Below are positions 1-64,000 of a stretch of DNA of 64,000 nucleotides, piece after piece (position 1 is the first letter of the stretch; every line of letters begins with the position of its first letter). The notes below the pieces were generated by a model. The model did not search any database and was not told the DNA's origin. It worked only from the letters and a program-made list of their open reading frames with translations. Where the stretch lies: assembly GCA_011605725.1 (NCBI GenBank), contig JAAOZP010000004.1, positions 185,739 to 249,738 on the forward strand. The letters run 5' to 3'. Source of the stretch: Nitrososphaerota archaeon (GTDB lineage: Archaea; Thermoproteota; EX4484-205; JAAOZP01). The position numbers and the translations under genes are program-made.

Positions 1-2
1 TC

Positions 3-548
3 AGTCCAACCTTTAACGGTTACCATGGAGTTGTAAGGAGGACTTTCAGGGTTGGCGAACCGATGACCCGGGGTCAGAGGGAGTTTCACGAGGCCGTTGA
101 AGGACTATACAGCATTGTGATGGAAGCGGTTCAGACAGCGGCAAGAGAAGAATTGCCATCTAACTATATTGACAAGCAGGGGAAGCAGTATCTTGAAAGC
201 CTGAGGCTTAGGGGTTTTAACGGGGTTTCAACCCCGATTGAACCATACACGTTCATCCATAACACGGGTTGCTCAGAGTGTCAAGAAGGATACGGGGCTG
301 TAACGCCTTATACCACGCAGCCACTGGGCAACCAGGTTACGCTGATGATCGACGTTGCTCTGCTCGGCTTCAGGCAGAGGGGGAAACCACTTTTCGAAAC
401 CATTTACGACGTTATTGAGGACGCGTTCTGGAAGAAGGGCAGGGAAGTCGGGGTTTACAATAGGATGCCGTTAAACGTGGAGCCTCTGGTTGGAAACACA
501 GAGCCCCTGGGCTCCAGTCTGAACCCTTACCATAAGAGTTTCACCTGA
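3..548 (+). CDS. M24 (Xaa-Pro aminopeptidase)-like protein, C-terminal part; frame open to the window edge
   Basis: Pattern GYHG-VRRTF-VGEP...QREF...FIHNTG...IED..W resembles the M24 fold with degenerate metal ligands; frame has no stop from position 3. Confidence 0.5.
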   Translation, partial: SPTFNGYHGVVRRTFRVGEPMTRGQREFHEAVEGLYSIVMEAVQTAAREELPSNYIDKQGKQYLESLRLRGFNGVSTPIEPYTFIHNTGCSECQEGYGAVTPYTTQPLGNQVTLMIDVALLGFRQRGKPLFETIYDVIEDAFWKKGREVGVYNRMPLNVEPLVGNTEPLGSSLNPYHKSFT

Positions 549-587
549 CGACTGTGTTCCAATAGTTTGAAGCGGGTCTCAACCGGT

Positions 588-1025
588 TTAGAGCTTTCTC
601 TTTTTTGCAACAATATGGAGGTGACCCCCGTAGCCCACTATGGATGGCTCCTCGCAAAGCATCAACTCCAGCTCCAGGAGTTTCTCAGCCTTCTCCTCAT
701 TCTGGAGAAGCATCTCTGTTTCAGGCCTGGAGACGTAGACCACGGTCTTGCCGACTATCTTAATGACTTCTAAACCGTTCTTCTCAAAAAGGCTTTTAAG
801 GTCGGATGGTGAAAAAGCCCAACAGTAGAAACCCCACGCTTCAGCGAAAAACCTTCTCTCCTTAAGGACTTTGAAGGCCTCCTCCGGCCCCTTACGGACA
901 AGCATACTCCTTACAATGTTGAAGAGGCTGTCGACCCCGGCAGCAATGAAGCATCCGGGTTTAAGAACCCTAGCCAGTTCCCCGACTGCCTTATCAGGAT
1001 TACTGCAGTAAGATATTGGGTCTCC
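588..1025 (-). pseudogene. Class I SAM-dependent methyltransferase, 5'-truncated
   Basis: Frame extends upstream of the ORF call as GDPISYCSNPDKAVGELARVLKPG...; ends GYGGHLHIVAKK; SAM-binding N-terminus missing. Confidence 0.75.
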
Positions 1026-1210
1026 CTAGGCGAGGGTAAAGCGCTACTGATCTTCGGCCCGCATTATGCAAGCCTTGGAAGCATAGAGTACTTCTTGAAG
1101 AGAAGAATCGATGTTGAGGAAATGATGAGCAGGTTCCCACTTGCATGATTTTGCCATAGTCAAAACTGGTAGGAAAGTTTAGATTTGACAAACTATTGCG
1201 CTGCTATTGT
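1008..1210 (+). repeat. Diverged duplicate of the 3' end and downstream flank of the NDH-2-like gene (14943-15146)
   Basis: Direct alignment by eye, e.g. aaagcgctactgatcttcggcccgcattatgcaagccttggaagca identical in both copies. Confidence 0.9.
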
Positions 1211-1379
1211 CAATTAATTAGGCATTATACATCCGTCTAGGACAGTTTTTATCCTAAGCCGCTCTCGCTTCATCGATAAAGATATCTAGTTTTCAGCTTT
1301 AGATAAGACTTCTCGCGCGAGCGCCGCTGATAAACCTGTTGCGTTTTTAAGCAGGCAAGTTCTCTACATCCTGAGCCTA

Positions 1380-1790
1380 ATGGCTGTCGAGAAGCTTTCA
1401 CTAAGATTGGCGAGGACGATCTTCTATCTTAAAGGGTTTGTCTGGCTCCTCAAGAGGAGAAGAGCATACTCGATGCAAGACGTCTTAAACCTCTTCTACA
1501 TGGATTTTCTAAAAATAGATGATAAGCATATCGAAGTCGTAAAGCTCGATGAGAACGAGCTCATAACTAGGTGTAGCAATCCATGCCCTATTTTAGAGCT
1601 TGCTAAGCGTCTCAATCTAGACACTAAGTATGTGTGTAAAGAGGTTTCTGAACCAGTCTGCAAATTCGTATTGAACAAGCTTAATCCAAGACTGGTGTTT
1701 GAGAGAAACTATGAACACATAAGACCACATGTTGAGAGCTGCGAGGAACATATATATTGGAGACGGGGTGAGAAACAAAGCGCACGCTAA
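1380..1790 (+). CDS. Hypothetical Cys-containing protein (V4R/ATC-hydrolase-like ligand-binding fold possible)
   Basis: ORF with C-x2-PCP...C-x6-C...C pattern; last codons and stop lie inside a palindrome variant (AAGCGCACGCTAA). Confidence 0.55.
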   Translation: MAVEKLSLRLARTIFYLKGFVWLLKRRRAYSMQDVLNLFYMDFLKIDDKHIEVVKLDENELITRCSNPCPILELAKRLNLDTKYVCKEVSEPVCKFVLNKLNPRLVFERNYEHIRPHVESCEEHIYWRRGEKQSAR

Positions 1791-1839
1791 ACAAAGAATC
1801 ATTGAGAAAGCACTAGGCTAAGTCAGAACTGATCCGGAG
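1791..1839 (+). pseudogene. ppsA 3'-tail fragment A (QRIIEKALG*VRTDP), between two palindromes
   Basis: Translation matches [17 protein letters not shown] of the 25436 copy. Confidence 0.7.
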
Positions 1840-2007
1840 CGCGCGCTAAACTAGTTGCATGGATTCTTGAGCATGTCGGCAGATCTGAGTTTCGAAGTTT
1901 TAAAGCATCAAGTTTAGTTAAAGCGAATTCGAGTATTTTTAAAAAAGTAGAATCGATTTTTACATTTTCTTAAGAGAAAAGTTTTTATAGTCTTTATAGT
2001 CTTTATA

Positions 2008-2265
2008 TTGATTGTGAGTACTATATCCGTTACTGAGGATGTTAAAGAAGCCCTTCTAAAGATAGCTGCGGAACTACAAATAAAGCTAGGTAGGAGAGTC
2101 GATCTGAATGATGCGATAAGATACTTGCTTAGAACTCGTGTTAAACATCCAGTTCTTCTAGATAACGCTTGTCGGCCTATTCCAGGCTTCGAGGATGCTT
2201 ATAAGGAATTGAGAAAGGAAAGGATGAGAGATGAAGAGAGAACTCGAAGGAAGCTTGGTCTTTGA
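2008..2265 (+). CDS. VapB-type antitoxin
   Basis: Small STISV-type DNA-binding N-terminus, overlaps a PIN gene; ttatagtct direct repeat just upstream may be an operator. Confidence 0.75.
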   Translation: MIVSTISVTEDVKEALLKIAAELQIKLGRRVDLNDAIRYLLRTRVKHPVLLDNACRPIPGFEDAYKELRKERMRDEERTRRKLGL

Positions 2266-2668
2266 CTCCAGTTCTATTCTCGAGCTATTATACTCTACAA
2301 GTAATGGAGTTAAACTGAAAGAAGCACTCAAGGCTGAGAAGGTTGAAGGAAATATTTCTGAAATAACTGTCGCAGAAATTAGCTACATTCTTTGCAGAAA
2401 ACTTGGTATTGAGGAAGCTCGAACCAGGGTTAAAAATTTATTGGACTCAGGTTACATCACGGTTCATGAAACTTTCAAGCTTATCGAATATGCTTCAAAT
2501 TATAAATGTAAGAGGAATCTTTCATTAGCAGACTGTTTTTCATTAGCATTGGCTAAAAAACTGACCGTACCCGTCTTGTTTGCTAGAAGGGAGAAAGAGC
2601 TTCTGGAAGAGATATCCAGTGGGCCTTTCGATGTCGAAATACTGTTCCTAGAAGATTTTACAAAATAA
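2231..2668 (+). CDS. vapC: VapC/PIN-domain toxin
   Basis: VFDSS...EITVAE...LSLADCFSLALA PIN motifs. Confidence 0.85.
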   Translation: MKRELEGSLVFDSSSILELLYSTSNGVKLKEALKAEKVEGNISEITVAEISYILCRKLGIEEARTRVKNLLDSGYITVHETFKLIEYASNYKCKRNLSLADCFSLALAKKLTVPVLFARREKELLEEISSGPFDVEILFLEDFTK

Positions 2669-2749
2669 TGATTAAAGCAATTATATGCTAAACCCATCGT
2701 TCTAAGTAAACTTTATCATGATTTTTATCGCGTGCTGTTTATTCCTCAA

Positions 2750-3075
2750 TTATCTTGAGACAACCTTCGCCAACCGCGAACACTTTGCTTTTAAAAAATC
2801 TTTCACTTTCTCTAGAGGCAAAGCAGTTGCTTTCACAAGTCTTAGGTTTAGGAGGATGAATCGAGAAAACAACAATACCATAGTATTATTCGGCGGAAAC
2901 ATGTCAGAATTCAGGAAATCCGTGTCTCTTGTGAGCAACACATGTTTCTCCCTTCTTGCTAGCGGCGCAACTTCGCTATTCACTATTCCTTTCGGAACAT
3001 ATTCTGCCAGAAATCCTTTTGAGTTTAAAAACTCTCAAACTTGATGTTTTCATCGAGCAGAAACCTGGAGCTCAA
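2750..3075 (-). pseudogene. DUF5615/Mut7-C-type PIN toxin, frameshifted
   Basis: RFLLDEN start, later REKHVLLTRDTDF in another frame. Confidence 0.7.
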
Positions 3076-3127
3076 CGTAACGTTCCCCCCTAGCATGCTT
3101 AGCAGCATACCTCAAAGCTTCATTGAT
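3050..3127 (-). pseudogene. DUF433 antitoxin C-terminal fragment cut at palindrome 3128
   Basis: INEALRYAA... tail directly upstream of the DUF5615 gene. Confidence 0.6.
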
Positions 3128-3229
3128 CAGCGCGCGCGATCATTCCACGTGCACTATTTTTAAGCACCCATATTAGTATTTTGGAAATACAAAAACTTTT
3201 TTATTCAAGCGTGAATAATCACATGCATA

Positions 3230-4924
3230 TTGCAGCGTTGCCACGTATGCGGAAGAACGAATGAAACATGTAAGCCCTGTCCCTACTGCAACTGGTGGTT
3301 CTGCGAACAGCACCTGGATCCGGAGCAGCATGACTGCACGGGTTTAAAAGCCTTGAGAAAAACGGATTACAGCAAGGTTAAACTAGAGGAGACAGTCAAG
3401 AAGTCTACAATACAGCGTTGGAGAGAAAAGGCGCCGAGCCTTTTCCTAGAGCTCGGGATTCTTCTCCTAGCATTGGCTGTGATTTTTGGAGCCAGAACAT
3501 CACCCTACATGAAGGTTCAGGCTGGAGAAGAACTCTGTCATAAGACTTTAGCGCTTGAACCTTTCAGCATCAAATGGTTTGAAATAGAAGTCATCCCTAG
3601 TCTTTCCACTAGGATGGAGAATCTGAGCCTCAGGATTGCGGCTTCTGAACAATTCTCCAGGAAGTTCAGCCTAGAGGTTTACGTGCTCACGCATGCTGAT
3701 GAAAGAAGGAGTTTTCTAGAATGGTGGTTTAAGATCAAGGAGCAAGGTTACTACGAGGAGCCGAATTTCACGAAACCACTGTACGAAGCGGAAGACGTTT
3801 CTAGAGTAGCAGCCACTGTTCCGGTTAATAAATCCGGTCTCTTCGGGCTATACTACGTCTTCTTCAACTGGAATCTTTTCAAGAATGTGAGTGTCACCGT
3901 CTCATCCTCGTTAGTATGGCTTAAGCCAGGGTATGTTAATCTGAGCTACAGCCTTGACTCACCTGGCTTGTACGCTGGGTTTCCTCTTTTAATACTCGAC
4001 GCATGCCTCCTCATTAGGCGGGGACTAGGAGGACGGTTCCCCAAGTTTTCTCGACGCTGGACAATGCTTTCCGACGCATTAATCTTCGCAGCAATACTGC
4101 TCCTGCCCTTCGTACTATACTTCTCCACGGAAGGGGATTTGAATAATGCGATAGTGTTCTTATTCAACTCTTATAACCCTATAGATGCTTTGAGCCCAGA
4201 GTCCCTAGCAATATACGCAATAGCACTGCAATCGATACTGCTCCACGAGTACGGGCATTTTGCAGCAGCTAGAGCAGCAGGTTTAAAGGCGGAGATAAGA
4301 GCATCGGAGGAGCCTAATGCTCTCGCAGTCACCAGGGTTTCAACCGAGAAGCCTATGACGATGCAGGATGTCTTCAGAATAAGGAGGATGGGGCCCTTAT
4401 CCAACCTGCTTCTCATAATCGTCAACATACCCCTGTTCCTTCTGTACTGGAGGCAGATGTTCGGCTTCGCAGCATTTTGGAACCTCATCGTGCTAAGCTG
4501 GAACGCAAAGGAGCTTAGCGCACCACCCGGGTACAGGAGGAAGCTTGTGAAGGATGCAAGAATACTGCCCGAGATCGCTGAGAAATACGTTAAGAGGGTA
4601 GAAGACAAGCTTGGTGTGAAGCTGGACTACAGCTTGGAATCCCTTAAAAACCTGGGAAACGTGACCAGCAGGCTTTTAGAAGACATTAAGGGCTCAAGAG
4701 ATTCTGTGAACATCGCGCTAGCGCTCTATGCATTAAGCACAGCAAGCTACATCGGAGAAGTCATCGTCAGAAACAAAAATGGGAAATGGGTTGAAGCGGA
4801 TAACCGTCTCGGCTGGGCTGTGAGGTTTGACAGCAAAGAAGTCGACGTCCTCCAAATGGTTATTGAAGGCTTCCTGACGCCAGAAAGGCTTAACGAACTA
4901 CTTGAAAAGCTAAAAAGCATGTGA
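3230..4924 (+). CDS. Multidomain membrane protein: AN1-type Zn finger, TM segments, M50-like zinc peptidase, DUF3806-like C-terminal domain
   Basis: CHVC..CPYC...FCEQH...HDC; HEYGH plus GPLSN; LDYSLESLK...SYIGEVIVR...W. Confidence 0.7.
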   Translation: MQRCHVCGRTNETCKPCPYCNWWFCEQHLDPEQHDCTGLKALRKTDYSKVKLEETVKKSTIQRWREKAPSLFLELGILLLALAVIFGARTSPYMKVQAGEELCHKTLALEPFSIKWFEIEVIPSLSTRMENLSLRIAASEQFSRKFSLEVYVLTHADERRSFLEWWFKIKEQGYYEEPNFTKPLYEAEDVSRVAATVPVNKSGLFGLYYVFFNWNLFKNVSVTVSSSLVWLKPGYVNLSYSLDSPGLYAGFPLLILDACLLIRRGLGGRFPKFSRRWTMLSDALIFAAILLLPFVLYFSTEGDLNNAIVFLFNSYNPIDALSPESLAIYAIALQSILLHEYGHFAAARAAGLKAEIRASEEPNALAVTRVSTEKPMTMQDVFRIRRMGPLSNLLLIIVNIPLFLLYWRQMFGFAAFWNLIVLSWNAKELSAPPGYRRKLVKDARILPEIAEKYVKRVEDKLGVKLDYSLESLKNLGNVTSRLLEDIKGSRDSVNIALALYALSTASYIGEVIVRNKNGKWVEADNRLGWAVRFDSKEVDVLQMVIEGFLTPERLNELLEKLKSM

Positions 4925-5396
4925 AAATGGTAAAGCAGGAACTCTAGTTCAGTATCCTTCAGATACTATGATTTCGACGGTAACAGGCCTTCACTTGTCT
5001 TTCCACCCTAGTGGTGTGAGCCATTGCGGACAATCAATCCTAAGACATCTTTTGACATCCGTATGGACGAGCTCATAAAGACGTTACTCCCTTGATGGTG
5101 CGCGCTATTCCGTTTTTGCGATGTCTCCATGCTTTAAATAAACATGAGAATCCACAATCATATTTTCTCAATAAGAATGCTATGTAAGAAAAATATTTAA
5201 CCTTTTCTTAGACACGAAGCAATATGCGATTCTTAACCAGCTAAAGTAAATTAGTAGCCTTGGCGCGCTACAAGTATGGCAAACAGCATTATAAGTTATA
5301 TGCAAGAAAAGAACATAGATCCGTAAAGAGGTGAAAATTCTAGAGTTACGCTTAGCTAACGAAATTGTAGAAAAACAAACACAGAATAAATTTTAT

Positions 5397-6447
5397 TCAG
5401 TAAGAAAGTTGTAGTGCTTTCATCCACTCTATGTATTTAGTTAGGTTAAACGGCGGGCTTCCAAGTAAGTAGTGATTCAAAAATTTTTTACCGTCTGTTT
5501 CCCATTCTATGACAAGCATTTTGTTCTCCTCTACTTACTCTAATTTTTCCTAGAGTAGCCTTGCTATAGGGACTAATTGAAAAATCGCCTGAGCTTAACT
5601 CTTCTTTTGTATCAGCATCAAAAACTCTGTGACTTCCTGTCTTTTCCAAAAAGGTATCGTTTACCCCAACTACTTTTATATGCCACTCCTCAGGTTCGCT
5701 TACCATTATACAGAAAGGTTCTTGAACTCTCTTTACGTAATAATAAGCAAGCTTTTTTTGAAGTAGTAGTCGACAATAGCATCTGAAATTTGGGGCCAAC
5801 AATCTATAACATTCCACCATATGATGCCCCAGATTTTGTTAGATAGTCGAGCTCTTTCTACGAAGAACTTTAATGCTTCGGCTTGAGTAATTTGACTTGC
5901 AAGTATAAAGTCGTTAAGGTTTTCGGGAATGAAACCGAAAAGTTCTTTCACCTGGTTAGCCATAAGCTCAATTCTGTTGTACTCTCTTTTTCTTGTTTTC
6001 CAGTGATCTACTGCATGAGCTCTCCAGTATTCGTTATTCCAAGGCCATAAGTAACCTTCAGGAATGAACTTCTTTAGACTTTCTAGCCTTGGACAACCAT
6101 GATAGCCTATCTCACTAATGAAGGAAGCTTTACTTTCTGTATAGAACCGGCTCTTGCAGTAATCTCTAGGTCCCCACAAGTGCATTTCTGGTGGAGAAAA
6201 CCTTTCACTTTGACCAACAACTTTATCAGAAAGATATGGCGAAGAAGGAACGTATGGCCTATAAGGATCTAATTGCTTACATACTGATGGTAAGACTTTT
6301 CTCGTTAGCACGTTGTCTGAAGGTCGAAGATTCTCTGAAATGTATGCATAATCACACTCGTTATCACCGCACCAAAGGATTAAGCTTGGATGATTTCTCA
6401 ACCTTTTTATGATCTTCTTTGCCTCTTCATATATTTCCTTCTGAAAC
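5397..6447 (-). pseudogene. GH2 beta-mannosidase-like glycoside hydrolase, C-terminal fragment with frameshifts
   Basis: RLRNHPSLILWCGDNE, PSSP, FISEIG, GIIWWNVIDCWP motifs; 5' end replaced by palindrome 6448. Confidence 0.85.
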
Positions 6448-6457
6448 TAGCGCGCGC

Positions 6458-7112
6458 GGGGGCTCCGGTTCATTCGACATAAAGGTAGAAGTCGGGAAGC
6501 ACCTAGTTGGTGGAGGAATCTATTTTGAACTTCTTTCACTGGACTTCGAAGATGTTTTCTCAGAGTACAAGAGGGTTTTGACCAGTTTCATCCTAACCGG
6601 TAGAGAAGTGAAAGCAAAGGTTGCGTTTGAAAATGAATTTAAAAACCTGCTTGAAGAATACCTAATATTCGGCGGTTTCCCGCGATCGTTAAGGAAAATG
6701 ACCAAGAGATTAAAAAAGAGCTTCTCAGAAACCTTGTGAGAACCTACTTGGAGAAAGACATCTTTTTCTTTCTGAACGTGAGGCATATTGAAAAATTCAG
6801 AAATCTGCTTCAATATCTAAGCTTAAACATCGGTTCCATGCTTGAAGTATCGTCAGTGATGAGTGAGCTCAAAATGGATTTCAGAACAGTCTAGTCTTAT
6901 CTCGCCATCTTGGAAAATACCTATTTAATCTCCCTCGTCAAGCCTTTTCACAAAAACCTCATAACCGAGCTTAAAAAGACGAGGAAGATTTACTTTAACG
7001 ACCTTGGCTTGAGAAACGCGGCCATAAACAATTTCGTCCAAACCGGAAGCAGAACAGATAAGGGTAGTCTTATTGAAAACTTCATACTGAATGAGCTTAA
7101 GACAAGTTTCGA
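6458..7112 (+). pseudogene. AAA_14/DUF4143 ATPase internal fragment
   Basis: GSGSF..., EYLIFGGFP, KIYFNDLGLRN, GSLIENFI; stops and frameshifts; palindromes at both ends. Confidence 0.8.
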
Positions 7113-7147
7113 GCGCGCGCGTGCAGGCGGAATGCTTATAGCTCGAC

Positions 7148-7882
7148 TTGTCTAACGAACCAACTATGAGAAAGCTGCTCCTAAAATGCACAGGACCATT
7201 TAGGTCGGGCAAGATAGTCGATAGACCAAATAGGTTCATTCTTCGCGTGAGGATGAACTCTTCCGTCGAAAGAGTTTACTTCCCAAATCCTGGCAAGCTA
7301 CACACCGTCATAGCACCAGGCCGCGAGGTCCTCTGCAAGCCGGCAACAATTGAAGGACGCAAAACCAACTTCAGCGCCTTCGCCGTCCGGCTGAGCAAGT
7401 TCTATGTGACCGTGAACTCGTCTTTTGCAAATACCATTTTCTCAACTGCAGTTGATAAGGGAATTCTAAGCGAGTTTAGAGGTTACGTGATATCTTCACG
7501 TGAACGCTTGGTTCCGAATTACGGGCGGATTGACTTCGTTCTCCGCAACACAAAAAATAGACATGTTTATGTGGAAGTGAAGTCCTGCACGCATGTTGAA
7601 AAAGGTGTTGCGAAGTTCCCAGATAGGCCGACTGTGCGGGGGAGGCGGCATCTTGCGATTTTGTCGAGGTTAGCTGAGAAAGGGGTGAGATGTTACGTAA
7701 TCTTCATCATTCAGAGGCCCGATGCGCAGTCGTTTGAGCCCTTCAGGGAAGTTGACCCGGAATTTGCAAGTCTGCTAGCAAATGCTGCCAGGGTCGGGGT
7801 CAAAATAATGGCAATGACGACTGAATTTATGCCACCAAACCTCTATCTTAAACGCGAGGACTTGCCAATAAAATTTGTATAA
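7148..7882 (+). CDS. sfsA: DNA/RNA nuclease SfsA
   Basis: RPNRF, NPGKL, RIDF, VEVKSCT, FPDRPTVRGRRHL. Confidence 0.92.
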   Translation: MSNEPTMRKLLLKCTGPFRSGKIVDRPNRFILRVRMNSSVERVYFPNPGKLHTVIAPGREVLCKPATIEGRKTNFSAFAVRLSKFYVTVNSSFANTIFSTAVDKGILSEFRGYVISSRERLVPNYGRIDFVLRNTKNRHVYVEVKSCTHVEKGVAKFPDRPTVRGRRHLAILSRLAEKGVRCYVIFIIQRPDAQSFEPFREVDPEFASLLANAARVGVKIMAMTTEFMPPNLYLKREDLPIKFV

Positions 7883-7907
7883 TATCTGGTGATCAGAACG
7901 CGCGCTA

Positions 7908-8267
7908 TGGTAGCTAAGCCGTAAACTGCGCCATAGAGGAAAATGCCGGTAAGACCCTTTCGTTTTTGGACCTTTATGCGTGCCCAAAAAGCTGGAAGTC
8001 TGATCTCTATTATCATGGCAACACCCATAAGGACCATGGCTGGACCTGCGACTAGTTCAAAGAGCGGCATGTACTGAGATACAAAATTGCCCAGTACGGA
8101 GGCGACAGTGCCAATCACAGAGAACACTGCGATTAGGCCTAGAGCGCAGGCAACTCCTCTTGGAACCGCCTTTTCCAAGGAAGGTTTAGTTCCTATATAA
8201 TATGATATATAGCCTGGGAGCATTGGAAAGCCGCATGGAGAAAAAGCGCAAATATACCAGCAGTGAG
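7908..8267 (-). pseudogene. Cytochrome c biogenesis CcdA/DsbD fragment
   Basis: LTAGIFA-FSPCGFPMLPGYISY...GAVYGLAT; cut at both ends by palindromes. Confidence 0.8.
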
Positions 8268-8354
8268 GAGCGCGCGCGCCGCAACAGCAGCGATGATAAC
8301 TCCTAGAAGGATCAACATTTTCGGTTCATACTTCCATTTCCTTAGCATTCCAAC

Positions 8355-9026
8355 TCATCTCTTTACCATCTCTTTGGTTTGGATGTAGGCTCCGTGCCAG
8401 TTATGATACCAGACCTGACCCGTGTAGGCGTTCACGCTGAGCATACCATAGGTTTTCCCATCCTTTTCGACATGGATCGTGTAGTACCCGTAGAAGGGAT
8501 GCACATCCCCAGCTATGGCGCCTGGAAGGTATGTGTCCATCCATCTCTGAGCGTACTCCTTCGCCTGATCCACACTGACCGATTTGTTTCCGATCCTTGC
8601 CATCCAGCCCATCATGCCATGCATCCCATACTTGGTGTTCCACATAATGTTCGGTCCCTGTTCGGGTCGAATGTAGTCGTTGCCCATCATTTTCATCATC
8701 CTTCCTGTGCCCGGCTTATCGATGATCATCTCAAACGCCCCAATGCCCGTGCTCCTCTCGTAATAGACAACGTAGAAGTTAAGCTCGAACTCCATGATCT
8801 CGTCAATCGCCAAATCCTCGTTGTTTAATGACTTTAAATAGTTCTCAGCGATCCTGATCGCATCGTCCATTGTGACTAGGCCTTGCCACCCAACCCCCAC
8901 GCCCTGCATTGGACACATTATTCCAAGCCCCCACATGGCAAAGGGTGCCAGAGAAAACATAAGTCCAAGGGACCCCGCTATGATTAACGCTGTTCCTATC
9001 GTTATCCTGTTTTTGCTCCGGCTCAG
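8355..9026 (-). CDS. Secreted Met/Gly-rich PepSY-like protein (probable CTG start at 9026)
   Basis: Two PepSY-like units, SVNAYTGQVWYHNWHG; frame open 22 codons above the ORF call, adding a signal-like TM segment. Confidence 0.7.
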   Translation of the reverse strand: MSRSKNRITIGTALIIAGSLGLMFSLAPFAMWGLGIMCPMQGVGVGWQGLVTMDDAIRIAENYLKSLNNEDLAIDEIMEFELNFYVVYYERSTGIGAFEMIIDKPGTGRMMKMMGNDYIRPEQGPNIMWNTKYGMHGMMGWMARIGNKSVSVDQAKEYAQRWMDTYLPGAIAGDVHPFYGYYTIHVEKDGKTYGMLSVNAYTGQVWYHNWHGAYIQTKEMVKR

Positions 9027-9133
9027 GATTCCAACTCCTCCTTCATCTTCAGGTACTGTTCCCTCGTGATCTCGCCCCTAGCGTATCGTTCCTTTAGGAT
9101 CTCAAGGGCCCTTCCCTCGCCCCTGGATTCTGA
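9023..9133 (-). pseudogene. SHOCT-domain protein C-terminal fragment
   Basis: RALEILKERYARGEITREQYLKMKEEL*; 5' part replaced at palindrome 9134. Confidence 0.8.
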
Positions 9134-9349
9134 TAGCGCGCGCCGGGATTCAAGATCCTTCCAAATCCCCCCAACCCCCTCGGGAACCCTTCAGAGTGCC
9201 CTCTTCATGGTGGCGCGCGGTGAGGCCCCACCAGAGCGCAAGCTACATTCAGCGTAGCTTACGCATAGTCATCAAAAACCCATTTCAAGCAGCCTTGTAT
9301 TAGCGAGGTAAAGTTAATTAAGCCTTGCCGCATAATTGAAGACAGAAGA

Positions 9350-9559
9350 ATGAGCGAAGTAACTTTGAGTATGGTGTATGAAGAGGTTAGGAAGCTGAGT
9401 AAGAAGCTGGATTTCCTTGAGGAGATAATTGAAGAAATAGTGATAAGGGAGCTGCCGAAGGCTAGGCTGAGTGACGAGGAGGTTTCAGAGATTAAAAGCT
9501 CGCTGGAGCAGATGAAGAAGGGCGATTACGTTACTTTAGAGGAATTGATGAATGCCTGA
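9350..9559 (+). CDS. Antitoxin of archaeal RelE-type TA pair
   Basis: Small acidic ORF overlapping a relE-like gene. Confidence 0.7.
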   Translation: MSEVTLSMVYEEVRKLSKKLDFLEEIIEEIVIRELPKARLSDEEVSEIKSSLEQMKKGDYVTLEELMNA

Positions 9560-9835
9560 ATATAGGGTTCTTGCCCATAGGAGAGTACTTAAATTCCTTA
9601 AACAACTGGAAGATGAGAATCTAAAAACAGGCTTAAAGAAACGATTCTTAGACTTAAAGACTACCCGGTTATTCTGAGAAGGCTTGATGTCGAAAAACTT
9701 GAGAACCTAGAAGGAGGCTACAGGGTCCGCTCTGGGGAATATAGAATCATCTTCATAGTTGATAAGAAGGAGAAGATAATCTTTATCACTCATATTGGTA
9801 AAAGAGAATCAATATACGAGAAAGAAATTAAATAG
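9552..9835 (+). pseudogene. RelE/ParE toxin, frameshifted in an A run
   Basis: MPEYRVLAHRRVLKFLK... then DVEKLE...YRVRSGEYRIIF...HIGKRESIY in the shifted frame. Confidence 0.8.
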
Positions 9836-9848
9836 CACATGAAACCCT

Positions 9849-9925
9849 TTACTCTTCGTCCGGGTCGGGCAGGTCCCAGTCAGGGTCAAGCTTGACTCGG
9901 CCTAGGGGCTTTCTTAAGCATTATG
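9849..9925 (-). pseudogene. ppsA 3'-tail fragment B
   Basis: [24 protein letters not shown]. Confidence 0.85.
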
Positions 9926-9963
9926 GAAACGCTTAAATTCTCCAAACTGATTGTCAATTAGAA

Positions 9964-10146
9964 GTGTCAGAGGTGGAGGCTACACTTAGGGAAATTAGGG
10001 AGGAGCTGAGGGAGATTAGGCTTCTGTATAAGGAGTTGATCGAGAGGCTCATACCTGTTGAGGAACCGTTAAGCGATGAGAAAGAGGCTATTGAGAGCAG
10101 CGATGAAACAGTAGGTGAGGAAGAACTCTTAAAGGCTCTGGATTAA
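9964..10146 (+). CDS. Antitoxin of RelE-type TA pair
   Basis: Small acidic ORF directly upstream of relE. Confidence 0.7.
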   Translation: MSEVEATLREIREELREIRLLYKELIERLIPVEEPLSDEKEAIESSDETVGEEELLKALD

Positions 10147-10147
10147 A

Positions 10148-10411
10148 TTGATTAAAATAGAGGCTAAAAAGAGAGTATTAAAAACATTAAGAGATTTAGA
10201 CAGGGATAGGAAAAACAGGATTAAAGAAGCCCTCCTCATCCTAAGCAACGATCCTCTACCTTTTAAAAAGCTTGATGTTATAAAGCTAAAAGGCTACGAG
10301 AACACGTATCGCATCAGGATCGGAGGCTTAAGAATAGTGTATGAGGTAAACTGGGACGAGAAAAAGATCATCATCCACTTCATAGGGCCCAGGGAGAAAG
10401 CCTATAAATAA
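10148..10411 (+). CDS. relE: RelE/ParE toxin
   Basis: DVIKLKGYENTYRIRIGGLRIVY...IGPREKAY. Confidence 0.88.
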   Translation: MIKIEAKKRVLKTLRDLDRDRKNRIKEALLILSNDPLPFKKLDVIKLKGYENTYRIRIGGLRIVYEVNWDEKKIIIHFIGPREKAYK

Positions 10412-10416
10412 AGACT

Positions 10417-10510
10417 CTACTCTTTATCAGGAAGATCTCAGCCATGATCTGTTTTAACTTGGCCCAGTGCTTCTCCAGTATTATTCTTTGCTCAACGCTT
10501 GCAACGAGTT
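10417..10510 (-). pseudogene. ppsA 3'-tail fragment C
   Basis: LVASVEQRIILEK-LGQVKTDHG*DLPDKE*; starts next to palindrome 10514. Confidence 0.82.
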
Positions 10511-10882
10511 ATGTAGCGCGCGCTTTCGAAGCTTATAAGGCCCTTATTAACTATGTTAGAGAGAGGCTGCTCCCTCTTCGCTTTTAACCTTCATAAACAG
10601 GCTTTTGACAGATAAAAAACGCTTAAAGCGCGCGCTCCTCCTCTTAAAAAACTGCTTCAAGAAATTCTGAAGCAATTAACAGGATAGAATTTAATTTTAG
10701 AATCTGTCGTTATTCAGTTACATTTTAAAATTTTAACTATGAATTATTAAAGCGCCGTTTTTAAGGCTTTCTTAGCGCGCGCACAGCAGGCTTTGCTCAC
10801 AATACCCATTTGACACCATAGTTTTCTCTAGGCTTTCGTAAAAAGCTTATAGACCTAAACATGTATACTAAACTGAAGCTGG

Positions 10883-12556
10883 ATGAACCATGAGTATTCC
10901 GTTCTTGTAGGTGGACAGGCAGGGGATGGAATAAGATTGGCAGGCTACGCTGTAGCAAAGCTTTTTAACAGACTTGGCTACTGGGTTTTTGCGTACAACG
11001 ATTATCAGTCGCTAATAAGGGGGGGTCACAACTTCTCCATAATAAGAGCAGCTGAAAAGAGGATAGAGGCGCATAAAGAAAGGGTCAACATAATTATAGC
11101 TATGAATCAGGACACTGTGGATAAGCATAATTGGAGGTTGGAGAATGAAAAACTGATTATTTTCGACTCAAACAACGTTAAGGCTGATGGGCTTGGTTTA
11201 CCTCTAACCGAGATTGTGAAAAACAGGGGCTTGCCCCTAATCGCTAGGAACTCTGTTTCACTTGGCGCTTTAGCATCAGTGTTAGGTTTAGAATTTTCTT
11301 TGATCGAAAACGTGATAAGGAGTTCTTTAAGGAGGAGCATAGATGAGAACATAGCTGTAGCCAGAGAAGGATACGAGGCCGCCAGTAATCATAAGGGCTA
11401 CTTCAGGATTCCTGTAGTTCACGGGTCTCAGCCAAAGCTGCTTCTTTCCGGAAACGAAGCTGTAGGGCTTGGTGCCGTCAGAGCCGGATTAAAACTATAC
11501 GTGGCTTACCCTATGACGCCATCAACTCCTCTTCTTCACTATTTAGCCAATAATTCTGACGAATTTGGACTACGAGCGATTCAACCAGAGAACGAAATCG
11601 CCGCCATAGGGATTGCTCAAGGTGCAGCATACGCCGGGATAAGATCAATGGTTGGAACCTCGGGCGGTGGCTTTTGCCTGATGGTAGAGCATTTAAGCCT
11701 AGCCGGCCAAGCCGAAATCCCCATTTTAATAATGATCGGTGAGAGGCCGGGACCGGCGATCGGGCTTCCCACCTATCACGCGCAGGGAGAGCTCTTGTTC
11801 TCGATATTCGCTGGACATGGAGAATTTCCAAGAATAGTTGCTTCCCCAGGCGATCCGGAAGAGGCATTCTACTTGTCTGCAGAAATGTTAAACTTAGCTT
11901 GGAAGTTTCAAGTTCCTGCAATACTGCTCGCAGATTACTGTCTTCTCGAAAGCACTTTCTCAACAATTATAGATGAAGAAAAAGTAATTATTGAAAATCC
12001 AAAAATGTGGACAGGAGAAGGCGAATACAAGCGTTACTTGCAAACAGGAAATGGTGTTTCGCCTCTGGCTTTCCCAGGAATGGAGAAAGCGATAGTAAAA
12101 TCAAACAGCTATGAGCATGACGAATTTGGCATAACGACAGAAGATCCAGAGTTAACTAAGCAGGGTGCTGAGAAAAGGATTAAAAAAAGCGTAGCAATAG
12201 AAAATGAGCTTAAGAAGAAAACGACTGTAAAAACATATGGGAACCCCATGAGTCAAATCGTTCTTATTACTTGGGGATCGACAAAAGGGGGTGTAGCTGA
12301 GATTGCAGAGAAGCATGGCCTTAGTGTTATTCAACCTTTGTATCTGAATCCTCTACCAGTCTGGGAAATTGAGAAATATCTCTCTAAAGCCGAGAAGACT
12401 ATTTGCATTGAAGCAAATTCAACTGGTCAATTAGCTAAATGGATGAAATACCATGGCTTTAGGATTGATGAAACCATTCTAAAATATGATGGAAGACCAT
12501 TCACTATAGACTACCTTGAGGAGAAAATTAAGAGGGTGATTAGCAATGAGCATTAA
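10883..12556 (+). CDS. korA: 2-oxoacid:ferredoxin oxidoreductase alpha subunit (gamma-alpha fusion)
   Basis: GGQAGDG, YQSLIRGGHN, AYPMTPST, TSGGGF, KYDGRPF. Confidence 0.93.
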   Translation: MNHEYSVLVGGQAGDGIRLAGYAVAKLFNRLGYWVFAYNDYQSLIRGGHNFSIIRAAEKRIEAHKERVNIIIAMNQDTVDKHNWRLENEKLIIFDSNNVKADGLGLPLTEIVKNRGLPLIARNSVSLGALASVLGLEFSLIENVIRSSLRRSIDENIAVAREGYEAASNHKGYFRIPVVHGSQPKLLLSGNEAVGLGAVRAGLKLYVAYPMTPSTPLLHYLANNSDEFGLRAIQPENEIAAIGIAQGAAYAGIRSMVGTSGGGFCLMVEHLSLAGQAEIPILIMIGERPGPAIGLPTYHAQGELLFSIFAGHGEFPRIVASPGDPEEAFYLSAEMLNLAWKFQVPAILLADYCLLESTFSTIIDEEKVIIENPKMWTGEGEYKRYLQTGNGVSPLAFPGMEKAIVKSNSYEHDEFGITTEDPELTKQGAEKRIKKSVAIENELKKKTTVKTYGNPMSQIVLITWGSTKGGVAEIAEKHGLSVIQPLYLNPLPVWEIEKYLSKAEKTICIEANSTGQLAKWMKYHGFRIDETILKYDGRPFTIDYLEEKIKRVISNEH

Positions 12557-13418
12557 GCTAGAGGATTTATCAACCTATGCTAAAAACACATGGTGCCCAG
12601 GATGCGGGAATTTTGGTATAGAAAGAGCAGCTAAGCAAGCTTTTATTGAACTCATAAACGAGGATAAAGTTAAAAGAGAAAAAATAGTAATGGTAACTGG
12701 TATAGGCTGCCATGGAAAAATCGCTGATTATATTAATGTAAATTCATTTTACTCTCTTCATGGAAGAGCTATTGCACCTGCAATTGGAATGAAGCTAGCA
12801 AACCCAACTCTGAATATTGTAGTATTCGTGGGAGACGGAGATGCCTTAGGGGAAGGATTGGAGCATACGGTATTTGCAGCTAAGAAAAATGTCGATATAA
12901 CCGTAATAGTTCACGATAACAGAGTATATGCATTAACAACAGGCCAGTTTACCCCCACATCTCCAAAAGGATTCCGAGGAGGTTCGACACCTAAAGGTTC
13001 TCCTGAAGAACCATTGAACCCTATCGAACTAATGCTGGTTAGCGGGGCAACTTTTATAGCTAGAGCCTATAGCGCAAACCTGAACCACACGAAGGAACTC
13101 TTTAAGCAAGCAATATTGCATAAAGGTTTTGCGTTTGTAGATGTACTCCAACCATGCTACACGTTCTTCGATACTTACAAGTATTATGGACCAAGGGTTT
13201 ATGATCTTCAACAGGATGGTCATAATCCTTTAGATTGGGAGGCGGCGCTAGCAAGGGCAAAAGAATGGAATTATGGTGGGGAGGAGGCAAAGAGGATACC
13301 TATTGGGCTCTTCTTTAAAGCCGATAAAACTACATATGAGGATGCTGTGCTCTCCGGAAAGGACTTGTATGATAAGAGTACACCTAGGATCAATATGGTC
13401 CTCCGGAGTCATGTGTAA
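12546..13418 (+). CDS. korB: 2-oxoacid:ferredoxin oxidoreductase beta subunit
   Basis: WCPGCGN, GIGC, LHGRA, GDGD, DNRVYALTTGQ. Confidence 0.93.
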   Translation: MSIKLEDLSTYAKNTWCPGCGNFGIERAAKQAFIELINEDKVKREKIVMVTGIGCHGKIADYINVNSFYSLHGRAIAPAIGMKLANPTLNIVVFVGDGDALGEGLEHTVFAAKKNVDITVIVHDNRVYALTTGQFTPTSPKGFRGGSTPKGSPEEPLNPIELMLVSGATFIARAYSANLNHTKELFKQAILHKGFAFVDVLQPCYTFFDTYKYYGPRVYDLQQDGHNPLDWEAALARAKEWNYGGEEAKRIPIGLFFKADKTTYEDAVLSGKDLYDKSTPRINMVLRSHV

Positions 13419-13956
13419 ACAAGCCGCTACCAAGTTGCATGAATCTCGGAACATATTGATGAACTGGCTGAGAAAAAGAGCCTTCACTCCGGGTAAGCTT
13501 ATTATGAGGGTAGAGAACAAGAAATAGACTAAAGCTAAATATAAAGGAGGCCGCATTAATTGATATGATGGAACACGTGGAGAAGCCTAAAGAGGCGATT
13601 AGAATACGTGTGCTAGTTTTAGTAACTGTGATATAAAGTATACTTTTTGACTTAGCACGTGGTAGTATAACTCTGAATTTCAGTGGCGGCTTAGTTCGTG
13701 CAATTTTCATCATGTCTCTAGGCACCGTGTAGAATAAATTGGCAATTTTAGCCCCCTTGACTGTAGTTAGCAGCCTGACTTTATTGTTTATCGACATATG
13801 TACGGATGGCGTCGGCATGGTCCGGTTCAGCGTGATTCACACCACGCGCGCGCTAGTCCATTCCACTTCTTTTCTTTAGAAAGAAGTCTTCAGTTTGCAA
13901 GAAAAATTCGAAAAAACCTTATATTATACGCTATGCTCCCCCTATTTTTCCTCGGG

Positions 13957-15081
13957 ATGAAAAGAATTCTCATAATCGGTGGAGGCTACTCTGGTACAGA
14001 GATAATAAGGCAGCTTGTCCTAAGAGGGGTTAGAGGCATTGAGGTGGAACTCATATCTGTCGGGCGTTATTTTGAGAACACGATAGCTGGCACAGAAGTT
14101 ATAAGCGAAAAACTGAGAGCAGAAGACCTCAGGTATGACTTACAGCTGCTCTCAGACTACTGGGGTTTCAGCCTAACAGCCGGCAGGGTCACTAAGATTA
14201 ACCTAGACGAGAAGGTCGTTAAGCTAGAGAACGGTGAGAGAGAGTACGATGTTCTTGTAGTTGCTTCAGGTTCAGTTCCAAACTTTTACGACGTGAAGGG
14301 TTTCGACCTAGCGCTCCCTAGCTACCGTCTCTCCGATTTTGAGCAAATAAACAGAAGTTTAAAAAGATTAAACAATGATCGTCCGAGAGTTATAATAGTT
14401 GGAGCCGGGTATGTGGGTTTGGAAGTAGCCGCGGAGATAATGGACTTCTTCAAATCATCAGGAAGGAAGGCGGAGGTCATTGTTGTCGAGAAGACGGGCC
14501 ACGTCCTTCCTGGTTTCAACAATGAGGCTGCTAGAAGAATGACTCTTGAAGCCATGAGCTCAAGGGGCATAGGCTTCAACTTCGGGAAGGGGGTTAAGCG
14601 CATAGCTGAGGGGAAAGTGGTGCTGGAGGACGGCAGTGAGCTTCAATCCGACTTGACGATCTGGTCAGGGGGTGTAAAGGGTTCTGAGCTCGCGTTGAAC
14701 ACTATTGGGGCCAGCCTGCATAATAGTTACATCCATGTTGATGAAAAGCTATTGATCAAGGGACGGCTGGACGCCTTCGCGATCGGTGACGCGGCTTACG
14801 TAGAGACCGGTGGAAGCGTGGCCCAGAAGATGGCTGGCGAGGCCCTCGAGCAGGCCGTGACGACTGCTAGGAACATAATTTCTATAATAGGCGGCCAGAA
14901 ACCCAGCGTCGAGCATAAGATAAACTACTCTGTCAACTTCCCTAAGGTATTGCTCTCCCTTGGCGAGGGCAAAGCGCTACTGATCTTCGGCCCGCATTAT
15001 GCAAGCCTTGGAAGCACTGAGTATTTCTTGAAGAGAAGAATCGACGTTGAGGAAATGATGGGAAGGTTCCCACGTGCATGA
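13957..15081 (+). CDS. FAD-dependent pyridine nucleotide oxidoreductase (NDH-2-like)
   Basis: GGGYSG and VGAGYVGLEVAAE Rossmann motifs, FAIGD; start re-placed at MKRILII. Confidence 0.88.
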   Translation: MKRILIIGGGYSGTEIIRQLVLRGVRGIEVELISVGRYFENTIAGTEVISEKLRAEDLRYDLQLLSDYWGFSLTAGRVTKINLDEKVVKLENGEREYDVLVVASGSVPNFYDVKGFDLALPSYRLSDFEQINRSLKRLNNDRPRVIIVGAGYVGLEVAAEIMDFFKSSGRKAEVIVVEKTGHVLPGFNNEAARRMTLEAMSSRGIGFNFGKGVKRIAEGKVVLEDGSELQSDLTIWSGGVKGSELALNTIGASLHNSYIHVDEKLLIKGRLDAFAIGDAAYVETGGSVAQKMAGEALEQAVTTARNIISIIGGQKPSVEHKINYSVNFPKVLLSLGEGKALLIFGPHYASLGSTEYFLKRRIDVEEMMGRFPRA

Positions 15082-15410
15082 TTTTGCCATAGTCAAAAAA
15101 ATGGTAGGATGAAGTTTCAATTCGACAAACTATGGCACCCTATTGTTGAAACCCCTCAGTAATTGCCGATTAGTACGTAGCGCGCGCTAAGCAAGGTTCC
15201 GAGAATGAGGTAATGAGTCAGTAGGCCGAAGGATTCGAACCCTACTAATTAGAAGCAGTCTTTTTTATCAAAATCCCTTTCGTTGATCAAAGATTGGGTT
15301 GTCATCTTTGTTTGAACTCTCAATATGGATTACAACTAGGCTTAATATGTAGCGTGCGCTAGTGGAGAAAATATATAAGAAACCTAAAGGAATTACAATA
15401 TTGACCGAAT

Positions 15411-15911
15411 GTGTTTGATAGGACGCAGTATGTTGTAGAGAAAAAGTTGTTAACAGTGTTAACGTTAGGGGAGACCTATGACATCAAGGATGTGAACGGG
15501 AACCTGTTGGGCTACATTAAAAGGAACTCAAAATTTTGGTTTGAGGGAATGGACGGATCCCGCCAAGGTGAAATCCGGGATGTGGGTGGTGCATACGAGG
15601 TTTACGATGCTCGAAATCAGCTTCGAGCTACTGTAGTATGGGCTGGGGGACTGGGGCTCCGAAGTAGTAAGTGGCAGATGAAAGATCCTCAGGGCCAGCA
15701 ATTGGCCATAGCCGAGGGTGACTTTTTGGGACGTAATTATCGCATCCTAGCGCCAGACGGAAGCGCCATAGCCCAGATACACAAGAAATGGGCATCCACG
15801 AGCTGGCAATCCTATCGCATCGATATTTCACGCCAAGGTTTCGATCCCTTCTTGATCTTGAGTTACGTTGTAGTCGATATTTCACAACAAGTGACGGTGT
15901 ACTACCCCTGA
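15411..15911 (+). CDS. LURP-one/scramblase (Tubby C-like) protein
   Basis: KKLLT..ETYDIKD.NGNLLGY...IAQIHKKW...SYRIDI. Confidence 0.75.
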   Translation: MFDRTQYVVEKKLLTVLTLGETYDIKDVNGNLLGYIKRNSKFWFEGMDGSRQGEIRDVGGAYEVYDARNQLRATVVWAGGLGLRSSKWQMKDPQGQQLAIAEGDFLGRNYRILAPDGSAIAQIHKKWASTSWQSYRIDISRQGFDPFLILSYVVVDISQQVTVYYP

Positions 15912-16114
15912 CCGATTTAGCTACAAGCAGAGGAAAACCTCTTTGAATGTCAGGGAACCAGATGCCTCCAGCTCGCACCTGACCGTTGCAGAGAGCTTGG
16001 ACTTTAACGACGCCATGATTCCTTCTGTTATAGCGCGCGCCTAACGTCAAAGGTACGCGAGTCCAACTAGAGCGTGCGTATGGAGATATTAAAAGCCAAA
16101 AAGATGATTCAAAA

Positions 16115-16222
16115 CTATTCCTTGTCATGGTCAACCTTGACTTGGCCGAGAGCCTTCTCAAGCATTATGCGTTGCTCAATAGATGCAACAAGCTTACGTG
16201 TAAACACCGCAGCGTCAGGATT
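16115..16222 (-). pseudogene. ppsA 3'-tail fragment D
   Basis: [35 protein letters not shown]. Confidence 0.88.
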
Positions 16223-16245
16223 TAAGCGAGAGAACGCGACTGTTG

Positions 16246-16467
16246 TTAATTTAAAAGCTTTATGAATTCTTCTTTCGTGATTCCGACTTGAGCCATTATT
16301 TTTAATAACGTGGTTGGAGCTATGGTTTCGTGCCGTGGTACTACTGTGAACCGGTGTTCCGGCCCCTCTAGGATCAGGTGGCTTCCTCTCTGCCTAACCA
16401 CTTTAAACCCTTTCTTGCTTAATGCCTTAACTACGTCTCTCCAAGAGAGAATTGGAAGCTTACTCAA
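16246..16467 (-). CDS. hicA: HicA toxin
   Basis: KALSKKGF...RQRGSHLIL...VVPRH...TLLKIMAQ. Confidence 0.88.
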   Translation of the reverse strand: MSKLPILSWRDVVKALSKKGFKVVRQRGSHLILEGPEHRFTVVPRHETIAPTTLLKIMAQVGITKEEFIKLLN

Positions 16468-16690
16468 TTGCTACCTCTACCGTCTTTTTCCCCTTCGCCA
16501 CTCTTTCCTCCAAATGCTCCAAAGCCAGTTCGATAGCCTCTTTCACGTTTCTTATAGCCTCCTCCTCAGTTGCACCCTGCGATATCGCCTGAGGAATCTC
16601 GAGGCACTGAGCCACGTACAGGCCCGTTTCCTCATCCTTCTCCAGGGCGACGGTAAAGGTCTTCATGCGAGGAAAAAGGCTGAAAGGCAT
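16460..16690 (-). CDS. hicB: HicB antitoxin
   Basis: YVAQC..IP.AISQGATEEEAIRNVKEAIEL. Confidence 0.88.
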   Translation of the reverse strand: MPFSLFPRMKTFTVALEKDEETGLYVAQCLEIPQAISQGATEEEAIRNVKEAIELALEHLEERVAKGKKTVEVAIE

Positions 16691-16845
16691 TATTAAGCTT
16701 TATGATACGTTGCTACTTCAAATACTGCGTCGGAACACTTTACGATGCTTATGCCATGCGCATCGGTGGACCAAGCGAGACCGTAGGTCACATGGCGGTT
16801 GCACGCGCTCGCTACAATCATTCACCGAGACTAATTATATAAGCG

Positions 16846-16878
16846 TCAAGGGTCGGGTAGGTCCCTGCCGGGGTCTGT
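16846..16878 (-). pseudogene. ppsA 3'-tail fragment E (very short)
   Basis: TDPGRDLPDP* versus [10 protein letters not shown]; abuts palindrome 16878. Confidence 0.55.
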
Positions 16879-17119
16879 AGCGCACGCTAACAGCCTACCC
16901 GGATAGAAGTGAAGCATTAGAACTCATAATAATCTGTAGCGCGCGCTATCTCTGCCAAGGAGTATAGCAAGCTGTACAGAAAAATTTAGAAAGCGAATTC
17001 TCGTGAGAGCACGCGCTATTTTAAAAAGTCGGTTAATTCAGGAAAAATATACCACCGGCATTATTCTGAAACTGCTTAATTCAAACTGTTTTATTTTTAT
17101 CTTATCTCCAGCACGCTAC

Positions 17120-17533
17120 CTACCTGCTTATCATCACTACTTCATTCTTCAAGTCGGTGAAATGCTTGTCTCCCGTAACTACCTTAGCATTTGCTCTTCG
17201 TGCTGTTGCCAATATTATCGAATCAGCTAAACCCCAATTGCTCACTTTGTTCTTTCTCTCGACATCTATCTCGCCTGAGAGCTCCGCAATATCGCGCGAC
17301 AGGTCTATGATCTCCGTAATGGTTCCAATGAACTCTAGCTTTGCCCTCCTGCCTTCAACCGTTTCCACTCCCCTTTCAATTTCCTTAAGCAGTTTTCTGC
17401 TCAGCTCTGCGATTACTACTGACGGGGTTGCTGAATCCTCCTCCTCGATATAGTGCTTCGCCGCCTCCCCTGGCTTCGAGCCTCTGAAGTACTCTATCCA
17501 AGCATATGCGTCAATCACATACTCATAGCTCAT
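17120..17533 (-). CDS. vapC: VapC/PIN toxin
   Basis: VIDAYAWIEY, VIAEL, WGLADSIILATA, VTGDKHF. Confidence 0.9.
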   Translation of the reverse strand: MSYEYVIDAYAWIEYFRGSKPGEAAKHYIEEEDSATPSVVIAELSRKLLKEIERGVETVEGRRAKLEFIGTITEIIDLSRDIAELSGEIDVERKNKVSNWGLADSIILATARRANAKVVTGDKHFTDLKNEVVMISR

Positions 17534-17723
17534 GAAATTCTGCTTCCTCCTCTTCCTTAAACCGGGAAAGCTTAGGGTTCGAACCAAACATAGAAGCAGG
17601 GATTTCCATCTTTTCAGCTAAGAGCTTTTGCAGGACTTCATCGTAGCTTTTCGCAAACAGCTTCTTCTTTAAAGCATCTAGGAGTTGCCTGGTTCTTCTA
17701 CTGACTTGAATAGTAGTAGTCAT
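17523..17723 (-). CDS. VapB-type antitoxin
   Basis: TTIQVS...SYDEVL; overlaps vapC. Confidence 0.8.
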   Translation of the reverse strand: MTTTIQVSRRTRQLLDALKKKLFAKSYDEVLQKLLAEKMEIPASMFGSNPKLSRFKEEEEAEFHEL

Positions 17724-17730
17724 AATTATA

Positions 17731-17744
17731 GTTATAGCTATAAC
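17731..17744. promoter_or_regulatory. Palindrome GTTATAGCTATAAC, probable TA autoregulation operator
   Basis: Perfect 14-bp palindrome 8 bp upstream of the antitoxin start, next to a TATA-like element. Confidence 0.5.
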
Positions 17745-18145
17745 CCATACTTATATTTTTCTCTCCTGGGACTGGTGCAGAACCTGTCAAAAGCACCACA
17801 AACCATCTATGTATGGTTTAGCTCAGCCTTTCTTCTATAACAAGGCAGGGATTTGACACGAGTTTGTTTTCCGATCATTATCCGCTTAAACGAAGGCGTT
17901 TGATTGGAAGTAGGCTGAGCGTCTAAAAAGCAGCCCCCAAGATTCCGACTACTATTGCGACTACACCGATTAGTGCTGAAACCCTCTTAGTCATTGACAA
18001 GCCTCGTTAAATCCTTCCCTATAAGGGGGTACGCTGGGTAAAATAGCGCGCGCTATACTATCTTGGGAAGCCCCACCCTTTAACGAACCTTTTTATTAGC
18101 TTAGGAGTTATGTTTTTAAGTCTCTGAAGAAATCAGTAATGCGAG

Positions 18146-18336
18146 ATGGGGAGAGCGACTCTGGAGCAGGTTTACCGTGAGATCCGGCTTCTTAGGGGGA
18201 TTTGAACCGTTTGGAGAAGATGCTTATCCCCGAGGCAGAGCCTGAGGAAGATGAGGTAAGGGCAGTAAGAAGGGGCAGGAAAGAATTCCGGGAAAAGCGA
18301 TGTGTCGAATGGAGCAAAATCAGGAAAAAGATTTAA
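18146..18336 (+). pseudogene. Antitoxin (RelE pair), frameshifted in a G run
   Basis: MGRATLEQVYREIRLL.../LEKMLIPEAEPEEDE...; similar to 9350 and 9964. Confidence 0.65.
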
Positions 18337-18337
18337 C

Positions 18338-18600
18338 TTGGCTTTTAAAATCGTCTTAACGCATCAAGCACTCAAAAGCTTCGAAAAGCTCCCCCTAAAG
18401 GTAAAAAACGCGTTTCAGAGGCCTTAGACGCTCTGGTTCAAACACCGGTTCCGTTCAGAAGCTTCGACGTTAACAAACTTAAAGGCTTTAGAAACACCTA
18501 TAGAATAAGGATAGGCGACTGGAGAATAATCTATGAATATGATTCGAAAGCAAGAGTAATAATCGTCCATGACATACTGACAAGGAAGAAAGCATACTGA
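18338..18600 (+). pseudogene. RelE toxin, frameshifted in an A run
   Basis: DVNKLKGFRNTYRIRIGDWRIIY...RKKAY*; not in the ORF track. Confidence 0.8.
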
Positions 18601-18842
18601 TTTTCAATATTTCAAGCAGTGGATTCTTCAGTCTACCCTGAGTAAGAGTATCTCTTGGCTATGACCTGCTTTCCTTTCCATATCTTTAGCTGTATGACAT
18701 GTTCAGGTGTTACAAAGAATCAGCCCTTGGCTAATTATTGCTAGGCTAAGTACAGGTAAGTCAGACAATTCCTATGAGAAAAGAATTTAAAGGCTAGGAC
18801 CCTATTTAGGGTAACGAGCTGCTATGTCGATTCCGCGCGCTA

Positions 18843-18943
18843 AAATATACGAAGTAAAAGCAAGAAGCGTAATGCATAAAACCAAAATTCTTGGTGCGGA
18901 TTGGGGTATAAACTATTATCGTGGTTGTACCCATGGGTGCATT
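18843..18943 (+). pseudogene. Radical SAM (SplB/photolyase-like) N-terminal fragment between two palindromes
   Basis: KIYEVKARSVMHKTKILGADWGINYYRGCTHGCI, cut inside the CxxxCxxC motif. Confidence 0.75.
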
Positions 18944-19040
18944 TAGCGCGCGCGCTATCCTTCAGCAGGCGAAGGGCAATTTCACTTAACGTCCTGCGTA
19001 TAAAAGAAGTTGCCGAAGGCAATTTGGGCGAAGCGCGCGT

Positions 19041-19192
19041 TACCTAGTCAAGGGCTTTCTCAAGCATAATCCTTTGCTCAATAGATGCAATCAGCTTACG
19101 TGTAAACACTGCAACATCAGGATTGATTGAGACTGAGTCGATGCTGTATCTAACTAGGAACTCGTTAAACTCCCGATGGATATTTGGGGGCT
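19041..19192 (-). pseudogene. ppsA 3'-tail fragment F
   Basis: [43 protein letters not shown]; ends at palindrome 19031. Confidence 0.88.
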
Positions 19193-19424
19193 ACTTAAAC
19201 AGCTCTAGGAAGTCCTCCTTAAGCAATTCTGATTTTGAATTCATAGCTGCTTCTACCCTCCAGCGCCCTTACTATCTTCGGGATAAGCATCTTCCACCTC
19301 TCGCCATTCATTGTGAAACGGGAAACTTAGCTCGGAAGAGGCGCAGAGCGGGCTCTATGAAATGGGTGAAGAATCAAGGTGCGAAGAGCCGATAAAGTTT
19401 ATATAGTAAGAAAAAGGTTACACA

Positions 19425-19640
19425 TTGAAGATGGAGTTTACAGTAATCATAGAGAGGGATGAAGACGGTTATTATGTGGCAGAGGTCCCTGATCTAAAAG
19501 GTTGCTACACTCAGGGAAAGACATTGGAAGAAGTTATGAGGAACATTAGAGAAGTTATAGAACTTTGTTTAGAAGCTGAAAAAGGAAAAGAGTTTCCAAA
19601 GAAAGAACTAATAGGAGTTCAAAAGATAGAGATCGAGTAA
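19425..19640 (+). CDS. hicB: HicB antitoxin
   Basis: IERDEDGYYVAEVPDLKGCYTQGKTLEE. Confidence 0.9.
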   Translation: MKMEFTVIIERDEDGYYVAEVPDLKGCYTQGKTLEEVMRNIREVIELCLEAEKGKEFPKKELIGVQKIEIE

Positions 19641-19672
19641 AATACTGTCTTCATCAAGCGGGGGAATCTTTT

Positions 19673-19912
19673 ATGAGGCTTGTTCCGGTTTCCGGCGAAG
19701 AATTAGTGAAAATCCTCTATAAGAAAGGTTTCATAATAAAAAGGAGGAAGGGAAGCCATGTTCAACTGGAGGATGCTGAAGGAAGAAGAGTAACAGTGCC
19801 AATACACCCGGGAAGAGTTATTGGAAGAGGGCTGTTGAGAAAAATATTGAGAGACGCAGAGATATCTATAGAAGAATATGAAAGGCTTAGACAAGGAAAT
19901 ACTGTGACTTAA
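19673..19912 (+). CDS. hicA: HicA toxin
   Basis: RRKGSHVQL...VTVPIH...GLLRKILRDA. Confidence 0.9.
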   Translation: MRLVPVSGEELVKILYKKGFIIKRRKGSHVQLEDAEGRRVTVPIHPGRVIGRGLLRKILRDAEISIEEYERLRQGNTVT

Positions 19913-19968
19913 GGAGTAGAAGAGCTTATTCGATCTTCCGAGGTAGCCTAACCTTTATAGCGCGCGCT

Positions 19969-20091
19969 TCTATACGGGTATTCTCTATGTCTGAGTATGA
20001 TGTGGCTACCAGTCTGATGGTCCACTTCATAGCCGATCTTGGACAGGGCCTTTACAACTTCTAGGCCGGAAACAACGGGAAGCTTAGACAT
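19969..20091 (-). pseudogene. HicA toxin 5' half, truncated at palindrome 19958
   Basis: MSKLPVVSGLEVVKALSKIGY...QTGSHIILRH...PYR, then the motif. Confidence 0.85.
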
Positions 20092-20317
20092 GAATCTCCA
20101 CAAGCTCTTCCTCTATCGATGGAGGTATCGGCTCACCGTGTTTCTTCAGGCTTTCCAAGTAGCCTCGAATAGCATCCTTTATGTTTTCAATGGCTTCTTC
20201 CCTAGTCTTCCCCTGAGAAATACAGCCAGGCAACTCGGGAACCTGGGCCACGTAGAAACCATCTTCATCCCGCTCCAGCAGTACTCTAAACTTCATGGAA
20301 TAAGGTCTAGGGAACAA
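20084..20317 (-). CDS. hicB: HicB antitoxin
   Basis: YVAQVPELPGCISQGKTREEAIENIKDAI. Confidence 0.9.
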   Translation of the reverse strand: MFPRPYSMKFRVLLERDEDGFYVAQVPELPGCISQGKTREEAIENIKDAIRGYLESLKKHGEPIPPSIEEELVEIHV

Positions 20318-20485
20318 AATATTTAAGCATTACCAAAAAGACCTCCGGCGCGTGCTGGAGGATGCAGTACCCGATGACAGTAGGCCGGAAAACTAAGAGT
20401 AATAAAATTTGGTAATCTCAATGCTAAAAAAGCATTTGACGGGGTAAAACTTATATTTTTGGGTTAAAAATTGAAAAATGGGTAA

Positions 20486-20734
20486 ATGGCAATAGTAAGG
20501 GTTGATGAAAGGGGGCGGATGACTATCCCGAGGGAAATGGGTATTAGAGATACAAGAGCAGTAGTGATACCTGCAGGAAACTTCTTCATCACAATACCGC
20601 TTCCAAAAGCACCTCGGGAAGAGGCTGAAGGATGGATGGCTACTGTAAAGGACAGGAGGCAGTTGAAGAAGCTGGCTGAGAGCGCTGCCAAGAGAGATGC
20701 TGTAAAACGTGTAAAAAGGAGGGGGCAACTTTGA
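20486..20734 (+). CDS. AbrB/MazE-type antitoxin
   Basis: VRVDERGRMTIPREM. Confidence 0.85.
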   Translation: MAIVRVDERGRMTIPREMGIRDTRAVVIPAGNFFITIPLPKAPREEAEGWMATVKDRRQLKKLAESAAKRDAVKRVKRRGQL

Positions 20735-21147
20735 TGGTGGAAACCGATATACTTTACGCCTATGTGAAGAAAGAAGACTGGTTAAAGAAAGTTGCTAGAA
20801 GCCTAATATTGAAAATTGAAAAAGGCGAGTTCGAAAAGGTATATGCATCGAGGGAGGCTCTCCATGAAATGTATTATGTGTCTAGAGAGGAAGGAGTCTC
20901 AGTAGACGAGTATATTTCCAGAGTGGTAGCACTAACCAATATAAAGAACTTAGTATTCTTAGAGACAACACATGAAATCGACCTTCTAGCGTTAACTCTG
21001 ATGAAGCAATACGGCTTAGAATCGATTTTCGACGCTTACTATGCTGCAACTGCATTAAACCAGGTTCCAGACCACTCGATAATATCTACTGACACTGTTT
21101 TCGACAGGATACCTGGAATAACGAGAATCGATCCGCGTGAAATATAG
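20731..21147 (+). CDS. vapC: VapC/PIN toxin
   Basis: VETDILYA, LHE, SIFDAYYAATAL, ISTD. Confidence 0.88.
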   Translation: MMVETDILYAYVKKEDWLKKVARSLILKIEKGEFEKVYASREALHEMYYVSREEGVSVDEYISRVVALTNIKNLVFLETTHEIDLLALTLMKQYGLESIFDAYYAATALNQVPDHSIISTDTVFDRIPGITRIDPREI

Positions 21148-21202
21148 GGTGCAAGTGTGCATGTGGAATTTTTCACTCCTTTTTAATTTTCTTTTAAAGA
21201 GG

Positions 21203-21357
21203 CTAGACCCTCGTCTTCCTTGACTTTAATTCGAGTATGCTGTTGAGCCAATCAAGATAATCTGGGTTTCCCATGGTTATTGGGACAACTATTATCTCAG
21301 GAATATCGTATGGATGATTATCTTTAATAGTCTTCTCAAGCTCGTTGTAAAGGCTTT
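21203..21357 (-). pseudogene. CutA divalent-cation tolerance protein C-terminal fragment
   Basis: KSLYNELEKTIKDNHPYDIPEIIVVPI..GNPDYLDWL; begins at palindrome 21358. Confidence 0.85.
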
Positions 21358-21642
21358 TAGCGTGCGCACAACTCTAACAACAGACGATAAAGGAGAGATA
21401 GATGTATATCTCTCTAACTATGGTTCTAGCGCGCGCGACTAATTGGAGATTTTCGTAAGAAAGGGCTTTACACTTGCATAGCTAGAGACATAAGAGATCC
21501 GGAAAACACTAGGCTGATTCAGGAGATAATTAAAATCCAGCACAATGTAAGGTCTAACTTGAAGAAATATAGCCTAGGCTTGATAAGGATAATACATGAG
21601 CATGTGTTAATCTGGAGGAAGGAGTCTGTTTAAGATCAGGCT

Positions 21643-22164
21643 TTAAACTATTTTCTTGGCAGCTTCTATAGCCCTCTCCCTCTGCTTTCTACTAACGTAA
21701 AGGCCTTGACTTATGCAAGCGTCTAGAATTCGAACGTACTCGTCGACTGATTTTAAGTAGTTGCTTCTCAGCGCATCGTGAAGAATTTCCGTAAACCATC
21801 TTGTCTTCACACCCAGCTTCTTCGCGACTTCAATAGCCTGCTTATCGTTAGCAAGGAATATTTCTCCCAGCTCCTTTGCTAAGGCTATAGAGTAGGCTTC
21901 TCCAAGACCTAGGCCTCCCTCAATAAGGCTTTCCACAAGCTCGATTGAATGCTTTTCCTTAGGGTCTTGAAGAATAATCCATTCTTTTCTGGCTTGGGAG
22001 ATTAGAGAGAAATCTTCATCGCTGAGAAAACCCCGTTTATAAAGGTGAACGATGTCCTGCCAAACTGGTGAGCAAACCCTTACCGATCCATAAACATTCT
22101 TAAGAAGATCCAGCCTTCTTATTTTCGCAAGGTAGATTATAGGGCTTGTGTTGGAAAGCGTCAA
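21643..22164 (-). CDS. DUF3368-type PIN protein
   Basis: SNTSPIIYLAKI, LGLGEAYSIALA, NDKQA. Confidence 0.82.
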   Translation of the reverse strand: MTLSNTSPIIYLAKIRRLDLLKNVYGSVRVCSPVWQDIVHLYKRGFLSDEDFSLISQARKEWIILQDPKEKHSIELVESLIEGGLGLGEAYSIALAKELGEIFLANDKQAIEVAKKLGVKTRWFTEILHDALRSNYLKSVDEYVRILDACISQGLYVSRKQRERAIEAAKKIV

Positions 22165-22171
22165 ACCTTAT

Positions 22172-22417
22172 CTAATCATCTGGTCCCCTTACTGGGATCC
22201 TTGCCCTAGCCCTTATGTAGTCAAACTCTGTAACTGGTAAGCCGGCTATTTCAGCAGCCCTGCCTATGGATACTCTACCTTCCATGTAGAGCTCTAAGCC
22301 CAGTTTAATCCTGTTCGGAAGCGAGTTAACGTAATCCCAGTCTATGGGCACAAGTAAATCATCCTCGGTAAACCAGTACTTCTTTGTCTTTAACGCCTCC
22401 TGAGACATGCAGTTCAA
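22172..22417 (-). CDS. UPF0175-type antitoxin
   Basis: LYMEGRVSIGRAAEIAG. Confidence 0.8.
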   Translation of the reverse strand: MNCMSQEALKTKKYWFTEDDLLVPIDWDYVNSLPNRIKLGLELYMEGRVSIGRAAEIAGLPVTEFDYIRARARIPVRGPDD

Positions 22418-22517
22418 TGATTAAATACTATCCTCTCTTTAAATACTTTTTCCATATGCGCAAAATCTAGAAGGAAAGAAGAGCTGTATTATAACATGAC
22501 TGATAAAACTCATAATT

Positions 22518-22802
22518 GTGAAATACTGGGTCTGCACAACATGCGGAAGATTAACTCCAGCCGTATCAGGATTCTGCACTTACTGTAAAGCTCCTTTGCC
22601 TAGCTTCATGAATTCTCCAGATCAAAACAATAACGGAATATTCCTAGGCTTTAATCAAGATAATAAGTTTTTCCTACCGTTAGAATTCCTCCCTTACCAT
22701 TTTGCTTTCTACGGCGTTACGGGAAGCGGGAAGACGAGGCTTGCCATGAAATTAGCGATAGAGGCTGAGAAAGTTGGCTTAAAGCTTCTCATACTTGATT
22801 AA
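22518..22802 (+). pseudogene. Zn-ribbon plus HerA/DUF87 ATPase N-terminal fragment
   Basis: CTTC...CTYC, then HFAFYGVTGSGKT...LLILD and an abrupt stop. Confidence 0.75.
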
Positions 22803-23727
22803 AGCTTTACATTATGAGTACAGTGGAGAGGTTCAACCATACATTTGGTGCCCTGAGACTGAAGCCATGTGGAAGGAGATAAAATGTGGAGGAGGTTGGC
22901 CTTCTGGAGGAAATGAAGGAGATTGGTGCAAAGTCTGGTGGCTAGATTGGACAGGCTGGAAATGGAGGCAAGGAGTTTGGGATCCTGATCAAGGCTATTG
23001 CATAATAACAAGCGGGCAAGCTCCTAATAATGGTTGTACTGATGATAGAAGGGAAAGCACAGCTAGCGGAATAGCTGACCTTTGTCCAGGAAATACAGCA
23101 GGAGATGGAAAGTGTGAGCAAGCATGCGGAGCAGATGCAAGCTGTGATGAAAAAGATACTGGCGATACATGCGGAACAAACGGAAGATGTGCAAGCTATT
23201 GCTTGTGCTGCGAAGGAAGCGATAGCGATGGAGGTAAAGTCTACACAGTGAAAGGAACCACTTCTGGATATTATCAAGGGAGTTGCCAGAGCTTCAATGA
23301 TACTTGCGTCTGGGAGCTTGGAAAACTATACTTGCAAGAATACTTCATTTCTGACAGGAGGATAAATTCTGAACTTTATGACTGCAGCCAGAGGACTGAT
23401 GGGTCGATAAGATGCATAGATGGAAAATGTGGTTGCATGTACGATTCAGACTGTCCTTCTATAGCAGGAAGAAAAGGAACATGTGTGAATAATATTTGTC
23501 AATGGGGTCCTTGCAAAGAAAATTCTGATTGCGATCCTGGATATTGTTGTGAAGCAAAGGTTGGTTCTATCACTATCAACCCGCCATACGGCTGTGTTTC
23601 TCAAGGAACGATAAAAGATAATAAGTACCTATGTGACCCTCCTGAATGGAATGGTGCTTCAAAACAAACTATTTTTGGTTTGTTATTCTCCTATTTCAAG
23701 ATTTTAATCCAAAAAATTATGGGTTAA
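22795..23727 (+). CDS. Cys-rich surface-protein-like ORF, probably a C-terminal fragment
   Basis: Very Cys-rich; DSDGG..YTVKGT...DTC...LQEY unit; no signal peptide. Confidence 0.6.
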   Translation: MIKALHYEYSGEVQPYIWCPETEAMWKEIKCGGGWPSGGNEGDWCKVWWLDWTGWKWRQGVWDPDQGYCIITSGQAPNNGCTDDRRESTASGIADLCPGNTAGDGKCEQACGADASCDEKDTGDTCGTNGRCASYCLCCEGSDSDGGKVYTVKGTTSGYYQGSCQSFNDTCVWELGKLYLQEYFISDRRINSELYDCSQRTDGSIRCIDGKCGCMYDSDCPSIAGRKGTCVNNICQWGPCKENSDCDPGYCCEAKVGSITINPPYGCVSQGTIKDNKYLCDPPEWNGASKQTIFGLLFSYFKILIQKIMG

Positions 23728-25339
23728 TCCTTTCCCATTTCCCATCAGGCCTTGTAAGTTGAAGCTCTAATGCATACTTTCCTTCTACATGGTCTTTTAT
23801 CAAAGGCTCAGCATACTGCCACCATCCAAACATGTAAGGCAAAGTTGTTTTTCCGTACTGAGAAATTTTTTCATGAAGCTGAGGAGAAATTATCACGTAA
23901 GGCTCGCTATGATAACCACCACTGTTTGGGTATTTATCAGTTAAAACAAGAGCAGCCCTTCCGAAAACTCTAGCAATTAGCACAGAATAGTATGGGCAAG
24001 TTTGTCCTTCCATAGGAACTACTGCTTCAAGTCGCCATGGAATAAACCCTCTTGATAGTGCCCTTGGATAACCTTGGATGAAAACAGCAACTTCATCCTC
24101 TTTCATTAAACCATCAAAAGAAACAATTATATGATCCTTTTCTACCGTATTGCCAAAAAGTTTTTTATAAGCTGCATCTGAATTTGGCCACTCACCATAA
24201 GCAGGATGCCCTCTAACCACTTCATCTATCGCAAGCAAATACCTAAGAGTTTTCTCCCTGAAATCTTTTTTACTCATTTCATCCAGCCATTGCTGTGGAG
24301 TCTTTCCATCAATACTTGAGTCTGGCGACACATTCCTCCAACCTATTTCCAGGCTAGGTGTTATTTTACCGTTAATGATGTTGTGCCACCCGCTTACAAT
24401 ATCAATCTCAAATAGATCTATAGGAAGAAGCCTTTGCCTCCTGTACCATGCTTCTATTTTTCCATCAGGTATATTCAAATCATACTCAGCTTCTCCACTA
24501 TCAAGCTTATCCACAACATATTTTACAGCCTTTTCCACAACGCTCCAAAACTTTGCTTCATCTTGAGAAGCCATTCCAGTTCCATAGCCAACATCATCAA
24601 CTTGTATAGCTCCTTCCCTCCATTCCTTCGGATATTTCAAAATATTCTCAACATGCTTCGCTAGCCTTAACATGTTAGCATGCTTTCTTGCATTATCAAA
24701 ATCCTTGTTAACCCCATCGTTTTCACCAAGCTTCCTCACGCTTGCTGAAAGAGAATCATTTCCAATCTCATTTATCAGCTTAGAATAACTTCCAAAGTAA
24801 GAAGTAGCATTGTTCAAAGCATATATCTGCGAAAACTTTTGAACTTCTCTGCCAAGATTCTGGTAAATCTTCAAAGCCTCTAAGAACAATTCATTTCTGT
24901 CTAAATTTATCCTAGGGTCTCTCTGAAACTGGTCATAAACGATTTTAACTAGGCTTGAGTTAGCAGAGTAAGCTGGTAAAACTTCTTCATAATTCTTAGC
25001 AAACTGGGAAAAATCTTTAAGAAAGTTCAAACCATCATACTCATTACTATTAGCGAAATAAAGGTAATCCAAGCTATCTTTCAGATTGCCAAAAGTTTTC
25101 AAGCTCTCTTCAGCCAAAGCTCTATCATTAGCCCAAGACTTAGCAAAGCTTACCCAAGTAGAATTACCATTCTGCTTAGGATATTTAGCTATGAACTCTT
25201 CAGCCTGCTCATCGCTAAGACCAGCATCCCTGTAGGGTCTTCTAGCCTGCTCACCCAGATAATGGTTGTAGAGGAAAACCCCAGTGGCACCGGCAGTAAA
25301 CAGGATGAGAACGATGCCTATTTCAAGCATCCTCCGCAA
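23717..25339 (-). CDS. Membrane-anchored hypothetical protein, possible transglutaminase-like C-terminus
   Basis: N-terminal TM; GQTC...IARVFG...YHSEP. Confidence 0.6.
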   Translation of the reverse strand: MRRMLEIGIVLILFTAGATGVFLYNHYLGEQARRPYRDAGLSDEQAEEFIAKYPKQNGNSTWVSFAKSWANDRALAEESLKTFGNLKDSLDYLYFANSNEYDGLNFLKDFSQFAKNYEEVLPAYSANSSLVKIVYDQFQRDPRINLDRNELFLEALKIYQNLGREVQKFSQIYALNNATSYFGSYSKLINEIGNDSLSASVRKLGENDGVNKDFDNARKHANMLRLAKHVENILKYPKEWREGAIQVDDVGYGTGMASQDEAKFWSVVEKAVKYVVDKLDSGEAEYDLNIPDGKIEAWYRRQRLLPIDLFEIDIVSGWHNIINGKITPSLEIGWRNVSPDSSIDGKTPQQWLDEMSKKDFREKTLRYLLAIDEVVRGHPAYGEWPNSDAAYKKLFGNTVEKDHIIVSFDGLMKEDEVAVFIQGYPRALSRGFIPWRLEAVVPMEGQTCPYYSVLIARVFGRAALVLTDKYPNSGGYHSEPYVIISPQLHEKISQYGKTTLPYMFGWWQYAEPLIKDHVEGKYALELQLTRPDGKWERINP

Positions 25340-25435
25340 CTCTAACAGGAATAGTCTTCACTCAGGCTTATTAGCTTTAACAGTAAGAGCCGGGGAAAAT
25401 TAAATAGAATTGAGAAAAGCGGGTTTTGAAAAAAA

Positions 25436-25625
25436 TTACTCTTCGTCTGGATCGGGCAGGTCCCAGTCGGGGTCAGTTTTGACTTGACCTAAAGCTTTCT
25501 CAAGCATGATGCGTTGTTCAATTGATGCAACCAGCTTGCGTGTGAATACCGCGGCATCAGGATTGATTGAGACAGAGTCGATTCCAGCTCTGACAAGGAA
25601 CTCTGTAAACTCAGGATATATTAGG
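25436..25625 (-). pseudogene. ppsA 3'-tail fragment G (longest, uninterrupted)
   Basis: [41 protein letters not shown] matches the archaeal PEP synthase C-terminus. Confidence 0.9.
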
Positions 25626-25740
25626 ATGCTTATTTTAACATTTGAGGAGTCTTCACCAGGAATTCCAAGATGCATGTTTCCTACTTGGGAAAAGGTTAAA
25701 ATTAAGAATTCCGTGTCTTGATTGAAGAGGCTCGGTTAGG

Positions 25741-26052
25741 ATGAGGAGAAATTTGAAAAGAGTCGAGGAAATGAAGGACAAGTTAGAGAGGTTGAAGCCC
25801 GTGTTAAGGGAAAGGTTTAGGGTGAAGACTATTGGGGTTTTCGGCTCCTATATTAGGGGGGAGGAGAGGGAGGATAGTGACCTTGATATTCTAGTCGAGT
25901 TTGAGGAAGATGCTGAATTAAGCCTCCTAGATTTCATTGGCTTAGAGAATTATTTAAGTGAAGAATTAGGCGTCAAAGTGGACTTGGTGGAGAAAAACAC
26001 GCTTAAACCCAGAATTGGAAAGCACATACTGGAGGAAGTAGAATACTTATGA
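25741..26052 (+). CDS. Minimal nucleotidyltransferase (MNT) antitoxin
   Basis: GVFGSYIRGE...SDLDILVEF...VKVDLV. Confidence 0.92.
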   Translation: MRRNLKRVEEMKDKLERLKPVLRERFRVKTIGVFGSYIRGEEREDSDLDILVEFEEDAELSLLDFIGLENYLSEELGVKVDLVEKNTLKPRIGKHILEEVEYL

Positions 26053-26390
26053 AAAGAGAATTTCTAGATTATGTTGACGATATAATTGGAGCTATGAATG
26101 ATGCTATGGGCTTCGTGGAAGGAATGAGTTATGACGAGTTTGCAAGGGATAAGAAGACTATCTACGCGGTTGTGAGAGCAGTAGAAATCATTGGAGAGGC
26201 TGTTAAAAAGATACCGGATTCTATTAAAAAGAAATACCCTGAAATACCTTGGCGGGAAATGGCTGGGATGAGGGATAAATTAATCCATGAATACTTCGGC
26301 GTCAATTTGCAAAGGGTCTGGAGAACAGTCAGAGAAGACATGCCTGCCTTAAAACCTTTATTTGAGAAAATATTGAAAGATTTAGAGTAA
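26049..26390 (+). CDS. HEPN (DUF86) toxin
   Basis: EIIGEA...IPWREMAGMRDKLIHEYFGV. Confidence 0.92.
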   Translation: MKREFLDYVDDIIGAMNDAMGFVEGMSYDEFARDKKTIYAVVRAVEIIGEAVKKIPDSIKKKYPEIPWREMAGMRDKLIHEYFGVNLQRVWRTVREDMPALKPLFEKILKDLE

Positions 26391-26396
26391 GAAGTT

Positions 26397-26558
26397 CTAT
26401 TCGTCAGAGTTGCTCATAAGGGCTTTCTCAAGCATTATGCGTTGCTCAATAGAAGTAACAAGCTTTCTAGTGAACACCGCAGCATCAGGATTAATAGACA
26501 CGGAGTCGATGCCTGCTCTAACAAGGAACTCAGTGAACTCAGAGTAAACACTTGGGAG
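26397..26558 (-). pseudogene. ppsA 3'-tail fragment H
   Basis: [46 protein letters not shown]. Confidence 0.88.
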
Positions 26559-27623
26559 CTACTTAAACAGCTCAGGGAAGTCTTCCTTGAGGAACTCTAT
26601 TTTTTCAAGCGGAAACTTATAGAGTCTGGAGTGCTTATCTACTATTATCTTACCACCTTCGATTTTTTCTTTCAAAATCTCGCGCTCAACCACCTTTTCG
26701 CTTTCTATTACTTTCGTTCTGACCTTTTCAGTGACAAGCTTGTAGTCAGCTAACCTAAGCTTGTAGCCGTCCAGATTATAGACCTTGTGTCTAGGATCCT
26801 TTAACGATTCTATCAATTCATCTCGCACGAAATCCTCGTATTTCTTGTCGAATTCCCGGTCTCTCTTCAACGGCCACTTGCAGATAACCCGGGACCAAAT
26901 TCTTTCTCTAAACGGATCATCTCTAAATAGCTTCGTTTCCTCATAACATTTCCTCCTTTCCTCGCTCGGAAACCATTCAGTCTTCATCCTCTTTAAATGT
27001 TCCGTTAATGCTTCAATCCTCTTTAGGACCTCGTTGATTATCTGCTCATCATTCATTCCGACTATATCGAACTTAAGACTAACTTCAAGTTCTGAGAAGT
27101 CGCATTTCGCCTCCCGTTGACTTACGTTCCATCTTTCTAGCGAGCTTCGTAGGGACTTCAAAAAGACCTCGATATCCTTTATCACGGCTGGCATTATCCT
27201 AGCAGCCTTCATCCTGTCCTCCCTCTCCGAAAGCATCACTGTCATTGAGTCTTCATTTGAAAAAAGGAGGAGCAACGGCCATAACGCATAGTAATACTTG
27301 CAGAGAAAATGAAGGTCAAAACCCTCCATCTCTATTTCTATTTGATCCCTTGAGATTGTTACTGTCTCAACTGAGATAGGATATGGATCTATCCAATCAT
27401 CAGGCCATTTTATAAACCTCTTTCCCTCAAAGTATACGTCGTTTATATCTGCCTGTGTATATGTATACATTAGGCCCTGTCCTTTGAAATAATCCCTGTT
27501 AGGCCTCCGACAGATCCAAAAATCCCTGCGAGACACCACACCAAATTCGCATCCATACCTTTCACTCAATTCTTTCGCAAGCCTGTTTGCCAAGAGCTCC
27601 CTTCTTTCAGCATCCATGTCCAC
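26559..27623 (-). CDS. Hypothetical protein (354 aa)
   Basis: Long ORF abutting the upstream gene; no motif recognised. Confidence 0.7.
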   Translation of the reverse strand: MDMDAERRELLANRLAKELSERYGCEFGVVSRRDFWICRRPNRDYFKGQGLMYTYTQADINDVYFEGKRFIKWPDDWIDPYPISVETVTISRDQIEIEMEGFDLHFLCKYYYALWPLLLLFSNEDSMTVMLSEREDRMKAARIMPAVIKDIEVFLKSLRSSLERWNVSQREAKCDFSELEVSLKFDIVGMNDEQIINEVLKRIEALTEHLKRMKTEWFPSEERRKCYEETKLFRDDPFRERIWSRVICKWPLKRDREFDKKYEDFVRDELIESLKDPRHKVYNLDGYKLRLADYKLVTEKVRTKVIESEKVVEREILKEKIEGGKIIVDKHSRLYKFPLEKIEFLKEDFPELFK

Positions 27624-28998
27624 TTAACCCCCGCTAAGTTCAATTGTCTCCCAGACTATTTTAACTTGATTATCTGTAATGCCGATTGCAAATGCATAAC
27701 CGTATTTCGGGAGTTCTAAATTTATTCCAGTATACTCATTAAGCTTACTCCTAAGATCGCTGTTAAGGTAATTATATCTATCTTTGAGGTCTCTCTTAGC
27801 TTCGCTTAGACGTACGCTTAAGTCCTCTCCAGCAAAGGCTGACTTCCACTCGCTTATCCATGGAATTATGATCTTCTTGTTTCTTTCATTCTTAATCATG
27901 GTAAAGGCATCGGCATAGTATTCGCTCAGAATGCGACCACTTCTTTCATCTATCTTGACTATATTCTGGCCACTTCTGTCTATTATGATTTCGCCCTCTA
28001 TTCCAAAATAACTCTTGTATTTCTTTAAAAGAACCTCATTACTGAGTTCACACCCTGCTATACCTTTAGCATGGTCTCCGAAGCCGTGGGCAGCATCATT
28101 ATACCATGTCAAGTATTCTCTAATGTTCTTCACTACCCTCATCGTCATGCTGCCTTTAGTCGCATCGCCTTCGAATTGTGGCTCTGAGAAGTAATCTTTG
28201 CTGAGAAATTCCTTCATGATGTTCTCGAGAAGCTCGCCGGGAAGCACCTTGTAATAAGTGAGTTCTCCTGAAGCCCACTTGACACGGGCAGTCTGATCGT
28301 AATCTGTCAACTCGAAAGTTATTTGGAGAACCTTGCCGTCTCCCGTGTCCGAGGCCTGGAATTTCGTAACGTTTTCTTTTAAGGATGTTGTTTTAGAAAT
28401 AGTTGATTCTGTGGGAAAAGGAGGCAACTTTCTTTGAAATGGAGAACAATATGTTGCTAGAAACCCGATTCTTTTTTGAGGGAAATAGATTTTTGAGACT
28501 ATTAGGAACCATTTACCTCGCTCTGTAAGTTGATATGTCTTCTCAACTCCTCGTTTTTTTCTCAGGTGGTTCAACTTTTAACAAGTTATGTTTAGCGAGT
28601 TCATCAACATAGGCAATGATTCGTGTTCTGGACAAACTTACTCCCCTTTTCTCAACCATTTCACAGAGTTCAGTCTGGGATAGAGATTCCTCTTTATCCA
28701 GAATATCTATAATGATCCTGTTTATAGGCTCACCGTCCAGTGTAAGCTCTTTCATTTTCTCCTCAATAATTTTGGGGCACCCTAGGTTATCTAACTTTAT
28801 TGATTTTAGAGTTGCCGGTAAGTAATCCATAGGTTGAGTTAGCCAGGCAATGAACGAATAGCCTACGATAAAAGTTACGATGAGGAGTAGCAGACGAGAA
28901 AAGGGGTCTGTTTGGAATATAAGAGGAATTATACAAATCGCTATAGCTAGCAGGCGTGAGAAAAGATCAACTAGGATGCTTTTCGCTTGTCGTAACAT
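27624..28998 (-). pseudogene. 2TM + winged-helix + possible PD-(D/E)xK domain protein, split by a 1-bp shift in an A7 run
   Basis: Removing one A at 28554-28560 joins LSRTRIIAYVDELAKHNLL to RGVEKTYQLTERG (wHTH wing); distal YADAF...SEWKS. Confidence 0.65.
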
Positions 28999-29115
28999 TA
29001 GCTATTTTATTCTTTATGCACAAATATAAGTAGGTTTAAAGTGGATTAAAAGTAGGTTTAAACGGAAAGAGTAAAATAATTTGGGTGAAATAGTGGCTTC
29101 CGAGGTGATGGATGA

Positions 29116-29894
29116 ATGCCGTCTCTAAGAACAATGATCATTATCTTAGTATCACTACTAATAGTAATCATAGCAACACTTATTGTGAACAACCCTTGGA
29201 AACCTCCTGTAGAAAAGCCTGCTGAATTGCATATTGACCTTGATTTTCCACCTCTACTTCCCGGAAGCCCTGTAAGGTACATGTCAATATAAACAATACT
29301 GGTGGAGATGCGAGGAACATTGTTTTGATGTTTAATTCCACAGCATTATCGCAAGTAAGCGATAAATTCGATCTACGTGGCGGGCAGTCTACCAGCATTG
29401 AGGTTACAATTAATGCTAATGAAATAAAGAATGATTATTATGATGTTAACATCAGTTGGAAGTATGAGGATTCAAATGGTTCTCATACTGAAGGGCCAAT
29501 TATCAAGAGAGTTTACATACTGCCGTTAGTCCAGCTCGTTGATATTAGATGGGAACCGACAGGTTTGTTTGGTCTTATTCCAAAAAATGAGATTAAGAGG
29601 ACTGATGAGACAAAACTCTATTTCAGAGTTGAAAGTAAGAGCGAGGCTACCGTATATTCTAACCTGTATTGCAAAGCTAACTTTACAATAAGCGAAGCCA
29701 TGTTGAATATAGCTATAGAACCTTCTCTAATTAATATTGAAACAATAGGTCCTCGAGGAAAAAGCAGAGAATACAATTTCACAATTAAAACAAGAAATAC
29801 TCCTCCAGGAACCTATGAAATAACTGTTTTCTTGTATTCTTCAGAATACGTGGTTACGAAACAGACCTTGGAGCTGAAGGTTGCTCCAGATTAA
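29116..29894 (+). pseudogene. Secreted beta-sandwich (S-layer/CARDB-like) protein, frameshifted near 29270
   Basis: Signal-like TM from 29116 in one frame; VNINNTGGDARN...PPGTYEITV in another. Confidence 0.55.
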
Positions 29895-30222
29895 AGACGC
29901 ATCCTTGGGAAAAATGGAAAGGAGGTGATAAATAACGGAAATTCGGTTTAGCTTCTGGGCATATGGTATACTCGCTATCGCTGCACTCTGCATAATTCTC
30001 TATTTCTTTTCTACTATAGGGGGTCACCCGGAAATCGGTTTTAATCTCCGAAACATCGCGGTTTTAATAATCGGTGCGTCTATCCTCTACATGTTTATAA
30101 AACCATTATTACAGAAATTGTAGAAGTAAAATCCATTTGAGAGCACGTTCGCTAACTCCAATGATGGCCAATGAAGAATTCAAGTAGTATATGCTCCTTC
30201 ACCGGCCTTATTAACGCCCCTT

Positions 30223-30720
30223 TCAGCAAAGCAAGGATTCCTTAAGCATTTGAGATAGGTTTGAATTGGGTTCAATATTCTGGCTTTGATAAAGTATTGT
30301 TTCTAATATTTTACGGGTTTCCTCTAAGACTCCAAGAGTTATTTGCTCATCGTGAATCTTATTTATTCCCAGTGAGGTGATTCTGCTATAGGTTTTTCCT
30401 CTCAAGAAAGGAGTATGGGAATGTGCATCTCTGATAGTAAATATCTTTTTGCATTTTTGTTTAGTCTCTGAATCAATTAAACCATGTTCTTCAGCTATTT
30501 TCAGAAGCTCCTTTCTTTCAGTGAGAAAAGGTGGGAAACCAGTTTTTGTTTTATCAAATTGTTCAACATGTTCCTTCTTAAGCGGATGAGATACTGCAAT
30601 AATGTATAAAGCAGTCTCTAACGCACAAGCACAGTAAATAACGCAGGCTCCGTATAGCCTTGCAGCAAAGGATACTTTAGCACATTGAAGAAAGAATCGA
30701 GTTAGATTCTCTACCACCAT
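30223..30720 (-). CDS. Hypothetical protein, probable HEPN superfamily
   Basis: ALETAL helix plus R-x4-H (IRDAHSH). Confidence 0.5.
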   Translation of the reverse strand: MVVENLTRFFLQCAKVSFAARLYGACVIYCACALETALYIIAVSHPLKKEHVEQFDKTKTGFPPFLTERKELLKIAEEHGLIDSETKQKCKKIFTIRDAHSHTPFLRGKTYSRITSLGINKIHDEQITLGVLEETRKILETILYQSQNIEPNSNLSQMLKESLLC

Positions 30721-31236
30721 TTTTAAGCCATTAAACCACTTTTCTTTCTAGTTATAAAGATATAACGGAAACTCTTCCCGTACGATAGCAAACACCCCGA
30801 GACACGTTCAACCATTTTTATATAAGATGACTATATTAACACTATTGATTAAACACTCTCTTCTTCCTCTTCGATCACTCAGGCCATAAGCTGTTTTAAT
30901 GGCCATTTCTTCGGCTAGCGAAGCACATAGCTTAGCATGCTACCTGAAGGGCTATAGCCACTTGCTAAGTGGAGAAATTCCTTCATCCTCCTTCCTTCCT
31001 TTATTAGGAACCTTTATTCTTATCGCTTCTTCCCCACCTATTGCTTCTGGGGCTGCCTCCTCCGTTCTTGAAAGCCTCCTCTCCATCATTGCCTTTGCTA
31101 AAACCTTTGCCTCATTAGCTAATTTCTTTGGGAGACCCAGAATTCTTGCAACCTAGCGCGCGCGAGCCTTCCGAACCTCCTATGCACTTTCCAGCTCGGC
31201 GTTTGCGATCACCTACTTCTTACTATGCAGCACCCA

Positions 31237-32249
31237 TTATATATCTTCTTCCTCTTCTTCGACTCTGCCTTCAGTCATTAGTTCCCTTAGTTGCTCAATC
31301 TCGTTGACCAGTGATTTGTAAAGCTTGTCGAGAAGATCATTTTCATCGCCTTCGTAACCTAAGAACCTTAACCAAGCTTTATCAATCGCCTGTCTAACAG
31401 GGTGTTTGCCCCTAAGTTGTTCAAGGATGCTGGGGACCTTTGTTTTCTTAAAGGTTTCAAACACCTTTAAAAGTTGCTGAGCCTCGCTATCCGTCATCTT
31501 TGAGAAATCTGGTGTGAATATTTGATCCAGCATGTAGTCATGAATCTTCATCTATGCCCCTCTGGTTTCAGTCCTTTGAATAAGGATTTGAAGCAGGCTT
31601 AACGAGCTGTTTAGCCATAATGTTAAGAGTTTAGCATTCCTACCAGTAATCTTACGTACGCACCACATATCTACACCTACAACAGGCTTATCTGAATAGA
31701 AAGCGAGTAAAGACGTTCCTGGAGCGGACAGATCGAATCGCCTAGCTAGTAAAACGTGACACATTCTACCGTTAAATCTCTCCCTCCAGCTTTCTACCAC
31801 CGGCCTCTTGAACCTATTAAGTTCTTTGCTAGATAAAGTGGCTTTAGCCATTTCTCTAACATCGTCAAACCAGGAGAGGATAAGGTAATCAGATATGTTA
31901 CCTAACATCTAATACATTAACATAGGAGATCCTTCTAAGCCCACGACTCAGAACGTTTAGAGGAATCTTGATTTTCCAATCGAGAGTCCCATGTCTAGCT
32001 ACTAGATTCTCTTTCTCAACTTTTTCAACGATCCAAACATCAATTTTCTTTTGAGCCCTCAACTCATCGTACATTATAAACCCATGAAAGTCATCAAACT
32101 TATAGTGCCTAAGATCCGATTCCTGTGCCTCTATGACCGATGATAACCGTACTAATTTATTAGACTTTAGTAATTCATCCATTAAATCATTAGGCTTGGA
32201 TCACTTACAGCTATATGTTTGAACCAGTTTTCTACGTCCCTAAAGAGCT
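31237..32249 (-). pseudogene. C-terminal remnant of a large type IIG/BREX-like DNA methyltransferase-specificity protein
   Basis: Three consecutive broken ORFs (RRFDLSAPGTSLLAFYS, LWLNSS...RTETRGA, RQAIDKAWL); bounded by palindromes 31154 and 32250. Confidence 0.55.
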
Positions 32250-32357
32250 TAGCGTGCACTAGGAAGAGCCTAAGGAGCCCCAGTAGCAGGTTTTATCATG
32301 TTATAGAAACAGGTTTGTTGAAAGCTTAAATCCAGGTACAGGAGTGTCTACTCGGTC

Positions 32358-34508
32358 ATGAGCGAGGTTCAACTGGTTGTTGCCGAGGCTAGGCCTAGGG
32401 ACGTGGGTAGGAGAATAGTGAGAATAGGCAGGAGGGAGATGGCTCAGCTTAAGGCTGAGACGGGAGATGTTGTTGAAATCCTAGGTAGGAAGTCTGCTTC
32501 AGCAGTAGTCTGGCCGGGCTACGCTGAGGATGAGGACCGTAAGATAGTTAGGATGGACGGCCTGATTAGAAAAAGTGCGGGTGTTGCAATAGGGGACTAC
32601 GTGAAAATCAGGAAGGTGGATAAGGTTGAGAACGCTAGCGAAGTCGTGTTAGCCCCAATGGGTGCACGAATATCAAGTGTGGACGAGGATTTCCTGGACT
32701 ACGTTAAGGATAAGCTGATAGACACTCCACTCACAGAGGGAGATATTGTTGCGATACCTGTTTTCGGAGGACAGGCTCTCGGTCTTACAACAGTCAGGGT
32801 TAAGCCGAGAGGATTCGTAAAAGTCACGGCCGATACAAGGATTCAGATAGTAAGCGAGGAGGCTGCTGAAAAACTTGCAATCCCAAGGGTTACTTACGAG
32901 GATATTGGCGGGCTGCACGAGGAGATTCAGCGAATAAGGGAGATGGTTGAGCTTCCGCTTAGACATCCTGAGCTTTTCCAGAGGCTGGGAATTGAGCCGC
33001 CTAAAGGTGTGCTTCTTCACGGTCCTCCCGGCACGGGTAAAACGCTCTTGGCTAAGGCGGTTGCAAACGAGTCTGACGCTAACTTCCTTTCCATAAACGG
33101 CCCAGAGATAATGAGCAAGTTCTACGGAGAGTCTGAGGAGAGGCTTAGGAGGGTTTTCCAGGAGGCTCAGGAGAAGGCTCCCAGCATAATCTTCATAGAC
33201 GAGATAGACGCTATAGCGCCGAAGAGGGAGGAGGTTGGCGGCGAGGTTGAGAGAAGAGTCGTTGCTCAACTTCTTGCCCTCATGGATGGTTTAAAGGCTA
33301 GGGGTGACGTTATAGTCATAGGTGCGACGAATGTTCCCAACATGATTGACCCTGCTCTACGCAGGCCCGGGAGATTCGACAGGGAGATAGAGATAGGCGT
33401 GCCAGATAAGCAGGGGAGGCTTGAAATACTTCAGATACATACTAGGTCGATGCCGCTTGACAAGGATGTTGACTTGAAGAAGCTGGCTGAAATAACGCAC
33501 GGCTATACTGGTGCAGACCTGGCTGCACTATGCAGGGAGGCTGCGATGAAGGCTTTGAGAAGATACTTGCCTGAGATAAAGCTGGATGAGAAGATTCCGC
33601 CATCAGTCCTGGAGAAAATGGTTGTTAAGGCTGAGGACTTCATGAACGCGTTTAAAGAGATAACTCCGACCGCGATGAGAGAAGTGTACGTTGAGGTTCC
33701 CACAGTCAGGTGGAGCGATGTCGGGGGTCTTGAAGAGATTAAGAGGAGGCTGAGGGAGACTGTCGAGCTCCCGATAAAAGCTCCGGAGAAGTTTGAAAAA
33801 CTAGGCATAACTCCTCCTAAAGCGATACTTCTCTACGGTCCACCGGGATGCGGGAAGACGCTTCTAGCTAGAGCAGTGGCGACTGAGAGCGAGGCCAACT
33901 TCATAAGCATTAAGGGCCCAGAGGTCTTCTCGAAATGGGTTGGAGAGTCTGAGAAAGCAATAAGGGAAGTTTTCAGAAAGGCTAGGCTCGCCTCCCCATC
34001 CATAATCTTCCTGGACGAGGTTGACGCGATCGCTCCGAGAAGGGGCATGAGCATGGCTGACAGCGGCGTCACGGAGAGGGTTGTAAGCCAGCTGCTCACC
34101 GAGATGGATGGGCTAACTCCTATTGAGAGGATCGTCATAATAGGGGCTACTAACAGGCCTGAGCTTCTCGACCCAGCGATAATGAGGCCGGGAAGGTTTG
34201 AGGTAGTGCTTTACGTTCCCCCGCCGGATGAGGCTTCAAGGCTCCAGATACTCAAGATTCACACGAGGAGAATGCCATTGGAGGGTGTTAGCCTGGAGGA
34301 GATTGCTAAGAGGACTGAGGGCTACTCCGGGGCTGACCTGGAGGCGCTTTGCAGGGAGGCTGGCCTCAACGCTTTAAGAAGAGATGCTGACAAGGTGACT
34401 TGGGAGGATTTTGAAAAGGCTCTTCAAACCGTTAAACCCAGTTTGAAAGAGGAAATGCTGGCTAAATATAAAAAGTTCGGCGAGAAGGAGGAGTTTTTTC
34501 TCGTCTAA
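32358..34508 (+). CDS. cdc48: CDC48/VAT AAA+ ATPase
   Basis: Two AAA modules ([16 protein letters not shown]), [10 protein letters not shown]. Confidence 0.97.
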
Positions 34509-34867
34509 GCTGAAAGAATAGCTTCATCTCCCCTTAGTTTTTCCGTCGCAAGTGTTTTTCACGTCTGAGAAGGATGTTTTTCATTATTCCGGCTTCTTTT
34601 TGATGTTTTTAACTATCTCATCTAAATCGAGAGCATGTGAGCTCAAAATCCAGATTATATGGGTGTGTCTGCTTCCTACGTGTTTTCTTCCACTGATAAG
34701 ACGGTGGAATGCACAGATGTATGTACTACCGGCTTTTAAACTTCTTTTTCAACTTCGATTTTATAACTTTAGGAGGCTTTGGACATTTTCCTCGAAGAAA
34801 TGCGTAGCTCTTTAATAGAAAATTTTAAATATTGCTTTAATCAAGACTTCTATCGGAGGTGGAAAAC

Positions 34868-34972
34868 ATGTCAGCACCTCAAGAGTTCAAGTGTCCCAAC
34901 TGCGGAGCTACTTTCAAGACTAAAGATGAACTGGATAAGCACCTAAAGGGTTGCAAGCCCAAGAAGAAGTAA
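34868..34972 (+). CDS. 34-aa zinc-finger microprotein
   Basis: MSAPQEFKCPNCGATFKTKDELDKHLKGCKPKKK; GGAGGTGG RBS upstream, T-rich tract downstream. Confidence 0.75.
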   Translation: MSAPQEFKCPNCGATFKTKDELDKHLKGCKPKKK

Positions 34973-34995
34973 TTCTATCCTAAGGTTAATTATTA

Positions 34996-35024
34996 TTTTT
35001 TCTTTTCTTTTCTTTTCTTTTCTT
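34996..35024 (+). terminator. (TTTTC)n oligo-T tract, probable archaeal terminator
   Basis: ttttttcttttcttttcttttcttttctt just after the microprotein gene. Confidence 0.55.
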
Positions 35025-35315
35025 GTATGAAGGTTTTAAGAGGAGTTATGTCTTTCTTCTGCGCGCTACCAGTTTAGATTGAAAGTTCAGCTAACGTTAC
35101 AATGATGATGCATGCTATACCGGATGCCAGTACTGTTCAGCGCGTGCTATAATGTGCATCGGAGCCTTGTAAGCCGGATTTAAGCAGCCATCGCATTTCT
35201 AGGCTTAATCTAAGTGTTTTCAGCCGGTGGTTAACATGCGGGCGCGCTAGGTTCTTGAAGAGTACTTAACACTGTTCGAGAAAAGCTTAAATTTAGTACC
35301 ATCCTAAATTAGGTT

Positions 35316-35753
35316 GTGCCTAAATCTGGAGCTTCGAAGAGTCTGACTGGTAAGGAGGTTGAGTATCTTAAGACGGTTTTCAAGCTGCTTCCAGGAAGAG
35401 ATATTGTTGGAAGCCTTGAGGTGGCTGATGCGATGGGTGTTTCATGCGCGACTGCAAGCGAGTATCTTGAAAGGCTTGAGGAAAAAGGCATGCTTAAAAG
35501 GTATCGTTGGAGGGGAGTAGTACTTTCGAAAAAGGGGCTGGAGGAGGTAAACAGGATTATCCGGAATCATAGGATTTTCGAGACCTACGTCTACAGGTTT
35601 CTCTCGGTCAGCCTGGAGGACGCCTGTGAATGCGCGAGTATGGTTGAGCAGCATCTTTCGGAGAAGGTTGTGAACTCTATGTGTAGTGCTCTTGGTCATC
35701 CTAGGACCTGCCCCCATAAGAACCATATTCCTGGAGGAAGATCCTGTTGCTGA
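35316..35753 (+). CDS. DtxR/MntR-family metal-dependent regulator
   Basis: EYLKTVF...HTH...RNHRIFE...HPRTCPH. Confidence 0.9.
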   Translation: MPKSGASKSLTGKEVEYLKTVFKLLPGRDIVGSLEVADAMGVSCATASEYLERLEEKGMLKRYRWRGVVLSKKGLEEVNRIIRNHRIFETYVYRFLSVSLEDACECASMVEQHLSEKVVNSMCSALGHPRTCPHKNHIPGGRSCC

Positions 35754-36766
35754 GGAAAACGATTATAATCATGCTGCTCCTCGCATTTCCCTCGCCATGG
35801 TTAAAAACCTGCGGAGCCAGGCAGAACCAGATGGTTAGGATAGTCGTATCGATAGATGTTTTAAGGCCCATCGTCTCGTCTATAACAGGTAATGTAGGAG
35901 AGGTCTATTCGATTGTCCCGGAGAACGCTGAGCCTCATAGCTTCACTCTCACTCCCAGTGCTGTTAGAAACGCTTCTGACTCAGACCTGATCGTTATAAC
36001 GGGCCACATGGAGTGGGAGGCCGATCTAGTTAACAGGGTTGCGGAGGAGAAGGGGGTTAATCCTGATTCAATATCCATAAACCTGCTCGACTTGATAGAG
36101 AGTAACGGTATACTGCTCGAGTTGGAGGGTGAGAGAAATATTCACGGCTTCTGGCTGCTACCCGATAATGCTCTACTCATAGCCAGTGCTTTAAAGGACA
36201 GGCTTTCAGCAATTAGGCCAGAATACTCTGAAGAGTTCTTATCCAACTACATTGTTTTCCACTCAAAGGTTTCCAGTCTCAAGGCTTTTCTAAACAGGCT
36301 TTCAGAGAAGTATGCTTCCTCAGGGAGAAAAGTGGTCATAGGTTTCTACGCTGAGCAGTATGTTGTTGAAGCAATGGGTCTAAGAGTCGGCGCGGTCCTA
36401 GTCGGTGAGGAGGAGGTTATAAAGCCCGAGTCTCTAAGCAGGGTCTACGATGGATTTAAATCCGGGGAATACGCGTGTATCGTTATCTCTGACACTGCTC
36501 TTTTGATGAGCGGTGTCCAAAATGCTCTTCAACAGATCTCTAGGGAAACCGGTTGCTCCATAGCTTATGTTTCTGCTGTTTCAACCAACGGTATTGAGAA
36601 CTATGATTCAATAATGTATTATAATGCTGGGCAGGTTTACAGTGCGCTCTCATCCGGGCGCGCGCCCGTTTCAAGCGGGTTCAACATTTATCTTCTGACG
36701 ACGCTTGCAGCGCTGCTGGTGGTCACGCTTGAAACAATAATCCTGGTCAGGAGGGGTAAGGCATGA
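35747..36766 (+). CDS. Zn/Mn ABC transporter substrate-binding protein
   Basis: EPHSF, NIHGFWLLP; signal peptide and C-terminal TM. Confidence 0.88.
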   Translation: MLRKTIIIMLLLAFPSPWLKTCGARQNQMVRIVVSIDVLRPIVSSITGNVGEVYSIVPENAEPHSFTLTPSAVRNASDSDLIVITGHMEWEADLVNRVAEEKGVNPDSISINLLDLIESNGILLELEGERNIHGFWLLPDNALLIASALKDRLSAIRPEYSEEFLSNYIVFHSKVSSLKAFLNRLSEKYASSGRKVVIGFYAEQYVVEAMGLRVGAVLVGEEEVIKPESLSRVYDGFKSGEYACIVISDTALLMSGVQNALQQISRETGCSIAYVSAVSTNGIENYDSIMYYNAGQVYSALSSGRAPVSSGFNIYLLTTLAALLVVTLETIILVRRGKA

Positions 36767-37542
36767 ATGTCCCAGTGGTATCTGTTGAAAACGTTTCAGT
36801 GAGGCTTGGTAGCAGCATAGTGTTGGAGGATGTTAGCTTCAGTATTGAGTCGCCACTGTTCGTAACTGTAGTCGGGCCGAACGGGGCTGGTAAAACCACG
36901 CTTTTAAAGCTTCTCCTAGGCATGGTTAAGCCTTTCAAGGGCAGTGTTAAAGTACTCGGTTTAAACCCGTTCACAGAGCACAGTAGGCTCAGGAGTCTAG
37001 TGGGCTATGTCCCGCAGAAAGATAAGGTTTCCTACGAGACCCCGTTGAAAGTGGGCGAGGTTGTATTGATGGGGATAGTTTTAAGGAAGGGTTTTCCCAG
37101 AGTTGTCTCCAAGGATGACGTTGAGTCCGCGAGAAGGGCTTTAGCATACGTAGGTATGGAGGATCATTGGGAGTCTTTTTTCAACGAGCTCAGCGGGGGT
37201 CAGCAGAGGAGGGTTCTGATAGCGAGAGCACTCGCATCCGACCCGTTGCTACTGCTGCTGGACGAGGTTTTCGCCGGGTTGGATTCCGAGAGCCAAGAGT
37301 ACTTGATCAACGTTTTCAAAACATTAAGAATGAGGGGGAGAACTATAGTTATTGTTGAGCATGAGGTCGACCCTATAATGGAGCTTACTGACAGGATTCT
37401 TGTTTTAAACAGGTTTGTCTGCGTATACGGGGATCCGGATGAGGTTTTAAGCGAGGACAAGTTGAAGCCAATCTATCCTTGTTTAAGAACTGTTGAAAGT
37501 GAGGGCCGGAGGGTCTTCATCCTGGGTGATACGCATGCTTGA
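36763..37542 (+). CDS. Zn/Mn ABC transporter ATPase
   Basis: GPNGAGKT, GYVPQ, LSGGQ. Confidence 0.93.
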   Translation: MNVPVVSVENVSVRLGSSIVLEDVSFSIESPLFVTVVGPNGAGKTTLLKLLLGMVKPFKGSVKVLGLNPFTEHSRLRSLVGYVPQKDKVSYETPLKVGEVVLMGIVLRKGFPRVVSKDDVESARRALAYVGMEDHWESFFNELSGGQQRRVLIARALASDPLLLLLDEVFAGLDSESQEYLINVFKTLRMRGRTIVIVEHEVDPIMELTDRILVLNRFVCVYGDPDEVLSEDKLKPIYPCLRTVESEGRRVFILGDTHA

Positions 37543-38347
37543 CCCGTTTGTTTTAAGAGCCGTCCTCGGGGTTTTTTTCGCAGCTTTCTCAGCACCAATT
37601 TCAGTAATAATGCTTTTAAGAGGAGTTCTCTACGTTACTCCTGAGGTTTCACACGCCGCGCTAGGCGGCGCGGCAGTAGGCGTTTTAATCCAGGCGTTTC
37701 TCCCAGGAGCGGCGGACCCGTTTGTCTTCGCAATAATATTCTGCGTAGCAACATCCATATTCGTTTCCCGCATGGGTAAGAGCAGTCAGCAAGCCTTGGG
37801 CATGATGCTCAGTGTCTCCCTGGCTGTAAGCGTGACGCTATACGCCATTACAAGAAGCTACATGCCGATGGAGAAAAGGGTTTTAGTGGACAGTTATCTG
37901 GTGAGCGACCCCCTACTCTTGTCGGATATGGATGTGCTCAGCCTAGCGGTTGCATCAACCGTTGCGCTCACCGTCACCGCAATATTCTACAGGGAGTTTA
38001 TCTACATTTGCTTCGACATGGAGACTGCTGAATCATTCGGGCTTAAAACTGGGCTGTACGACTCCCTGCTCTTCACGGTTTCCGCGGTAACCGCCGCTGT
38101 CGTTGCGAGAACCATGGGTATTCTGCTCTCCGTCACGCTTCTCATAATCCCGGCAGCCGTCTCAAGACTATTGGCGCGCCGCGTAAGCATGATGCTGGCA
38201 GTGTCCTTCACGGTGGCGACTCTATCTGGGCTTGGAGGCGTCGCAGTATCTTTGCTCTACGACGTTCCGACAAGCGGCGCGATAGCCCTAGTCTCAATAA
38301 TCCTGTTTTCAGCAAGCTACCTGTTTAAACTGTTTTCGAAACAGTAG
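37535..38347 (+). CDS. Zn/Mn ABC transporter permease
   Basis: SHAALGG, FD.E.A, LIIPA; start at MLDPF. Confidence 0.9.
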   Translation: MLDPFVLRAVLGVFFAAFSAPISVIMLLRGVLYVTPEVSHAALGGAAVGVLIQAFLPGAADPFVFAIIFCVATSIFVSRMGKSSQQALGMMLSVSLAVSVTLYAITRSYMPMEKRVLVDSYLVSDPLLLSDMDVLSLAVASTVALTVTAIFYREFIYICFDMETAESFGLKTGLYDSLLFTVSAVTAAVVARTMGILLSVTLLIIPAAVSRLLARRVSMMLAVSFTVATLSGLGGVAVSLLYDVPTSGAIALVSIILFSASYLFKLFSKQ

Positions 38348-38422
38348 GGCAAGTAGGCATCATCTTAATATAGGCCTTAATATAAGGTAAGTGTTTTATT
38401 CTTCAAGCATGTTTCTCTCCGT

Positions 38423-39151
38423 ATGGTTAGTCAAAACGTTTCAAAGGCTAGGGTTGTTTCTTCAACAGCCCTGTCTACTGCGCTGGTATTCGTGGCGACA
38501 GCATCCATCTCGATCTACATTCCGGCAACCAGGGGGTATTTTAACCTAGGCGACTCGATGGTCTTCCTAACCGCCTTATTGTTCGGCCCCATCGTAGGGT
38601 TTGTCGCAGGCGGATTAGGGTCTATGCTGAGCGACCTATTCCTAGGGTATACAGTGTATGCCCCTGCCACCCTGATCGTTAAAGGTGTTGAAGGCCTGCT
38701 AACAGGCTTTCTTCACGATGTTTTCACGAGAAGCGGGTCGCGTGCTACCCGCCTCCTAATGGTTTTCCTACCTGTTCCAACAGTGATTCTCGGAATAATA
38801 CTGGTCTTAGTTCTTTTCTCAGGCGAGGCTGAAGTGTCACTGCTTACAATATATTCTGCAACAGTAGCCTATCAGCCTATTCTCTTCACAATCCTGATTG
38901 TTCTAGCTGCATCGCTAATCTTCATCTGTAGAGTCTACAGGGAGAATCTGCCTTTAATAGTGCCTTGTTTCATAGGGGGATTCGAAATGGTTTTAGGATA
39001 TTTCCTCTACGAGCTTTACCTCTACCAGTTGGGAGCAGTCTTAGAGGTTCCTGCGAACTTCGCTCAAACCTTTCTGGGGACACTGGTAGCTGTGCCACTT
39101 TATAATGCGGTTGCGAAGAGAATGGGTCAACCAAGAATCATCAGCCGATAG
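38423..39151 (+). CDS. ECF transporter S component
   Basis: GYFNLGD, GGLGSMLSDL, TLIVKGVEG, NFAQ. Confidence 0.88.
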   Translation: MVSQNVSKARVVSSTALSTALVFVATASISIYIPATRGYFNLGDSMVFLTALLFGPIVGFVAGGLGSMLSDLFLGYTVYAPATLIVKGVEGLLTGFLHDVFTRSGSRATRLLMVFLPVPTVILGIILVLVLFSGEAEVSLLTIYSATVAYQPILFTILIVLAASLIFICRVYRENLPLIVPCFIGGFEMVLGYFLYELYLYQLGAVLEVPANFAQTFLGTLVAVPLYNAVAKRMGQPRIISR

Positions 39152-40175
39152 CTTTCCATAGTTCGTCTTGAGGAAGCTCATTTATCCTGATTTCCCTCTC
39201 TCCGAGCAGCCCAATTCTCTCATTCTTGTTTTCCGTTGTCCTTCCTATGATGCTTGCCTTAAACCCTCTCCTCCAAAGCTTTTTCAAAAGCTTTGGTGTT
39301 TTAGACTTGTTAACTGTTGCCAGGAGCGTTCCGGAGCTAACGAGCCTAAAAGGGTTTAGCCCAAGTTTTTCACATATTATCCTGGTCTCCGTCCTGACCG
39401 GTATCGACTCCATGTTTACGATGCATCCTTTCCCAGATGCTTCGCATAATTCAAATATTCCTCCGAGTACACCACCCTCCGTAGGGTCATGCATGGCTGA
39501 AACATACTCTGCGGAAACCAGTGCGGGCTCAACTATGCTCAGGTTTTCAACAAGTCTTCTCGCCTTCCTTAAGACTGATGGTTGAACCCCTTTCTCTACA
39601 AGCTTTTCCCAAAGATCTGAAGCAAGTATGGAGGTTCCTTCAACACCTGCCTCTCCAACTATCACAATGTTTTCGCCAGCTTTAGCGCCGCCTGAAGTGA
39701 TGATTCTTCTACGCCTAGTCCATCCTATTGCCGTACCTATGAACACAGGGTTTTCAACAATGCTGGAGAACTCCGTGTGCCCACCCACTATAGAGACCCC
39801 AAGCCTCTCGGCTTCAAAACTGGCCTGTCTCATTATCCTCCGGACCTCCATACAGCTGGCTGAAGGAGGAAGGATTAACACGACTAGAAGGAACTCCGGT
39901 TTCGCGCCTGTAAGAGCAACATCGTTGGTTGAAACATCGACGCCAATCCTGCCTAGGTTCTCCTTTGCTCCTGTAACAGGGTCGCTTGAAACAATTATCT
40001 TGACACCGTCTAAAGATATTACGCTGTTGTCGACACCTATGCCTGGACCCACAATGACTCTCCTGCTTGTGGCGCCGAGGTTTGAAAACACCATTCTCTC
40101 AAGCATTCTCGGAGGAACCTTGCCAAGTATTCTGCTCAAGATCGCGTCATTGTAGCGTTGGAGGGTTAAAAACAT
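39141..40175 (-). CDS. AIR synthase-related (PurM/HypE-fold) protein
   Basis: GPGIGVD, SDPVTG, GGHTE, MHDPTEGG. Confidence 0.88.
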   Translation of the reverse strand: MFLTLQRYNDAILSRILGKVPPRMLERMVFSNLGATSRRVIVGPGIGVDNSVISLDGVKIIVSSDPVTGAKENLGRIGVDVSTNDVALTGAKPEFLLVVLILPPSASCMEVRRIMRQASFEAERLGVSIVGGHTEFSSIVENPVFIGTAIGWTRRRRIITSGGAKAGENIVIVGEAGVEGTSILASDLWEKLVEKGVQPSVLRKARRLVENLSIVEPALVSAEYVSAMHDPTEGGVLGGIFELCEASGKGCIVNMESIPVRTETRIICEKLGLNPFRLVSSGTLLATVNKSKTPKLLKKLWRRGFKASIIGRTTENKNERIGLLGEREIRINELPQDELWKAIG

Positions 40176-40221
40176 TAATGCTTTTGCAGAATGTTTCTTT
40201 ATTCAGGATAAGCTTAAAAGC

Positions 40222-43047
40222 TTGCTGGTGGAAACAGATGCGATGGGTGGGATAAAGGTTTCGAGCGGAAGGGGTTACCGCGGTTTTTTAAAGAAGGTTG
40301 TTGGAGTGTCACTGGCGTTTTTACTAGTCTGGCTCGGCTTATCCGCTTGGTTTTTCATGATGAGTGTTTACGACAATATGTATGTGGTAAAATCAGGAGT
40401 GAGCTATCTTAACATCATGTTTCTAAACGGCAGCCTTTTCACTGCCCTTGGAGTTCTAATAGGGATAGCGGTTTTAAACCCTATCTTCTGGTATAGTGCT
40501 TTCAAACGTAGGGTTAAGGTGGCGGTATTAATTTTGTTAATGAGTATTCTATTAGCGCTTGTATTCTTTTTCTCAGTAGGATCTAAAATAGCTATTCAAA
40601 TCCTTCTGCTGGATAATGCGGGGAACTTTCTGCAATCCTATTTGAGCTGGCTTGAGAAGGTTTATTTTCAACAACTCTCCTTCTCCGGCGACGAGCTTTT
40701 CAGCTTCATGTCGGTTTTCGACTTCATGGAGCTCATGAGAATACTTTACGTGTTTTTCGCGATAATTTTTTTCATAAGCCTGTTTACAACTAGGCTCTGG
40801 AGCATAGTTACGCTGGTGAAAAAAACCGGTACATGGCCTGAGGGCGATTTAATAATGTTGGAGTCGACGAGAACCGTCTTCTCCCTGCTCCGCTTCATAG
40901 TTTCAACCATCCTCATAGGATTCTTCCTATTCTGGTATCCTTCTTTGACCTATGATGTGACAAGCCCAATATTCAGGCTTGCATTAAACATATCAATCAT
41001 CCTGATAATTCTCCAAATCATCTTGGAAACAGTGTCCTCTAAGAAGACGGTTATGGCGAGGAATATTCTGCTCATCTTGGCGGTCATAACGGTCATGCTT
41101 GGTTATGCATTGCCACAGGCATACTACAGGACTCTCGGAGGATGGGATGCTAACAAGGTTCTCTACGAGTTTAACCCGAGGATTAAGCCGCACATAGAGC
41201 TCATAAAGCTTCTCAATGGTTTGAACGAGGTTTCTGAAACAACTCAATCTGCTGGAAGCCTCAGCGATCTCGAGAAGGTTAGGTTGACCAGCCACGATTT
41301 CATATCTTCAAGAACTGGCTATGAGCTTTCCAGAAGAGGGATACCGTGGATTACTGGAAGCGAACCGTCAATGATATATTTTAAAGATGGTCATCTATAC
41401 TGGGTTGTCTTCACAGCCCCCGTGATGGTGGAGGCAACCGATGTTGAGGCTGCTGAATCATTCATATATACTCACAGCGAGGTTATTCTAGCTTTCGACG
41501 CTACATCCGGGAGGACTGTTCCATTAAGCCAAGCCCTTGGAATAGTTAATGCTCCACCCGTATACTATGGCCTAGGGGGGCTTTTCAGAGAAAGGGAAAT
41601 GGTGTTCGTCAACACAGGCAAATGGAGAGAAGCTGGAACAGTGAACTACACCGGTCCACCGGACTATGTCTTCTCAGGATGGGTGCGTGCAGCATACTTC
41701 CTTCTTAGGGGAAGGCTCGACATAGCTTCCGGAGGCTACGGAGATACTTTAAACGCTTTGATAACTAGAGATGCTTACGAAAGGGTTTCAGCGGTTAAAG
41801 CGCCGCTTCTAGTTGTTGAAACCGATCCTAGGACAGGTGTGCCAGCACCGTATCCGGTTGTAGACCCGGATGGGAATCTTTACCTTGCTTTCTCAACATT
41901 TATTGAGAAGCCTGTTTACACTGAATATGCTGACACGGAGAAGTATGGTGTTGAAAACGGGGGCTGTTTGAGAAGACTTTTCTCCATAATTCTGGTGAAT
42001 GTTGCAGACGGCAGTATTCAAGGTTATATGTTCAACGAGTCTTTAAATAGTGATAACTATGTTGTCAAAGCGCTTAAATCCCTATATCCATCGTGGATTA
42101 GGCCGATACCGTCTTGGCTTAAGCCGCAGGTGAGATATGTTAAAAACCTTATGTGGAGCATAATAGACGTTTATAATACTTACAGGGTTTCAAGCTCGGA
42201 TTACGATTCTTGGTACAGGAGTACAGGGATGCTCGACTATCCTAAAGACTCTGATGGAAGAATATATTCGCAAAGCGTTTTCGACATAAGATACGTCTCG
42301 TTGGAAAACCAATATGTTGCCCTCTGCATAGTTGAAAACTATCAGCAGAATCCCGGGGCTTCTGTGAACATTGTTGGCGCATACGTCTTCACTCCTGAGA
42401 GTAAGAGGTTCATCATATTTCAAAACAGGGTTCCAAGGCTTAGCGTGATAATGGACAGTATTCTCCACCATCCTACGGTCCAACAAATATTGACTTTACA
42501 CCAGACGCGTGGAGCCTCATGGGTCGAGGGTAACCTCATGGTTCAGCTGGTTAATAACACGCCAGTATTCGTACTCCCGTTCTACTCGATAAGCGCTCAA
42601 GTTGCCTACGTTACCATGGTTGTGGTTTATAATCCTCAAACCAGTAGGATAGGTGTCTATCAAGTTGGGAACATAGATGATTGGATGGAGGTTTCAAGAT
42701 CGGCCTTGGTAGCTTACGCATCAACGCTTCCCGTAAACGTTACGGTGAAACCGGATTACATTAGGCAGGTTAAATCATTCATTGTTGCGAACGGACTATA
42801 CGTGGCTGAGCCGGTCAGCGTTTCCGCAAACGTCGTGTACAGGATTGGATATGTTAAAGCTGAAGAGTTTCAGAGTATGGTTAACACTACACTGTCTAAG
42901 CTGGTTGACTTTTGTAGGCAACACAGCTTAAACACAGTCAACCTCTGGGTTGAGAGGGCCGGAGATAAAGACGTGATAAACGTAGGCGTCTTAATGACCA
43001 CTGTCCAAGGAGTCGAGCTCCACTTGGTTCAAATAGAAACCGGTTAG
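40222..43047 (+). CDS. UPF0182 (COG1615)-like membrane protein
   Basis: N-terminal TM bundle, YTHS, VYYG, PYPVVD, GNLMV. Confidence 0.7.
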   Translation: MLVETDAMGGIKVSSGRGYRGFLKKVVGVSLAFLLVWLGLSAWFFMMSVYDNMYVVKSGVSYLNIMFLNGSLFTALGVLIGIAVLNPIFWYSAFKRRVKVAVLILLMSILLALVFFFSVGSKIAIQILLLDNAGNFLQSYLSWLEKVYFQQLSFSGDELFSFMSVFDFMELMRILYVFFAIIFFISLFTTRLWSIVTLVKKTGTWPEGDLIMLESTRTVFSLLRFIVSTILIGFFLFWYPSLTYDVTSPIFRLALNISIILIILQIILETVSSKKTVMARNILLILAVITVMLGYALPQAYYRTLGGWDANKVLYEFNPRIKPHIELIKLLNGLNEVSETTQSAGSLSDLEKVRLTSHDFISSRTGYELSRRGIPWITGSEPSMIYFKDGHLYWVVFTAPVMVEATDVEAAESFIYTHSEVILAFDATSGRTVPLSQALGIVNAPPVYYGLGGLFREREMVFVNTGKWREAGTVNYTGPPDYVFSGWVRAAYFLLRGRLDIASGGYGDTLNALITRDAYERVSAVKAPLLVVETDPRTGVPAPYPVVDPDGNLYLAFSTFIEKPVYTEYADTEKYGVENGGCLRRLFSIILVNVADGSIQGYMFNESLNSDNYVVKALKSLYPSWIRPIPSWLKPQVRYVKNLMWSIIDVYNTYRVSSSDYDSWYRSTGMLDYPKDSDGRIYSQSVFDIRYVSLENQYVALCIVENYQQNPGASVNIVGAYVFTPESKRFIIFQNRVPRLSVIMDSILHHPTVQQILTLHQTRGASWVEGNLMVQLVNNTPVFVLPFYSISAQVAYVTMVVVYNPQTSRIGVYQVGNIDDWMEVSRSALVAYASTLPVNVTVKPDYIRQVKSFIVANGLYVAEPVSVSANVVYRIGYVKAEEFQSMVNTTLSKLVDFCRQHSLNTVNLWVERAGDKDVINVGVLMTTVQGVELHLVQIETG

Positions 43048-43889
43048 CTTTCTCCCATCACGTTATCCATTAGGATCCTTGTTGCCCTAACCACGTTGTC
43101 ATCCAGATCCAGCCTACCGTACTCATGAATCTCTAGGATTAAAGGTTTATGATAGCCTATTCGCGAGAAAGCATTGATCACCTGGTCCCAGTCTATACTG
43201 CCCATTAAAGGGGGCAAATGCTGGTCATGATGACCATCGTTATCATGAACATGCGTGGCTATAAGATGCTCCCTGAGTATTTCAACAATTACGGGTGTGC
43301 TCAGCTTGTTCACGTTAGCATGTCCAGTGTCAAAGCATACTCCAAGGTTTTCACTACTAACTTCACTAATCAATTCTAATAGGTCTCTTGGCAGGGAGCC
43401 GTAGCAGGATTCAAGCCTGTTCTCCACAGCTATCTTAACACCATACTCCGAGGCTTGTTTAGAAGCCTCTTTGAAAAACCGCACATTAGCAAGCCTAGTC
43501 TTCTCAACTAGCCTCTGAAAATCATGTTCTTCTGAAGGCTTTATCCTCACGGTGTGTAGTACAAGCACACCCCATTCAAGTTCACCGGTATACCTGATCC
43601 AGTTGAAGACTTTTCTAAGCGCCTTCTCCCTTTGAGCGGAGTCTTCTGAAGCAAGTTCCAAATCTATTTCTCCGAAAGGCCCATGGACTTGAATAATCTT
43701 GACTCCAAGACTGTCAGCAGCCTCCTCAATACTCTTTAAAGCTTTCAAGTCGGCAGCCTCGTCTTTGAAAATCTTGGATAAGTGCTCGTAAGATAGTTCA
43801 ACAAACCCGACGCCCCTCGCCCTTAGCCTTTCAAGAGCCTTATCCACATCAAGTATAGAGTAGATCCATGTGTCGAACCCGTAGTCCAT
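43044..43889 (-). CDS. Sugar phosphate isomerase/epimerase (AP endonuclease 2 TIM barrel)
   Basis: AVEN, CFDTGHAN, HVHDNDG..DQHLPP. Confidence 0.88.
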   Translation of the reverse strand: MDYGFDTWIYSILDVDKALERLRARGVGFVELSYEHLSKIFKDEAADLKALKSIEEAADSLGVKIIQVHGPFGEIDLELASEDSAQREKALRKVFNWIRYTGELEWGVLVLHTVRIKPSEEHDFQRLVEKTRLANVRFFKEASKQASEYGVKIAVENRLESCYGSLPRDLLELISEVSSENLGVCFDTGHANVNKLSTPVIVEILREHLIATHVHDNDGHHDQHLPPLMGSIDWDQVINAFSRIGYHKPLILEIHEYGRLDLDDNVVRATRILMDNVMGES

Positions 43890-43931
43890 GCTTACAGCAC
43901 CACGACGGAGGTTTTAAAAGGGTTACCCTTG

Positions 43932-44447
43932 CTAGACACATCTTAACGCTTCAAGCTTTCTCAAAAGCTCTTCAAGTCTTCCATACTTCTCGTCTTCAGG
44001 CAGCCCTAGAAGGATGATCTTAACTCCAGCTTTTTCCATCGCCTCGTAAAGAGTTTCAGTGAAAACGCCTCTTCCTTTCTCAGGCTTACCTATTTTGAAA
44101 TGGGTCCATTCAACACCGCAGGACGGGCTTCCCTCTACACCCAGGTATGCCACGATCCTGATGCCTGCGCGCTCATATTTCTCCACGGTTTCAACAGTTT
44201 GGTTAGCTATTTCACGACAAATATTTCTGAACTCAGGATTATCGTAGGATTCTCGAGACGCAGGCTCCCTGTCTAACCCTTTATACAGCAGTTCAGGGCA
44301 GGGGAGCTGTATCACTCCGGTTTCAAAATCCTCTAGAAGCGCGCTGATAATTCTTCTAGAGGCCTCCACTTTTTCTTCCCGCAATAATCCCACTGCCTTG
44401 CTGTATGGGTTAAGCATACAGTGAGAAACGAGCAGGATTCTCCGCAT
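43932..44447 (-). CDS. DUF523/TudS-like (CD3072 family) Fe-S protein
   Basis: VSHCMLN, QLPCPE, GSPSCG. Confidence 0.8.
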   Translation of the reverse strand: MRRILLVSHCMLNPYSKAVGLLREEKVEASRRIISALLEDFETGVIQLPCPELLYKGLDREPASRESYDNPEFRNICREIANQTVETVEKYERAGIRIVAYLGVEGSPSCGVEWTHFKIGKPEKGRGVFTETLYEAMEKAGVKIILLGLPEDEKYGRLEELLRKLEALRCV

Positions 44448-44594
44448 GCCAAATAGGCTTAAAACCAGCATTATTAAAGCTTTCATCAGCATCTAAGTAG
44501 GCTCGTTTCCAACGGTGTTAAGCTTCATACGTAATGTTTAAAAATAGCTTGATGCTGGTGCAGGCTTAACACGGTGGACTAATGGTGGCTCGAA

Positions 44595-46604
44595 TTGGCT
44601 ACAACAGGGCTTCCGTCTGCTCCAGAGATTATCGTTTCGGGCTCCGTGCTAGCGAGCCTACTGGCAATCATAATCCTAGCTATAAACGTTCTTAAACACA
44701 AGGTGAAAAATCCTCAGGCGGCAAGGATAGCTAGCTACATAGAGTCAGGTGCCTCCGCATTTCTCCGCACAGAATACTCCGTCATAATGGTTTTCGATAC
44801 GGCAGTCACGCTGCTCCTCCTAATCCTCCTAGGGTTTAAAACAGCTTTAGCGTTTATGCTTGGAGCAATGTTTTCCCTAACCTCTGGTTTCACAGGGATG
44901 AAAGTGGCTGTGAAGGCTAACGTCAGGACCATGGAATCAGTAAACGGGGATGTTTCAAAGGGTTTGAAAACAGCTTTAAGCGGAGGCTCGGTGACTGGTC
45001 TTTCAGTTGCAAGCCTGAGCCTTCTTGGAGTAATAATCCTAGTTTCCTACCTGGGGGAAGGCTCTTCTGGGCTGGGTTTAGAGTTCCTAACAGGATACGC
45101 TATGGGTGCTAGCCTCACCGCAATCTTCATCCAGATTGGTGGTGGAATATTCACAAAGAGCGCAGACATAGGTGCCGACCTCGTTGGGAAGCTTGAATAC
45201 GGGCTTACTGAGGATGATCCTAGGAATCCAGCTGTTATCGCCGACCTGGTTGGGGATAATGTTGGTGACTGTGCTGGAAGAGGCGCCGACCTCTTTGAGA
45301 CTCTAAGCGGGGACATGGTTACCAGCATGATAATAGGGTTAGGTTTCATAGATAAGTATGGTCAGACAGTACTATTGTTCTCGCCGCTCTTTCTCTCAGT
45401 CGGCCTGCTTTCCACCATAGTAAGCATCATGATTGCGCTTAAAATTACTAATCCTACTAAGAGTTTTCTGGCAAGTCTCACTGTAGCAACTGCTTCCTCA
45501 GCGATTGGCCTCTACTTGGTCTCAACAATCTTCATGAAGGATGTTACGCTTTTCTACGCTGGGCTTAGCGGTTTGATCGTGACCCTGCTTATGGCTGTCG
45601 TGTCAAACTACTACACTGGTGTAAACTCCTCCCCGGTTAAAAACATGTATGAGTCGGCAAAAAGGGGTGCTGCTATAAACATGATAAGCGGCTTCGCATA
45701 CGGTTTAAGAGGGGCAGCAATACCTGTGTTTCTAGTCTCAACATCCGCGATATTCTCTTACCTCGTCACCGGTAATATCTACGGCTTGGTTGCAGCAAAC
45801 CTCGGTACGGATATACTCATAGGAACAGTAATGGCTTGGGATGCCTTCGGACCGATAGTAGATAACGCTGGAGGAATAAACGAGATGTGTGGCGAAGGCG
45901 ACAGCGAAGTGTTCGACGCTCTCGACGCTGTTGGAAACACTACTAAGGCATACACGAAAGCGTTTGCTCTCGCAAGCGGTACTTTCACGGCTTTCATAGC
46001 TTTAATGACCTATTATTACGTTGTCGGTAAGAGGCCGGTTGACCTTACAAACCCGTTTCACACAGCTAGTCTTCTAATAGGCATCGCCATACCCTTCCTC
46101 TTCTCCTCCTACATAATGAGTGCGGTTAACTCTACGACTCTAGTAATGGTTGACGAGGTGAGGAGACAGTTTAGAGAGAACCCGGGGATACTCTCAGGGT
46201 TAGATACGCCTGCTTACGATAAGTGTGTTAAAATAGCTACGCTGAGTGCTTTGAAGCAGATGGTGCTACCGGTTTTAATCGCTGAAGTTGTTTTCCTAGG
46301 TTTCGGACTGCTTTTCGGGGTTAACGCGTTGGCCGGGATGCTAATAGGCTTGCTAGGTTCAAGTGCCATACTGGGGATCAAATACATCCTGATAGGAGGT
46401 GCTTTCGACAATACTAAGAAGCATTTCGAATTGTCAGGAAACAGTAATGAGGCTCTGCAGTCGGCAGTCGTGACGGGTGATACTTTCGGAGACCCGCTTA
46501 AAGATGTGGCCGGCCCCTCCCTAACGATTCTGATGAAGAGCATCATAATGACGGCTCTAACTTTTGAAACAATACTTCTCAAGTATGCACTGTTTCCCGT
46601 TTAG
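44595..46604 (+). CDS. hppA: Membrane H+-translocating pyrophosphatase, K+-independent signature
   Basis: GGGIFTKSADIGADLVGK, EDDPRN, GDNVGDC, GNTTKA (Lys), GDPLKD. Confidence 0.93.
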   Translation: MATTGLPSAPEIIVSGSVLASLLAIIILAINVLKHKVKNPQAARIASYIESGASAFLRTEYSVIMVFDTAVTLLLLILLGFKTALAFMLGAMFSLTSGFTGMKVAVKANVRTMESVNGDVSKGLKTALSGGSVTGLSVASLSLLGVIILVSYLGEGSSGLGLEFLTGYAMGASLTAIFIQIGGGIFTKSADIGADLVGKLEYGLTEDDPRNPAVIADLVGDNVGDCAGRGADLFETLSGDMVTSMIIGLGFIDKYGQTVLLFSPLFLSVGLLSTIVSIMIALKITNPTKSFLASLTVATASSAIGLYLVSTIFMKDVTLFYAGLSGLIVTLLMAVVSNYYTGVNSSPVKNMYESAKRGAAINMISGFAYGLRGAAIPVFLVSTSAIFSYLVTGNIYGLVAANLGTDILIGTVMAWDAFGPIVDNAGGINEMCGEGDSEVFDALDAVGNTTKAYTKAFALASGTFTAFIALMTYYYVVGKRPVDLTNPFHTASLLIGIAIPFLFSSYIMSAVNSTTLVMVDEVRRQFRENPGILSGLDTPAYDKCVKIATLSALKQMVLPVLIAEVVFLGFGLLFGVNALAGMLIGLLGSSAILGIKYILIGGAFDNTKKHFELSGNSNEALQSAVVTGDTFGDPLKDVAGPSLTILMKSIIMTALTFETILLKYALFPV

Positions 46605-46639
46605 CTAAGTTTTTAAACAGGTTTAATGTTAACAATAAT

Positions 46640-47026
46640 GTGTTGACGGGAATAATCCTCATAAAAAGCAAGTCCATAGGAATAAGAAGAGCAGTGCTTC
46701 TCCCCGAGTTAAATCCTAAGACTGTTGAAAGCATTCTTAAAGCCCTCCCGTTTAAAGGTTTTGCAAATACTTGGGGTGAAGAAATATATTTCGAAATCCC
46801 TGTTGCCATTCCGGAGGAGAATTCGCGCAGAGAAGTTGAGAAGGGAGATGTCGCTTACTGGCCTCCTGGAAAAGCCCTCTGCATATTCTTCGGCCCAACT
46901 CCAATGTCTAGAAAAGGAAAAATAGTTGCTTACAGCCCTGTTAACGTTTTCGCTAAAATAGAGGGTGATCTAGAGTGCTTCAAAAAGGTTAGGGATGGTG
47001 AGGAGATACTTGTTGAAAAAGGTTAG
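46640..47026 (+). CDS. Cyclophilin-like fold protein (DUF369 type)
   Basis: NTWGEEIYF, GDVAYWPPGKALCIFFGPTP. Confidence 0.85.
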   Translation: MLTGIILIKSKSIGIRRAVLLPELNPKTVESILKALPFKGFANTWGEEIYFEIPVAIPEENSRREVEKGDVAYWPPGKALCIFFGPTPMSRKGKIVAYSPVNVFAKIEGDLECFKKVRDGEEILVEKG

Positions 47027-47083
47027 GAGAATATTTAGGCATATTGCTTTGCTTAAAAACGTTTCCTGCAAAAGCTACTTGTC

Positions 47084-47575
47084 TTAAACACTTTCAGCTG
47101 AAGTCAGGCTTGAGAGGCCTATGAAGAATTTGTCGTTAGGCCTATGCAGATTTTTAACGATCTTGCCTCTTGCTCCTTCGACGATTGTTCCAGAGTCTTG
47201 AAGAGCCACTCCCACTGCTAATGCAACATACTCTTCCGAGACAACTGCGACAGGTTCCCCCTTGCTGAAACTACTATGCTTAATCACTCCTGGAATCATA
47301 ACGTCAGCACCCTTAACTACGTATTCTGTGGCTCCTTTATCCACAACCACTATTGGACAAACCGTTATTCTCCCGAGACCTTGAAGATGCGGTATGATTC
47401 TTCCGTCTGGGAAAATTATCAAGACGGGGATTCTGTTTAAAAGAAGTATTTTAGCATCTTCAAGCTCAACTATCTCCGCCGACTCCAGCTTGTTTAATTT
47501 AAAAGATATTTTCTGGTTTTTAGCGTCTTCGATAAGCCTAGCTGCCTCCTTCCTCCTTATCTGTATTCTTTTCAA
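47084..47575 (-). CDS. PUA-domain RNA-binding protein
   Basis: VVDKGA...GADVMIPGV...GKIVKNLH. Confidence 0.85.
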   Translation of the reverse strand: MKRIQIRRKEAARLIEDAKNQKISFKLNKLESAEIVELEDAKILLLNRIPVLIIFPDGRIIPHLQGLGRITVCPIVVVDKGATEYVVKGADVMIPGVIKHSSFSKGEPVAVVSEEYVALAVGVALQDSGTIVEGARGKIVKNLHRPNDKFFIGLSSLTSAESV

Positions 47576-47577
47576 GC

Positions 47578-48438
47578 TTAAAATCCTTTCATAATCTCTT
47601 CAAGTGCCCTGCAGTTTTCCTCAGCGTTTTTAATAATGTCTTGGACAGTAGGAGACTTTAACAAGGGGTTGAAACTTGGGGGACACTCCACCGTCAGATA
47701 CCCATCGTATCCTGCTGCTTTAAGTAGCTTGATGGCTCTTCTCCAATCCACGTTCCCCTTAAGCACATTCCTAAATCCATTAATATTTCCAATATTGGTG
47801 TCGAAATCTTTAGCATGCACGTTTGACACCATGCTTCCAAGAGTATGTATCCAGTTTTCAGGGTAGGATATCGCCATCAGATTGGCAACGTCGAGATACA
47901 CTTTTACATTTCTCATTCCAACATCCATAATGAACTTCTTAAACTCCATCGGGGAATAGAGGAACTTGTTCCAAACGTTTTCAACAGCTATTGTCACGCC
48001 ATAATCCTCCGCGAACTCGGCAAGTTTTTTCACTGAACTTATGGCGTTGGCATAAAGCTCTTCATAAGGTATTTCAGGGGAGGCGACGCCTGGAACAACA
48101 AGAATCGACGAGGCTCCTACAATACTAGCCATTTCAACACCAGCCTTGCCATACTCGATTCCTTTACTCCTGGTTTTTTCATCTTTTGAGCCCAGATTAT
48201 ACTTCCAGAAGACGCCCGTCGCCACGCTGGGTATTTCAAGATTCTCCGTCTTAAAATCCTCAACCATTCTTCGTATCTCCTCCCTGGTTTTCCTAGTCGG
48301 GTCGAAACTGTCGTCGTCGAAGACAAGCTCAACCCCATCATAACCGATTTCCTTAATCTTTTTCGCAACCTTCTTATTGTCGATTTCCCTGAGAATGCTA
48401 GGCCATTCAACGCTCCAAAGATTTATCCCCTTCTTCAT
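47578..48438 (-). CDS. Sugar phosphate isomerase/epimerase (hexulose-6-P isomerase-like)
   Basis: ENVWNKFLYSP, DVAN, HAKDF, GYDGYLTVE. Confidence 0.85.
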   Translation of the reverse strand: MKKGINLWSVEWPSILREIDNKKVAKKIKEIGYDGVELVFDDDSFDPTRKTREEIRRMVEDFKTENLEIPSVATGVFWKYNLGSKDEKTRSKGIEYGKAGVEMASIVGASSILVVPGVASPEIPYEELYANAISSVKKLAEFAEDYGVTIAVENVWNKFLYSPMEFKKFIMDVGMRNVKVYLDVANLMAISYPENWIHTLGSMVSNVHAKDFDTNIGNINGFRNVLKGNVDWRRAIKLLKAAGYDGYLTVECPPSFNPLLKSPTVQDIIKNAEENCRALEEIMKGF

Positions 48439-48461
48439 AAATAGGGTTCAAGCAGTAAAGC

Positions 48462-49418
48462 CTAATAAAGTTTTTGAACCTCGTGAAACCCTATAAGCTT
48501 AACCACGTTAGAATCCTTCGGGGCGCCGAGGTTTCTACCGACAACCTCGCATTTAACTCTTAAAACATAGCAGACAGGTTTGCCAATGTTCTCTTCAAGT
48601 CCGGTGAGGGACTCGAAGTTTCCTTGGCCTTTAGATACCACTATGTTTGAATCCTTCAAGGCTTGCCTAAACTCTTCAGAAACCCTGCCCATAATAATCC
48701 CAATAGTGTCGTCACCTGTAGTAATGATCTTGTCACATTCTTCGCTAAGCATAACATGCTTCGCATCTTCAAGAGTAGCATCGTTCAAAACAGGTCCGCC
48801 TTTAACAACCATCGTAACACTACAACCCCATCTCTCCTTTAGACATTTTGCTACAAGCTTATCGAAAACTATTTCCCCAGCGTTATCCGCCAGGTAGAGG
48901 ATTCTCCTCCCCCTGCTAATTTCCTCAACTAGTTTATCAACATCGTCGATAACCAAAGGTTCCTTTAAATAGTCTTTAAACCGTGATTCTAGGTTTTCAA
49001 AGTTGAAGCGATGCCCGTGAACTTCAAAATCCATCATGTTTCCAACTATAGCTGCTTTAAGACAAAATCTCAATGCCTCAACATCATCCTTAATTGACTT
49101 AAGAGTCTCGCATAGACTGGGATAAACCTTTAAGGCAGTTTCGTTTGAAACAGTCTTAACATGCTTAAAAGGGTCTTTTACTCCACTTATTTTCCGAGTG
49201 ATCTTGCATACTTGCGTGTGGAGGACGTTTGGCGAAGTATCTTCTTCAAAAGCCTCCGGAAGCCACTTTAAGACTTCTAAAAGTATTCTCCTAATCTCGG
49301 CTGTATCGCTAGTTGCTTTAGACGCTATGTCTAAGGCAGCGTTCACGGTGCATGGGATACAGAGTAAACCAGGTTTCACAAGCCTGTTCTTCAAAATGTT
49401 CTTATAATCTTTTCCCAA
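48462..49418 (-). CDS. ARMT1-like/DUF89 damage-control phosphatase
   Basis: CIPC, GNMMDF, DNAGEIVFD, LNDAT, SKGQGNFE. Confidence 0.9.
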   Translation of the reverse strand: MGKDYKNILKNRLVKPGLLCIPCTVNAALDIASKATSDTAEIRRILLEVLKWLPEAFEEDTSPNVLHTQVCKITRKISGVKDPFKHVKTVSNETALKVYPSLCETLKSIKDDVEALRFCLKAAIVGNMMDFEVHGHRFNFENLESRFKDYLKEPLVIDDVDKLVEEISRGRRILYLADNAGEIVFDKLVAKCLKERWGCSVTMVVKGGPVLNDATLEDAKHVMLSEECDKIITTGDDTIGIIMGRVSEEFRQALKDSNIVVSKGQGNFESLTGLEENIGKPVCYVLRVKCEVVGRNLGAPKDSNVVKLIGFHEVQKLY

Positions 49419-49433
49419 CCTAATAGCGCGCCA

Positions 49434-50861
49434 TTATCCAATTATTTCTAGGAAGCCTAGTATATTGTCTTTTATCGACCTTATCAAAGGATGCTTTATT
49501 TCACCTGGCTTCTTAAGGCTCTCGAGTCTATGTATTCTGAAGTAGAGAGGCGGATGTGGGTCCCAGCCTAACCATTCTTGTAGAGCATATCCGCGCCTCG
49601 CTTCAAGCTGAAGCCTGCGGAAACCTATTTTTCTCAATGCATTAGCAAGGTTCTGCGGCTCTCCTATTTTGATGGCTGATTCTAAATCAGCCTTGGACTC
49701 GAAGAACTTAGCTATGAAGTAGACGGCTCCAAGAGCAATTATAAGATAGAAGTATCCTAAGAAGTATAGCAGCGGCCAGAAAACGTAAAACCTTAGAAGA
49801 TACTCCATGGAGGTCAGGAGGAAGAGAAATAACGGGTCTCTCCCCTTAAGATGGCTGAACTCATGTCCAATAACGCTCAATATCTCCTTCTCCTCCAGCT
49901 GGACGAGCAGCCCTGTAGTAACTAGGATTACTCCGCGGCTCGGCCAGGGTCCGGAGGCTGCAGCATTAGGCAGAGTTGTGTTAGAAACAACTATCTTAGG
50001 AACTGAAAGCTCGAATTTCTCCGCTGCCTGCTTAACAATCTCATAGAGATTCACGATTTTCACTGAAGCTCTTTCAGGGCTGCATTCCAACCCGTATTGG
50101 GATAAGGTTTCTACGCATGTTTCGTAGTTTAGCGGTTTCCCGAGCGCTAGGGTTTTACTATAAATGTCTTTCTTAATTTTCGAGAATATTTCAGCCCCAT
50201 GCCTGTTTAGGAAGGACTTGTATTCTGAAACGGGAATATTGTATTGGAAAACATGTATCAGAGGATTTTTCTCAGTGATATGCCAATCTCCCATTCTTCC
50301 AATAATTTTGTCTGAGAAAATGATGAGGATGAACTGCATTAATACGAGTACTATTGGAGCATACGATCCCAGTATTAGGAAGAGAATAATGCTGAGCGAG
50401 GTGAATAGGATGAAAAGGAGAAGCATGCTTTCGGAAAACATTCGATAGACAAAATTCTTACGGGCTTCAAAAAACCTTTCAGGAATTATTTCCTCACCCT
50501 CGACCCAGGTGAAGTAGACGGTTGTTTTTCTTCGCTGCTCTTCGAAAAACCTGACTGCAGTCACCAGGTTGCTTCTCAGCCAGCTTACAGCTGCATCTGG
50601 AACCTCGCCGCTGCTTAAAACCATTCTAACATCAATTGGTTTCCCAATGCTTACCTGGACGTCGATATACCACTTCCTATCTGGGTCAACAGCAGTAAAA
50701 AAGAGGAAACACCCTTTTTCAGAGGCTCCTTTCACAACATTCATAAAATGTTTCAAATTGGGAGCCACGTAGTTTTGATATATGAAATCAACCAGAGCCA
50801 TGTAATCTGCAGGAGTTATTTGAGTGTCTATTGTGAATGTGAGAGTTTTTTTCTCAATCAT
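49434..50861 (-). CDS. M48 (HtpX-like) membrane metalloprotease with long N-terminal extension
   Basis: PNAAA, HEFSH, ESKAD, HPPLYFRI. Confidence 0.88.
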   Translation of the reverse strand: MIEKKTLTFTIDTQITPADYMALVDFIYQNYVAPNLKHFMNVVKGASEKGCFLFFTAVDPDRKWYIDVQVSIGKPIDVRMVLSSGEVPDAAVSWLRSNLVTAVRFFEEQRRKTTVYFTWVEGEEIIPERFFEARKNFVYRMFSESMLLLFILFTSLSIILFLILGSYAPIVLVLMQFILIIFSDKIIGRMGDWHITEKNPLIHVFQYNIPVSEYKSFLNRHGAEIFSKIKKDIYSKTLALGKPLNYETCVETLSQYGLECSPERASVKIVNLYEIVKQAAEKFELSVPKIVVSNTTLPNAAASGPWPSRGVILVTTGLLVQLEEKEILSVIGHEFSHLKGRDPLFLFLLTSMEYLLRFYVFWPLLYFLGYFYLIIALGAVYFIAKFFESKADLESAIKIGEPQNLANALRKIGFRRLQLEARRGYALQEWLGWDPHPPLYFRIHRLESLKKPGEIKHPLIRSIKDNILGFLEIIG

Positions 50862-50965
50862 GCTTTGTTTTCCACATCCGTGTTTACGAGGGTGGATGCT
50901 TAAAATATAAATGTTTTCACAACAGTCTCACGTTAATATGCTGGGGGAAAGTTTATCTCAATCCT

Positions 50966-51745
50966 TTGGTCAAGCTAATGCTTAGAGTCTTGAGGGTAAT
51001 AGTCCCTGCTGGAGGGTTTGCAAAACGTCTTCAACATCTTGGAGTGCATATGGCAAAGCCGCTTGTTAAGGTTTGCGACAGACCGATAATAGACTACACT
51101 ATGGAGAAAATAAGTATCTTAAACCCGAGCGAAGTCATCATAACAGTAAACCGGAAGTTTGAAAAAGATTTCAGAGAATGGCTTGCGTCCAGAAACTATG
51201 TTAATACGAGGCTGCAGGTTGAGGAAAGTACGCGGGAGGAGGAGAAACCTGGAACAATATTGTCGTTAGCGATGCTGGTTGACAATATTGAGCGTGACGA
51301 ATACCTTGTTATAGCTGGCGATAATCTTTTCTCGCTTGATTTAACGAAGTTTCTGAACTTCTATCATGATAAGAATGCGCCGCTTGTAGCGCTGTACGAC
51401 GTTGGCGATATTGATCTTGTTAAAATGTATTCCTGCGTAAAGCTTGCTGAAGATGGTAGAATAGTGGATTTCGTGGAGAAGCCTTTGAATCCGGCTTCAA
51501 CAATGATAGCTACTGCGATCTACATGTTTCCATGGGAATCGTTTGTAAAAATCAAGAAATACGTTGAGGAAGGCGGCCACAGGGATAGTCCAGGTCACTT
51601 TATATCCTGGCTTTGCAGAAAGGAGCCAGTATACGGCTACGTTTTCCAAGGGTACTGGTTCGACATCGGAACTCCAAAGACTTATGAGGAGGCATGCAGG
51701 TTTATGGAGAGCCTTAGAAAAAGACAGCTTAGTCTAACGGGTTAA
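50966..51745 (+). CDS. Sugar-phosphate nucleotidyltransferase
   Basis: AGGFAKRL, KPL, AGDN, FVEKP, WFDIG. Confidence 0.9.
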   Translation: MVKLMLRVLRVIVPAGGFAKRLQHLGVHMAKPLVKVCDRPIIDYTMEKISILNPSEVIITVNRKFEKDFREWLASRNYVNTRLQVEESTREEEKPGTILSLAMLVDNIERDEYLVIAGDNLFSLDLTKFLNFYHDKNAPLVALYDVGDIDLVKMYSCVKLAEDGRIVDFVEKPLNPASTMIATAIYMFPWESFVKIKKYVEEGGHRDSPGHFISWLCRKEPVYGYVFQGYWFDIGTPKTYEEACRFMESLRKRQLSLTG

Positions 51746-52064
51746 AACTGCTGCGCTTATGGATGAGGGAGACAAATAGGTTAACTATAGTTAAAACAAG
51801 GTTTTCCATCTTCATACTCGTCTTCCCCAGGCAGTCCGGCTACGTCTGCTTCCAACCGCGCGCCGGGTACGGCTCTAAGCAGCTTCTCCTACTATAGCGC
51901 GCGCTGGGAGAAGCATAAGCATCGTAACTCGTGGTAAGCATCACTCTTCTGGCGTGCTACGCCTCCCAACAGTGAGCTCCTCCGTGAAGAAGAGTGGGGG
52001 TCTAAACACGACTCCGGAGGATAGCTTAAAACTTTAAGAAATCTGAGCCAGAATATTCGTAGGA

Positions 52065-53210
52065 ATGGCTTCCAGATACGGGGCGCTCGGCGTGGACGTG
52101 AATAAGAAGGGAGTGGAGTTTTTAAAGAGGATTACTGACGATGTTTTTCCAGAGGCCTTTTCCCCTGTTGTTAAAGATCCTTTAAACCCGGAATGGGGAA
52201 TAGTGCTTCACACAGACGGTGCTGGGACTAAGCCGGTGGTCTCCTACGTCTACTATAAGGAGACCGGCGAGGAAAAGTTCTTTGAAACCATGGCTGATGA
52301 CGTTGTCGCAATGAATGTTGATGACGCTGCGTGTGTAGGAGGAGTTCCAACTGCTTTCTCAGACTATGTTGCGGTAAATCCTTTTAAAGTCCCTAAACAG
52401 GAGCTTCTTAAGAGCTTGGCTAAAGGTTTTTCCAAGGTTTTTTCAAGACTCAGGGAGAACGGTGTTAAAGTTTTTTTCAGTGGCGGCGAGACAGCTGATC
52501 TTCCTGACATTGTCAGGACTTTTGACGTTTCAGGGACAGTAGTGGCTAGGGTTAAGCTCTCAGAAGTGATAACCGGTAGGGAAGTCTCATCGGGGAATGT
52601 TATAGTGGGGCTGAGAAGCGGAGGGAGGTCAACGTATGAAGAGAGGGAGAACAGTGGAATAATGTGTAACGGGATAACGCTTGCAAGACATTGCCTTTTA
52701 GTGAAAGAATACTTAGACAAGTATCCTGAGATAGGTTCGGAAGCCAAAGGGTATTACGGTCGTTTCAAAATAGATTCTTTCATAGATGAGCTTAACATGA
52801 GTATAGGGGAAGCATTATTGTCTCCCTCTAGGGTCTACCTGCCGATAATACTTAAAGTCATAAAAAAGGTTGAGGTTAAAGCAATAATTCATAATACTGG
52901 TGGAGGTTTAACAAAATGTTTGAAAATAGGTAGGAGCATAAGGTATGTGAAGGATAATCTTCCTGAGCCGGATCCAATATTTAGGCTCATCCAGGCTGAG
53001 AGCCGGGAGACCTGGAGAAACATGTATCGTAGCTTCAACATGGGAATAGGATTAGAGGTGATCGTCGAGAAAGGTGATGAGGACGATGTTATAGATGTAT
53101 CTGAAAAATTTCACGTCGATGCTCAGGTAATCGGCAGGTGTGAGAAATCCTCCGATGGAAACTCTCTCATCATTGTTTCGAAGAATGGTAGATTCAAGTA
53201 TCATGCCTAA
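52065..53210 (+). CDS. purM: Phosphoribosylformylglycinamidine cyclo-ligase
   Basis: HTDGAGTK, AMNVDD, GGETAD, HNTGGG, FNMGIG. Confidence 0.9.
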   Translation: MASRYGALGVDVNKKGVEFLKRITDDVFPEAFSPVVKDPLNPEWGIVLHTDGAGTKPVVSYVYYKETGEEKFFETMADDVVAMNVDDAACVGGVPTAFSDYVAVNPFKVPKQELLKSLAKGFSKVFSRLRENGVKVFFSGGETADLPDIVRTFDVSGTVVARVKLSEVITGREVSSGNVIVGLRSGGRSTYEERENSGIMCNGITLARHCLLVKEYLDKYPEIGSEAKGYYGRFKIDSFIDELNMSIGEALLSPSRVYLPIILKVIKKVEVKAIIHNTGGGLTKCLKIGRSIRYVKDNLPEPDPIFRLIQAESRETWRNMYRSFNMGIGLEVIVEKGDEDDVIDVSEKFHVDAQVIGRCEKSSDGNSLIIVSKNGRFKYHA

Positions 53211-53275
53211 AACGTCGAAGTAAAGAAATTGCTAACGGTTCGACTAGGGGCATGAAGCTGAATGAACTATCTTGT

Positions 53276-53512
53276 TCAATGCTCCGGAGAGAAAGATATT
53301 AGTGTTTCAGTATGCTCCACGTGTTCAAGCTTCTCTAAAACCTCGTATATTGTTTTTCTGAGCTCCTCCAAGTTCTTGGATTCAATCACTAGTACTGCAT
53401 CATATCTTCCTAAGACTGAGTTTGCCAGTTTAACACCCTTAACCCTCCTTGCTCTCACAACCTCTTCGGAAGTACCTGGTTTGGTTCTAACAAGGATGAA
53501 GGCCCTAATCAT
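53276..53512 (-). CDS. Lrp/AsnC ligand-binding (RAM) domain protein
   Basis: AFILVRTKPG...GRYDAV...TETLI. Confidence 0.85.
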   Translation of the reverse strand: MIRAFILVRTKPGTSEEVVRARRVKGVKLANSVLGRYDAVLVIESKNLEELRKTIYEVLEKLEHVEHTETLISFSPEH

Positions 53513-53518
53513 CTCAAG

Positions 53519-53752
53519 TCACTGCAAAACTATGGATGTCTCTGTCCTAACAATGTTCGGAATTCTTTCAATAACCTCGTAGAGCAGCCTAGTTAATTCC
53601 TCGGGGCTCTCGGCTTCAACCGCTGCCACAACGTCAAACCTCCCATAGATAGGGTCGGCTGAATGGACACCTTTAATCTTCTTCATTTCGTTTGAAACTT
53701 CTATGGATGTTCCAGGCTTCGTCACGAGGAACACGTATGCCTTAACAACCAT
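53519..53752 (-). CDS. Lrp/AsnC ligand-binding (RAM) domain protein
   Basis: AYVFLVTKPG...GRFDVV...TETSI. Confidence 0.85.
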   Translation of the reverse strand: MVVKAYVFLVTKPGTSIEVSNEMKKIKGVHSADPIYGRFDVVAAVEAESPEELTRLLYEVIERIPNIVRTETSIVLQ

Positions 53753-53841
53753 AGTTAAACATGGTTAAAGGAAGTATTTAATCGTTTTCCTGAGCCAATA
53801 TCAATAATTACGGATAAAAAGCTGTGTTGCCGAAGATTTTC

Positions 53842-54192
53842 CTACTCCACCCTCACCGCGGTTCCTACGGCAGTGATTACTATAAAGCCCTCCAGGATTT
53901 CAGAGGTTTCGAAATCTATGCCGACAACCCCGTTCGCACCAATCGAGGCTGCTCTCCTCATAAGGTTCTCAAGCGCTTCGTTCCTTGCTTTCTCGATTTC
54001 CGAAAGGTATGCTTCCGACTTCCCCCCGACCAGCGCCTCTATCCCGGCTACGAATCTTCCAAGCGCGCCTCTCGTCCTCACTGTTTGCCCGAAGACTATG
54101 CCCAGGCTCCTCACGATTCTCATCCCAGGTATTTCAGGAGTCGTGGAGAGGTAGATTTGACCGGGTGGGGGTGGAGGAACAGAGGATTCCAT
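53842..54192 (-). CDS. YbjQ/UPF0145 family protein
   Basis: LGIVFG...GANGVVGIDFE...GTAV. Confidence 0.9.
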   Translation of the reverse strand: MESSVPPPPPGQIYLSTTPEIPGMRIVRSLGIVFGQTVRTRGALGRFVAGIEALVGGKSEAYLSEIEKARNEALENLMRRAASIGANGVVGIDFETSEILEGFIVITAVGTAVRVE

Positions 54193-54276
54193 GAAGTATT
54201 CTCGTAATGGGTGAAGATAAGCTTTAAGCCCTAGGGTTGGAAACGTTTTTTAAACACCTTTGGAGAAAAAGCTTCT

Positions 54277-55218
54277 ATGTGGCTGGCTGAGGATCCTTTA
54301 ACCGGCGGAGAAACACTTGTTGTCAAATATTCTAACCTAGGCATCGGTAGACTGTTAAGGGGGAAGGTCAGGGACATTTACGACTTGGGCGAGGAGCTTT
54401 TGATATACCATACCGACAGGGTTTCAGCATTCGACGTCGTGCTTCCGACACCCATACCTAGAAAGGGAGAATACCTGCAGAAGCTAACAGTATTCTGGAT
54501 GAAGAGGAGCAGGAGCGTGTTTCCAAACCATCTTATAGATGCTGTGGATGAGAGGAGCATACTTGTCAGGAAGGCCCAGAGGATTAATGTTGAATGGGTT
54601 GTTAGGAAATACGTTTACGGATCATTGTGGAGGGCCTACAGCGAGGGCAGGAGGGAAATATACGGGTTAAGGTTCCCCGAGGGGCTTAAGATGGCTGAGG
54701 AGCTTCCAGAACCAGTGTTAACACCCACTACGAAGGCCGATGTTGGTCACGACAGAGAGATCACTAGGGCTGAAGCCCTTGAGATGAAGCTTCTGGACGC
54801 GGATACTTGGCGTACGCTGGAGGAGGCTGCTTTAAAGCTGTACGAGTTTTACGAGGCTGAAGCCAGGAAAGCAGGAATCATAATACCCGACTTCAAAATA
54901 GAGTTCGGCTTCTACAGGGACGAGTTGATCCAGATAGACGAACCGCCTACGCATGACTCCGCTAGACTCTGGCCAGTCAAGTATTACAGGGTTGGAGAAC
55001 CTCAGGAGTCGCACTGTCTGGATAAAGAGTTTCTCAGGGAATGTTTGAGAAGAATGGGTTTCGTTGGCGAGGGGAAGCCGCCTGAACTGCCTCCTCCAGT
55101 TGTTAAGGAGGTTTCTAAAAGATGCGTCGGAGCGTACAAGGTGCTTGCCGAGGGCGTTAGCGTCGACAGCCTGAGTTTGCTGAGTGTCGAAGATGTTCTA
55201 GCTAACCTTTCAAAATAA
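54277..55218 (+). CDS. purC: SAICAR synthetase
   Basis: RGKVRDIY, TDRVSAFD, TPTTKA, DFKIEFG, LDKEFLR. Confidence 0.95.
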   Translation: MWLAEDPLTGGETLVVKYSNLGIGRLLRGKVRDIYDLGEELLIYHTDRVSAFDVVLPTPIPRKGEYLQKLTVFWMKRSRSVFPNHLIDAVDERSILVRKAQRINVEWVVRKYVYGSLWRAYSEGRREIYGLRFPEGLKMAEELPEPVLTPTTKADVGHDREITRAEALEMKLLDADTWRTLEEAALKLYEFYEAEARKAGIIIPDFKIEFGFYRDELIQIDEPPTHDSARLWPVKYYRVGEPQESHCLDKEFLRECLRRMGFVGEGKPPELPPPVVKEVSKRCVGAYKVLAEGVSVDSLSLLSVEDVLANLSK

Positions 55219-55536
55219 ACAATTTTCACTATTGGAAATGGGTTGAACATACGGTGCCTCATATTGATGCTTATATGCTGAATCCTACTAAGGATGGTGA
55301 AGATAGTGGTTACGCGTTCAATTTTTGTCTGTAGAGTTTAGAAGCTGGCTTCTAGCGGGTCGACTAGGCCTTCTATTTTCCACTAAGGATGACAGTAAAC
55401 CAGTTTTCAAAAGCATAGTGTTGTGAAACGCGTGCTGCCCCTTCCAACGAGGAGTCTTTTTAACACGAACATGTGTAATTTTACTGGTTTATGTCACAAA
55501 TTTTTAATAAGCCGTCTGAAATGTTTTTGGCTGTAG

Positions 55537-57024
55537 ATGCTTAAGGAGAGCTGTGGCGTGTTTGGGGCGAAGTGTTTCAACGGTAAGTGTGTTTTCGACT
55601 TTCTCTACTGGGGTCTTGTGGCGCAGAACCATAGGGGGCACGAGTCTTATGGTTTTTTGACGTATGCCGGGGGTTTCAGGCGTCACGTGAACGTTGGGCT
55701 TGTTCCGCAGATTTTTGGAGAGAGGTATTCTAGGTGGCGTGGCTTCCTCCAGGGCTCTGTCGGTATTGCTCACGTCAGGTATGGAACGTCTGGGGATAGG
55801 AGTTCCCTGTCCCGGCTGAACGATGCGCAACCGATGATCTCTTCCTACGCGGGTGAGAAGATTGGTTTCGCTTTCAACGGTAACATTGTTAACGTTAACG
55901 AGCTTAGGAGCAGGTTGAAGGCTTCGGGCGATTCTGGAGCGGGCTGTGATGCAGCTGTCTTGTCTAAAATCCTTGCTATCAGTGTTGGAGACGGGTTGAT
56001 GAGTGGTGTTGAACACTGCATGAGGAATGTTGAAGGAGCATTCTCCGCCGTGTGTCTCAGGTCTAACGGGGAGCTTTTCGCCTTCAGAGACCCGCTGGGT
56101 ATTAGGCCTCTCAGCATTGGGGAGAGTGAGGATGGTACGGTTAAAGCTTTCTCCTCCGAGACTGTTGGACTTGATATTAACGGTCTGAGGTTTACGAGTG
56201 ACGTTGAGCCCGGTGAGATTGTTGTCTTTAATAAGGATGGTGTCGTGAGGGAGAGACTTGTTAAAAAGGATCGGACTGCTTTCTGCGCTTTCGAATACGC
56301 TTACTTCGCTAGGCCGGATTCCATGCTAAACGGGAAGTATGTTTACAGCGTGAGGGAGGATTTTGGCAGAAACCTGGGAAGGAGGTTTAGGGATGTCGTT
56401 GAGAAGTCTGACGTGATTCTTTCAATGCCTGAGACTGCTGAGGACGCCGCCTACGGTCTGCACGAGGAAACCGGTTTGAAATGGGAAAGGATTCTCAGGA
56501 GGCACAGGTATGTTACTCAAAGGGCTTTTATTCTTGAGCCCAGTGAAAGGGTTTCAACAATCGATAAGAAGGTGAACATTATGAACGGCAGGCTTAAAGG
56601 CAAGAAGGTTATTGTTGTCGACGACAGTATCGTCAGAGGAGACACCACTAGGACCGTGGTTAGGAAGCTTAGGAGGGCTGGCGCCGAGAAGGTCTATCTA
56701 TTCATAACTTTCCCAAGAATAACACATCCCTGTTTCTACGGTGTCGACATGGCTACTTTCTCAGAGCTTATCGGCTTCAGGTTTGACGAGGAGGGTGTTG
56801 CCAAGCAGGTTGGCGCCGACGGGGTTTTCTACCAGCCTTTGGAGGACTATGTCAAGGCTACGGGAATGGGTTTCAACGAGCTTTGCCTAGCATGCGTCAC
56901 GGGAGAGTATCCGACTGAGCTTGCTCAGAAGATGGCTGAAGCCGCTAAGGCTTCAAAGGATGTTAAGGATGAGAGGCGGATATATGAGAGGACTGAGCTT
57001 ACGGGGCGGGAGTGGTCTGCATGA
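55537..57024 (+). CDS. purF: Amidophosphoribosyltransferase
   Basis: ESCGVFG, HRG, HVRYGTSG, YFARPDS, VDDSIVRG. Confidence 0.95.
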   Translation: MLKESCGVFGAKCFNGKCVFDFLYWGLVAQNHRGHESYGFLTYAGGFRRHVNVGLVPQIFGERYSRWRGFLQGSVGIAHVRYGTSGDRSSLSRLNDAQPMISSYAGEKIGFAFNGNIVNVNELRSRLKASGDSGAGCDAAVLSKILAISVGDGLMSGVEHCMRNVEGAFSAVCLRSNGELFAFRDPLGIRPLSIGESEDGTVKAFSSETVGLDINGLRFTSDVEPGEIVVFNKDGVVRERLVKKDRTAFCAFEYAYFARPDSMLNGKYVYSVREDFGRNLGRRFRDVVEKSDVILSMPETAEDAAYGLHEETGLKWERILRRHRYVTQRAFILEPSERVSTIDKKVNIMNGRLKGKKVIVVDDSIVRGDTTRTVVRKLRRAGAEKVYLFITFPRITHPCFYGVDMATFSELIGFRFDEEGVAKQVGADGVFYQPLEDYVKATGMGFNELCLACVTGEYPTELAQKMAEAAKASKDVKDERRIYERTELTGREWSA

Positions 57025-58334
57025 CTGGAATACTTGGAATATATCTTTTCGACGAAAGGTGGAACGCTGGGAGCTTCGGAGTATACGGGTTGATGGCTTT
57101 ACAGCATAGGGGTCAGGAGACGGCTGGGATGGAGCTCATAGGACAGGCTAGGTGGCGAGTATCCGGGAAAGGCTTGGTTGAAGATGTTTTAAGCCATTTA
57201 GGGGCTGAGGGGCATATTTGCTTGGGTGCAGTATCCCCGTATCCTGTTGAAGCCGAGGAGGATATTCAGCCTATTGCCCTAAGCGAGAGAGTCTCGGTGG
57301 CTTTAGACGGCAGGGTGACAGGAATCAAGGGATATTCTTGGGATGCTTCACTAAGCTATGAGGGTAACCTTAGGAGGGCGTTCGCAAGCTCCGTCGGAGG
57401 TAATGGGGAAATAGAGGCTGTTAAAGAGTTTTTCGACAACTGTAAGGGAGGTTTTTCCTACATCGCTGTGAACCACCGTATGGAGATGGTTGCTGGAAGA
57501 TGCAGCCTTGGCGTTAAGCCGCTAGTACTGGGTAAATTCGGGTTTGAAGGCGGGATAGTTGCTTCAGAGAGCTGCGTGATGGACGTTGTCGGCGAGAGGG
57601 TTCCGATAAGCCCTGCTGAGAATATTGAGGCGGGGGATGCAATGGTTTTCACACCTTTCTCGGCACGACTGGTTAAGGGTGGCGATTCATCTGGCAAGGC
57701 TTACTGCAGCTTCGAATACGTGTATCTCGCTAGGCCCGACTCATATGTTAACGATATTCCAATATACAGGGTTAGGAGGAACATAGGTAGGAGGCTTTCA
57801 GAGGAAGGCAGGGTGGATGCCGACGTGGTGATAGGCGTTCCTGAGACAGCAATACCCTTCGCAATGGCATATTCCAACGAGACGGGCATACCTATAGAGA
57901 AGGGTTTCGAGCTTACTGGCAGGAGGGTTAGGAGCGCGTTGAGGCCAGACCAGTTTGAAAGGCTCAAAGGCGTTCAGCTTAAGCTGAACGTGATAAGCGA
58001 GGCGGTTAGGGGTAAGAGGGTTATTCTTATTGACGACAGCGTTGTAAGGGGTAACACGCTTGCAAACATAGTCTACTTGATGAAGGAGAAGGGTGCTAAG
58101 GAGATACATGTCAGAATAGGGAGCCCGCACATTGTTTCCCACTGTCCCTTTGGCGTTGAGGTTCCGCCTGAGGATGAGCTGATTGGAAGACACTTGTCTG
58201 AGGAGAAGATAGCTGAGGTTGTTGGTGCAGACTCTTTCAAATACCTAAGTATAGAGGGCTTGATTGATGCGATAGGTTTGAGGAGAGATGAACTGTGTTT
58301 AGGCTGCTTCAATTGTGAGTATCCGGAGGTGTAA
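57021..58334 (+). CDS. purF: Amidophosphoribosyltransferase paralog lacking the N-terminal Cys
   Basis: MTGILG start, QHRGQE, YLARPDS, IDDSVVRGNT. Confidence 0.85.
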   Translation: MTGILGIYLFDERWNAGSFGVYGLMALQHRGQETAGMELIGQARWRVSGKGLVEDVLSHLGAEGHICLGAVSPYPVEAEEDIQPIALSERVSVALDGRVTGIKGYSWDASLSYEGNLRRAFASSVGGNGEIEAVKEFFDNCKGGFSYIAVNHRMEMVAGRCSLGVKPLVLGKFGFEGGIVASESCVMDVVGERVPISPAENIEAGDAMVFTPFSARLVKGGDSSGKAYCSFEYVYLARPDSYVNDIPIYRVRRNIGRRLSEEGRVDADVVIGVPETAIPFAMAYSNETGIPIEKGFELTGRRVRSALRPDQFERLKGVQLKLNVISEAVRGKRVILIDDSVVRGNTLANIVYLMKEKGAKEIHVRIGSPHIVSHCPFGVEVPPEDELIGRHLSEEKIAEVVGADSFKYLSIEGLIDAIGLRRDELCLGCFNCEYPEV

Positions 58335-58336
58335 GG

Positions 58337-59815
58337 TTGAAAGTACTTCTAGTCGGTAGCGGTGGACGGGAGCATGCTATAGCTAAAGCATTCTATAATA
58401 GTGGTTATGAACCTAAGCTCTTCTGCGTATCGGAGCTTGTAAACCCTGGCATCAACCGAATCGTTAAGGAAACCGGTGGAGAATATTACGTTGGGAACCC
58501 GAATAATCCTGAGACAGTTTTCCAAACCGCTGCCAGAGCTGGTGTAGACTTCGTATTCATTGGTCCTGAAGAGCCTAATTTCCGAGGTGTCCCAGACAAG
58601 CTTGAGGAAGAAGGAATACCCTGCATAGGTGCTAACAGGGAGGTTGCTGAAATAGAGATGTCTAAAGCAAGCATGAGAGATCTTCAGTGGAAATACATGA
58701 TTCCAGGAAGACTTTGGTATAAGAAGTTTAAAACATTTGAAGAAGCTGTTCCATACGTTGAAGAGTATGCTGAGAGCGTTGCCTTAAAGCCTGCGAGACA
58801 AGTCGGGGGCAAGGGTGTTAAAGTGATAGAGGACTTTCAAGTCTATTTAAAGGAGGAGAAGAAGAGGGTGAAGAAGAAGCATGTAGAATCCATCTATAGA
58901 GACTACATGAAGGGTTACGACGACGTGGATTTCAAAATATTGATAGAGGAGAGGGTTTGGGGGCCAGAGTATACTTTGCAATGCTTTACTGATGGTAGGA
59001 CAGTAATCCCGATGCCGGCGGTCCAGGATAACAAGCATGCTTTCGACGGTGACTTAGGTCCAGAGACGGGTGGAATGGGTTCTATAGCTTGTGGCATGAA
59101 CCTTAAGTGGAGTGTTAACGACGATAGGGCAATACTTACTGAGGAGGAGATTGAGAAGTCTACTGAAATAGTTAGGATGATGGTTGAGGCGATTCAGAAA
59201 GAAACTGGCCGTAAATACCATGGTGTTGTTGCTGGGCAAATGATGCTCACCTCAATATGGGGTCCTACAATAATAGAAATGTACTCTAGGCTCGGTGACC
59301 CTGAAGCCCTTAACGTGTTGGCTGTTTTGAAAACCGATTTGGTTGAGATATGTGAGGCAATAATAAGCGAGAAACTGAACACTATTAGGGTAGAGTTTGA
59401 AGAGAAAGCGACAGTCGTTAAAGCGGTCTCGCCGGAGGGATATCCTTTGAACAGAGACCTTGCAAAAGGGCATCCGGCTATAGTTGACGAAGAAGAGGGT
59501 GTTTTCTGGGCTTCGGCGCATTTGAGAGAAGACGGTGTAGTAGAGACTGGGGGATCAAGGCTCATAGAGTGTCTCGGTGTTGCTGAGTCTATTCCGGAAG
59601 CCAGCCTTATTGCTGAAAGGCTTACTTCTAAAGCACGGTTGGCAGACGGCTGGGGTCTATTTCATAGAAGCGACATCGGTTCAGAGAAGTCTCTGGAGAG
59701 AAGGATAATGCTTGCCAACATGGCTAGGGAAATATACAAGTATAGGGAGAGAAAAGGTATTCTTGGAAAAAGAATTATATGGATTCCTGGAAAAGGCTTG
59801 GAAGAGGTTGGCTAG
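58337..59815 (+). CDS. purD: Phosphoribosylamine-glycine ligase
   Basis: [30 protein letters not shown]. Confidence 0.95.
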
Positions 59816-59819
59816 AAAA

Positions 59820-60251
59820 ATGGCTAAGGTGGCTGTTATAATAGGAAGCAAGTCGGATGAAGAGCTGGGTAAAAACATAGTGGATTTTCTGGAAGACTTC
59901 GGTGTTGAGTGTGACTACAGGGTTCTCTCCGCCCACAGGAATCCTGAGGAGCTAGACAGGTTTGTTAAAAATAGTGATGCACAGGTTTTCATTGCTGTCG
60001 CAGGTCTCTCAGCTGCTCTGCCGGGAGTAATAGCATCCAAGACTGTGAAGCCGGTGATAGGTGTTCCAAAGGAGGTTAAGCTAGGAGGACTCGACTCTTT
60101 ACTCTCAATTGTCCAAATGCCGCCGGGAATACCTGTTGCTACAGTCGGCATAGATAATTGGAAGAACGCGGCGATACTCGCATTAGAAATACTCTCCTTG
60201 AAACATCCTGAACTCATGGAGAAACTTCTCGAGGAGAGGAGGAGAAATTGA
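59820..60251 (+). CDS. purE: N5-CAIR mutase / AIR carboxylase
   Basis: [31 protein letters not shown]. Confidence 0.95.
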
Positions 60252-60490
60252 AGATCAGGGCAGAGGTTAGGCTTAAGCCTGGGCATTTCGATCCTGAGGG
60301 GGATGTGACTGCAAAGTCTCTTAGAGAGCTAGGTTTTCCTGTGGATGCTGTTAAAGTTGGCAAAGTATACGTTTTAGATGTTAAAGTTAACAGTAAAGAA
60401 GAAGCATTAAGACTGACTGAAGAAATGTGTAGAAAGCTTTTGGCAAATCCTGTTAAGGATGATTATACTATAGAGGTGCTTAACACCTGA
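60248..60490 (+). CDS. purS: FGAM synthase PurS
   Basis: DPEG...LLANPV. Confidence 0.93.
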
Positions 60491-62838
60491 AGCCGGGCTT
60501 CAGAAAAAAGCTTTATGAAGACTTAGAGGTTTATGCAATAGAGCTTGCTTCAGCAGAAGACGATGACCTTCTTGAAATAAGTAGAAGGATGGGGCTTAAC
60601 ATAAGTCTTGATAGAATGAAGTATTTGAAACAGTATTTCAAAGATAGGCCTCTAACGGACGTAGAGTTGGAGATGATTGCGCAAACATGGTCGGAGCACT
60701 GCTTCCACAACGTTTTCAAAGGAGACGTTTTAACGGATGACGGGCGTTTAATCCACAGTATTTTGAAAACATACATAATGAGGGCTACAAGGGAGCTCAA
60801 CAAGGAATGGTGTATATCCGTTTTTGAAGACAACGCTGGAATAGTCGATTTCGACAACGGTTACGCTATAGCCGCTAAAGTCGAGACGCATAATCATCCT
60901 TCTGCAGTAGAGCCTTTCGGCGGGGCTGCAACAGGAGTTGGAGGAGTGATAAGGGATATCCTCGGAGTCTGGGGTGAGCCGGTTGCTCTGACAGATGTGC
61001 TCTGCTTCGGCCCATTAGATATTAAGTATGAGGACTTGCCGCCAGGGGTCAAGCATCCTCGTTACATTTACAGGGGGGTTGTAGCTGGAATAGGGAGTTA
61101 CGGCAATAATATGGGTATTCCGACAGTATCTGGAGCCATATTTTTCGACAAAGGTTATACTGGAAATGTAGTTGTTTACTGCGGTTGCATCGGAATACTT
61201 CCTAAGGATTCGTATGTGAGAAATACTTGCGAAGGAGATTTTGCAGTATTGGCAGGTGGTAGAACAGGTAGGGATGGTATTCATGGTGTAACTTTCGCAT
61301 CAGTAGAGCTTACTGAGGAATCTGAAGAACTTAGGTCAGCTGTTCAAATACCGAATCCGATCGTTGAAGAGAGACTTAGAAGAGCAATAATCCAAATAAG
61401 GGACGAAAGGCTGGCTTCTGGAATAACGGATCTTGGTGGTGGAGGCCTATCCTGTGCTGCGGGGGAAATGGCTTACAGGTCAGGCTTAGGAGTTGACATT
61501 GACCTGGATAGGGTTCTCCTTAAAACGCCAGACATGGCTCCTTGGGAAATATGGGTATCGGAGTCTCAGGAGAGGATGCTACTTTCTGTCCCGGAGAAAA
61601 ACCTTATGAGGGTTATTGAAATATTTAATGAAGAAGATGTTGAAGCAAGTGTCGTCGGAAGATTCGTTGAAACGGGCAGGGTCAGGGTTTTTGCAAAGGG
61701 ACGTACTGTGTGCGACCTAGATTTAAAATTCCTCTTCAATCCTCCGAAAGTTACTAGGAAAGCAAGATTGCCGAAGCCTGCGCATAGTGAAGTTAATTTA
61801 GATGAACCAAGGGATCTTGGAGAGGAATTGCTTAAGCTGTTATCTGAACCAAATATTAGGAGCAAGGAAGATGTTATCAGGACTTACGATCATGAGGTTA
61901 GAGGATGTACTGTTATTAAGCCAGTATATGGTGATGAGGCTGGTCCAAGCGATGCTGCAGTAATAAAGCCTTTGAAAGACTCTTGGAAAGGAATTGCAAT
62001 CTCCTGTGGGATAAACCCGTTTTATCCAGACCCGTACTGGATGGTTGCGAACTCGATAGAAGAGGCTGTTAGAAACAATGTTGCAGTCGGAGGCAGGAGA
62101 ATAGCTCTCTTAGACAACTTTGTCTGGGGAAGTCCTGAGAATGAAGACAACATGGGTATGCTCCTCAAAGCAGTTGAAGCATGCTATGACTTTTCGAAAG
62201 CTCTAGATGCTCCATTCATATCTGGAAAAGACAGCTTATATAACGAGTCTCCCCTGGGAGCCGTGAGGCCAACTCTCCTAATAACAGGCATCGGCATAAT
62301 ATCTGATGTTAGAAAGGTAGTTACTCCGAGCTTTAAGGAAGAAGATAATCCAATCTACATGTTGGGCTTAACCAAAGAGGAACTCAGGGGGTCTGCCTAC
62401 CTGAGGCACAAAGGAGTAGACGGTGGAGAAGTGCCAAGGGTTGATGGAGTGATTTCTAAGAGAATAATTGATACGCTGATAAGAGTAATTGACGAACAGC
62501 TTGTCCTATCCTGCCATGATCTTTCTGAAGGTGGTTTGGGAGTTGCTGCGGCAGAGATGGTTGTAGCATCTAAAAACCTGGGAGCGGAGATTCACTTGCG
62601 CAAAGTGCTTTCAGGAACTCGCAGGAGCGATTTTATTCTATTCTCCGAATCAGCTTCAAGATTCCTGGTTGAGGTGGACAGAAGCAGGTATAAGCGGTTT
62701 GAAGAATTCTTCTCAGGACTACCGTTTAGCAAAATAGGCAGGGTAGTAAAGGGAGCTGGGCTTCGAATAATCGATTTAAACAGCAGGGTAAGCGAGCTAA
62801 GCAGTCGAGAGATAAAAAAGGCCTGGAGAGGCTATTAA
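60487..62838 (+). CDS. purL: FGAM synthase PurL (probable CTG start at 60487; ORF track starts at 60589)
   Basis: WSEHC, ETHNHPS, GRDGIHG, SESQERM, SGKDSLYN. Confidence 0.95.
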   Translation: MKPGFRKKLYEDLEVYAIELASAEDDDLLEISRRMGLNISLDRMKYLKQYFKDRPLTDVELEMIAQTWSEHCFHNVFKGDVLTDDGRLIHSILKTYIMRATRELNKEWCISVFEDNAGIVDFDNGYAIAAKVETHNHPSAVEPFGGAATGVGGVIRDILGVWGEPVALTDVLCFGPLDIKYEDLPPGVKHPRYIYRGVVAGIGSYGNNMGIPTVSGAIFFDKGYTGNVVVYCGCIGILPKDSYVRNTCEGDFAVLAGGRTGRDGIHGVTFASVELTEESEELRSAVQIPNPIVEERLRRAIIQIRDERLASGITDLGGGGLSCAAGEMAYRSGLGVDIDLDRVLLKTPDMAPWEIWVSESQERMLLSVPEKNLMRVIEIFNEEDVEASVVGRFVETGRVRVFAKGRTVCDLDLKFLFNPPKVTRKARLPKPAHSEVNLDEPRDLGEELLKLLSEPNIRSKEDVIRTYDHEVRGCTVIKPVYGDEAGPSDAAVIKPLKDSWKGIAISCGINPFYPDPYWMVANSIEEAVRNNVAVGGRRIALLDNFVWGSPENEDNMGMLLKAVEACYDFSKALDAPFISGKDSLYNESPLGAVRPTLLITGIGIISDVRKVVTPSFKEEDNPIYMLGLTKEELRGSAYLRHKGVDGGEVPRVDGVISKRIIDTLIRVIDEQLVLSCHDLSEGGLGVAAAEMVVASKNLGAEIHLRKVLSGTRRSDFILFSESASRFLVEVDRSRYKRFEEFFSGLPFSKIGRVVKGAGLRIIDLNSRVSELSSREIKKAWRGY

Positions 62839-62839
62839 A

Positions 62840-63634
62840 ATGGATGCTGGAAAATTTAGGGCAATAGTTTTAAGAACCGGCGGCACAAACTGTGACCTTG
62901 AAACTAAGATAGCATTAGAAGAAATGGGTGTTAAAACAGAGATAGTCCATATGAACAAGATAGAAAGTAAGAGTCTTCTCGACTATCATTTGATTGTTTT
63001 TCCCGGAGGGTTCTCCTATGGCGATTATGTGAGGGCTGGTGCAGTATGGGGCAAGAGAGTTTTTACAAGGCTCAGGGAACAGCTTGAAAAATTCATAGAT
63101 GAAGGTAGATTAATGCTTGGAATCTGCAATGGTTTTCAAGTTCTTGTTGAAGCAGGAGTACTGCCTGGAGATGGGATTGGCGAAACTCCTCTAGTGGCTC
63201 TCGCTACAAACTCTTCGGCAAAGTATGAATGCAGATGGGTTTGGCTAAGGGTGGAGAACAATCGGACACCGTTCACGCTCGCGATGGAAAAGGGCGAAGT
63301 TCTTAAGATCCCCATTGGGCATGCTGAAGGCAGGTTCTTAACCGACGAAAAAACCCTCGAGAAGCTTAAGGAAGGAAGTCAAATAGTTTTTAAATATGTT
63401 CTTCCAAATGGTGAAGATGCTAACGGCCTATATCCCTATAATCCCAACGGCTCCCTCTACGACATCGCTGGAATCTGCAATAGGAATGGAAACATCATGG
63501 GGATGATGCCTCACCCGGAAAGAGCCTTCTTCGGCTGGCAGCTTCCGGAATGGGGTGAAGCTCCTCCTGAAAGAGGCGACGGAAGAAAAGTATTCGAAAG
63601 CGTAATCGAATACTTAGAAAATAACATAAGCTAA
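62840..63634 (+). CDS. purQ: FGAM synthase glutaminase PurQ
   Basis: GGFSYGDY, GICNGFQ, HAEG, MMPHPER. Confidence 0.96.
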   Translation: MDAGKFRAIVLRTGGTNCDLETKIALEEMGVKTEIVHMNKIESKSLLDYHLIVFPGGFSYGDYVRAGAVWGKRVFTRLREQLEKFIDEGRLMLGICNGFQVLVEAGVLPGDGIGETPLVALATNSSAKYECRWVWLRVENNRTPFTLAMEKGEVLKIPIGHAEGRFLTDEKTLEKLKEGSQIVFKYVLPNGEDANGLYPYNPNGSLYDIAGICNRNGNIMGMMPHPERAFFGWQLPEWGEAPPERGDGRKVFESVIEYLENNIS

Positions 63635-63737
63635 GCTTAAAAAGATTTTACCTTAAACTCGAAGTTTTGCTTTTATGAAATTCGAGCTTTCGTCATGTAA
63701 CAGTTATGCTTATAAATGAAACCTTCCTCATCTTAAA

Positions 63738-64000
63738 ATGGTAGTATTGGCTTCGTCTTCGAAGTTGAAGAGAGAAGTAATCCGGTTGCTGAAAGAGGAT
63801 GAGGAGTTTAGATACGCTATAGCTGGCCTAGTGGGGCTCGATGAAATACTGAAGAGAACTGCTGAGCACGATAGGAAGTTCAACGAAATCCTGGAGAGAC
63901 TGGCTGAACACGATAAGAAGTTTGAAGAGATCTTCGAAAGGTTTGCTGAGCACGATAGGAAGTTCAACGAAATCCTGGAGAGACTGGCTGAACACGATAA
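63738..64000 (+). CDS. Coiled-coil repeat protein of the DUF3782/PD-(D/E)xK nuclease type, partial
   Basis: LLKEDEEFRYAIAGLVGLDEIL followed by AEHDRKFNEILERL repeats; runs off the window. Confidence 0.75.
   Translation, partial: MVVLASSSKLKREVIRLLKEDEEFRYAIAGLVGLDEILKRTAEHDRKFNEILERLAEHDKKFEEIFERFAEHDRKFNEILERLAEHD
63861..64000 (+). repeat. 42-bp in-frame tandem repeat (14 aa, two heptads)
   Basis: Units at 63861, 63903, 63945 and 63987 (partial); units 1 and 3 identical. Confidence 0.9.

Follow-up and report, generated by a model that had tools for sequence, protein, structure and literature searches.

Telomerase is known to add interstitial telomeric sequences where broken DNA has been repaired (Nergadze et al., 2007; PMC2246262), and the inserted bases are in register at 67-80% of the loci (PMC2246262). 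Most archaea are devoid of Ku, and the homology-independent rejoining of DNA ends in this domain is considered an open question (PMC12019639). One described activity is that of PriSL, for which annealing of ends over 2-4 G:C pairs, nucleotide addition and break repair have been reported (PMC3333859; PMC12019639).

Here, a palindromic motif is described that was noticed in a 64,000-nucleotide stretch of DNA (the window) of a Nitrososphaerota archaeon (contig JAAOZP010000004.1, positions 185,739 to 249,738). The observations suggest a repair route not described so far, both in this hot-spring archaeon and in some related ones. The palindrome is probably the scar of a sequence-defined end-joining reaction, a reading to which we assign a probability of roughly 0.65.

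Form and distribution of the motif

A sequence-only reading of the window had proposed that about 30 copies of a 12-bp palindrome accumulate in a gene mosaic. This enrichment was borne out, as 29 near-copies with at most two mismatches were counted in the window, three of them exact, compared with 1.31 +/- 1.0 in shuffled sequences (maximum 4). Within positions 1778-32261 lie 27 of these 29 near-copies, and the stretch 21440-31150 contains none; the copies at 7111, 8268 and 21358 are present, but carry more than two mismatches. The genome-wide count yielded 28 exact and 76 one-mismatch copies, which are spread over the genome and not only over the mosaic, and GCGCGCGC was found to be the most over-represented 8-mer of the genome.

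The conserved core of the motif is a 10-mer, A(GC)nT, whose (GC) run varies in length between scars (n = 3-6, rarely 8, mostly 4), and the outer T and A of the 12-mer are usually derived from the donor. Variants of the palindrome are CpG-type changes, and a few composite copies read (GC)nTA(GC)n. There is no conservation past the 12-mer core and there are no arms; no shared flanks were found among 275 sites, whose 550 flanks do not cluster. In agreement with the proposed rarity of the motif inside intact genes, ORFs of at least 200 aa (71% of the genome) contain only 11 of 176 genomic sites, as compared to 74% for control hexamers, a scarcity that arises partly by construction because a scar breaks the ORF. 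A literature search, with most subscription papers outside its scope, found no report on this motif or on a fixed palindromic scar in archaea.

Table 1. Scars, cut genes and deletion sites along the window, and the candidate writer gene
Position	Strand	Feature	Basis
1778..1789		scar, one CpG-type change; left donor ends 1778	G002 homologue (91%) stops here, motif-free
1837..1848		scar	motif match
3128..3139	-	scar cutting minus-strand DUF433-like C-terminus	motif match; translation only
5096..5107		decayed scar	motif match
5412..6448	-	fragment of larger gene, aa 136-488 of 492-aa donor ORF	
6448..6459		scar between two unrelated gene fragments; both donors without motif	
6460..7112	+	captured internal piece of 424-aa ATPase gene (from aa 119), scar at each end	
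7111..7124		long scar; donor ends in A, then GCGC...	
7896..7907		scar, one end of ccdA-like fragment	
8268..8281		A(GC)5 scar, other end of ccdA-like fragment	
9134..9145		scar cutting SHOCT-like gene	SHOCT by translation only
10514..10525		scar after ppsA-like tail	
10626..10637		scar; right donor starts at the scar's T	G002 homologue motif-free
10773..10784		scar	motif match
13844..13855		scar	motif match
15178..15189		exact 12-mer scar	
15350..15361		scar, CpG-type variant	motif match
15659..15715		motif-free stretch; 55-bp deletion sealed by GCGCGCGCT in another strain	run X1
16031..16042		scar, 'half-perfect'; right donor joins at shifted register	
16799..16810		decayed scar cutting gene fragment	aa 264-307 of 387-aa ORF elsewhere in genome
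16878..16889		scar after short ppsA-like tail	
16937..16948		exact 12-mer scar; immediately preceded by ~1 kb of other DNA in another strain	
17007..17018		scar	motif match
18044..18055		exact 12-mer scar; rearrangements here in several strains	
18552..18668		motif-free stretch; 115-bp deletion sealed by GCGCGCGC in another strain	run X1
18831..18957	+	scar pair around ~100-bp radical-SAM-like fragment	translation only
19031..19042		scar cutting ppsA-like tail, aa 739-784 of 800	
19958..19969		scar cutting hicA-like gene, aa 1-41 of 75 kept	G002 donor 96% identical, motif-free
20328..20409		80-bp deletion sealed by GCGCGCGC in another strain	run X2
21358..21369		scar cutting cutA-like gene, aa 63-104 of 117	G003 donor motif-free
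21427..21438		scar	motif match
31154..31165		scar	motif match
32250..32261		decayed scar, edge of conserved core (cdc48 region)	
35138..35149		scar in core DNA, in place of 112 bp still in G002	
51895..51906		isolated scar outside mosaic	motif match
G000:C7:378954-379793		candidate: compact PriS-like primase-polymerase, ~265-280 aa	

Origin of the motif at joints

When fragments were aligned to intact homologues, as the sequence-only reading had suggested, homology was found to stop within -2 to +2 of the motif in 56 of 79 donor ends, the donors being relatives at 84-99% identity and not the true parents, and the intact homologues are motif-free. The motif marks joints of unrelated DNA pieces, as had been claimed. 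The gene cuts at 6448, 7111, 19958, 21358 and 19031 were confirmed against intact homologues; an intact, motif-free donor of the ATPase piece, whose match ends at 7112, exists in G002 (90%) and in run X2. Other named cuts are backed by a weak DsbD_2 match (ccdA) or by translation only (SHOCT, DUF433 and radical SAM, the latter cut after its second Cys), and a piece of about 70 bp between the scars at 9134 and 9211 is homologous to C4:74224-74297. Pfam did not confirm the GH2 identity of the fragment at 5412-6448, nor was a restriction-modification remnant confirmed at 32250, where matches in five relatives start at 32261 and same-species strains carry a ligase gene upstream of the joint instead.

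Comparison of the locus across strains revealed the motif at deletions where the window has none. In five deletions found in other strains of the species, it sits between the two sides, and no TA is present at the ends; the ends of 20328..20409 are motif-free in the window, with a decayed copy inside near 20348. The motif occurs at plain deletions of 55-2300 bp as well as at in-place replacements, and the crossover register is variable (-2 to +3). An independent 12.8-kb contig spans 1700-14464, supporting the junctions, and the joints are therefore not an assembly artefact; an assembly or library artefact is further ruled out by the mutational decay of the copies and by the lineage-specific motif. 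By comparison with relatives and strains, the motif appears as an addition at the joint that is absent from both parents, and the presumed scar is seen to seal deletions, in-place replacements, rearrangements and inserted fragments of 60-700 bp. The proposal of a DNA capture or shuffling system holds in that fragments are inserted, but capture alone is too narrow a description because the scar, found genome-wide, seals deletions, rearrangements and insertions alike.

The added bases were found to keep the register set by the final base of the donor, such that T is followed by A, A by G, G by C and C by G. This rule is followed by 44 of 61 ends (72%) and, at the strain deletions, by 8 of 10 ends, and is violated by about one quarter of ends; the G-to-C and C-to-G steps are in part a consequence of site selection. 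In a non-circular test, the base before an untemplated A is a T in 18 of 20 cases, as compared to 3 of 11 cases for a templated A (p = 0.0007). Judged by these comparisons, the addition follows the order T-A-G-C-G-C, starting from the base on which the donor ends.

A proposed end-joining reaction and its candidate writer

In the proposed reaction, a polymerase would extend each 3' end as if copying 5'-(GC)nTA-3', guided either by a fixed template or by a protein-set rule. Being self-complementary, the GC tails on any two ends could then anneal with variable overlap, which would explain the range of n = 3-6, and fill-in and ligation would complete the joint. Any linear fragment present could be captured in this way, so that gene mosaics would accumulate where insertions are tolerated, with gene-fragment capture as a by-product. 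The 'half-perfect' copies, which the sequence-only reading took for possible hybrids between a true site and a secondary one, are better accounted for by a donor end that joins at another register of the tail. The earlier idea that a trans-acting activity writes the motif is supported. No template for the tail was found, and none of the 21 tRNAs found carries (GC)nTA. The search for reverse transcriptase (RVT_1) was negative across 17 genomes of the genus, as was that for Ku in G000, G016, G003, G125 and G041.

As had been noted, the window itself encodes no writer. The candidate, which lies outside it, is a compact PriS-like primase-polymerase; the odds that it is the tail writer are put at slightly below even. 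It matches PF01896 above the cut-off, and its structural model (pLDDT 87) matches PriS structures (E 1e-9), shows the AEP fold with conserved DxD, SGxRGxH and a third Asp, and is closer to PriS than to LigD-Pol. Fold and motifs place it in the archaeo-eukaryotic primase superfamily, with predicted nucleotidyl transfer. The candidates form a separate compact clade without an adjacent PriL gene, and the G000 copy carries substitutions at some residues that are otherwise almost invariant (such as Arg223 to Lys). In Brockarchaeota, the gene overlaps the end of a second radA, which was rejected as a general marker as this linkage is seen in Brockarchaeota only. Prim-Pol family PF09250 was likewise set aside, being present in 3 of 29 genomes, G000 not among them.

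Within the genus, the candidate is intact in six scar-bearing genomes and broken in a seventh, and was not found in eight genomes with few or no scars. G010 and G013, which are without it, contain mostly decayed copies (exact 3/64 and 3/43). Intact candidates, belonging to two subclades, are carried by scar-rich Brockarchaeota and Bathyarchaeia, and, in a predictive test, Bathyarchaeia found via the candidate protein proved to be scar-rich (174 versus 4.4 expected in loci); AGCGCGCGCT counts amount to 40-119 in G041, G042, G044, G131 and G139. The association in Bathyarchaeia is 6/17 versus 5/132 (p = 0.0003) with gene fragments included and 2/17 versus 2/132 (p = 0.06) for the full-length candidate only; it rests largely on gene fragments, and related genomes are not independent. 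Five scar-rich genomes, several of them drafts, show no detectable candidate (G125, G161, G137, G183 and G009); the scars of G125, whose scaffold has 17 gaps in 139 kb, and of G161 look fresh. Divergent homologues occur without scars in G136, G180 and G023, and three mobile-element-like contigs carry homologues and show no scars. In a tentative extension of the end-joining reading, a primase-polymerase that is mobile and dedicated to this task would furnish any DNA end with one universal, self-complementary adaptor, in register with the last base of that end and without an RNA or DNA template, which would let the cell join any two ends, repair breaks and capture environmental DNA.

Alternative explanations

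The writer of the same end-joining scar might instead be one of the housekeeping enzymes (replicative PriSL, a PolB or another nucleotidyltransferase) or the product of another gene, the extra primase being only frequent cargo of the mosaics. This possibility carries some weight, given the scar-rich genomes without the candidate, the fact that scars cut candidate fragments just as they cut other cargo, and the terminal-transfer and GC-annealing activity of PriSL in vivo (PMC12019639). It sits less well with the PriS of scar-rich G000, which is sister to that of scar-free G003 and shares no feature with scar-rich Bathyarchaeia in the inspected alignment blocks; neither tree nor alignment reveals a special replicative PriS. 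PolB number is equal in G000, G016 and G003, with no copy-number difference within the genus, and the products published for PriSL are indels of 1-2 bp instead of a fixed 10-mer. Unlikely, in turn, is a pre-made palindromic oligonucleotide or existing scar serving as linker or template, to which ends anneal by 1-3 bases before ligation or extension, with no tail being written. The register rule and the palindrome would be explained equally well, and the composite copies would fit; flanks of existing scars, however, are not copied, as an apparent excess of shared upstream hexamers (33 versus 13 pairs) was traced to three composite copies. The lack of a template-bearing tRNA also speaks against a linker, and the variable run length probably better fits slipped annealing of two tails.

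A relaxed site-specific recombinase, Cas1-like integrase or transposase, as first suggested, could target the palindrome and duplicate or hybridise it; in favour are the symmetry of the site and its presence on both sides of inserted pieces, as expected of a target duplication, and G000 encodes one Cas1 and one tyrosine recombinase, the latter beside a cdc6-like gene on another contig. The motif-free parents largely refute this improbable reading; the motif is found at deletions where neither end had a site, the register varies and arms beyond the core are lacking. Cas1 was not found in G125 and is broken or partial in G041 and G161; its distribution does not appear to track the motif. The consensus TA-core-TA could also suggest an excision footprint of IS630/Tc1-mariner-like or other IS elements, with a TA duplication around element-end remnants. 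The A is usually absent from the parent, so that the TA is not duplicated, the strain deletions show no TA at their ends, and no full element adjoins any of the 275 sites; such a footprint is very improbable and, for IS630, is refuted, DDE_3 transposase not being found in five genomes. Hardly credible is a HIP1-like methylation or protein-binding site accumulating by point mutation: the palindrome is over-represented and its variants are CpG-type, but it is inserted at joints rather than arising by substitution and avoids long ORFs, and this indel-linked origin refutes the idea.

Implications and comparison with described systems

Because the scar is fixed, joining events can be counted one by one, and its CpG-type decay allows a rough dating; break repair, rearrangement and DNA uptake thereby become readable from genomes of uncultured lineages. 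Genome size hints at a contribution to genome growth: within the genus, scar-rich genomes measure 2.0-2.3 Mb and scar-poor ones 0.6-1.8 Mb, a comparison confounded by phylogeny and completeness. With a register rule and a candidate enzyme that is small and has a single domain, the mechanism is amenable to a test in vitro. If it holds true, an enzyme that puts a defined self-annealing tail on any DNA end would represent a new polymerase chemistry of potential use in DNA assembly or library preparation.

Integrons (IntI/attC) likewise show a repeated site between unrelated genes; here, however, attC hairpins are absent, genes are cut internally and the donors lack the site. HIP1 of cyanobacteria is abundant in coding DNA. 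It is also an over-represented palindrome (PMC4390886), whereas the present motif is indel-linked, with 11 of 176 sites in long ORFs. With neither attC arms and whole-gene cassettes nor abundance in coding sequence, both comparisons fit as poorly as the sequence-only reading had judged. In Ku/LigD NHEJ and AgaPP-type primase-polymerases, an AEP polymerase bridges unrelated ends and fragment capture is possible, but insertions are variable or flank-templated (PMC11724360), while here they are fixed and Ku was not found in five genomes. In the MMEJ of Sulfolobales PriSL and its polymerisation across discontinuous templates, an archaeal AEP performs terminal transfer followed by G:C annealing independently of Ku; that enzyme is replicative PriS with PriL and leaves mostly 1-2-bp indels without a fixed sequence (PMC3333859; PMC12019639). 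Joining over pre-existing microhomology is not what is seen here, where a fixed 8-12-bp insert parts the ends. DRT3 and DRT7 make fixed, low-complexity, duplex-forming DNA without a nucleic-acid template (PMC13174585; bioRxiv 10.64898/2026.04.18.719102) and provide a precedent for a protein-set rule, but are RT enzymes whose product is free defensive DNA, not inserted at chromosomal joints. Telomerase insertion resembles the scar in placing a fixed repeat at a break, often with a deletion and in register (72% here). In contrast to that rare, eukaryotic reaction, RNA-templated by a reverse transcriptase and with a repeat that is not self-complementary, the insert described here is palindromic, has both ends in register and occurs hundreds of times per genome, in a genus with no reverse transcriptase found in 17 genomes. 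If the writer is indeed an untemplated primase, it would constitute a prokaryotic, RT-free counterpart of telomerase healing that has turned into an end-joining and genome-expansion pathway in two archaeal classes.

Distribution and Unit of the Motif

The window holds three exact copies of TAGCGCGCGCTA and 29 copies with at most two mismatches, compared with 1.3 expected. In the 2.23-Mb archaeal draft genome from which the window was taken (G000; its kin bear the name Candidatus Brockarchaeota), TAGCGCGCGCTA occurs 28 times exactly and 76 times with one mismatch, concentrated in variable regions, and among 8-mers GCGCGCGC shows the strongest over-representation (229 observed vs. 8 under an order-3 Markov model). 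The actual unit is A(GC)nT, termed scar here, of which the genome contains 59 copies with n = 3 (a count that includes background occurrences), 88 with n = 4, 20 with n = 5, two with n = 6 and one with n = 8. In half-sites, the base preceding the A is a T in 52% of cases and no conservation extends beyond it. Long ORFs contain just 11 of the 176 scar sites. One scar (L007:8961) forms the centre of a perfect 28-bp palindrome, resembling an end joined to its own copy.

Gain of the Motif at Joints

Comparison with relatives and paralogues yielded 79 ends at which homology stops at the motif edge while the intact donor runs on into unrelated bases; at 56 of them, homology ends no more than two bases from the core. 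The proposal of a palindrome enriched and placed at the joints of a mosaic (about 30 copies of 12 bp, 1778-32261) is confirmed. The scar at 6448 joins two different genes whose donors both lack the motif, the scar at 35138 stands in place of 112 bp still present in the related genome G002, and at locus L041 the motif takes the place of approximately 2 bp in otherwise colinear sequence. For six pieces bounded by scars (65-654 bp), motif-free donors align over the full length. In sequencing run X2, from another population of the same species, the ATPase gene is intact and its internal 650 bp correspond to the piece between the window scars 6448 and 7111. Contigs from three such runs (X1, X2, and X5) carry deletions of 55, 115, 80, ~570, and ~2300 bp relative to the window, which is motif-free at those ends, and have 8-10 motif bases between the two sides. 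These deletions are the cleanest evidence that a joint gains the motif. We consider it about 85% probable that the scar is written at the joint and was absent beforehand.

Larger rearrangements were also observed. In same-species strains, the ligase gene immediately precedes cdc48; in G000, 132 kb separate the two genes, which are oppositely oriented, and each edge has a scar no more than ~30 bp away. Gene content varies among strains at scar joints, as where ~6.4 kb in one strain (L109) correspond to 160 bp in G000, beginning at a scar.

A stretch of 9.7 kb within the claimed mosaic is scar-free; between two ppsA-like tails it contains a piece that matches the related genome G007 at 78%. The last ~60 codons of the ppsA-like gene are repeated many times in the window, and several of these tails are oriented toward the end of a small pair of toxin-antitoxin-like genes. 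Since the tails also recur in the scar-free genome G003, the arrays are attributed to another process, probably one of integration at the 3' end of ppsA. The 3' end of an NADH-dehydrogenase-like gene is duplicated close to the window start (88% identity).

Features of the window and of related loci
Feature	Sequence	Position
ppsA-like tail	window	9840-9925
ppsA-like tail	window	10409-10508
ppsA-like tail	window	16119-16222
ppsA-like tail	window	19042-19236
ppsA-like tail	window	25366-25654
ppsA-like tail	window	26418-26606
ppsA-like gene, intact	G000:C4	36021-38426
NADH-dehydrogenase-like gene	window	13798-15081
Duplicated 3' end of this gene	window	1009-1210 and 14943-15146
Scar-free stretch	window	21440-31150
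Variable region, same-species strain	L109	13320-19727
Variable region, G000	G000:C7	383387-383548
dinB, second radA, compact primase	L043 (G000:C7)	8639-11797
Compact primase gene	G000:C7	378954-379793
Scar upstream of dinB/radA/primase	L043 (G000:C7)	8626
radA copy with in-frame stop	L112 (G125)	10163-11137
Locus with tyrosine recombinase and cdc6-like gene	L002 (G000:C17)	5276-6340 and 8672-9895
(GATC)3-type runs	L060 (G042)	9290, 19645, 19883

Register of the Added Bases

The last base common with the donor was compared with the first added base. Of 23 ends with T as the last donor base, 18 continue with an added A, and of 15 ends with A, 11 continue with an added G; for the G-to-C (9/13) and C-to-G (6/10) steps, the selection of sites dictates the outcome in part, which does not apply to the former two. 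In the 20 cases in which the donor lacks the A, the base before it is T 18 times, compared with 3 of 11 cases in which the A is donor-derived (p = 0.0007). The strain deletions obey the rule at 8 of 10 ends. The apparent outer T and A of the motif and its "half-perfect" copies are explained by this register rule.

In some Bathyarchaeia (L075 of G043 and L084 of G139; also G156, G160, and G119), the CG phase (TCGCGCGCGA or TACGCGCG) is preferred to A(GC)nT, and lineages may therefore differ in the initial steps of the rule. In another Bathyarchaeia locus (L060), self-complementary (GATC)3-type runs, which may represent a different written tag, flank and cut a broken second compact-primase copy.

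A Candidate Scar Writer

A search for primases revealed that scar-bearing genomes of the genus have a second, PriS-like copy of 265-280 aa, whose catalytic motifs are intact and whose fold is that of an AEP. This compact primase is intact in G000, G002, G006, G007, G012, and G016 and broken in G008; G009, G010 and the eight genomes of the genus in which scars are few or absent yielded no copy. Wherever the gene is intact in Brockarchaeota, it and the end of a second radA overlap. In this species only, dinB adjoins the pair, in the same orientation and with a scar closely upstream. In G125, two ribosomal-protein genes flank a radA copy that is interrupted by an in-frame stop. The primase copy of G000 is more divergent than those of G007 and G041. 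Members of the clade are annotated in the Atlas as hypothetical proteins, and a literature search found neither the scar nor the clade described.

In a forward test, homologues were fetched from outside the genus and their loci were then checked for scars. In Bathyarchaeia loci found through these homologues (~42% identity), GCGCGCGC again ranks first among 8-mers (174 vs. 4.4 expected), with 255-434 copies per genome. Among 151 Bathyarchaeia, most have few copies and 19 have at least 85. After exclusion of the two genomes used for ascertainment, the primase or a fragment is present in 6 of 17 scar-rich compared with 5 of 132 other genomes; the association loses significance when only full-length copies are counted (p = 0.06). 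Speaking against the candidate, no copy was detected in the many-scar genomes G125, a scaffold whose frequent gaps limit this absence, G161, G137, G183, and G009. Homologues occur on integrase-bearing contigs, which binning may miss. In the primase tree, copies of scar-poor genomes fall in side branches, separate from two groups of scar-rich genomes, of which the Bathyarchaeia group has weak support. The compact primase is proposed only tentatively as the scar writer, at slightly less than even odds.

Two metagenome contigs (L126 and L127) carry homologues beside integrase, MCM, and AEP-TOTE genes with no scars nearby, a context that suggests carriage by mobile elements.

Proposed Mechanism and Comparison with Known Systems

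The sequence-only reading had invoked a recombinase or repair activity that joins DNA at, or writes, the site. Writing is supported by the motif-free donors and the strain deletions; recombination at an existing site is not supported, being at odds with the motif-free parents and the variable register. These features, together with the variable run length, also disfavour Cas1 and transposon footprints, and element ends were found adjoining none of the sites. The sole tyrosine recombinase of G000, a 407-aa protein with a C-terminal zinc ribbon, is encoded near a cdc6-like gene, in what is probably an integrated element.

A tail-and-anneal form of end joining is reasonably likely. Every end would be lengthened along T-A-G-C-G-C, the self-complementary tails would pair with variable overlap, and fill-in and ligation would complete the joint. 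What fixes the register might be the protein itself, a nucleic-acid template or a pre-made linker.

Telomeric repeats inserted at breaks are in register in 67-80% of cases (PMC2246262), and the bases added here likewise continue in register; unlike in that system, the genomes of this genus that were searched yielded no reverse transcriptase. Archaeal PriSL adds nucleotides, pairs ends over 2-4 G:C and repairs breaks, leaving small variable indels (PMC3333859, PMC12019639), whereas the joints described here carry A(GC)nT inserts. The scar can be considered as a form of end joining with inserted bases; confirmation of a dedicated, template-free enzyme would make it categorically new.

Follow-up and report, generated by a model that had tools for sequence, protein, structure and literature searches.

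A short GC-rich palindrome, confined to one subclade of Brockarchaeota, is found at the points where homology between genomes breaks off, and new copies arise in natural populations together with deletions. We propose, with a probability of about one half, that the palindrome is the scar of a process that breaks and rejoins DNA, and that the mini-arrays in which it alternates with short fragments are slivers left between successive events. The mechanism by which new copies form fits no known mobile-DNA or CRISPR system.

Sequence and distribution of the palindrome

The window (the whole stretch of DNA analysed, 64 kb long) contains 29 matches to TAGCGCGCGCTA with up to two mismatches, compared with 1.31 expected (sd 1.0, shuffle maximum 4), and none of 100 shuffles of the window attains this number. 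Most of the sites (25/29) lie within bases 1–21438, which form a dense island. Genome-wide there are 28 perfect, 76 one-mismatch and 175 two-mismatch copies, as against 1, 5 and 103 for the reversed control 12-mer. This gives 104 copies with at most one mismatch, against 6 for the control.

The core is A(GC)4T, mostly within TAGCGCGCGCTA, and mismatches are concentrated at positions 1, 2, 11 and 12 of the 12-mer. Variants with (GC)3–5 are also present: the genome has 154 runs of (GC)4, 32 of (GC)5, and 17 of (GC)3 with TA/TA flanks. The A...T pair beside the core is nearly constant, while the T...A pair outside it is present in about 50%; no other pair flanks (GC)4 cores as often as TA/TA does (28/154). 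The flanks of the 104 sites with at most one mismatch are not conserved. The calculated stability of the palindrome as a DNA hairpin is only -0.7 kcal/mol, which rules out a useful hairpin.

The copies are predominantly intergenic. ORFs of at least 100 aa make up 85% of the genome, and 94 of the 104 sites fall outside them, with only 10 inside. The distances between sites (n = 256) range from 37 bp to more than 20 kb and have no period; 17 slivers measure 37–100 bp. No pair of sites lies 0–36 bp apart, and a single back-to-back pair is found at C5:83385/83395. Among the sequencing runs listed as containing this stretch there is no RNA run. Bases 1–24000 of the window gave no match to Rfam families, and there are no tRNA genes in the window.

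Among 251 genomes of the phylum only six have nine or more perfect copies, and these belong to one well-supported clade of eight genomes. Perfect copies are plentiful in G000, G002 and G016 (35 in G016), followed by G007, G008 and G006. The palindrome is thus confined to one Brockarchaeota subclade. Within it, copies are inherited and decay through CpG transitions. In 398 kb, the close relative G010 has no perfect copies, but 5 one-mismatch and 21 two-mismatch copies (control 0, 0 and 5), and it carries decayed copies at positions orthologous to sites in G006; when additional sites of G006 were compared, most of the surrounding islands had no counterpart in G010. Genomes of the palindrome clade measure 2.0–2.3 Mb, against 1.3–1.8 Mb in relatives (completeness at least 90%).

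Palindromic linkers are able to join unrelated fragments in some types of library, and an artefact of the library or assembly, or plain chance, might therefore be considered. It can be set aside almost completely. The copies avoid ORFs and decay by point mutation, they occupy orthologous positions in two species, they recur in sequencing runs of 19 studies dating from 2017 to 2025, and contigs built from 31-letter words cannot be mis-joined by a 12-mer. The exact 12-mer was not found in the literature, and a search with GCGCGCGC and archaeal palindromes gave nothing related. Nor were such repeats found among the matches listed in searches on cassettes, palindromes and target duplication, and on Brockarchaeota.

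Mini-arrays in the window

The features of the window are collected in Table 1. An earlier note on this DNA described arrays of palindrome, short fragment and palindrome, enclosing pieces of 47, 58, 101 and 73 bp; all four can be read in the sequence as described. Of the similar pieces reported elsewhere in the window, 1790–1836 and 10526–10625 do lie between sites, whereas the left 'site' of 21370–21426 (at 21358–21369) has three mismatches.

Table 1 Palindrome sites, enclosed pieces and neighbouring features of the window.
Feature	Position	Strand	Remark
Mini-array: site, 47-bp ppsA-tail end, site	1778..1848
Mini-array: site, 100 bp, site, 135 bp, site	10514..10784		Upstream of 2-oxoacid:ferredoxin oxidoreductase genes
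Perfect site, 160-bp piece, 1-mismatch site	15178..15361
55 bp within LURP-one-related-like ORF (15411-15911)	15660..15714	+	GCGCGCGCT instead in run X1; window site-less here
Palindrome copy TAGCGCACGCTA, 1 mismatch	16878..16889		Left end of mini-array 1
47-bp inter-site sliver	16890..16936		Second genome copy absent
Perfect palindrome TAGCGCGCGCTA	16937..16948
58-bp inter-site sliver	16949..17006		Second genome copy absent
Palindrome copy GAGCACGCGCTA, 2 mismatches	17007..17018		G013 homology begins directly after
VapC (PIN)/VapB pair and 3' remnant of small membrane-protein gene	17019..18043	-
Perfect palindrome at breakpoint	18044..18055
RelE/ParE-like toxin-antitoxin remnant, frameshifted in window	18202..18570	+
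115 bp	18553..18667		GCGCGCGC instead in run X1
Palindrome copy TTCCGCGCGCTA, 2 mismatches	18831..18842		Left end of second mini-array
101-bp N-terminal radical-SAM gene fragment, cut inside CxxxCxxC	18843..18943	+
14-bp variant TAGCGCGCGCGCTA, (GC)5	18944..18957
73-bp sliver	18958..19030
Palindrome copy AAGCGCGCGTTA	19031..19042		Truncates ppsA 3' tail
PEP synthase gene 3'-end copy (ppsA tail), one of ~10 in genome	19042..19230	-
Palindrome copy TAGCGCGCGCTT	19958..19969		Exact HicA truncation point (HicA 19948-20103, -) relative to intact G002 copy
80 bp	20329..20408		GCGCGCGC instead in runs X4 and X1
Palindrome copy TAGCGCGCGCGA	21427..21438		Final site of dense island

The note's proposal that the inserts come from cellular genes is borne out by two of them. 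The 101-bp piece reads ..KIYEVKARSVMHKTKILGADWGINYYRGCTHGCI, ending at the TAG of the palindrome; it is the start of a radical SAM gene, cut inside CxxxCxxC, and has tblastn matches to the N-termini of two further radical-SAM genes of this genome (E 2e-5 and 2e-4). The piece at 1790–1836, when compared with ppsA tails, translates to QRIIEKALG*, the last residues of PEP synthase. At the DNA level, none of nine short pieces compared with this genome has a second copy in it. The cassettes bounded by sites are VapBC, HicAB, ParDE and MNT/HEPN, on both strands. In the RelE/ParE-like region, other strains differ from the window by 1 nt at 18194 and at 18402. PHROGs and PDB searches with window proteins of no known function gave nothing useful.

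The same note offered, as one of two readings, a Cas1-like form of spacer acquisition in which fragments are inserted and the site is duplicated. In such a scheme a Cas1-like or casposase-like integrase would open the palindrome with a stagger of about 10 bp, so that an inserted piece of any origin would come to lie between two copies of the site. The complete sites at either end of the pieces agree with this, as does one tandem of sites that looks empty. In addition, four short inter-site pieces are 94–98% identical to genome sequence that has no flanking sites (C16:242-410, C9:60797-60865, C6:25761-25827 and C5:83327-83378), although several of these 'donors' belong to a multi-copy mobile cassette, and the pieces may therefore be remnants rather than captures. 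However, the only Cas1 in the genome (C11:136629-137417) adjoins an ordinary CRISPR array with a 26-nt repeat and at least 36 repeats. There is no ruler, the pieces ranging from 37 bp to several kb without period, and the cassettes lie on both strands. Moreover, a solo site together with a deletion in site-less DNA, as described below, is not something that capture can produce. Spacer-like acquisition is therefore highly improbable as the origin of the arrays; target-site duplication on insertion may have occurred in single events, but it leaves the de novo scars unexplained.

Homology breakpoints and de novo sites with deletions

Sites sit at homology breakpoints: the position of the palindrome coincides exactly with the loss of homology to other genomes or to paralogues. 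The VapBC block at 17019–18043 matches G013:C3 (84% identity) over exactly the stretch between its two sites, yet G013 has no flanking palindromes, and its membrane gene runs on where the window copy stops at the site. HicA is cut precisely at 19958 relative to G002. Conversely, two sites cut back the VapBC of G006, and at the corresponding positions neither the window nor G013 has a site. In a self-BLAST of the genome, matches end within 5 bp of a site edge in 16/595 cases on the left and 14/595 on the right, against 1/595 for random and 3/595 for shifted positions. None of five relatives has a match to the CstA/CobW-like region between sites (C2:8000-12000); this marks the region as accessory DNA and means that it offers no empty-site comparison.

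The informative cases are those in which a counterpart without the site spans its position. There are eight of these, and in all eight the palindrome stands in place of 55–2321 bp; none is a simple insertion and none has a target duplication, though eight is a small sample, and comparison by BLAST favours the detection of deletions over that of 12-bp insertions in diverged DNA. Comparisons within and between genomes provide three cases, in which 698, 928 and 1173 bp are replaced. The other five come from metagenome contigs compared with the window. Three of these, of 55, 115 and 80 bp, are given in Table 1, and in the remaining two 574 bp is replaced by AGCGCGCGCG and 2321 bp by CGCGCGCACT. 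The five are known from assembled contigs, with about 30 letters on the shorter side in three of them. The 55-bp replacement interrupts an intact ORF (15659/15715), and the contig that carries it, 3.7 kb long, has 12 letter differences from the window. These five are strain variants in hot-spring metagenomes, and the process is thus ongoing: sites arise de novo together with deletions, in natural populations.

Other population variants concern the arrays themselves. Where the window has a solo site, at 18044, four of four metagenome runs have two copies enclosing a piece of about 95 bp that is like 19148–19242. In run X1, 1067 other letters stand in for bases 16863–16936, and the right half of the 73-bp sliver (from 18995) is found in many other contexts in metagenomes, as loose ends. 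In the metagenome collection, a 22-mer taken from the DNA just left of mini-array 1 had no match. A two-core pattern matched at least 120 loci there, mostly by chance at 60–78% GC, and this search is uninformative on distribution.

These observations bear on a further suggestion of the earlier note, that larger cassettes were whittled down by repeated site-directed deletion. Deletion is indeed seen in all eight comparisons, and the two states of 18044 are in keeping with loss of a piece. The deletions are not site-directed, however, because the palindrome appears de novo in site-less places, such as the intact gene at 15659/15715.

They also bear on the alternative that the palindrome is itself mobile, a 10–12 bp element inserted by an enzyme acting in trans, in the manner proposed for REP elements and mitochondrial GC clusters, with later deletion between nearby copies and with the mini-arrays as an intermediate state. 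The copies are numerous, intergenic and restricted to one lineage, loss of slivers from site to site does occur, 17 slivers measure only 37–100 bp, and the back-to-back pair on C5 could be read in this way. Against this, none of the eight comparisons is a simple insertion, and there is no 10–12-bp indel among the best-supported indels listed for four runs, in which 42 further indels exist. The pieces beside a site are usually not collinear, as seen in the translation of 18958–19030 where it follows the radical-SAM fragment, and neither a RAYT nor a transposase to move such an element was found in the genomes searched. We consider a mobile mini-palindrome unlikely. If it were correct, the palindrome would rank as the smallest mobile repeat so far reported from archaea, and as a tractable parallel to the 40-year-old puzzle of the mitochondrial GC clusters.

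Candidate enzymes, a proposed mechanism and known systems

No enzyme family tested tracks the palindrome, and this includes transposases, integrases, RAYT and reverse transcriptases. Y1/RAYT (PF01797) has no match in the 17 genomes of the genus, while control genomes were detected, and DUF4143 ATPases are found in all 17, uncorrelated with the palindrome. One mobile cassette of three genes carries a LAGLIDADG gene that has several copies in genomes rich in the palindrome, yet this gene also has 11 matches in G010, where 398 kb contain no perfect site. Five genomes were compared further. For G000 (the genome of the window), G002 and G016 against G010 and G013, the counts are 1/0/5 against 6/0 for the TnpB zinc ribbon, 1/6/0 against 5/2 for tyrosine recombinases (Phage_integrase), and 0/0/1 against 1/0 for DDE_Tnp_1; rve, RVT_1 and C5 methylase are absent from all five, and the only resolvase is a pseudogene in G016, with no intact serine recombinase. 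A Pfam scan of 142 island ORFs of at least 170 aa, out of 149 (omitting the ppsA gene L019:11022-13430 and six others), found no transposase, integrase or recombinase at E <= 1e-5.

Two further explanations depend on such enzymes. The first is that the palindrome is the excision footprint of a cut-and-paste transposon targeting TA, made up of the TA duplication and GCGC from each inverted end (TA-GCGC-GCGC-TA). Tc1/mariner footprints are palindromic in just this TA-remnant-TA fashion, the canonical 12-mer matches this anatomy exactly, and TA/TA heads the list of (GC)4 flanks. However, the IS630/Tc1-type domain DDE_3 (PF13358) is found in none of the 17 genus genomes, bearing in mind that insertion sequences can go missing from MAGs; G000 has neither DDE_Tnp_1 nor rve; and the genome self-BLAST revealed no multi-copy element of at least 95% identity. 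A footprint would also not be expected to lose 55–2321 bp while keeping both end remnants, and we regard this origin as improbable.

The second is an integron-like exchange, in which a site-specific recombinase would act on pre-existing palindromes to excise, invert and re-insert cassettes. It would explain why cassettes bounded by sites occur in either orientation, why the same cassettes are shared with other species at unrelated loci with 80–97% identity (the neighbouring oxidoreductase genes being about 71% identical), and the solo and site-piece-site forms of 18044. It does not explain sites that arise where none existed, or donor copies without sites, and there is no attC-like structure, as the hairpin energy given above makes clear. 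The one tyrosine-recombinase match in G000 is on C17, a contig other than that of the window, G016 has none despite its 35 perfect sites, and no serine recombinase is intact. This too is very unlikely, if marginally less so than a transposon footprint.

On the basis of these observations, we return to the proposal that the palindrome marks rejoined DNA. A stretch of DNA would be removed or moved, its ends rejoined, and the palindrome laid down at the joint. In DNA that the cell can spare (toxin-antitoxin cassettes, defence genes, decayed mobile elements and acquired genes) such events would recur, severing genes wherever the breaks happened to fall and placing unrelated blocks side by side, and the short slivers between neighbouring scars would be the mini-arrays. 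Recombination between adjacent scars could later drop the enclosed sliver. The chemistry that we prefer is that both DNA ends gain the same self-complementary GC-rich tail or linker, which might be added by a specialised end-processing enzyme or copied from an existing palindrome via microhomology of 1–3 nt. The tails could then pair (with a calculated -14 kcal/mol for (GC)4) and be ligated, so that any two ends could be joined, loose fragments included.

Against this scheme, none of the enzyme families tested follows the distribution of the palindrome. Simple tailing does not explain the A...T beside the core or the T...A in about half the copies outside it, and the void in spacings of 0–36 bp is left unaccounted for. 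For the fillers of four joints, of 33, 30, 25 and 13 letters, neither G000 nor the retrieved loci contain a full-length match; the 33-letter filler bears a site and has no full-length template in the genome, and template copying therefore has no direct support.

Archaeal end joining is poorly understood. If the palindrome is a junction scar, it makes illegitimate recombination visible and countable in an archaeon that has not been cultured. Each deletion, inversion or capture would leave the same 12-letter mark, and the history and rate of rearrangement could be read from these marks using sequence and metagenome time series. It would point to a new DNA end-processing or joining activity, and to a way in which islands of toxin-antitoxin and defence genes could form and decay with no need for integrases or transposases. 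An activity that joins arbitrary ends by a fixed linker could also have practical interest. More tentatively, and with less confidence than we place in the scar itself, this Brockarchaeota clade might possess a new kind of end-joining or rearrangement pathway, which heals any ends with the same self-complementary GC linker and is possibly self-propagating, in that each scar may template the next. Such a pathway would be an engine for deleting, shuffling and capturing accessory DNA, foreign genes included, and would account for the larger genomes of the clade.

Several known systems invite comparison. Yeast mitochondrial GC clusters such as GC42 are about 30–50 nt long; their hairpin is under constraint, and their target duplication is AG (PMC4478555). 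They too are short GC-rich palindromes in non-coding DNA, sporadic among close relatives and tied to recombination and rearrangement (PMC4478555). The archaeal element differs in being 10–14 bp long and chromosomal, with no usable hairpin and no target duplication in eight cases, and in having been observed only as filler at deletion or rearrangement junctions (8/8).

CRISPR arrays share the look of repeat, short piece and repeat, and their repeat is duplicated upon insertion. Their repeats are about 23–50 bp and regular, with spacers of similar length, whereas here the repeat is 12 bp and without period, the pieces are host-gene fragments and whole cassettes, and new repeats come with deletions. 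Integron arrays likewise consist of small cassettes, often toxin-antitoxin, parted by a repeated site. The attC site, however, is a folded inverted repeat of 55–140 nt, while the archaeal site is a perfect 12-bp palindrome without conserved flank; there is no IntI-like gene near the archaeal arrays, the cassettes face both ways, and new sites form in DNA that had none.

The REP/BIME sequences of bacteria, with their RAYT, also have hundreds of intergenic palindromic copies that are species-specific and found at rearrangement boundaries. REPs are imperfect hairpins of 20–40 nt with a conserved head, and Y1/RAYT is absent from all 17 genus genomes; we know of no report of REPs as de novo deletion fillers. 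A further comparison is with the fillers of end joining (polymerase-theta-type, or the N-nucleotides of V(D)J joining), which are extra letters between non-homologous ends, often with loss of flank. Those fillers differ from joint to joint, whereas the same self-complementary A(GC)4T is found here at well over 100 joints in a genome.

A palindrome grouped in islands

The repeated site is a perfect 12-bp palindrome, TAGCGCGCGCTA. With up to two mismatches there are 29 copies in the window, against 1.31 expected (100 shuffles, largest 4), and 25 of these lie within bases 1-21438. Contig C4 ends with the window; the whole assembly (2.23 Mb, 20 contigs) has 28 perfect copies, 76 with one mismatch and 175 with two. 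The same 12 letters reversed give 1, 5 and 103 respectively, so that nearly all copies with no or one mismatch are real, and about half of those with two may be due to chance. Copies form islands, such as those at 20-70 kb and 170-220 kb of C4, at 0-60 kb of C1 and at 60-80 kb of C9.

There is no conservation in the flanks beyond the 12 bp (104 aligned copies), and mismatches fall mostly at positions 1, 2, 11 and 12. The A...T beside the GC core is near-constant. The length of the GC run varies (154 (GC)4, 32 (GC)5 and 17 (GC)3 with TA/TA flanks), so that what stays constant is A(GC)nT, with T...A preferred outside. A single strand can form only a 4-bp hairpin, calculated at -0.7 kcal/mol as DNA and -2.2 as RNA; the pairing of two (GC)4 strands is calculated at -14.4 kcal/mol.

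Over its first 22 kb the window has a mosaic structure, in which small cassettes on both strands (three VapBC, three HicAB, ParDE, a PIN/UPF0175 pair and a RelE-like remnant) are found among ordinary genes, including 2-oxoacid:ferredoxin oxidoreductase and pyridine-nucleotide disulphide oxidoreductase. Almost every block boundary here carries a site. Coding DNA is avoided: ORFs of at least 100 aa make up 85% of the genome and contain 10 of the 104 copies with at most one mismatch, several of which overlap a stop codon. The distances between sites show no period (256 gaps). Apart from one back-to-back pair they have a lower limit of about 37 bp, with none at 0-36 bp, 17 at 37-100 bp (the three below 50 bp being 37, 47 and 47 bp), 16 at 100-200 bp, and the rest up to tens of kb.

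The toxin-antitoxin cassettes of 9000-23000 are 80-97% identical between species of the genus, compared with only about 71% for the neighbouring oxidoreductase genes, and they lie at unrelated loci in other species. This suggests, from sequence comparison, a recent exchange of cassettes between species. Elsewhere, a defence island lies between palindromes, with a type I restriction S subunit just upstream that matches its R subunit. A region with CstA and CobW-like genes, also bounded by palindromes, has a DNA match in none of five same-clade relatives; sites thus flank recently acquired ordinary genes too.

Sites at breakpoints and their origin with deletions

Sites coincide with the points where homology breaks off. 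Block 17019-18043 contains VapBC and the 3' portion of a gene for a small membrane protein. A relative, G013, has a counterpart with 84% identity, and the alignment begins at the edge of site 17007 and stops at that of site 18044; neither end carries the palindrome in G013, where the membrane-protein gene continues. Relative to the intact G002 copy, HicA 19948-20103 is truncated precisely at site 19958. For VapBC 20486-21147 it is the copy of another relative, G006, that is trimmed by two sites, at positions that are site-less in the window and in G013. In a genus-wide DNA search, several families of matches start or stop at the edges of sites 18044, 19958, 19031 and 10626 and of a degenerate site at 21358. 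When the genome was compared with itself by BLAST, matches ended within 5 bp of a site edge in 16 of 595 cases on the left and 14 of 595 on the right; random positions gave 1 of 595 and shifted positions 3 of 595.

The stretch occurs in 24 public sequencing runs from 19 studies, and eight of these contain half or more of its words. Apart from X14, which has a coded organism label, all the runs are hot-spring or sediment metagenomes. Contigs of four runs were compared over 9000-23000, and added five deletion cases to three found within the genome or between species (see table). In every site-less counterpart that spans a site, the palindrome stands in place of a missing stretch, a small tally of eight deletions out of eight and no simple insertion; the population cases come from assembled contigs, and in three of them one flank of the joint is just some 30 letters long. 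New sites thus arise together with the loss of DNA. The contig with the 55-bp replacement is 3.7 kb long and otherwise differs from the window by 12 letters. At several joints the A and T next to the core are native to the joined DNA, and in some a GC is too, a pattern suggesting that a GC-rich linker and microhomology of 1-3 nt brought the ends together.

The anatomy TA-GCGC-GCGC-TA would fit a footprint left by a Tc1/IS630-type element. However, such a transposase is found in none of 17 genomes, no high-identity multi-copy element was found in this genome, and flanking deletions do not suit a footprint of this kind.

Positions of deletions, repeats and bounded regions (plain numbers, window; C, contigs of the source genome; L, sub-stretches of it)
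Feature	Position	Description	Basis
698 bp missing	C11:60697	inside paralogue of LAGLIDADG-type gene	within-genome comparison
928 bp missing	C10:139 vs C11	between two otherwise identical contig starts	within-genome comparison
1173 bp missing	C1:248348	inside ~500-aa gene intact in relative G010	between-species comparison
55 bp missing	15660-15714	inside intact ORF 15411-15911; replaced by GCGCGCGCT	run contigs
115 bp missing	18553-18667	replaced by GCGCGCGC	run contigs
80 bp missing	20329-20408	replaced by GCGCGCGC	run contigs, two runs
574 bp missing		includes ParDE; replaced by AGCGCGCGCG	run contigs
2321 bp missing		replaced by CGCGCGCACT	run contigs
ppsA tail copies	9847-9924, 16124-16222, 19042-19230, 25490-25618, 26418-26546
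Full ppsA gene	C4:36021-38429
Three-gene unit	C9:19465-22153 (L007 1966-4654)	366-aa protein (weak TGT/DpdA-like features), 303-aa LAGLIDADG_3 protein, 223-aa protein
Three-gene unit fragments	C11:1-904, C11:59960-61153, C10:1-141, C12:5-865, C20:1-273, C9:65767-66042
Defence island	C4:45000-65000 (L020)	type I restriction R subunit, OLD-family TOPRIM nuclease, NERD nuclease, several large ORFs without assigned function (443, 592 aa)
Type I S subunit	L019 18242-19582 = C4:43241-44581
CstA and CobW-like genes	C2:8000-12000
CRISPR array	C11:137800-140140	26-nt repeat, at least 36 repeats, downstream of cas1, runs off contig end
Start of C15	C15:1-3060	begins inside repeat family of the C11 array

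Pieces between sites

The sites and pieces described in the earlier note are present as observed. The 101-bp piece is indeed a radical-SAM N-terminus, ending ..RGCTHGCI before the TAG of the palindrome, and translation of 1790-1836 against ppsA tails bears out that it is the end of PEP synthase. A second copy of a short piece was found in this genome for none of nine tested; four short pieces are 94-98% identical to genomic sequence elsewhere that has no flanking site. At 18044 the window has a solo site, and all four runs have two copies enclosing some 95 bp similar to 19148-19242. Slivers are therefore gained or lost, and loss is the likelier here. In run X1 the first site and 47-bp piece of the first mini-array (16863-16936) are replaced by 1067 other letters; the array is unaltered in contigs of X4 and X5.

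The earlier note had offered two origins for the mini-arrays. The whittling down of larger cassettes by repeated deletion comes close to the truth, given that the palindrome replaces missing DNA in all eight cases. The insertion of fragments by Cas1-like spacer acquisition does not agree with the repeat length, the spacing, the content or the genes, and the sole Cas1 of the genome adjoins a normal CRISPR array.

Some further observations concern the same region. Many metagenome contigs match from 18995 onwards and differ before it (eight loose ends in run X6, three in X1), and depth in the bin 18995-19034 is 4-7 times that of neighbouring bins; this right half of the 73-bp sliver, with its small inverted repeat TTGCCGAAGGCAA, is thus a repeat in many contexts. 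There is one extra G behind 18194 in all four metagenome runs and one behind 18402 in two, so that other strains may have an intact version of a RelE/ParE-like gene that carries a frameshift in the window.

The ppsA tails comprise the last 40-60 codons of PEP synthase, in about ten copies over two islands of C4. All genomes of the genus have them, even where the palindrome is absent, and they look like attachment-site duplications from elements integrating in the ppsA 3' end. Metagenome joints between two tails drop 6.2 kb (9887->16143) or 9.2 kb (9881->19042), each as a block. A three-gene unit is also multi-copy (0 to 16 per genome), often broken and located at contig ends.

Inheritance, proposed mechanism and comparison with known systems

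CDC48 places the organism in the Brockarchaeota, the nearest named record being a Candidatus Brockarchaeota MAG (98% amino-acid identity). Among 251 genomes of the phylum, at least nine perfect copies are found only in six, all of the window's genus (35, 28, 26, 14, 11 and 9), and one further genome has four. Outside the genus the highest counts are 5 and 4, in two genomes of other families (G105 and G142), perhaps through separate small bursts or through base composition; all others have 0-1. A midpoint-rooted DNA tree of one gene, CDC48, groups every genome that bears the palindrome into a single clade of eight members (support 100/99). The last of these, G010, lacks perfect copies in 398 kb but has 26 decayed ones, where the control gives 5; among them are copies whose positions are orthologous to those of sites in its sister, G006. 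It follows that sites are inherited and then decay, mostly by C-to-T and G-to-A changes in CpG, and in the window's lineage their formation continues. Genomes of the clade measure 2.0-2.3 Mb, against 1.3-1.8 Mb in relatives (at least 90% completeness).

We hypothesise that the palindrome is most likely the scar of a break-and-rejoin process. A stretch of DNA would be lost or moved, the freed ends would receive or copy the same self-complementary GC linker, and they would pair through it before being sealed. The mini-arrays would then be slivers left between independent nearby events, some of them possibly relocated fragments. The chemistry of the linker is something we infer, as is any benefit of the process. 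Breaking and rejoining with a GC linker accounts for solo sites that arise de novo with deletions, for sites at inversion and translocation joints, for fragments between two sites, for the variation from (GC)3 to (GC)5, and for the missing flank signals and recombinase.

On the features that could be tested, the phenomenon fits no known family. Integrons do not match in attC structure, orientation or integrase, nor does REP/RAYT, whose transposase was found in none of 17 genomes; no other tested family of mobile-DNA enzymes tracks the palindrome. A literature search did not find the 12-mer in print, and related searches gave nothing relevant among the matches listed. The nearest analogy is with the palindromic GC clusters of yeast mitochondria, for which the mechanism of spread is also open (PMC4478555).
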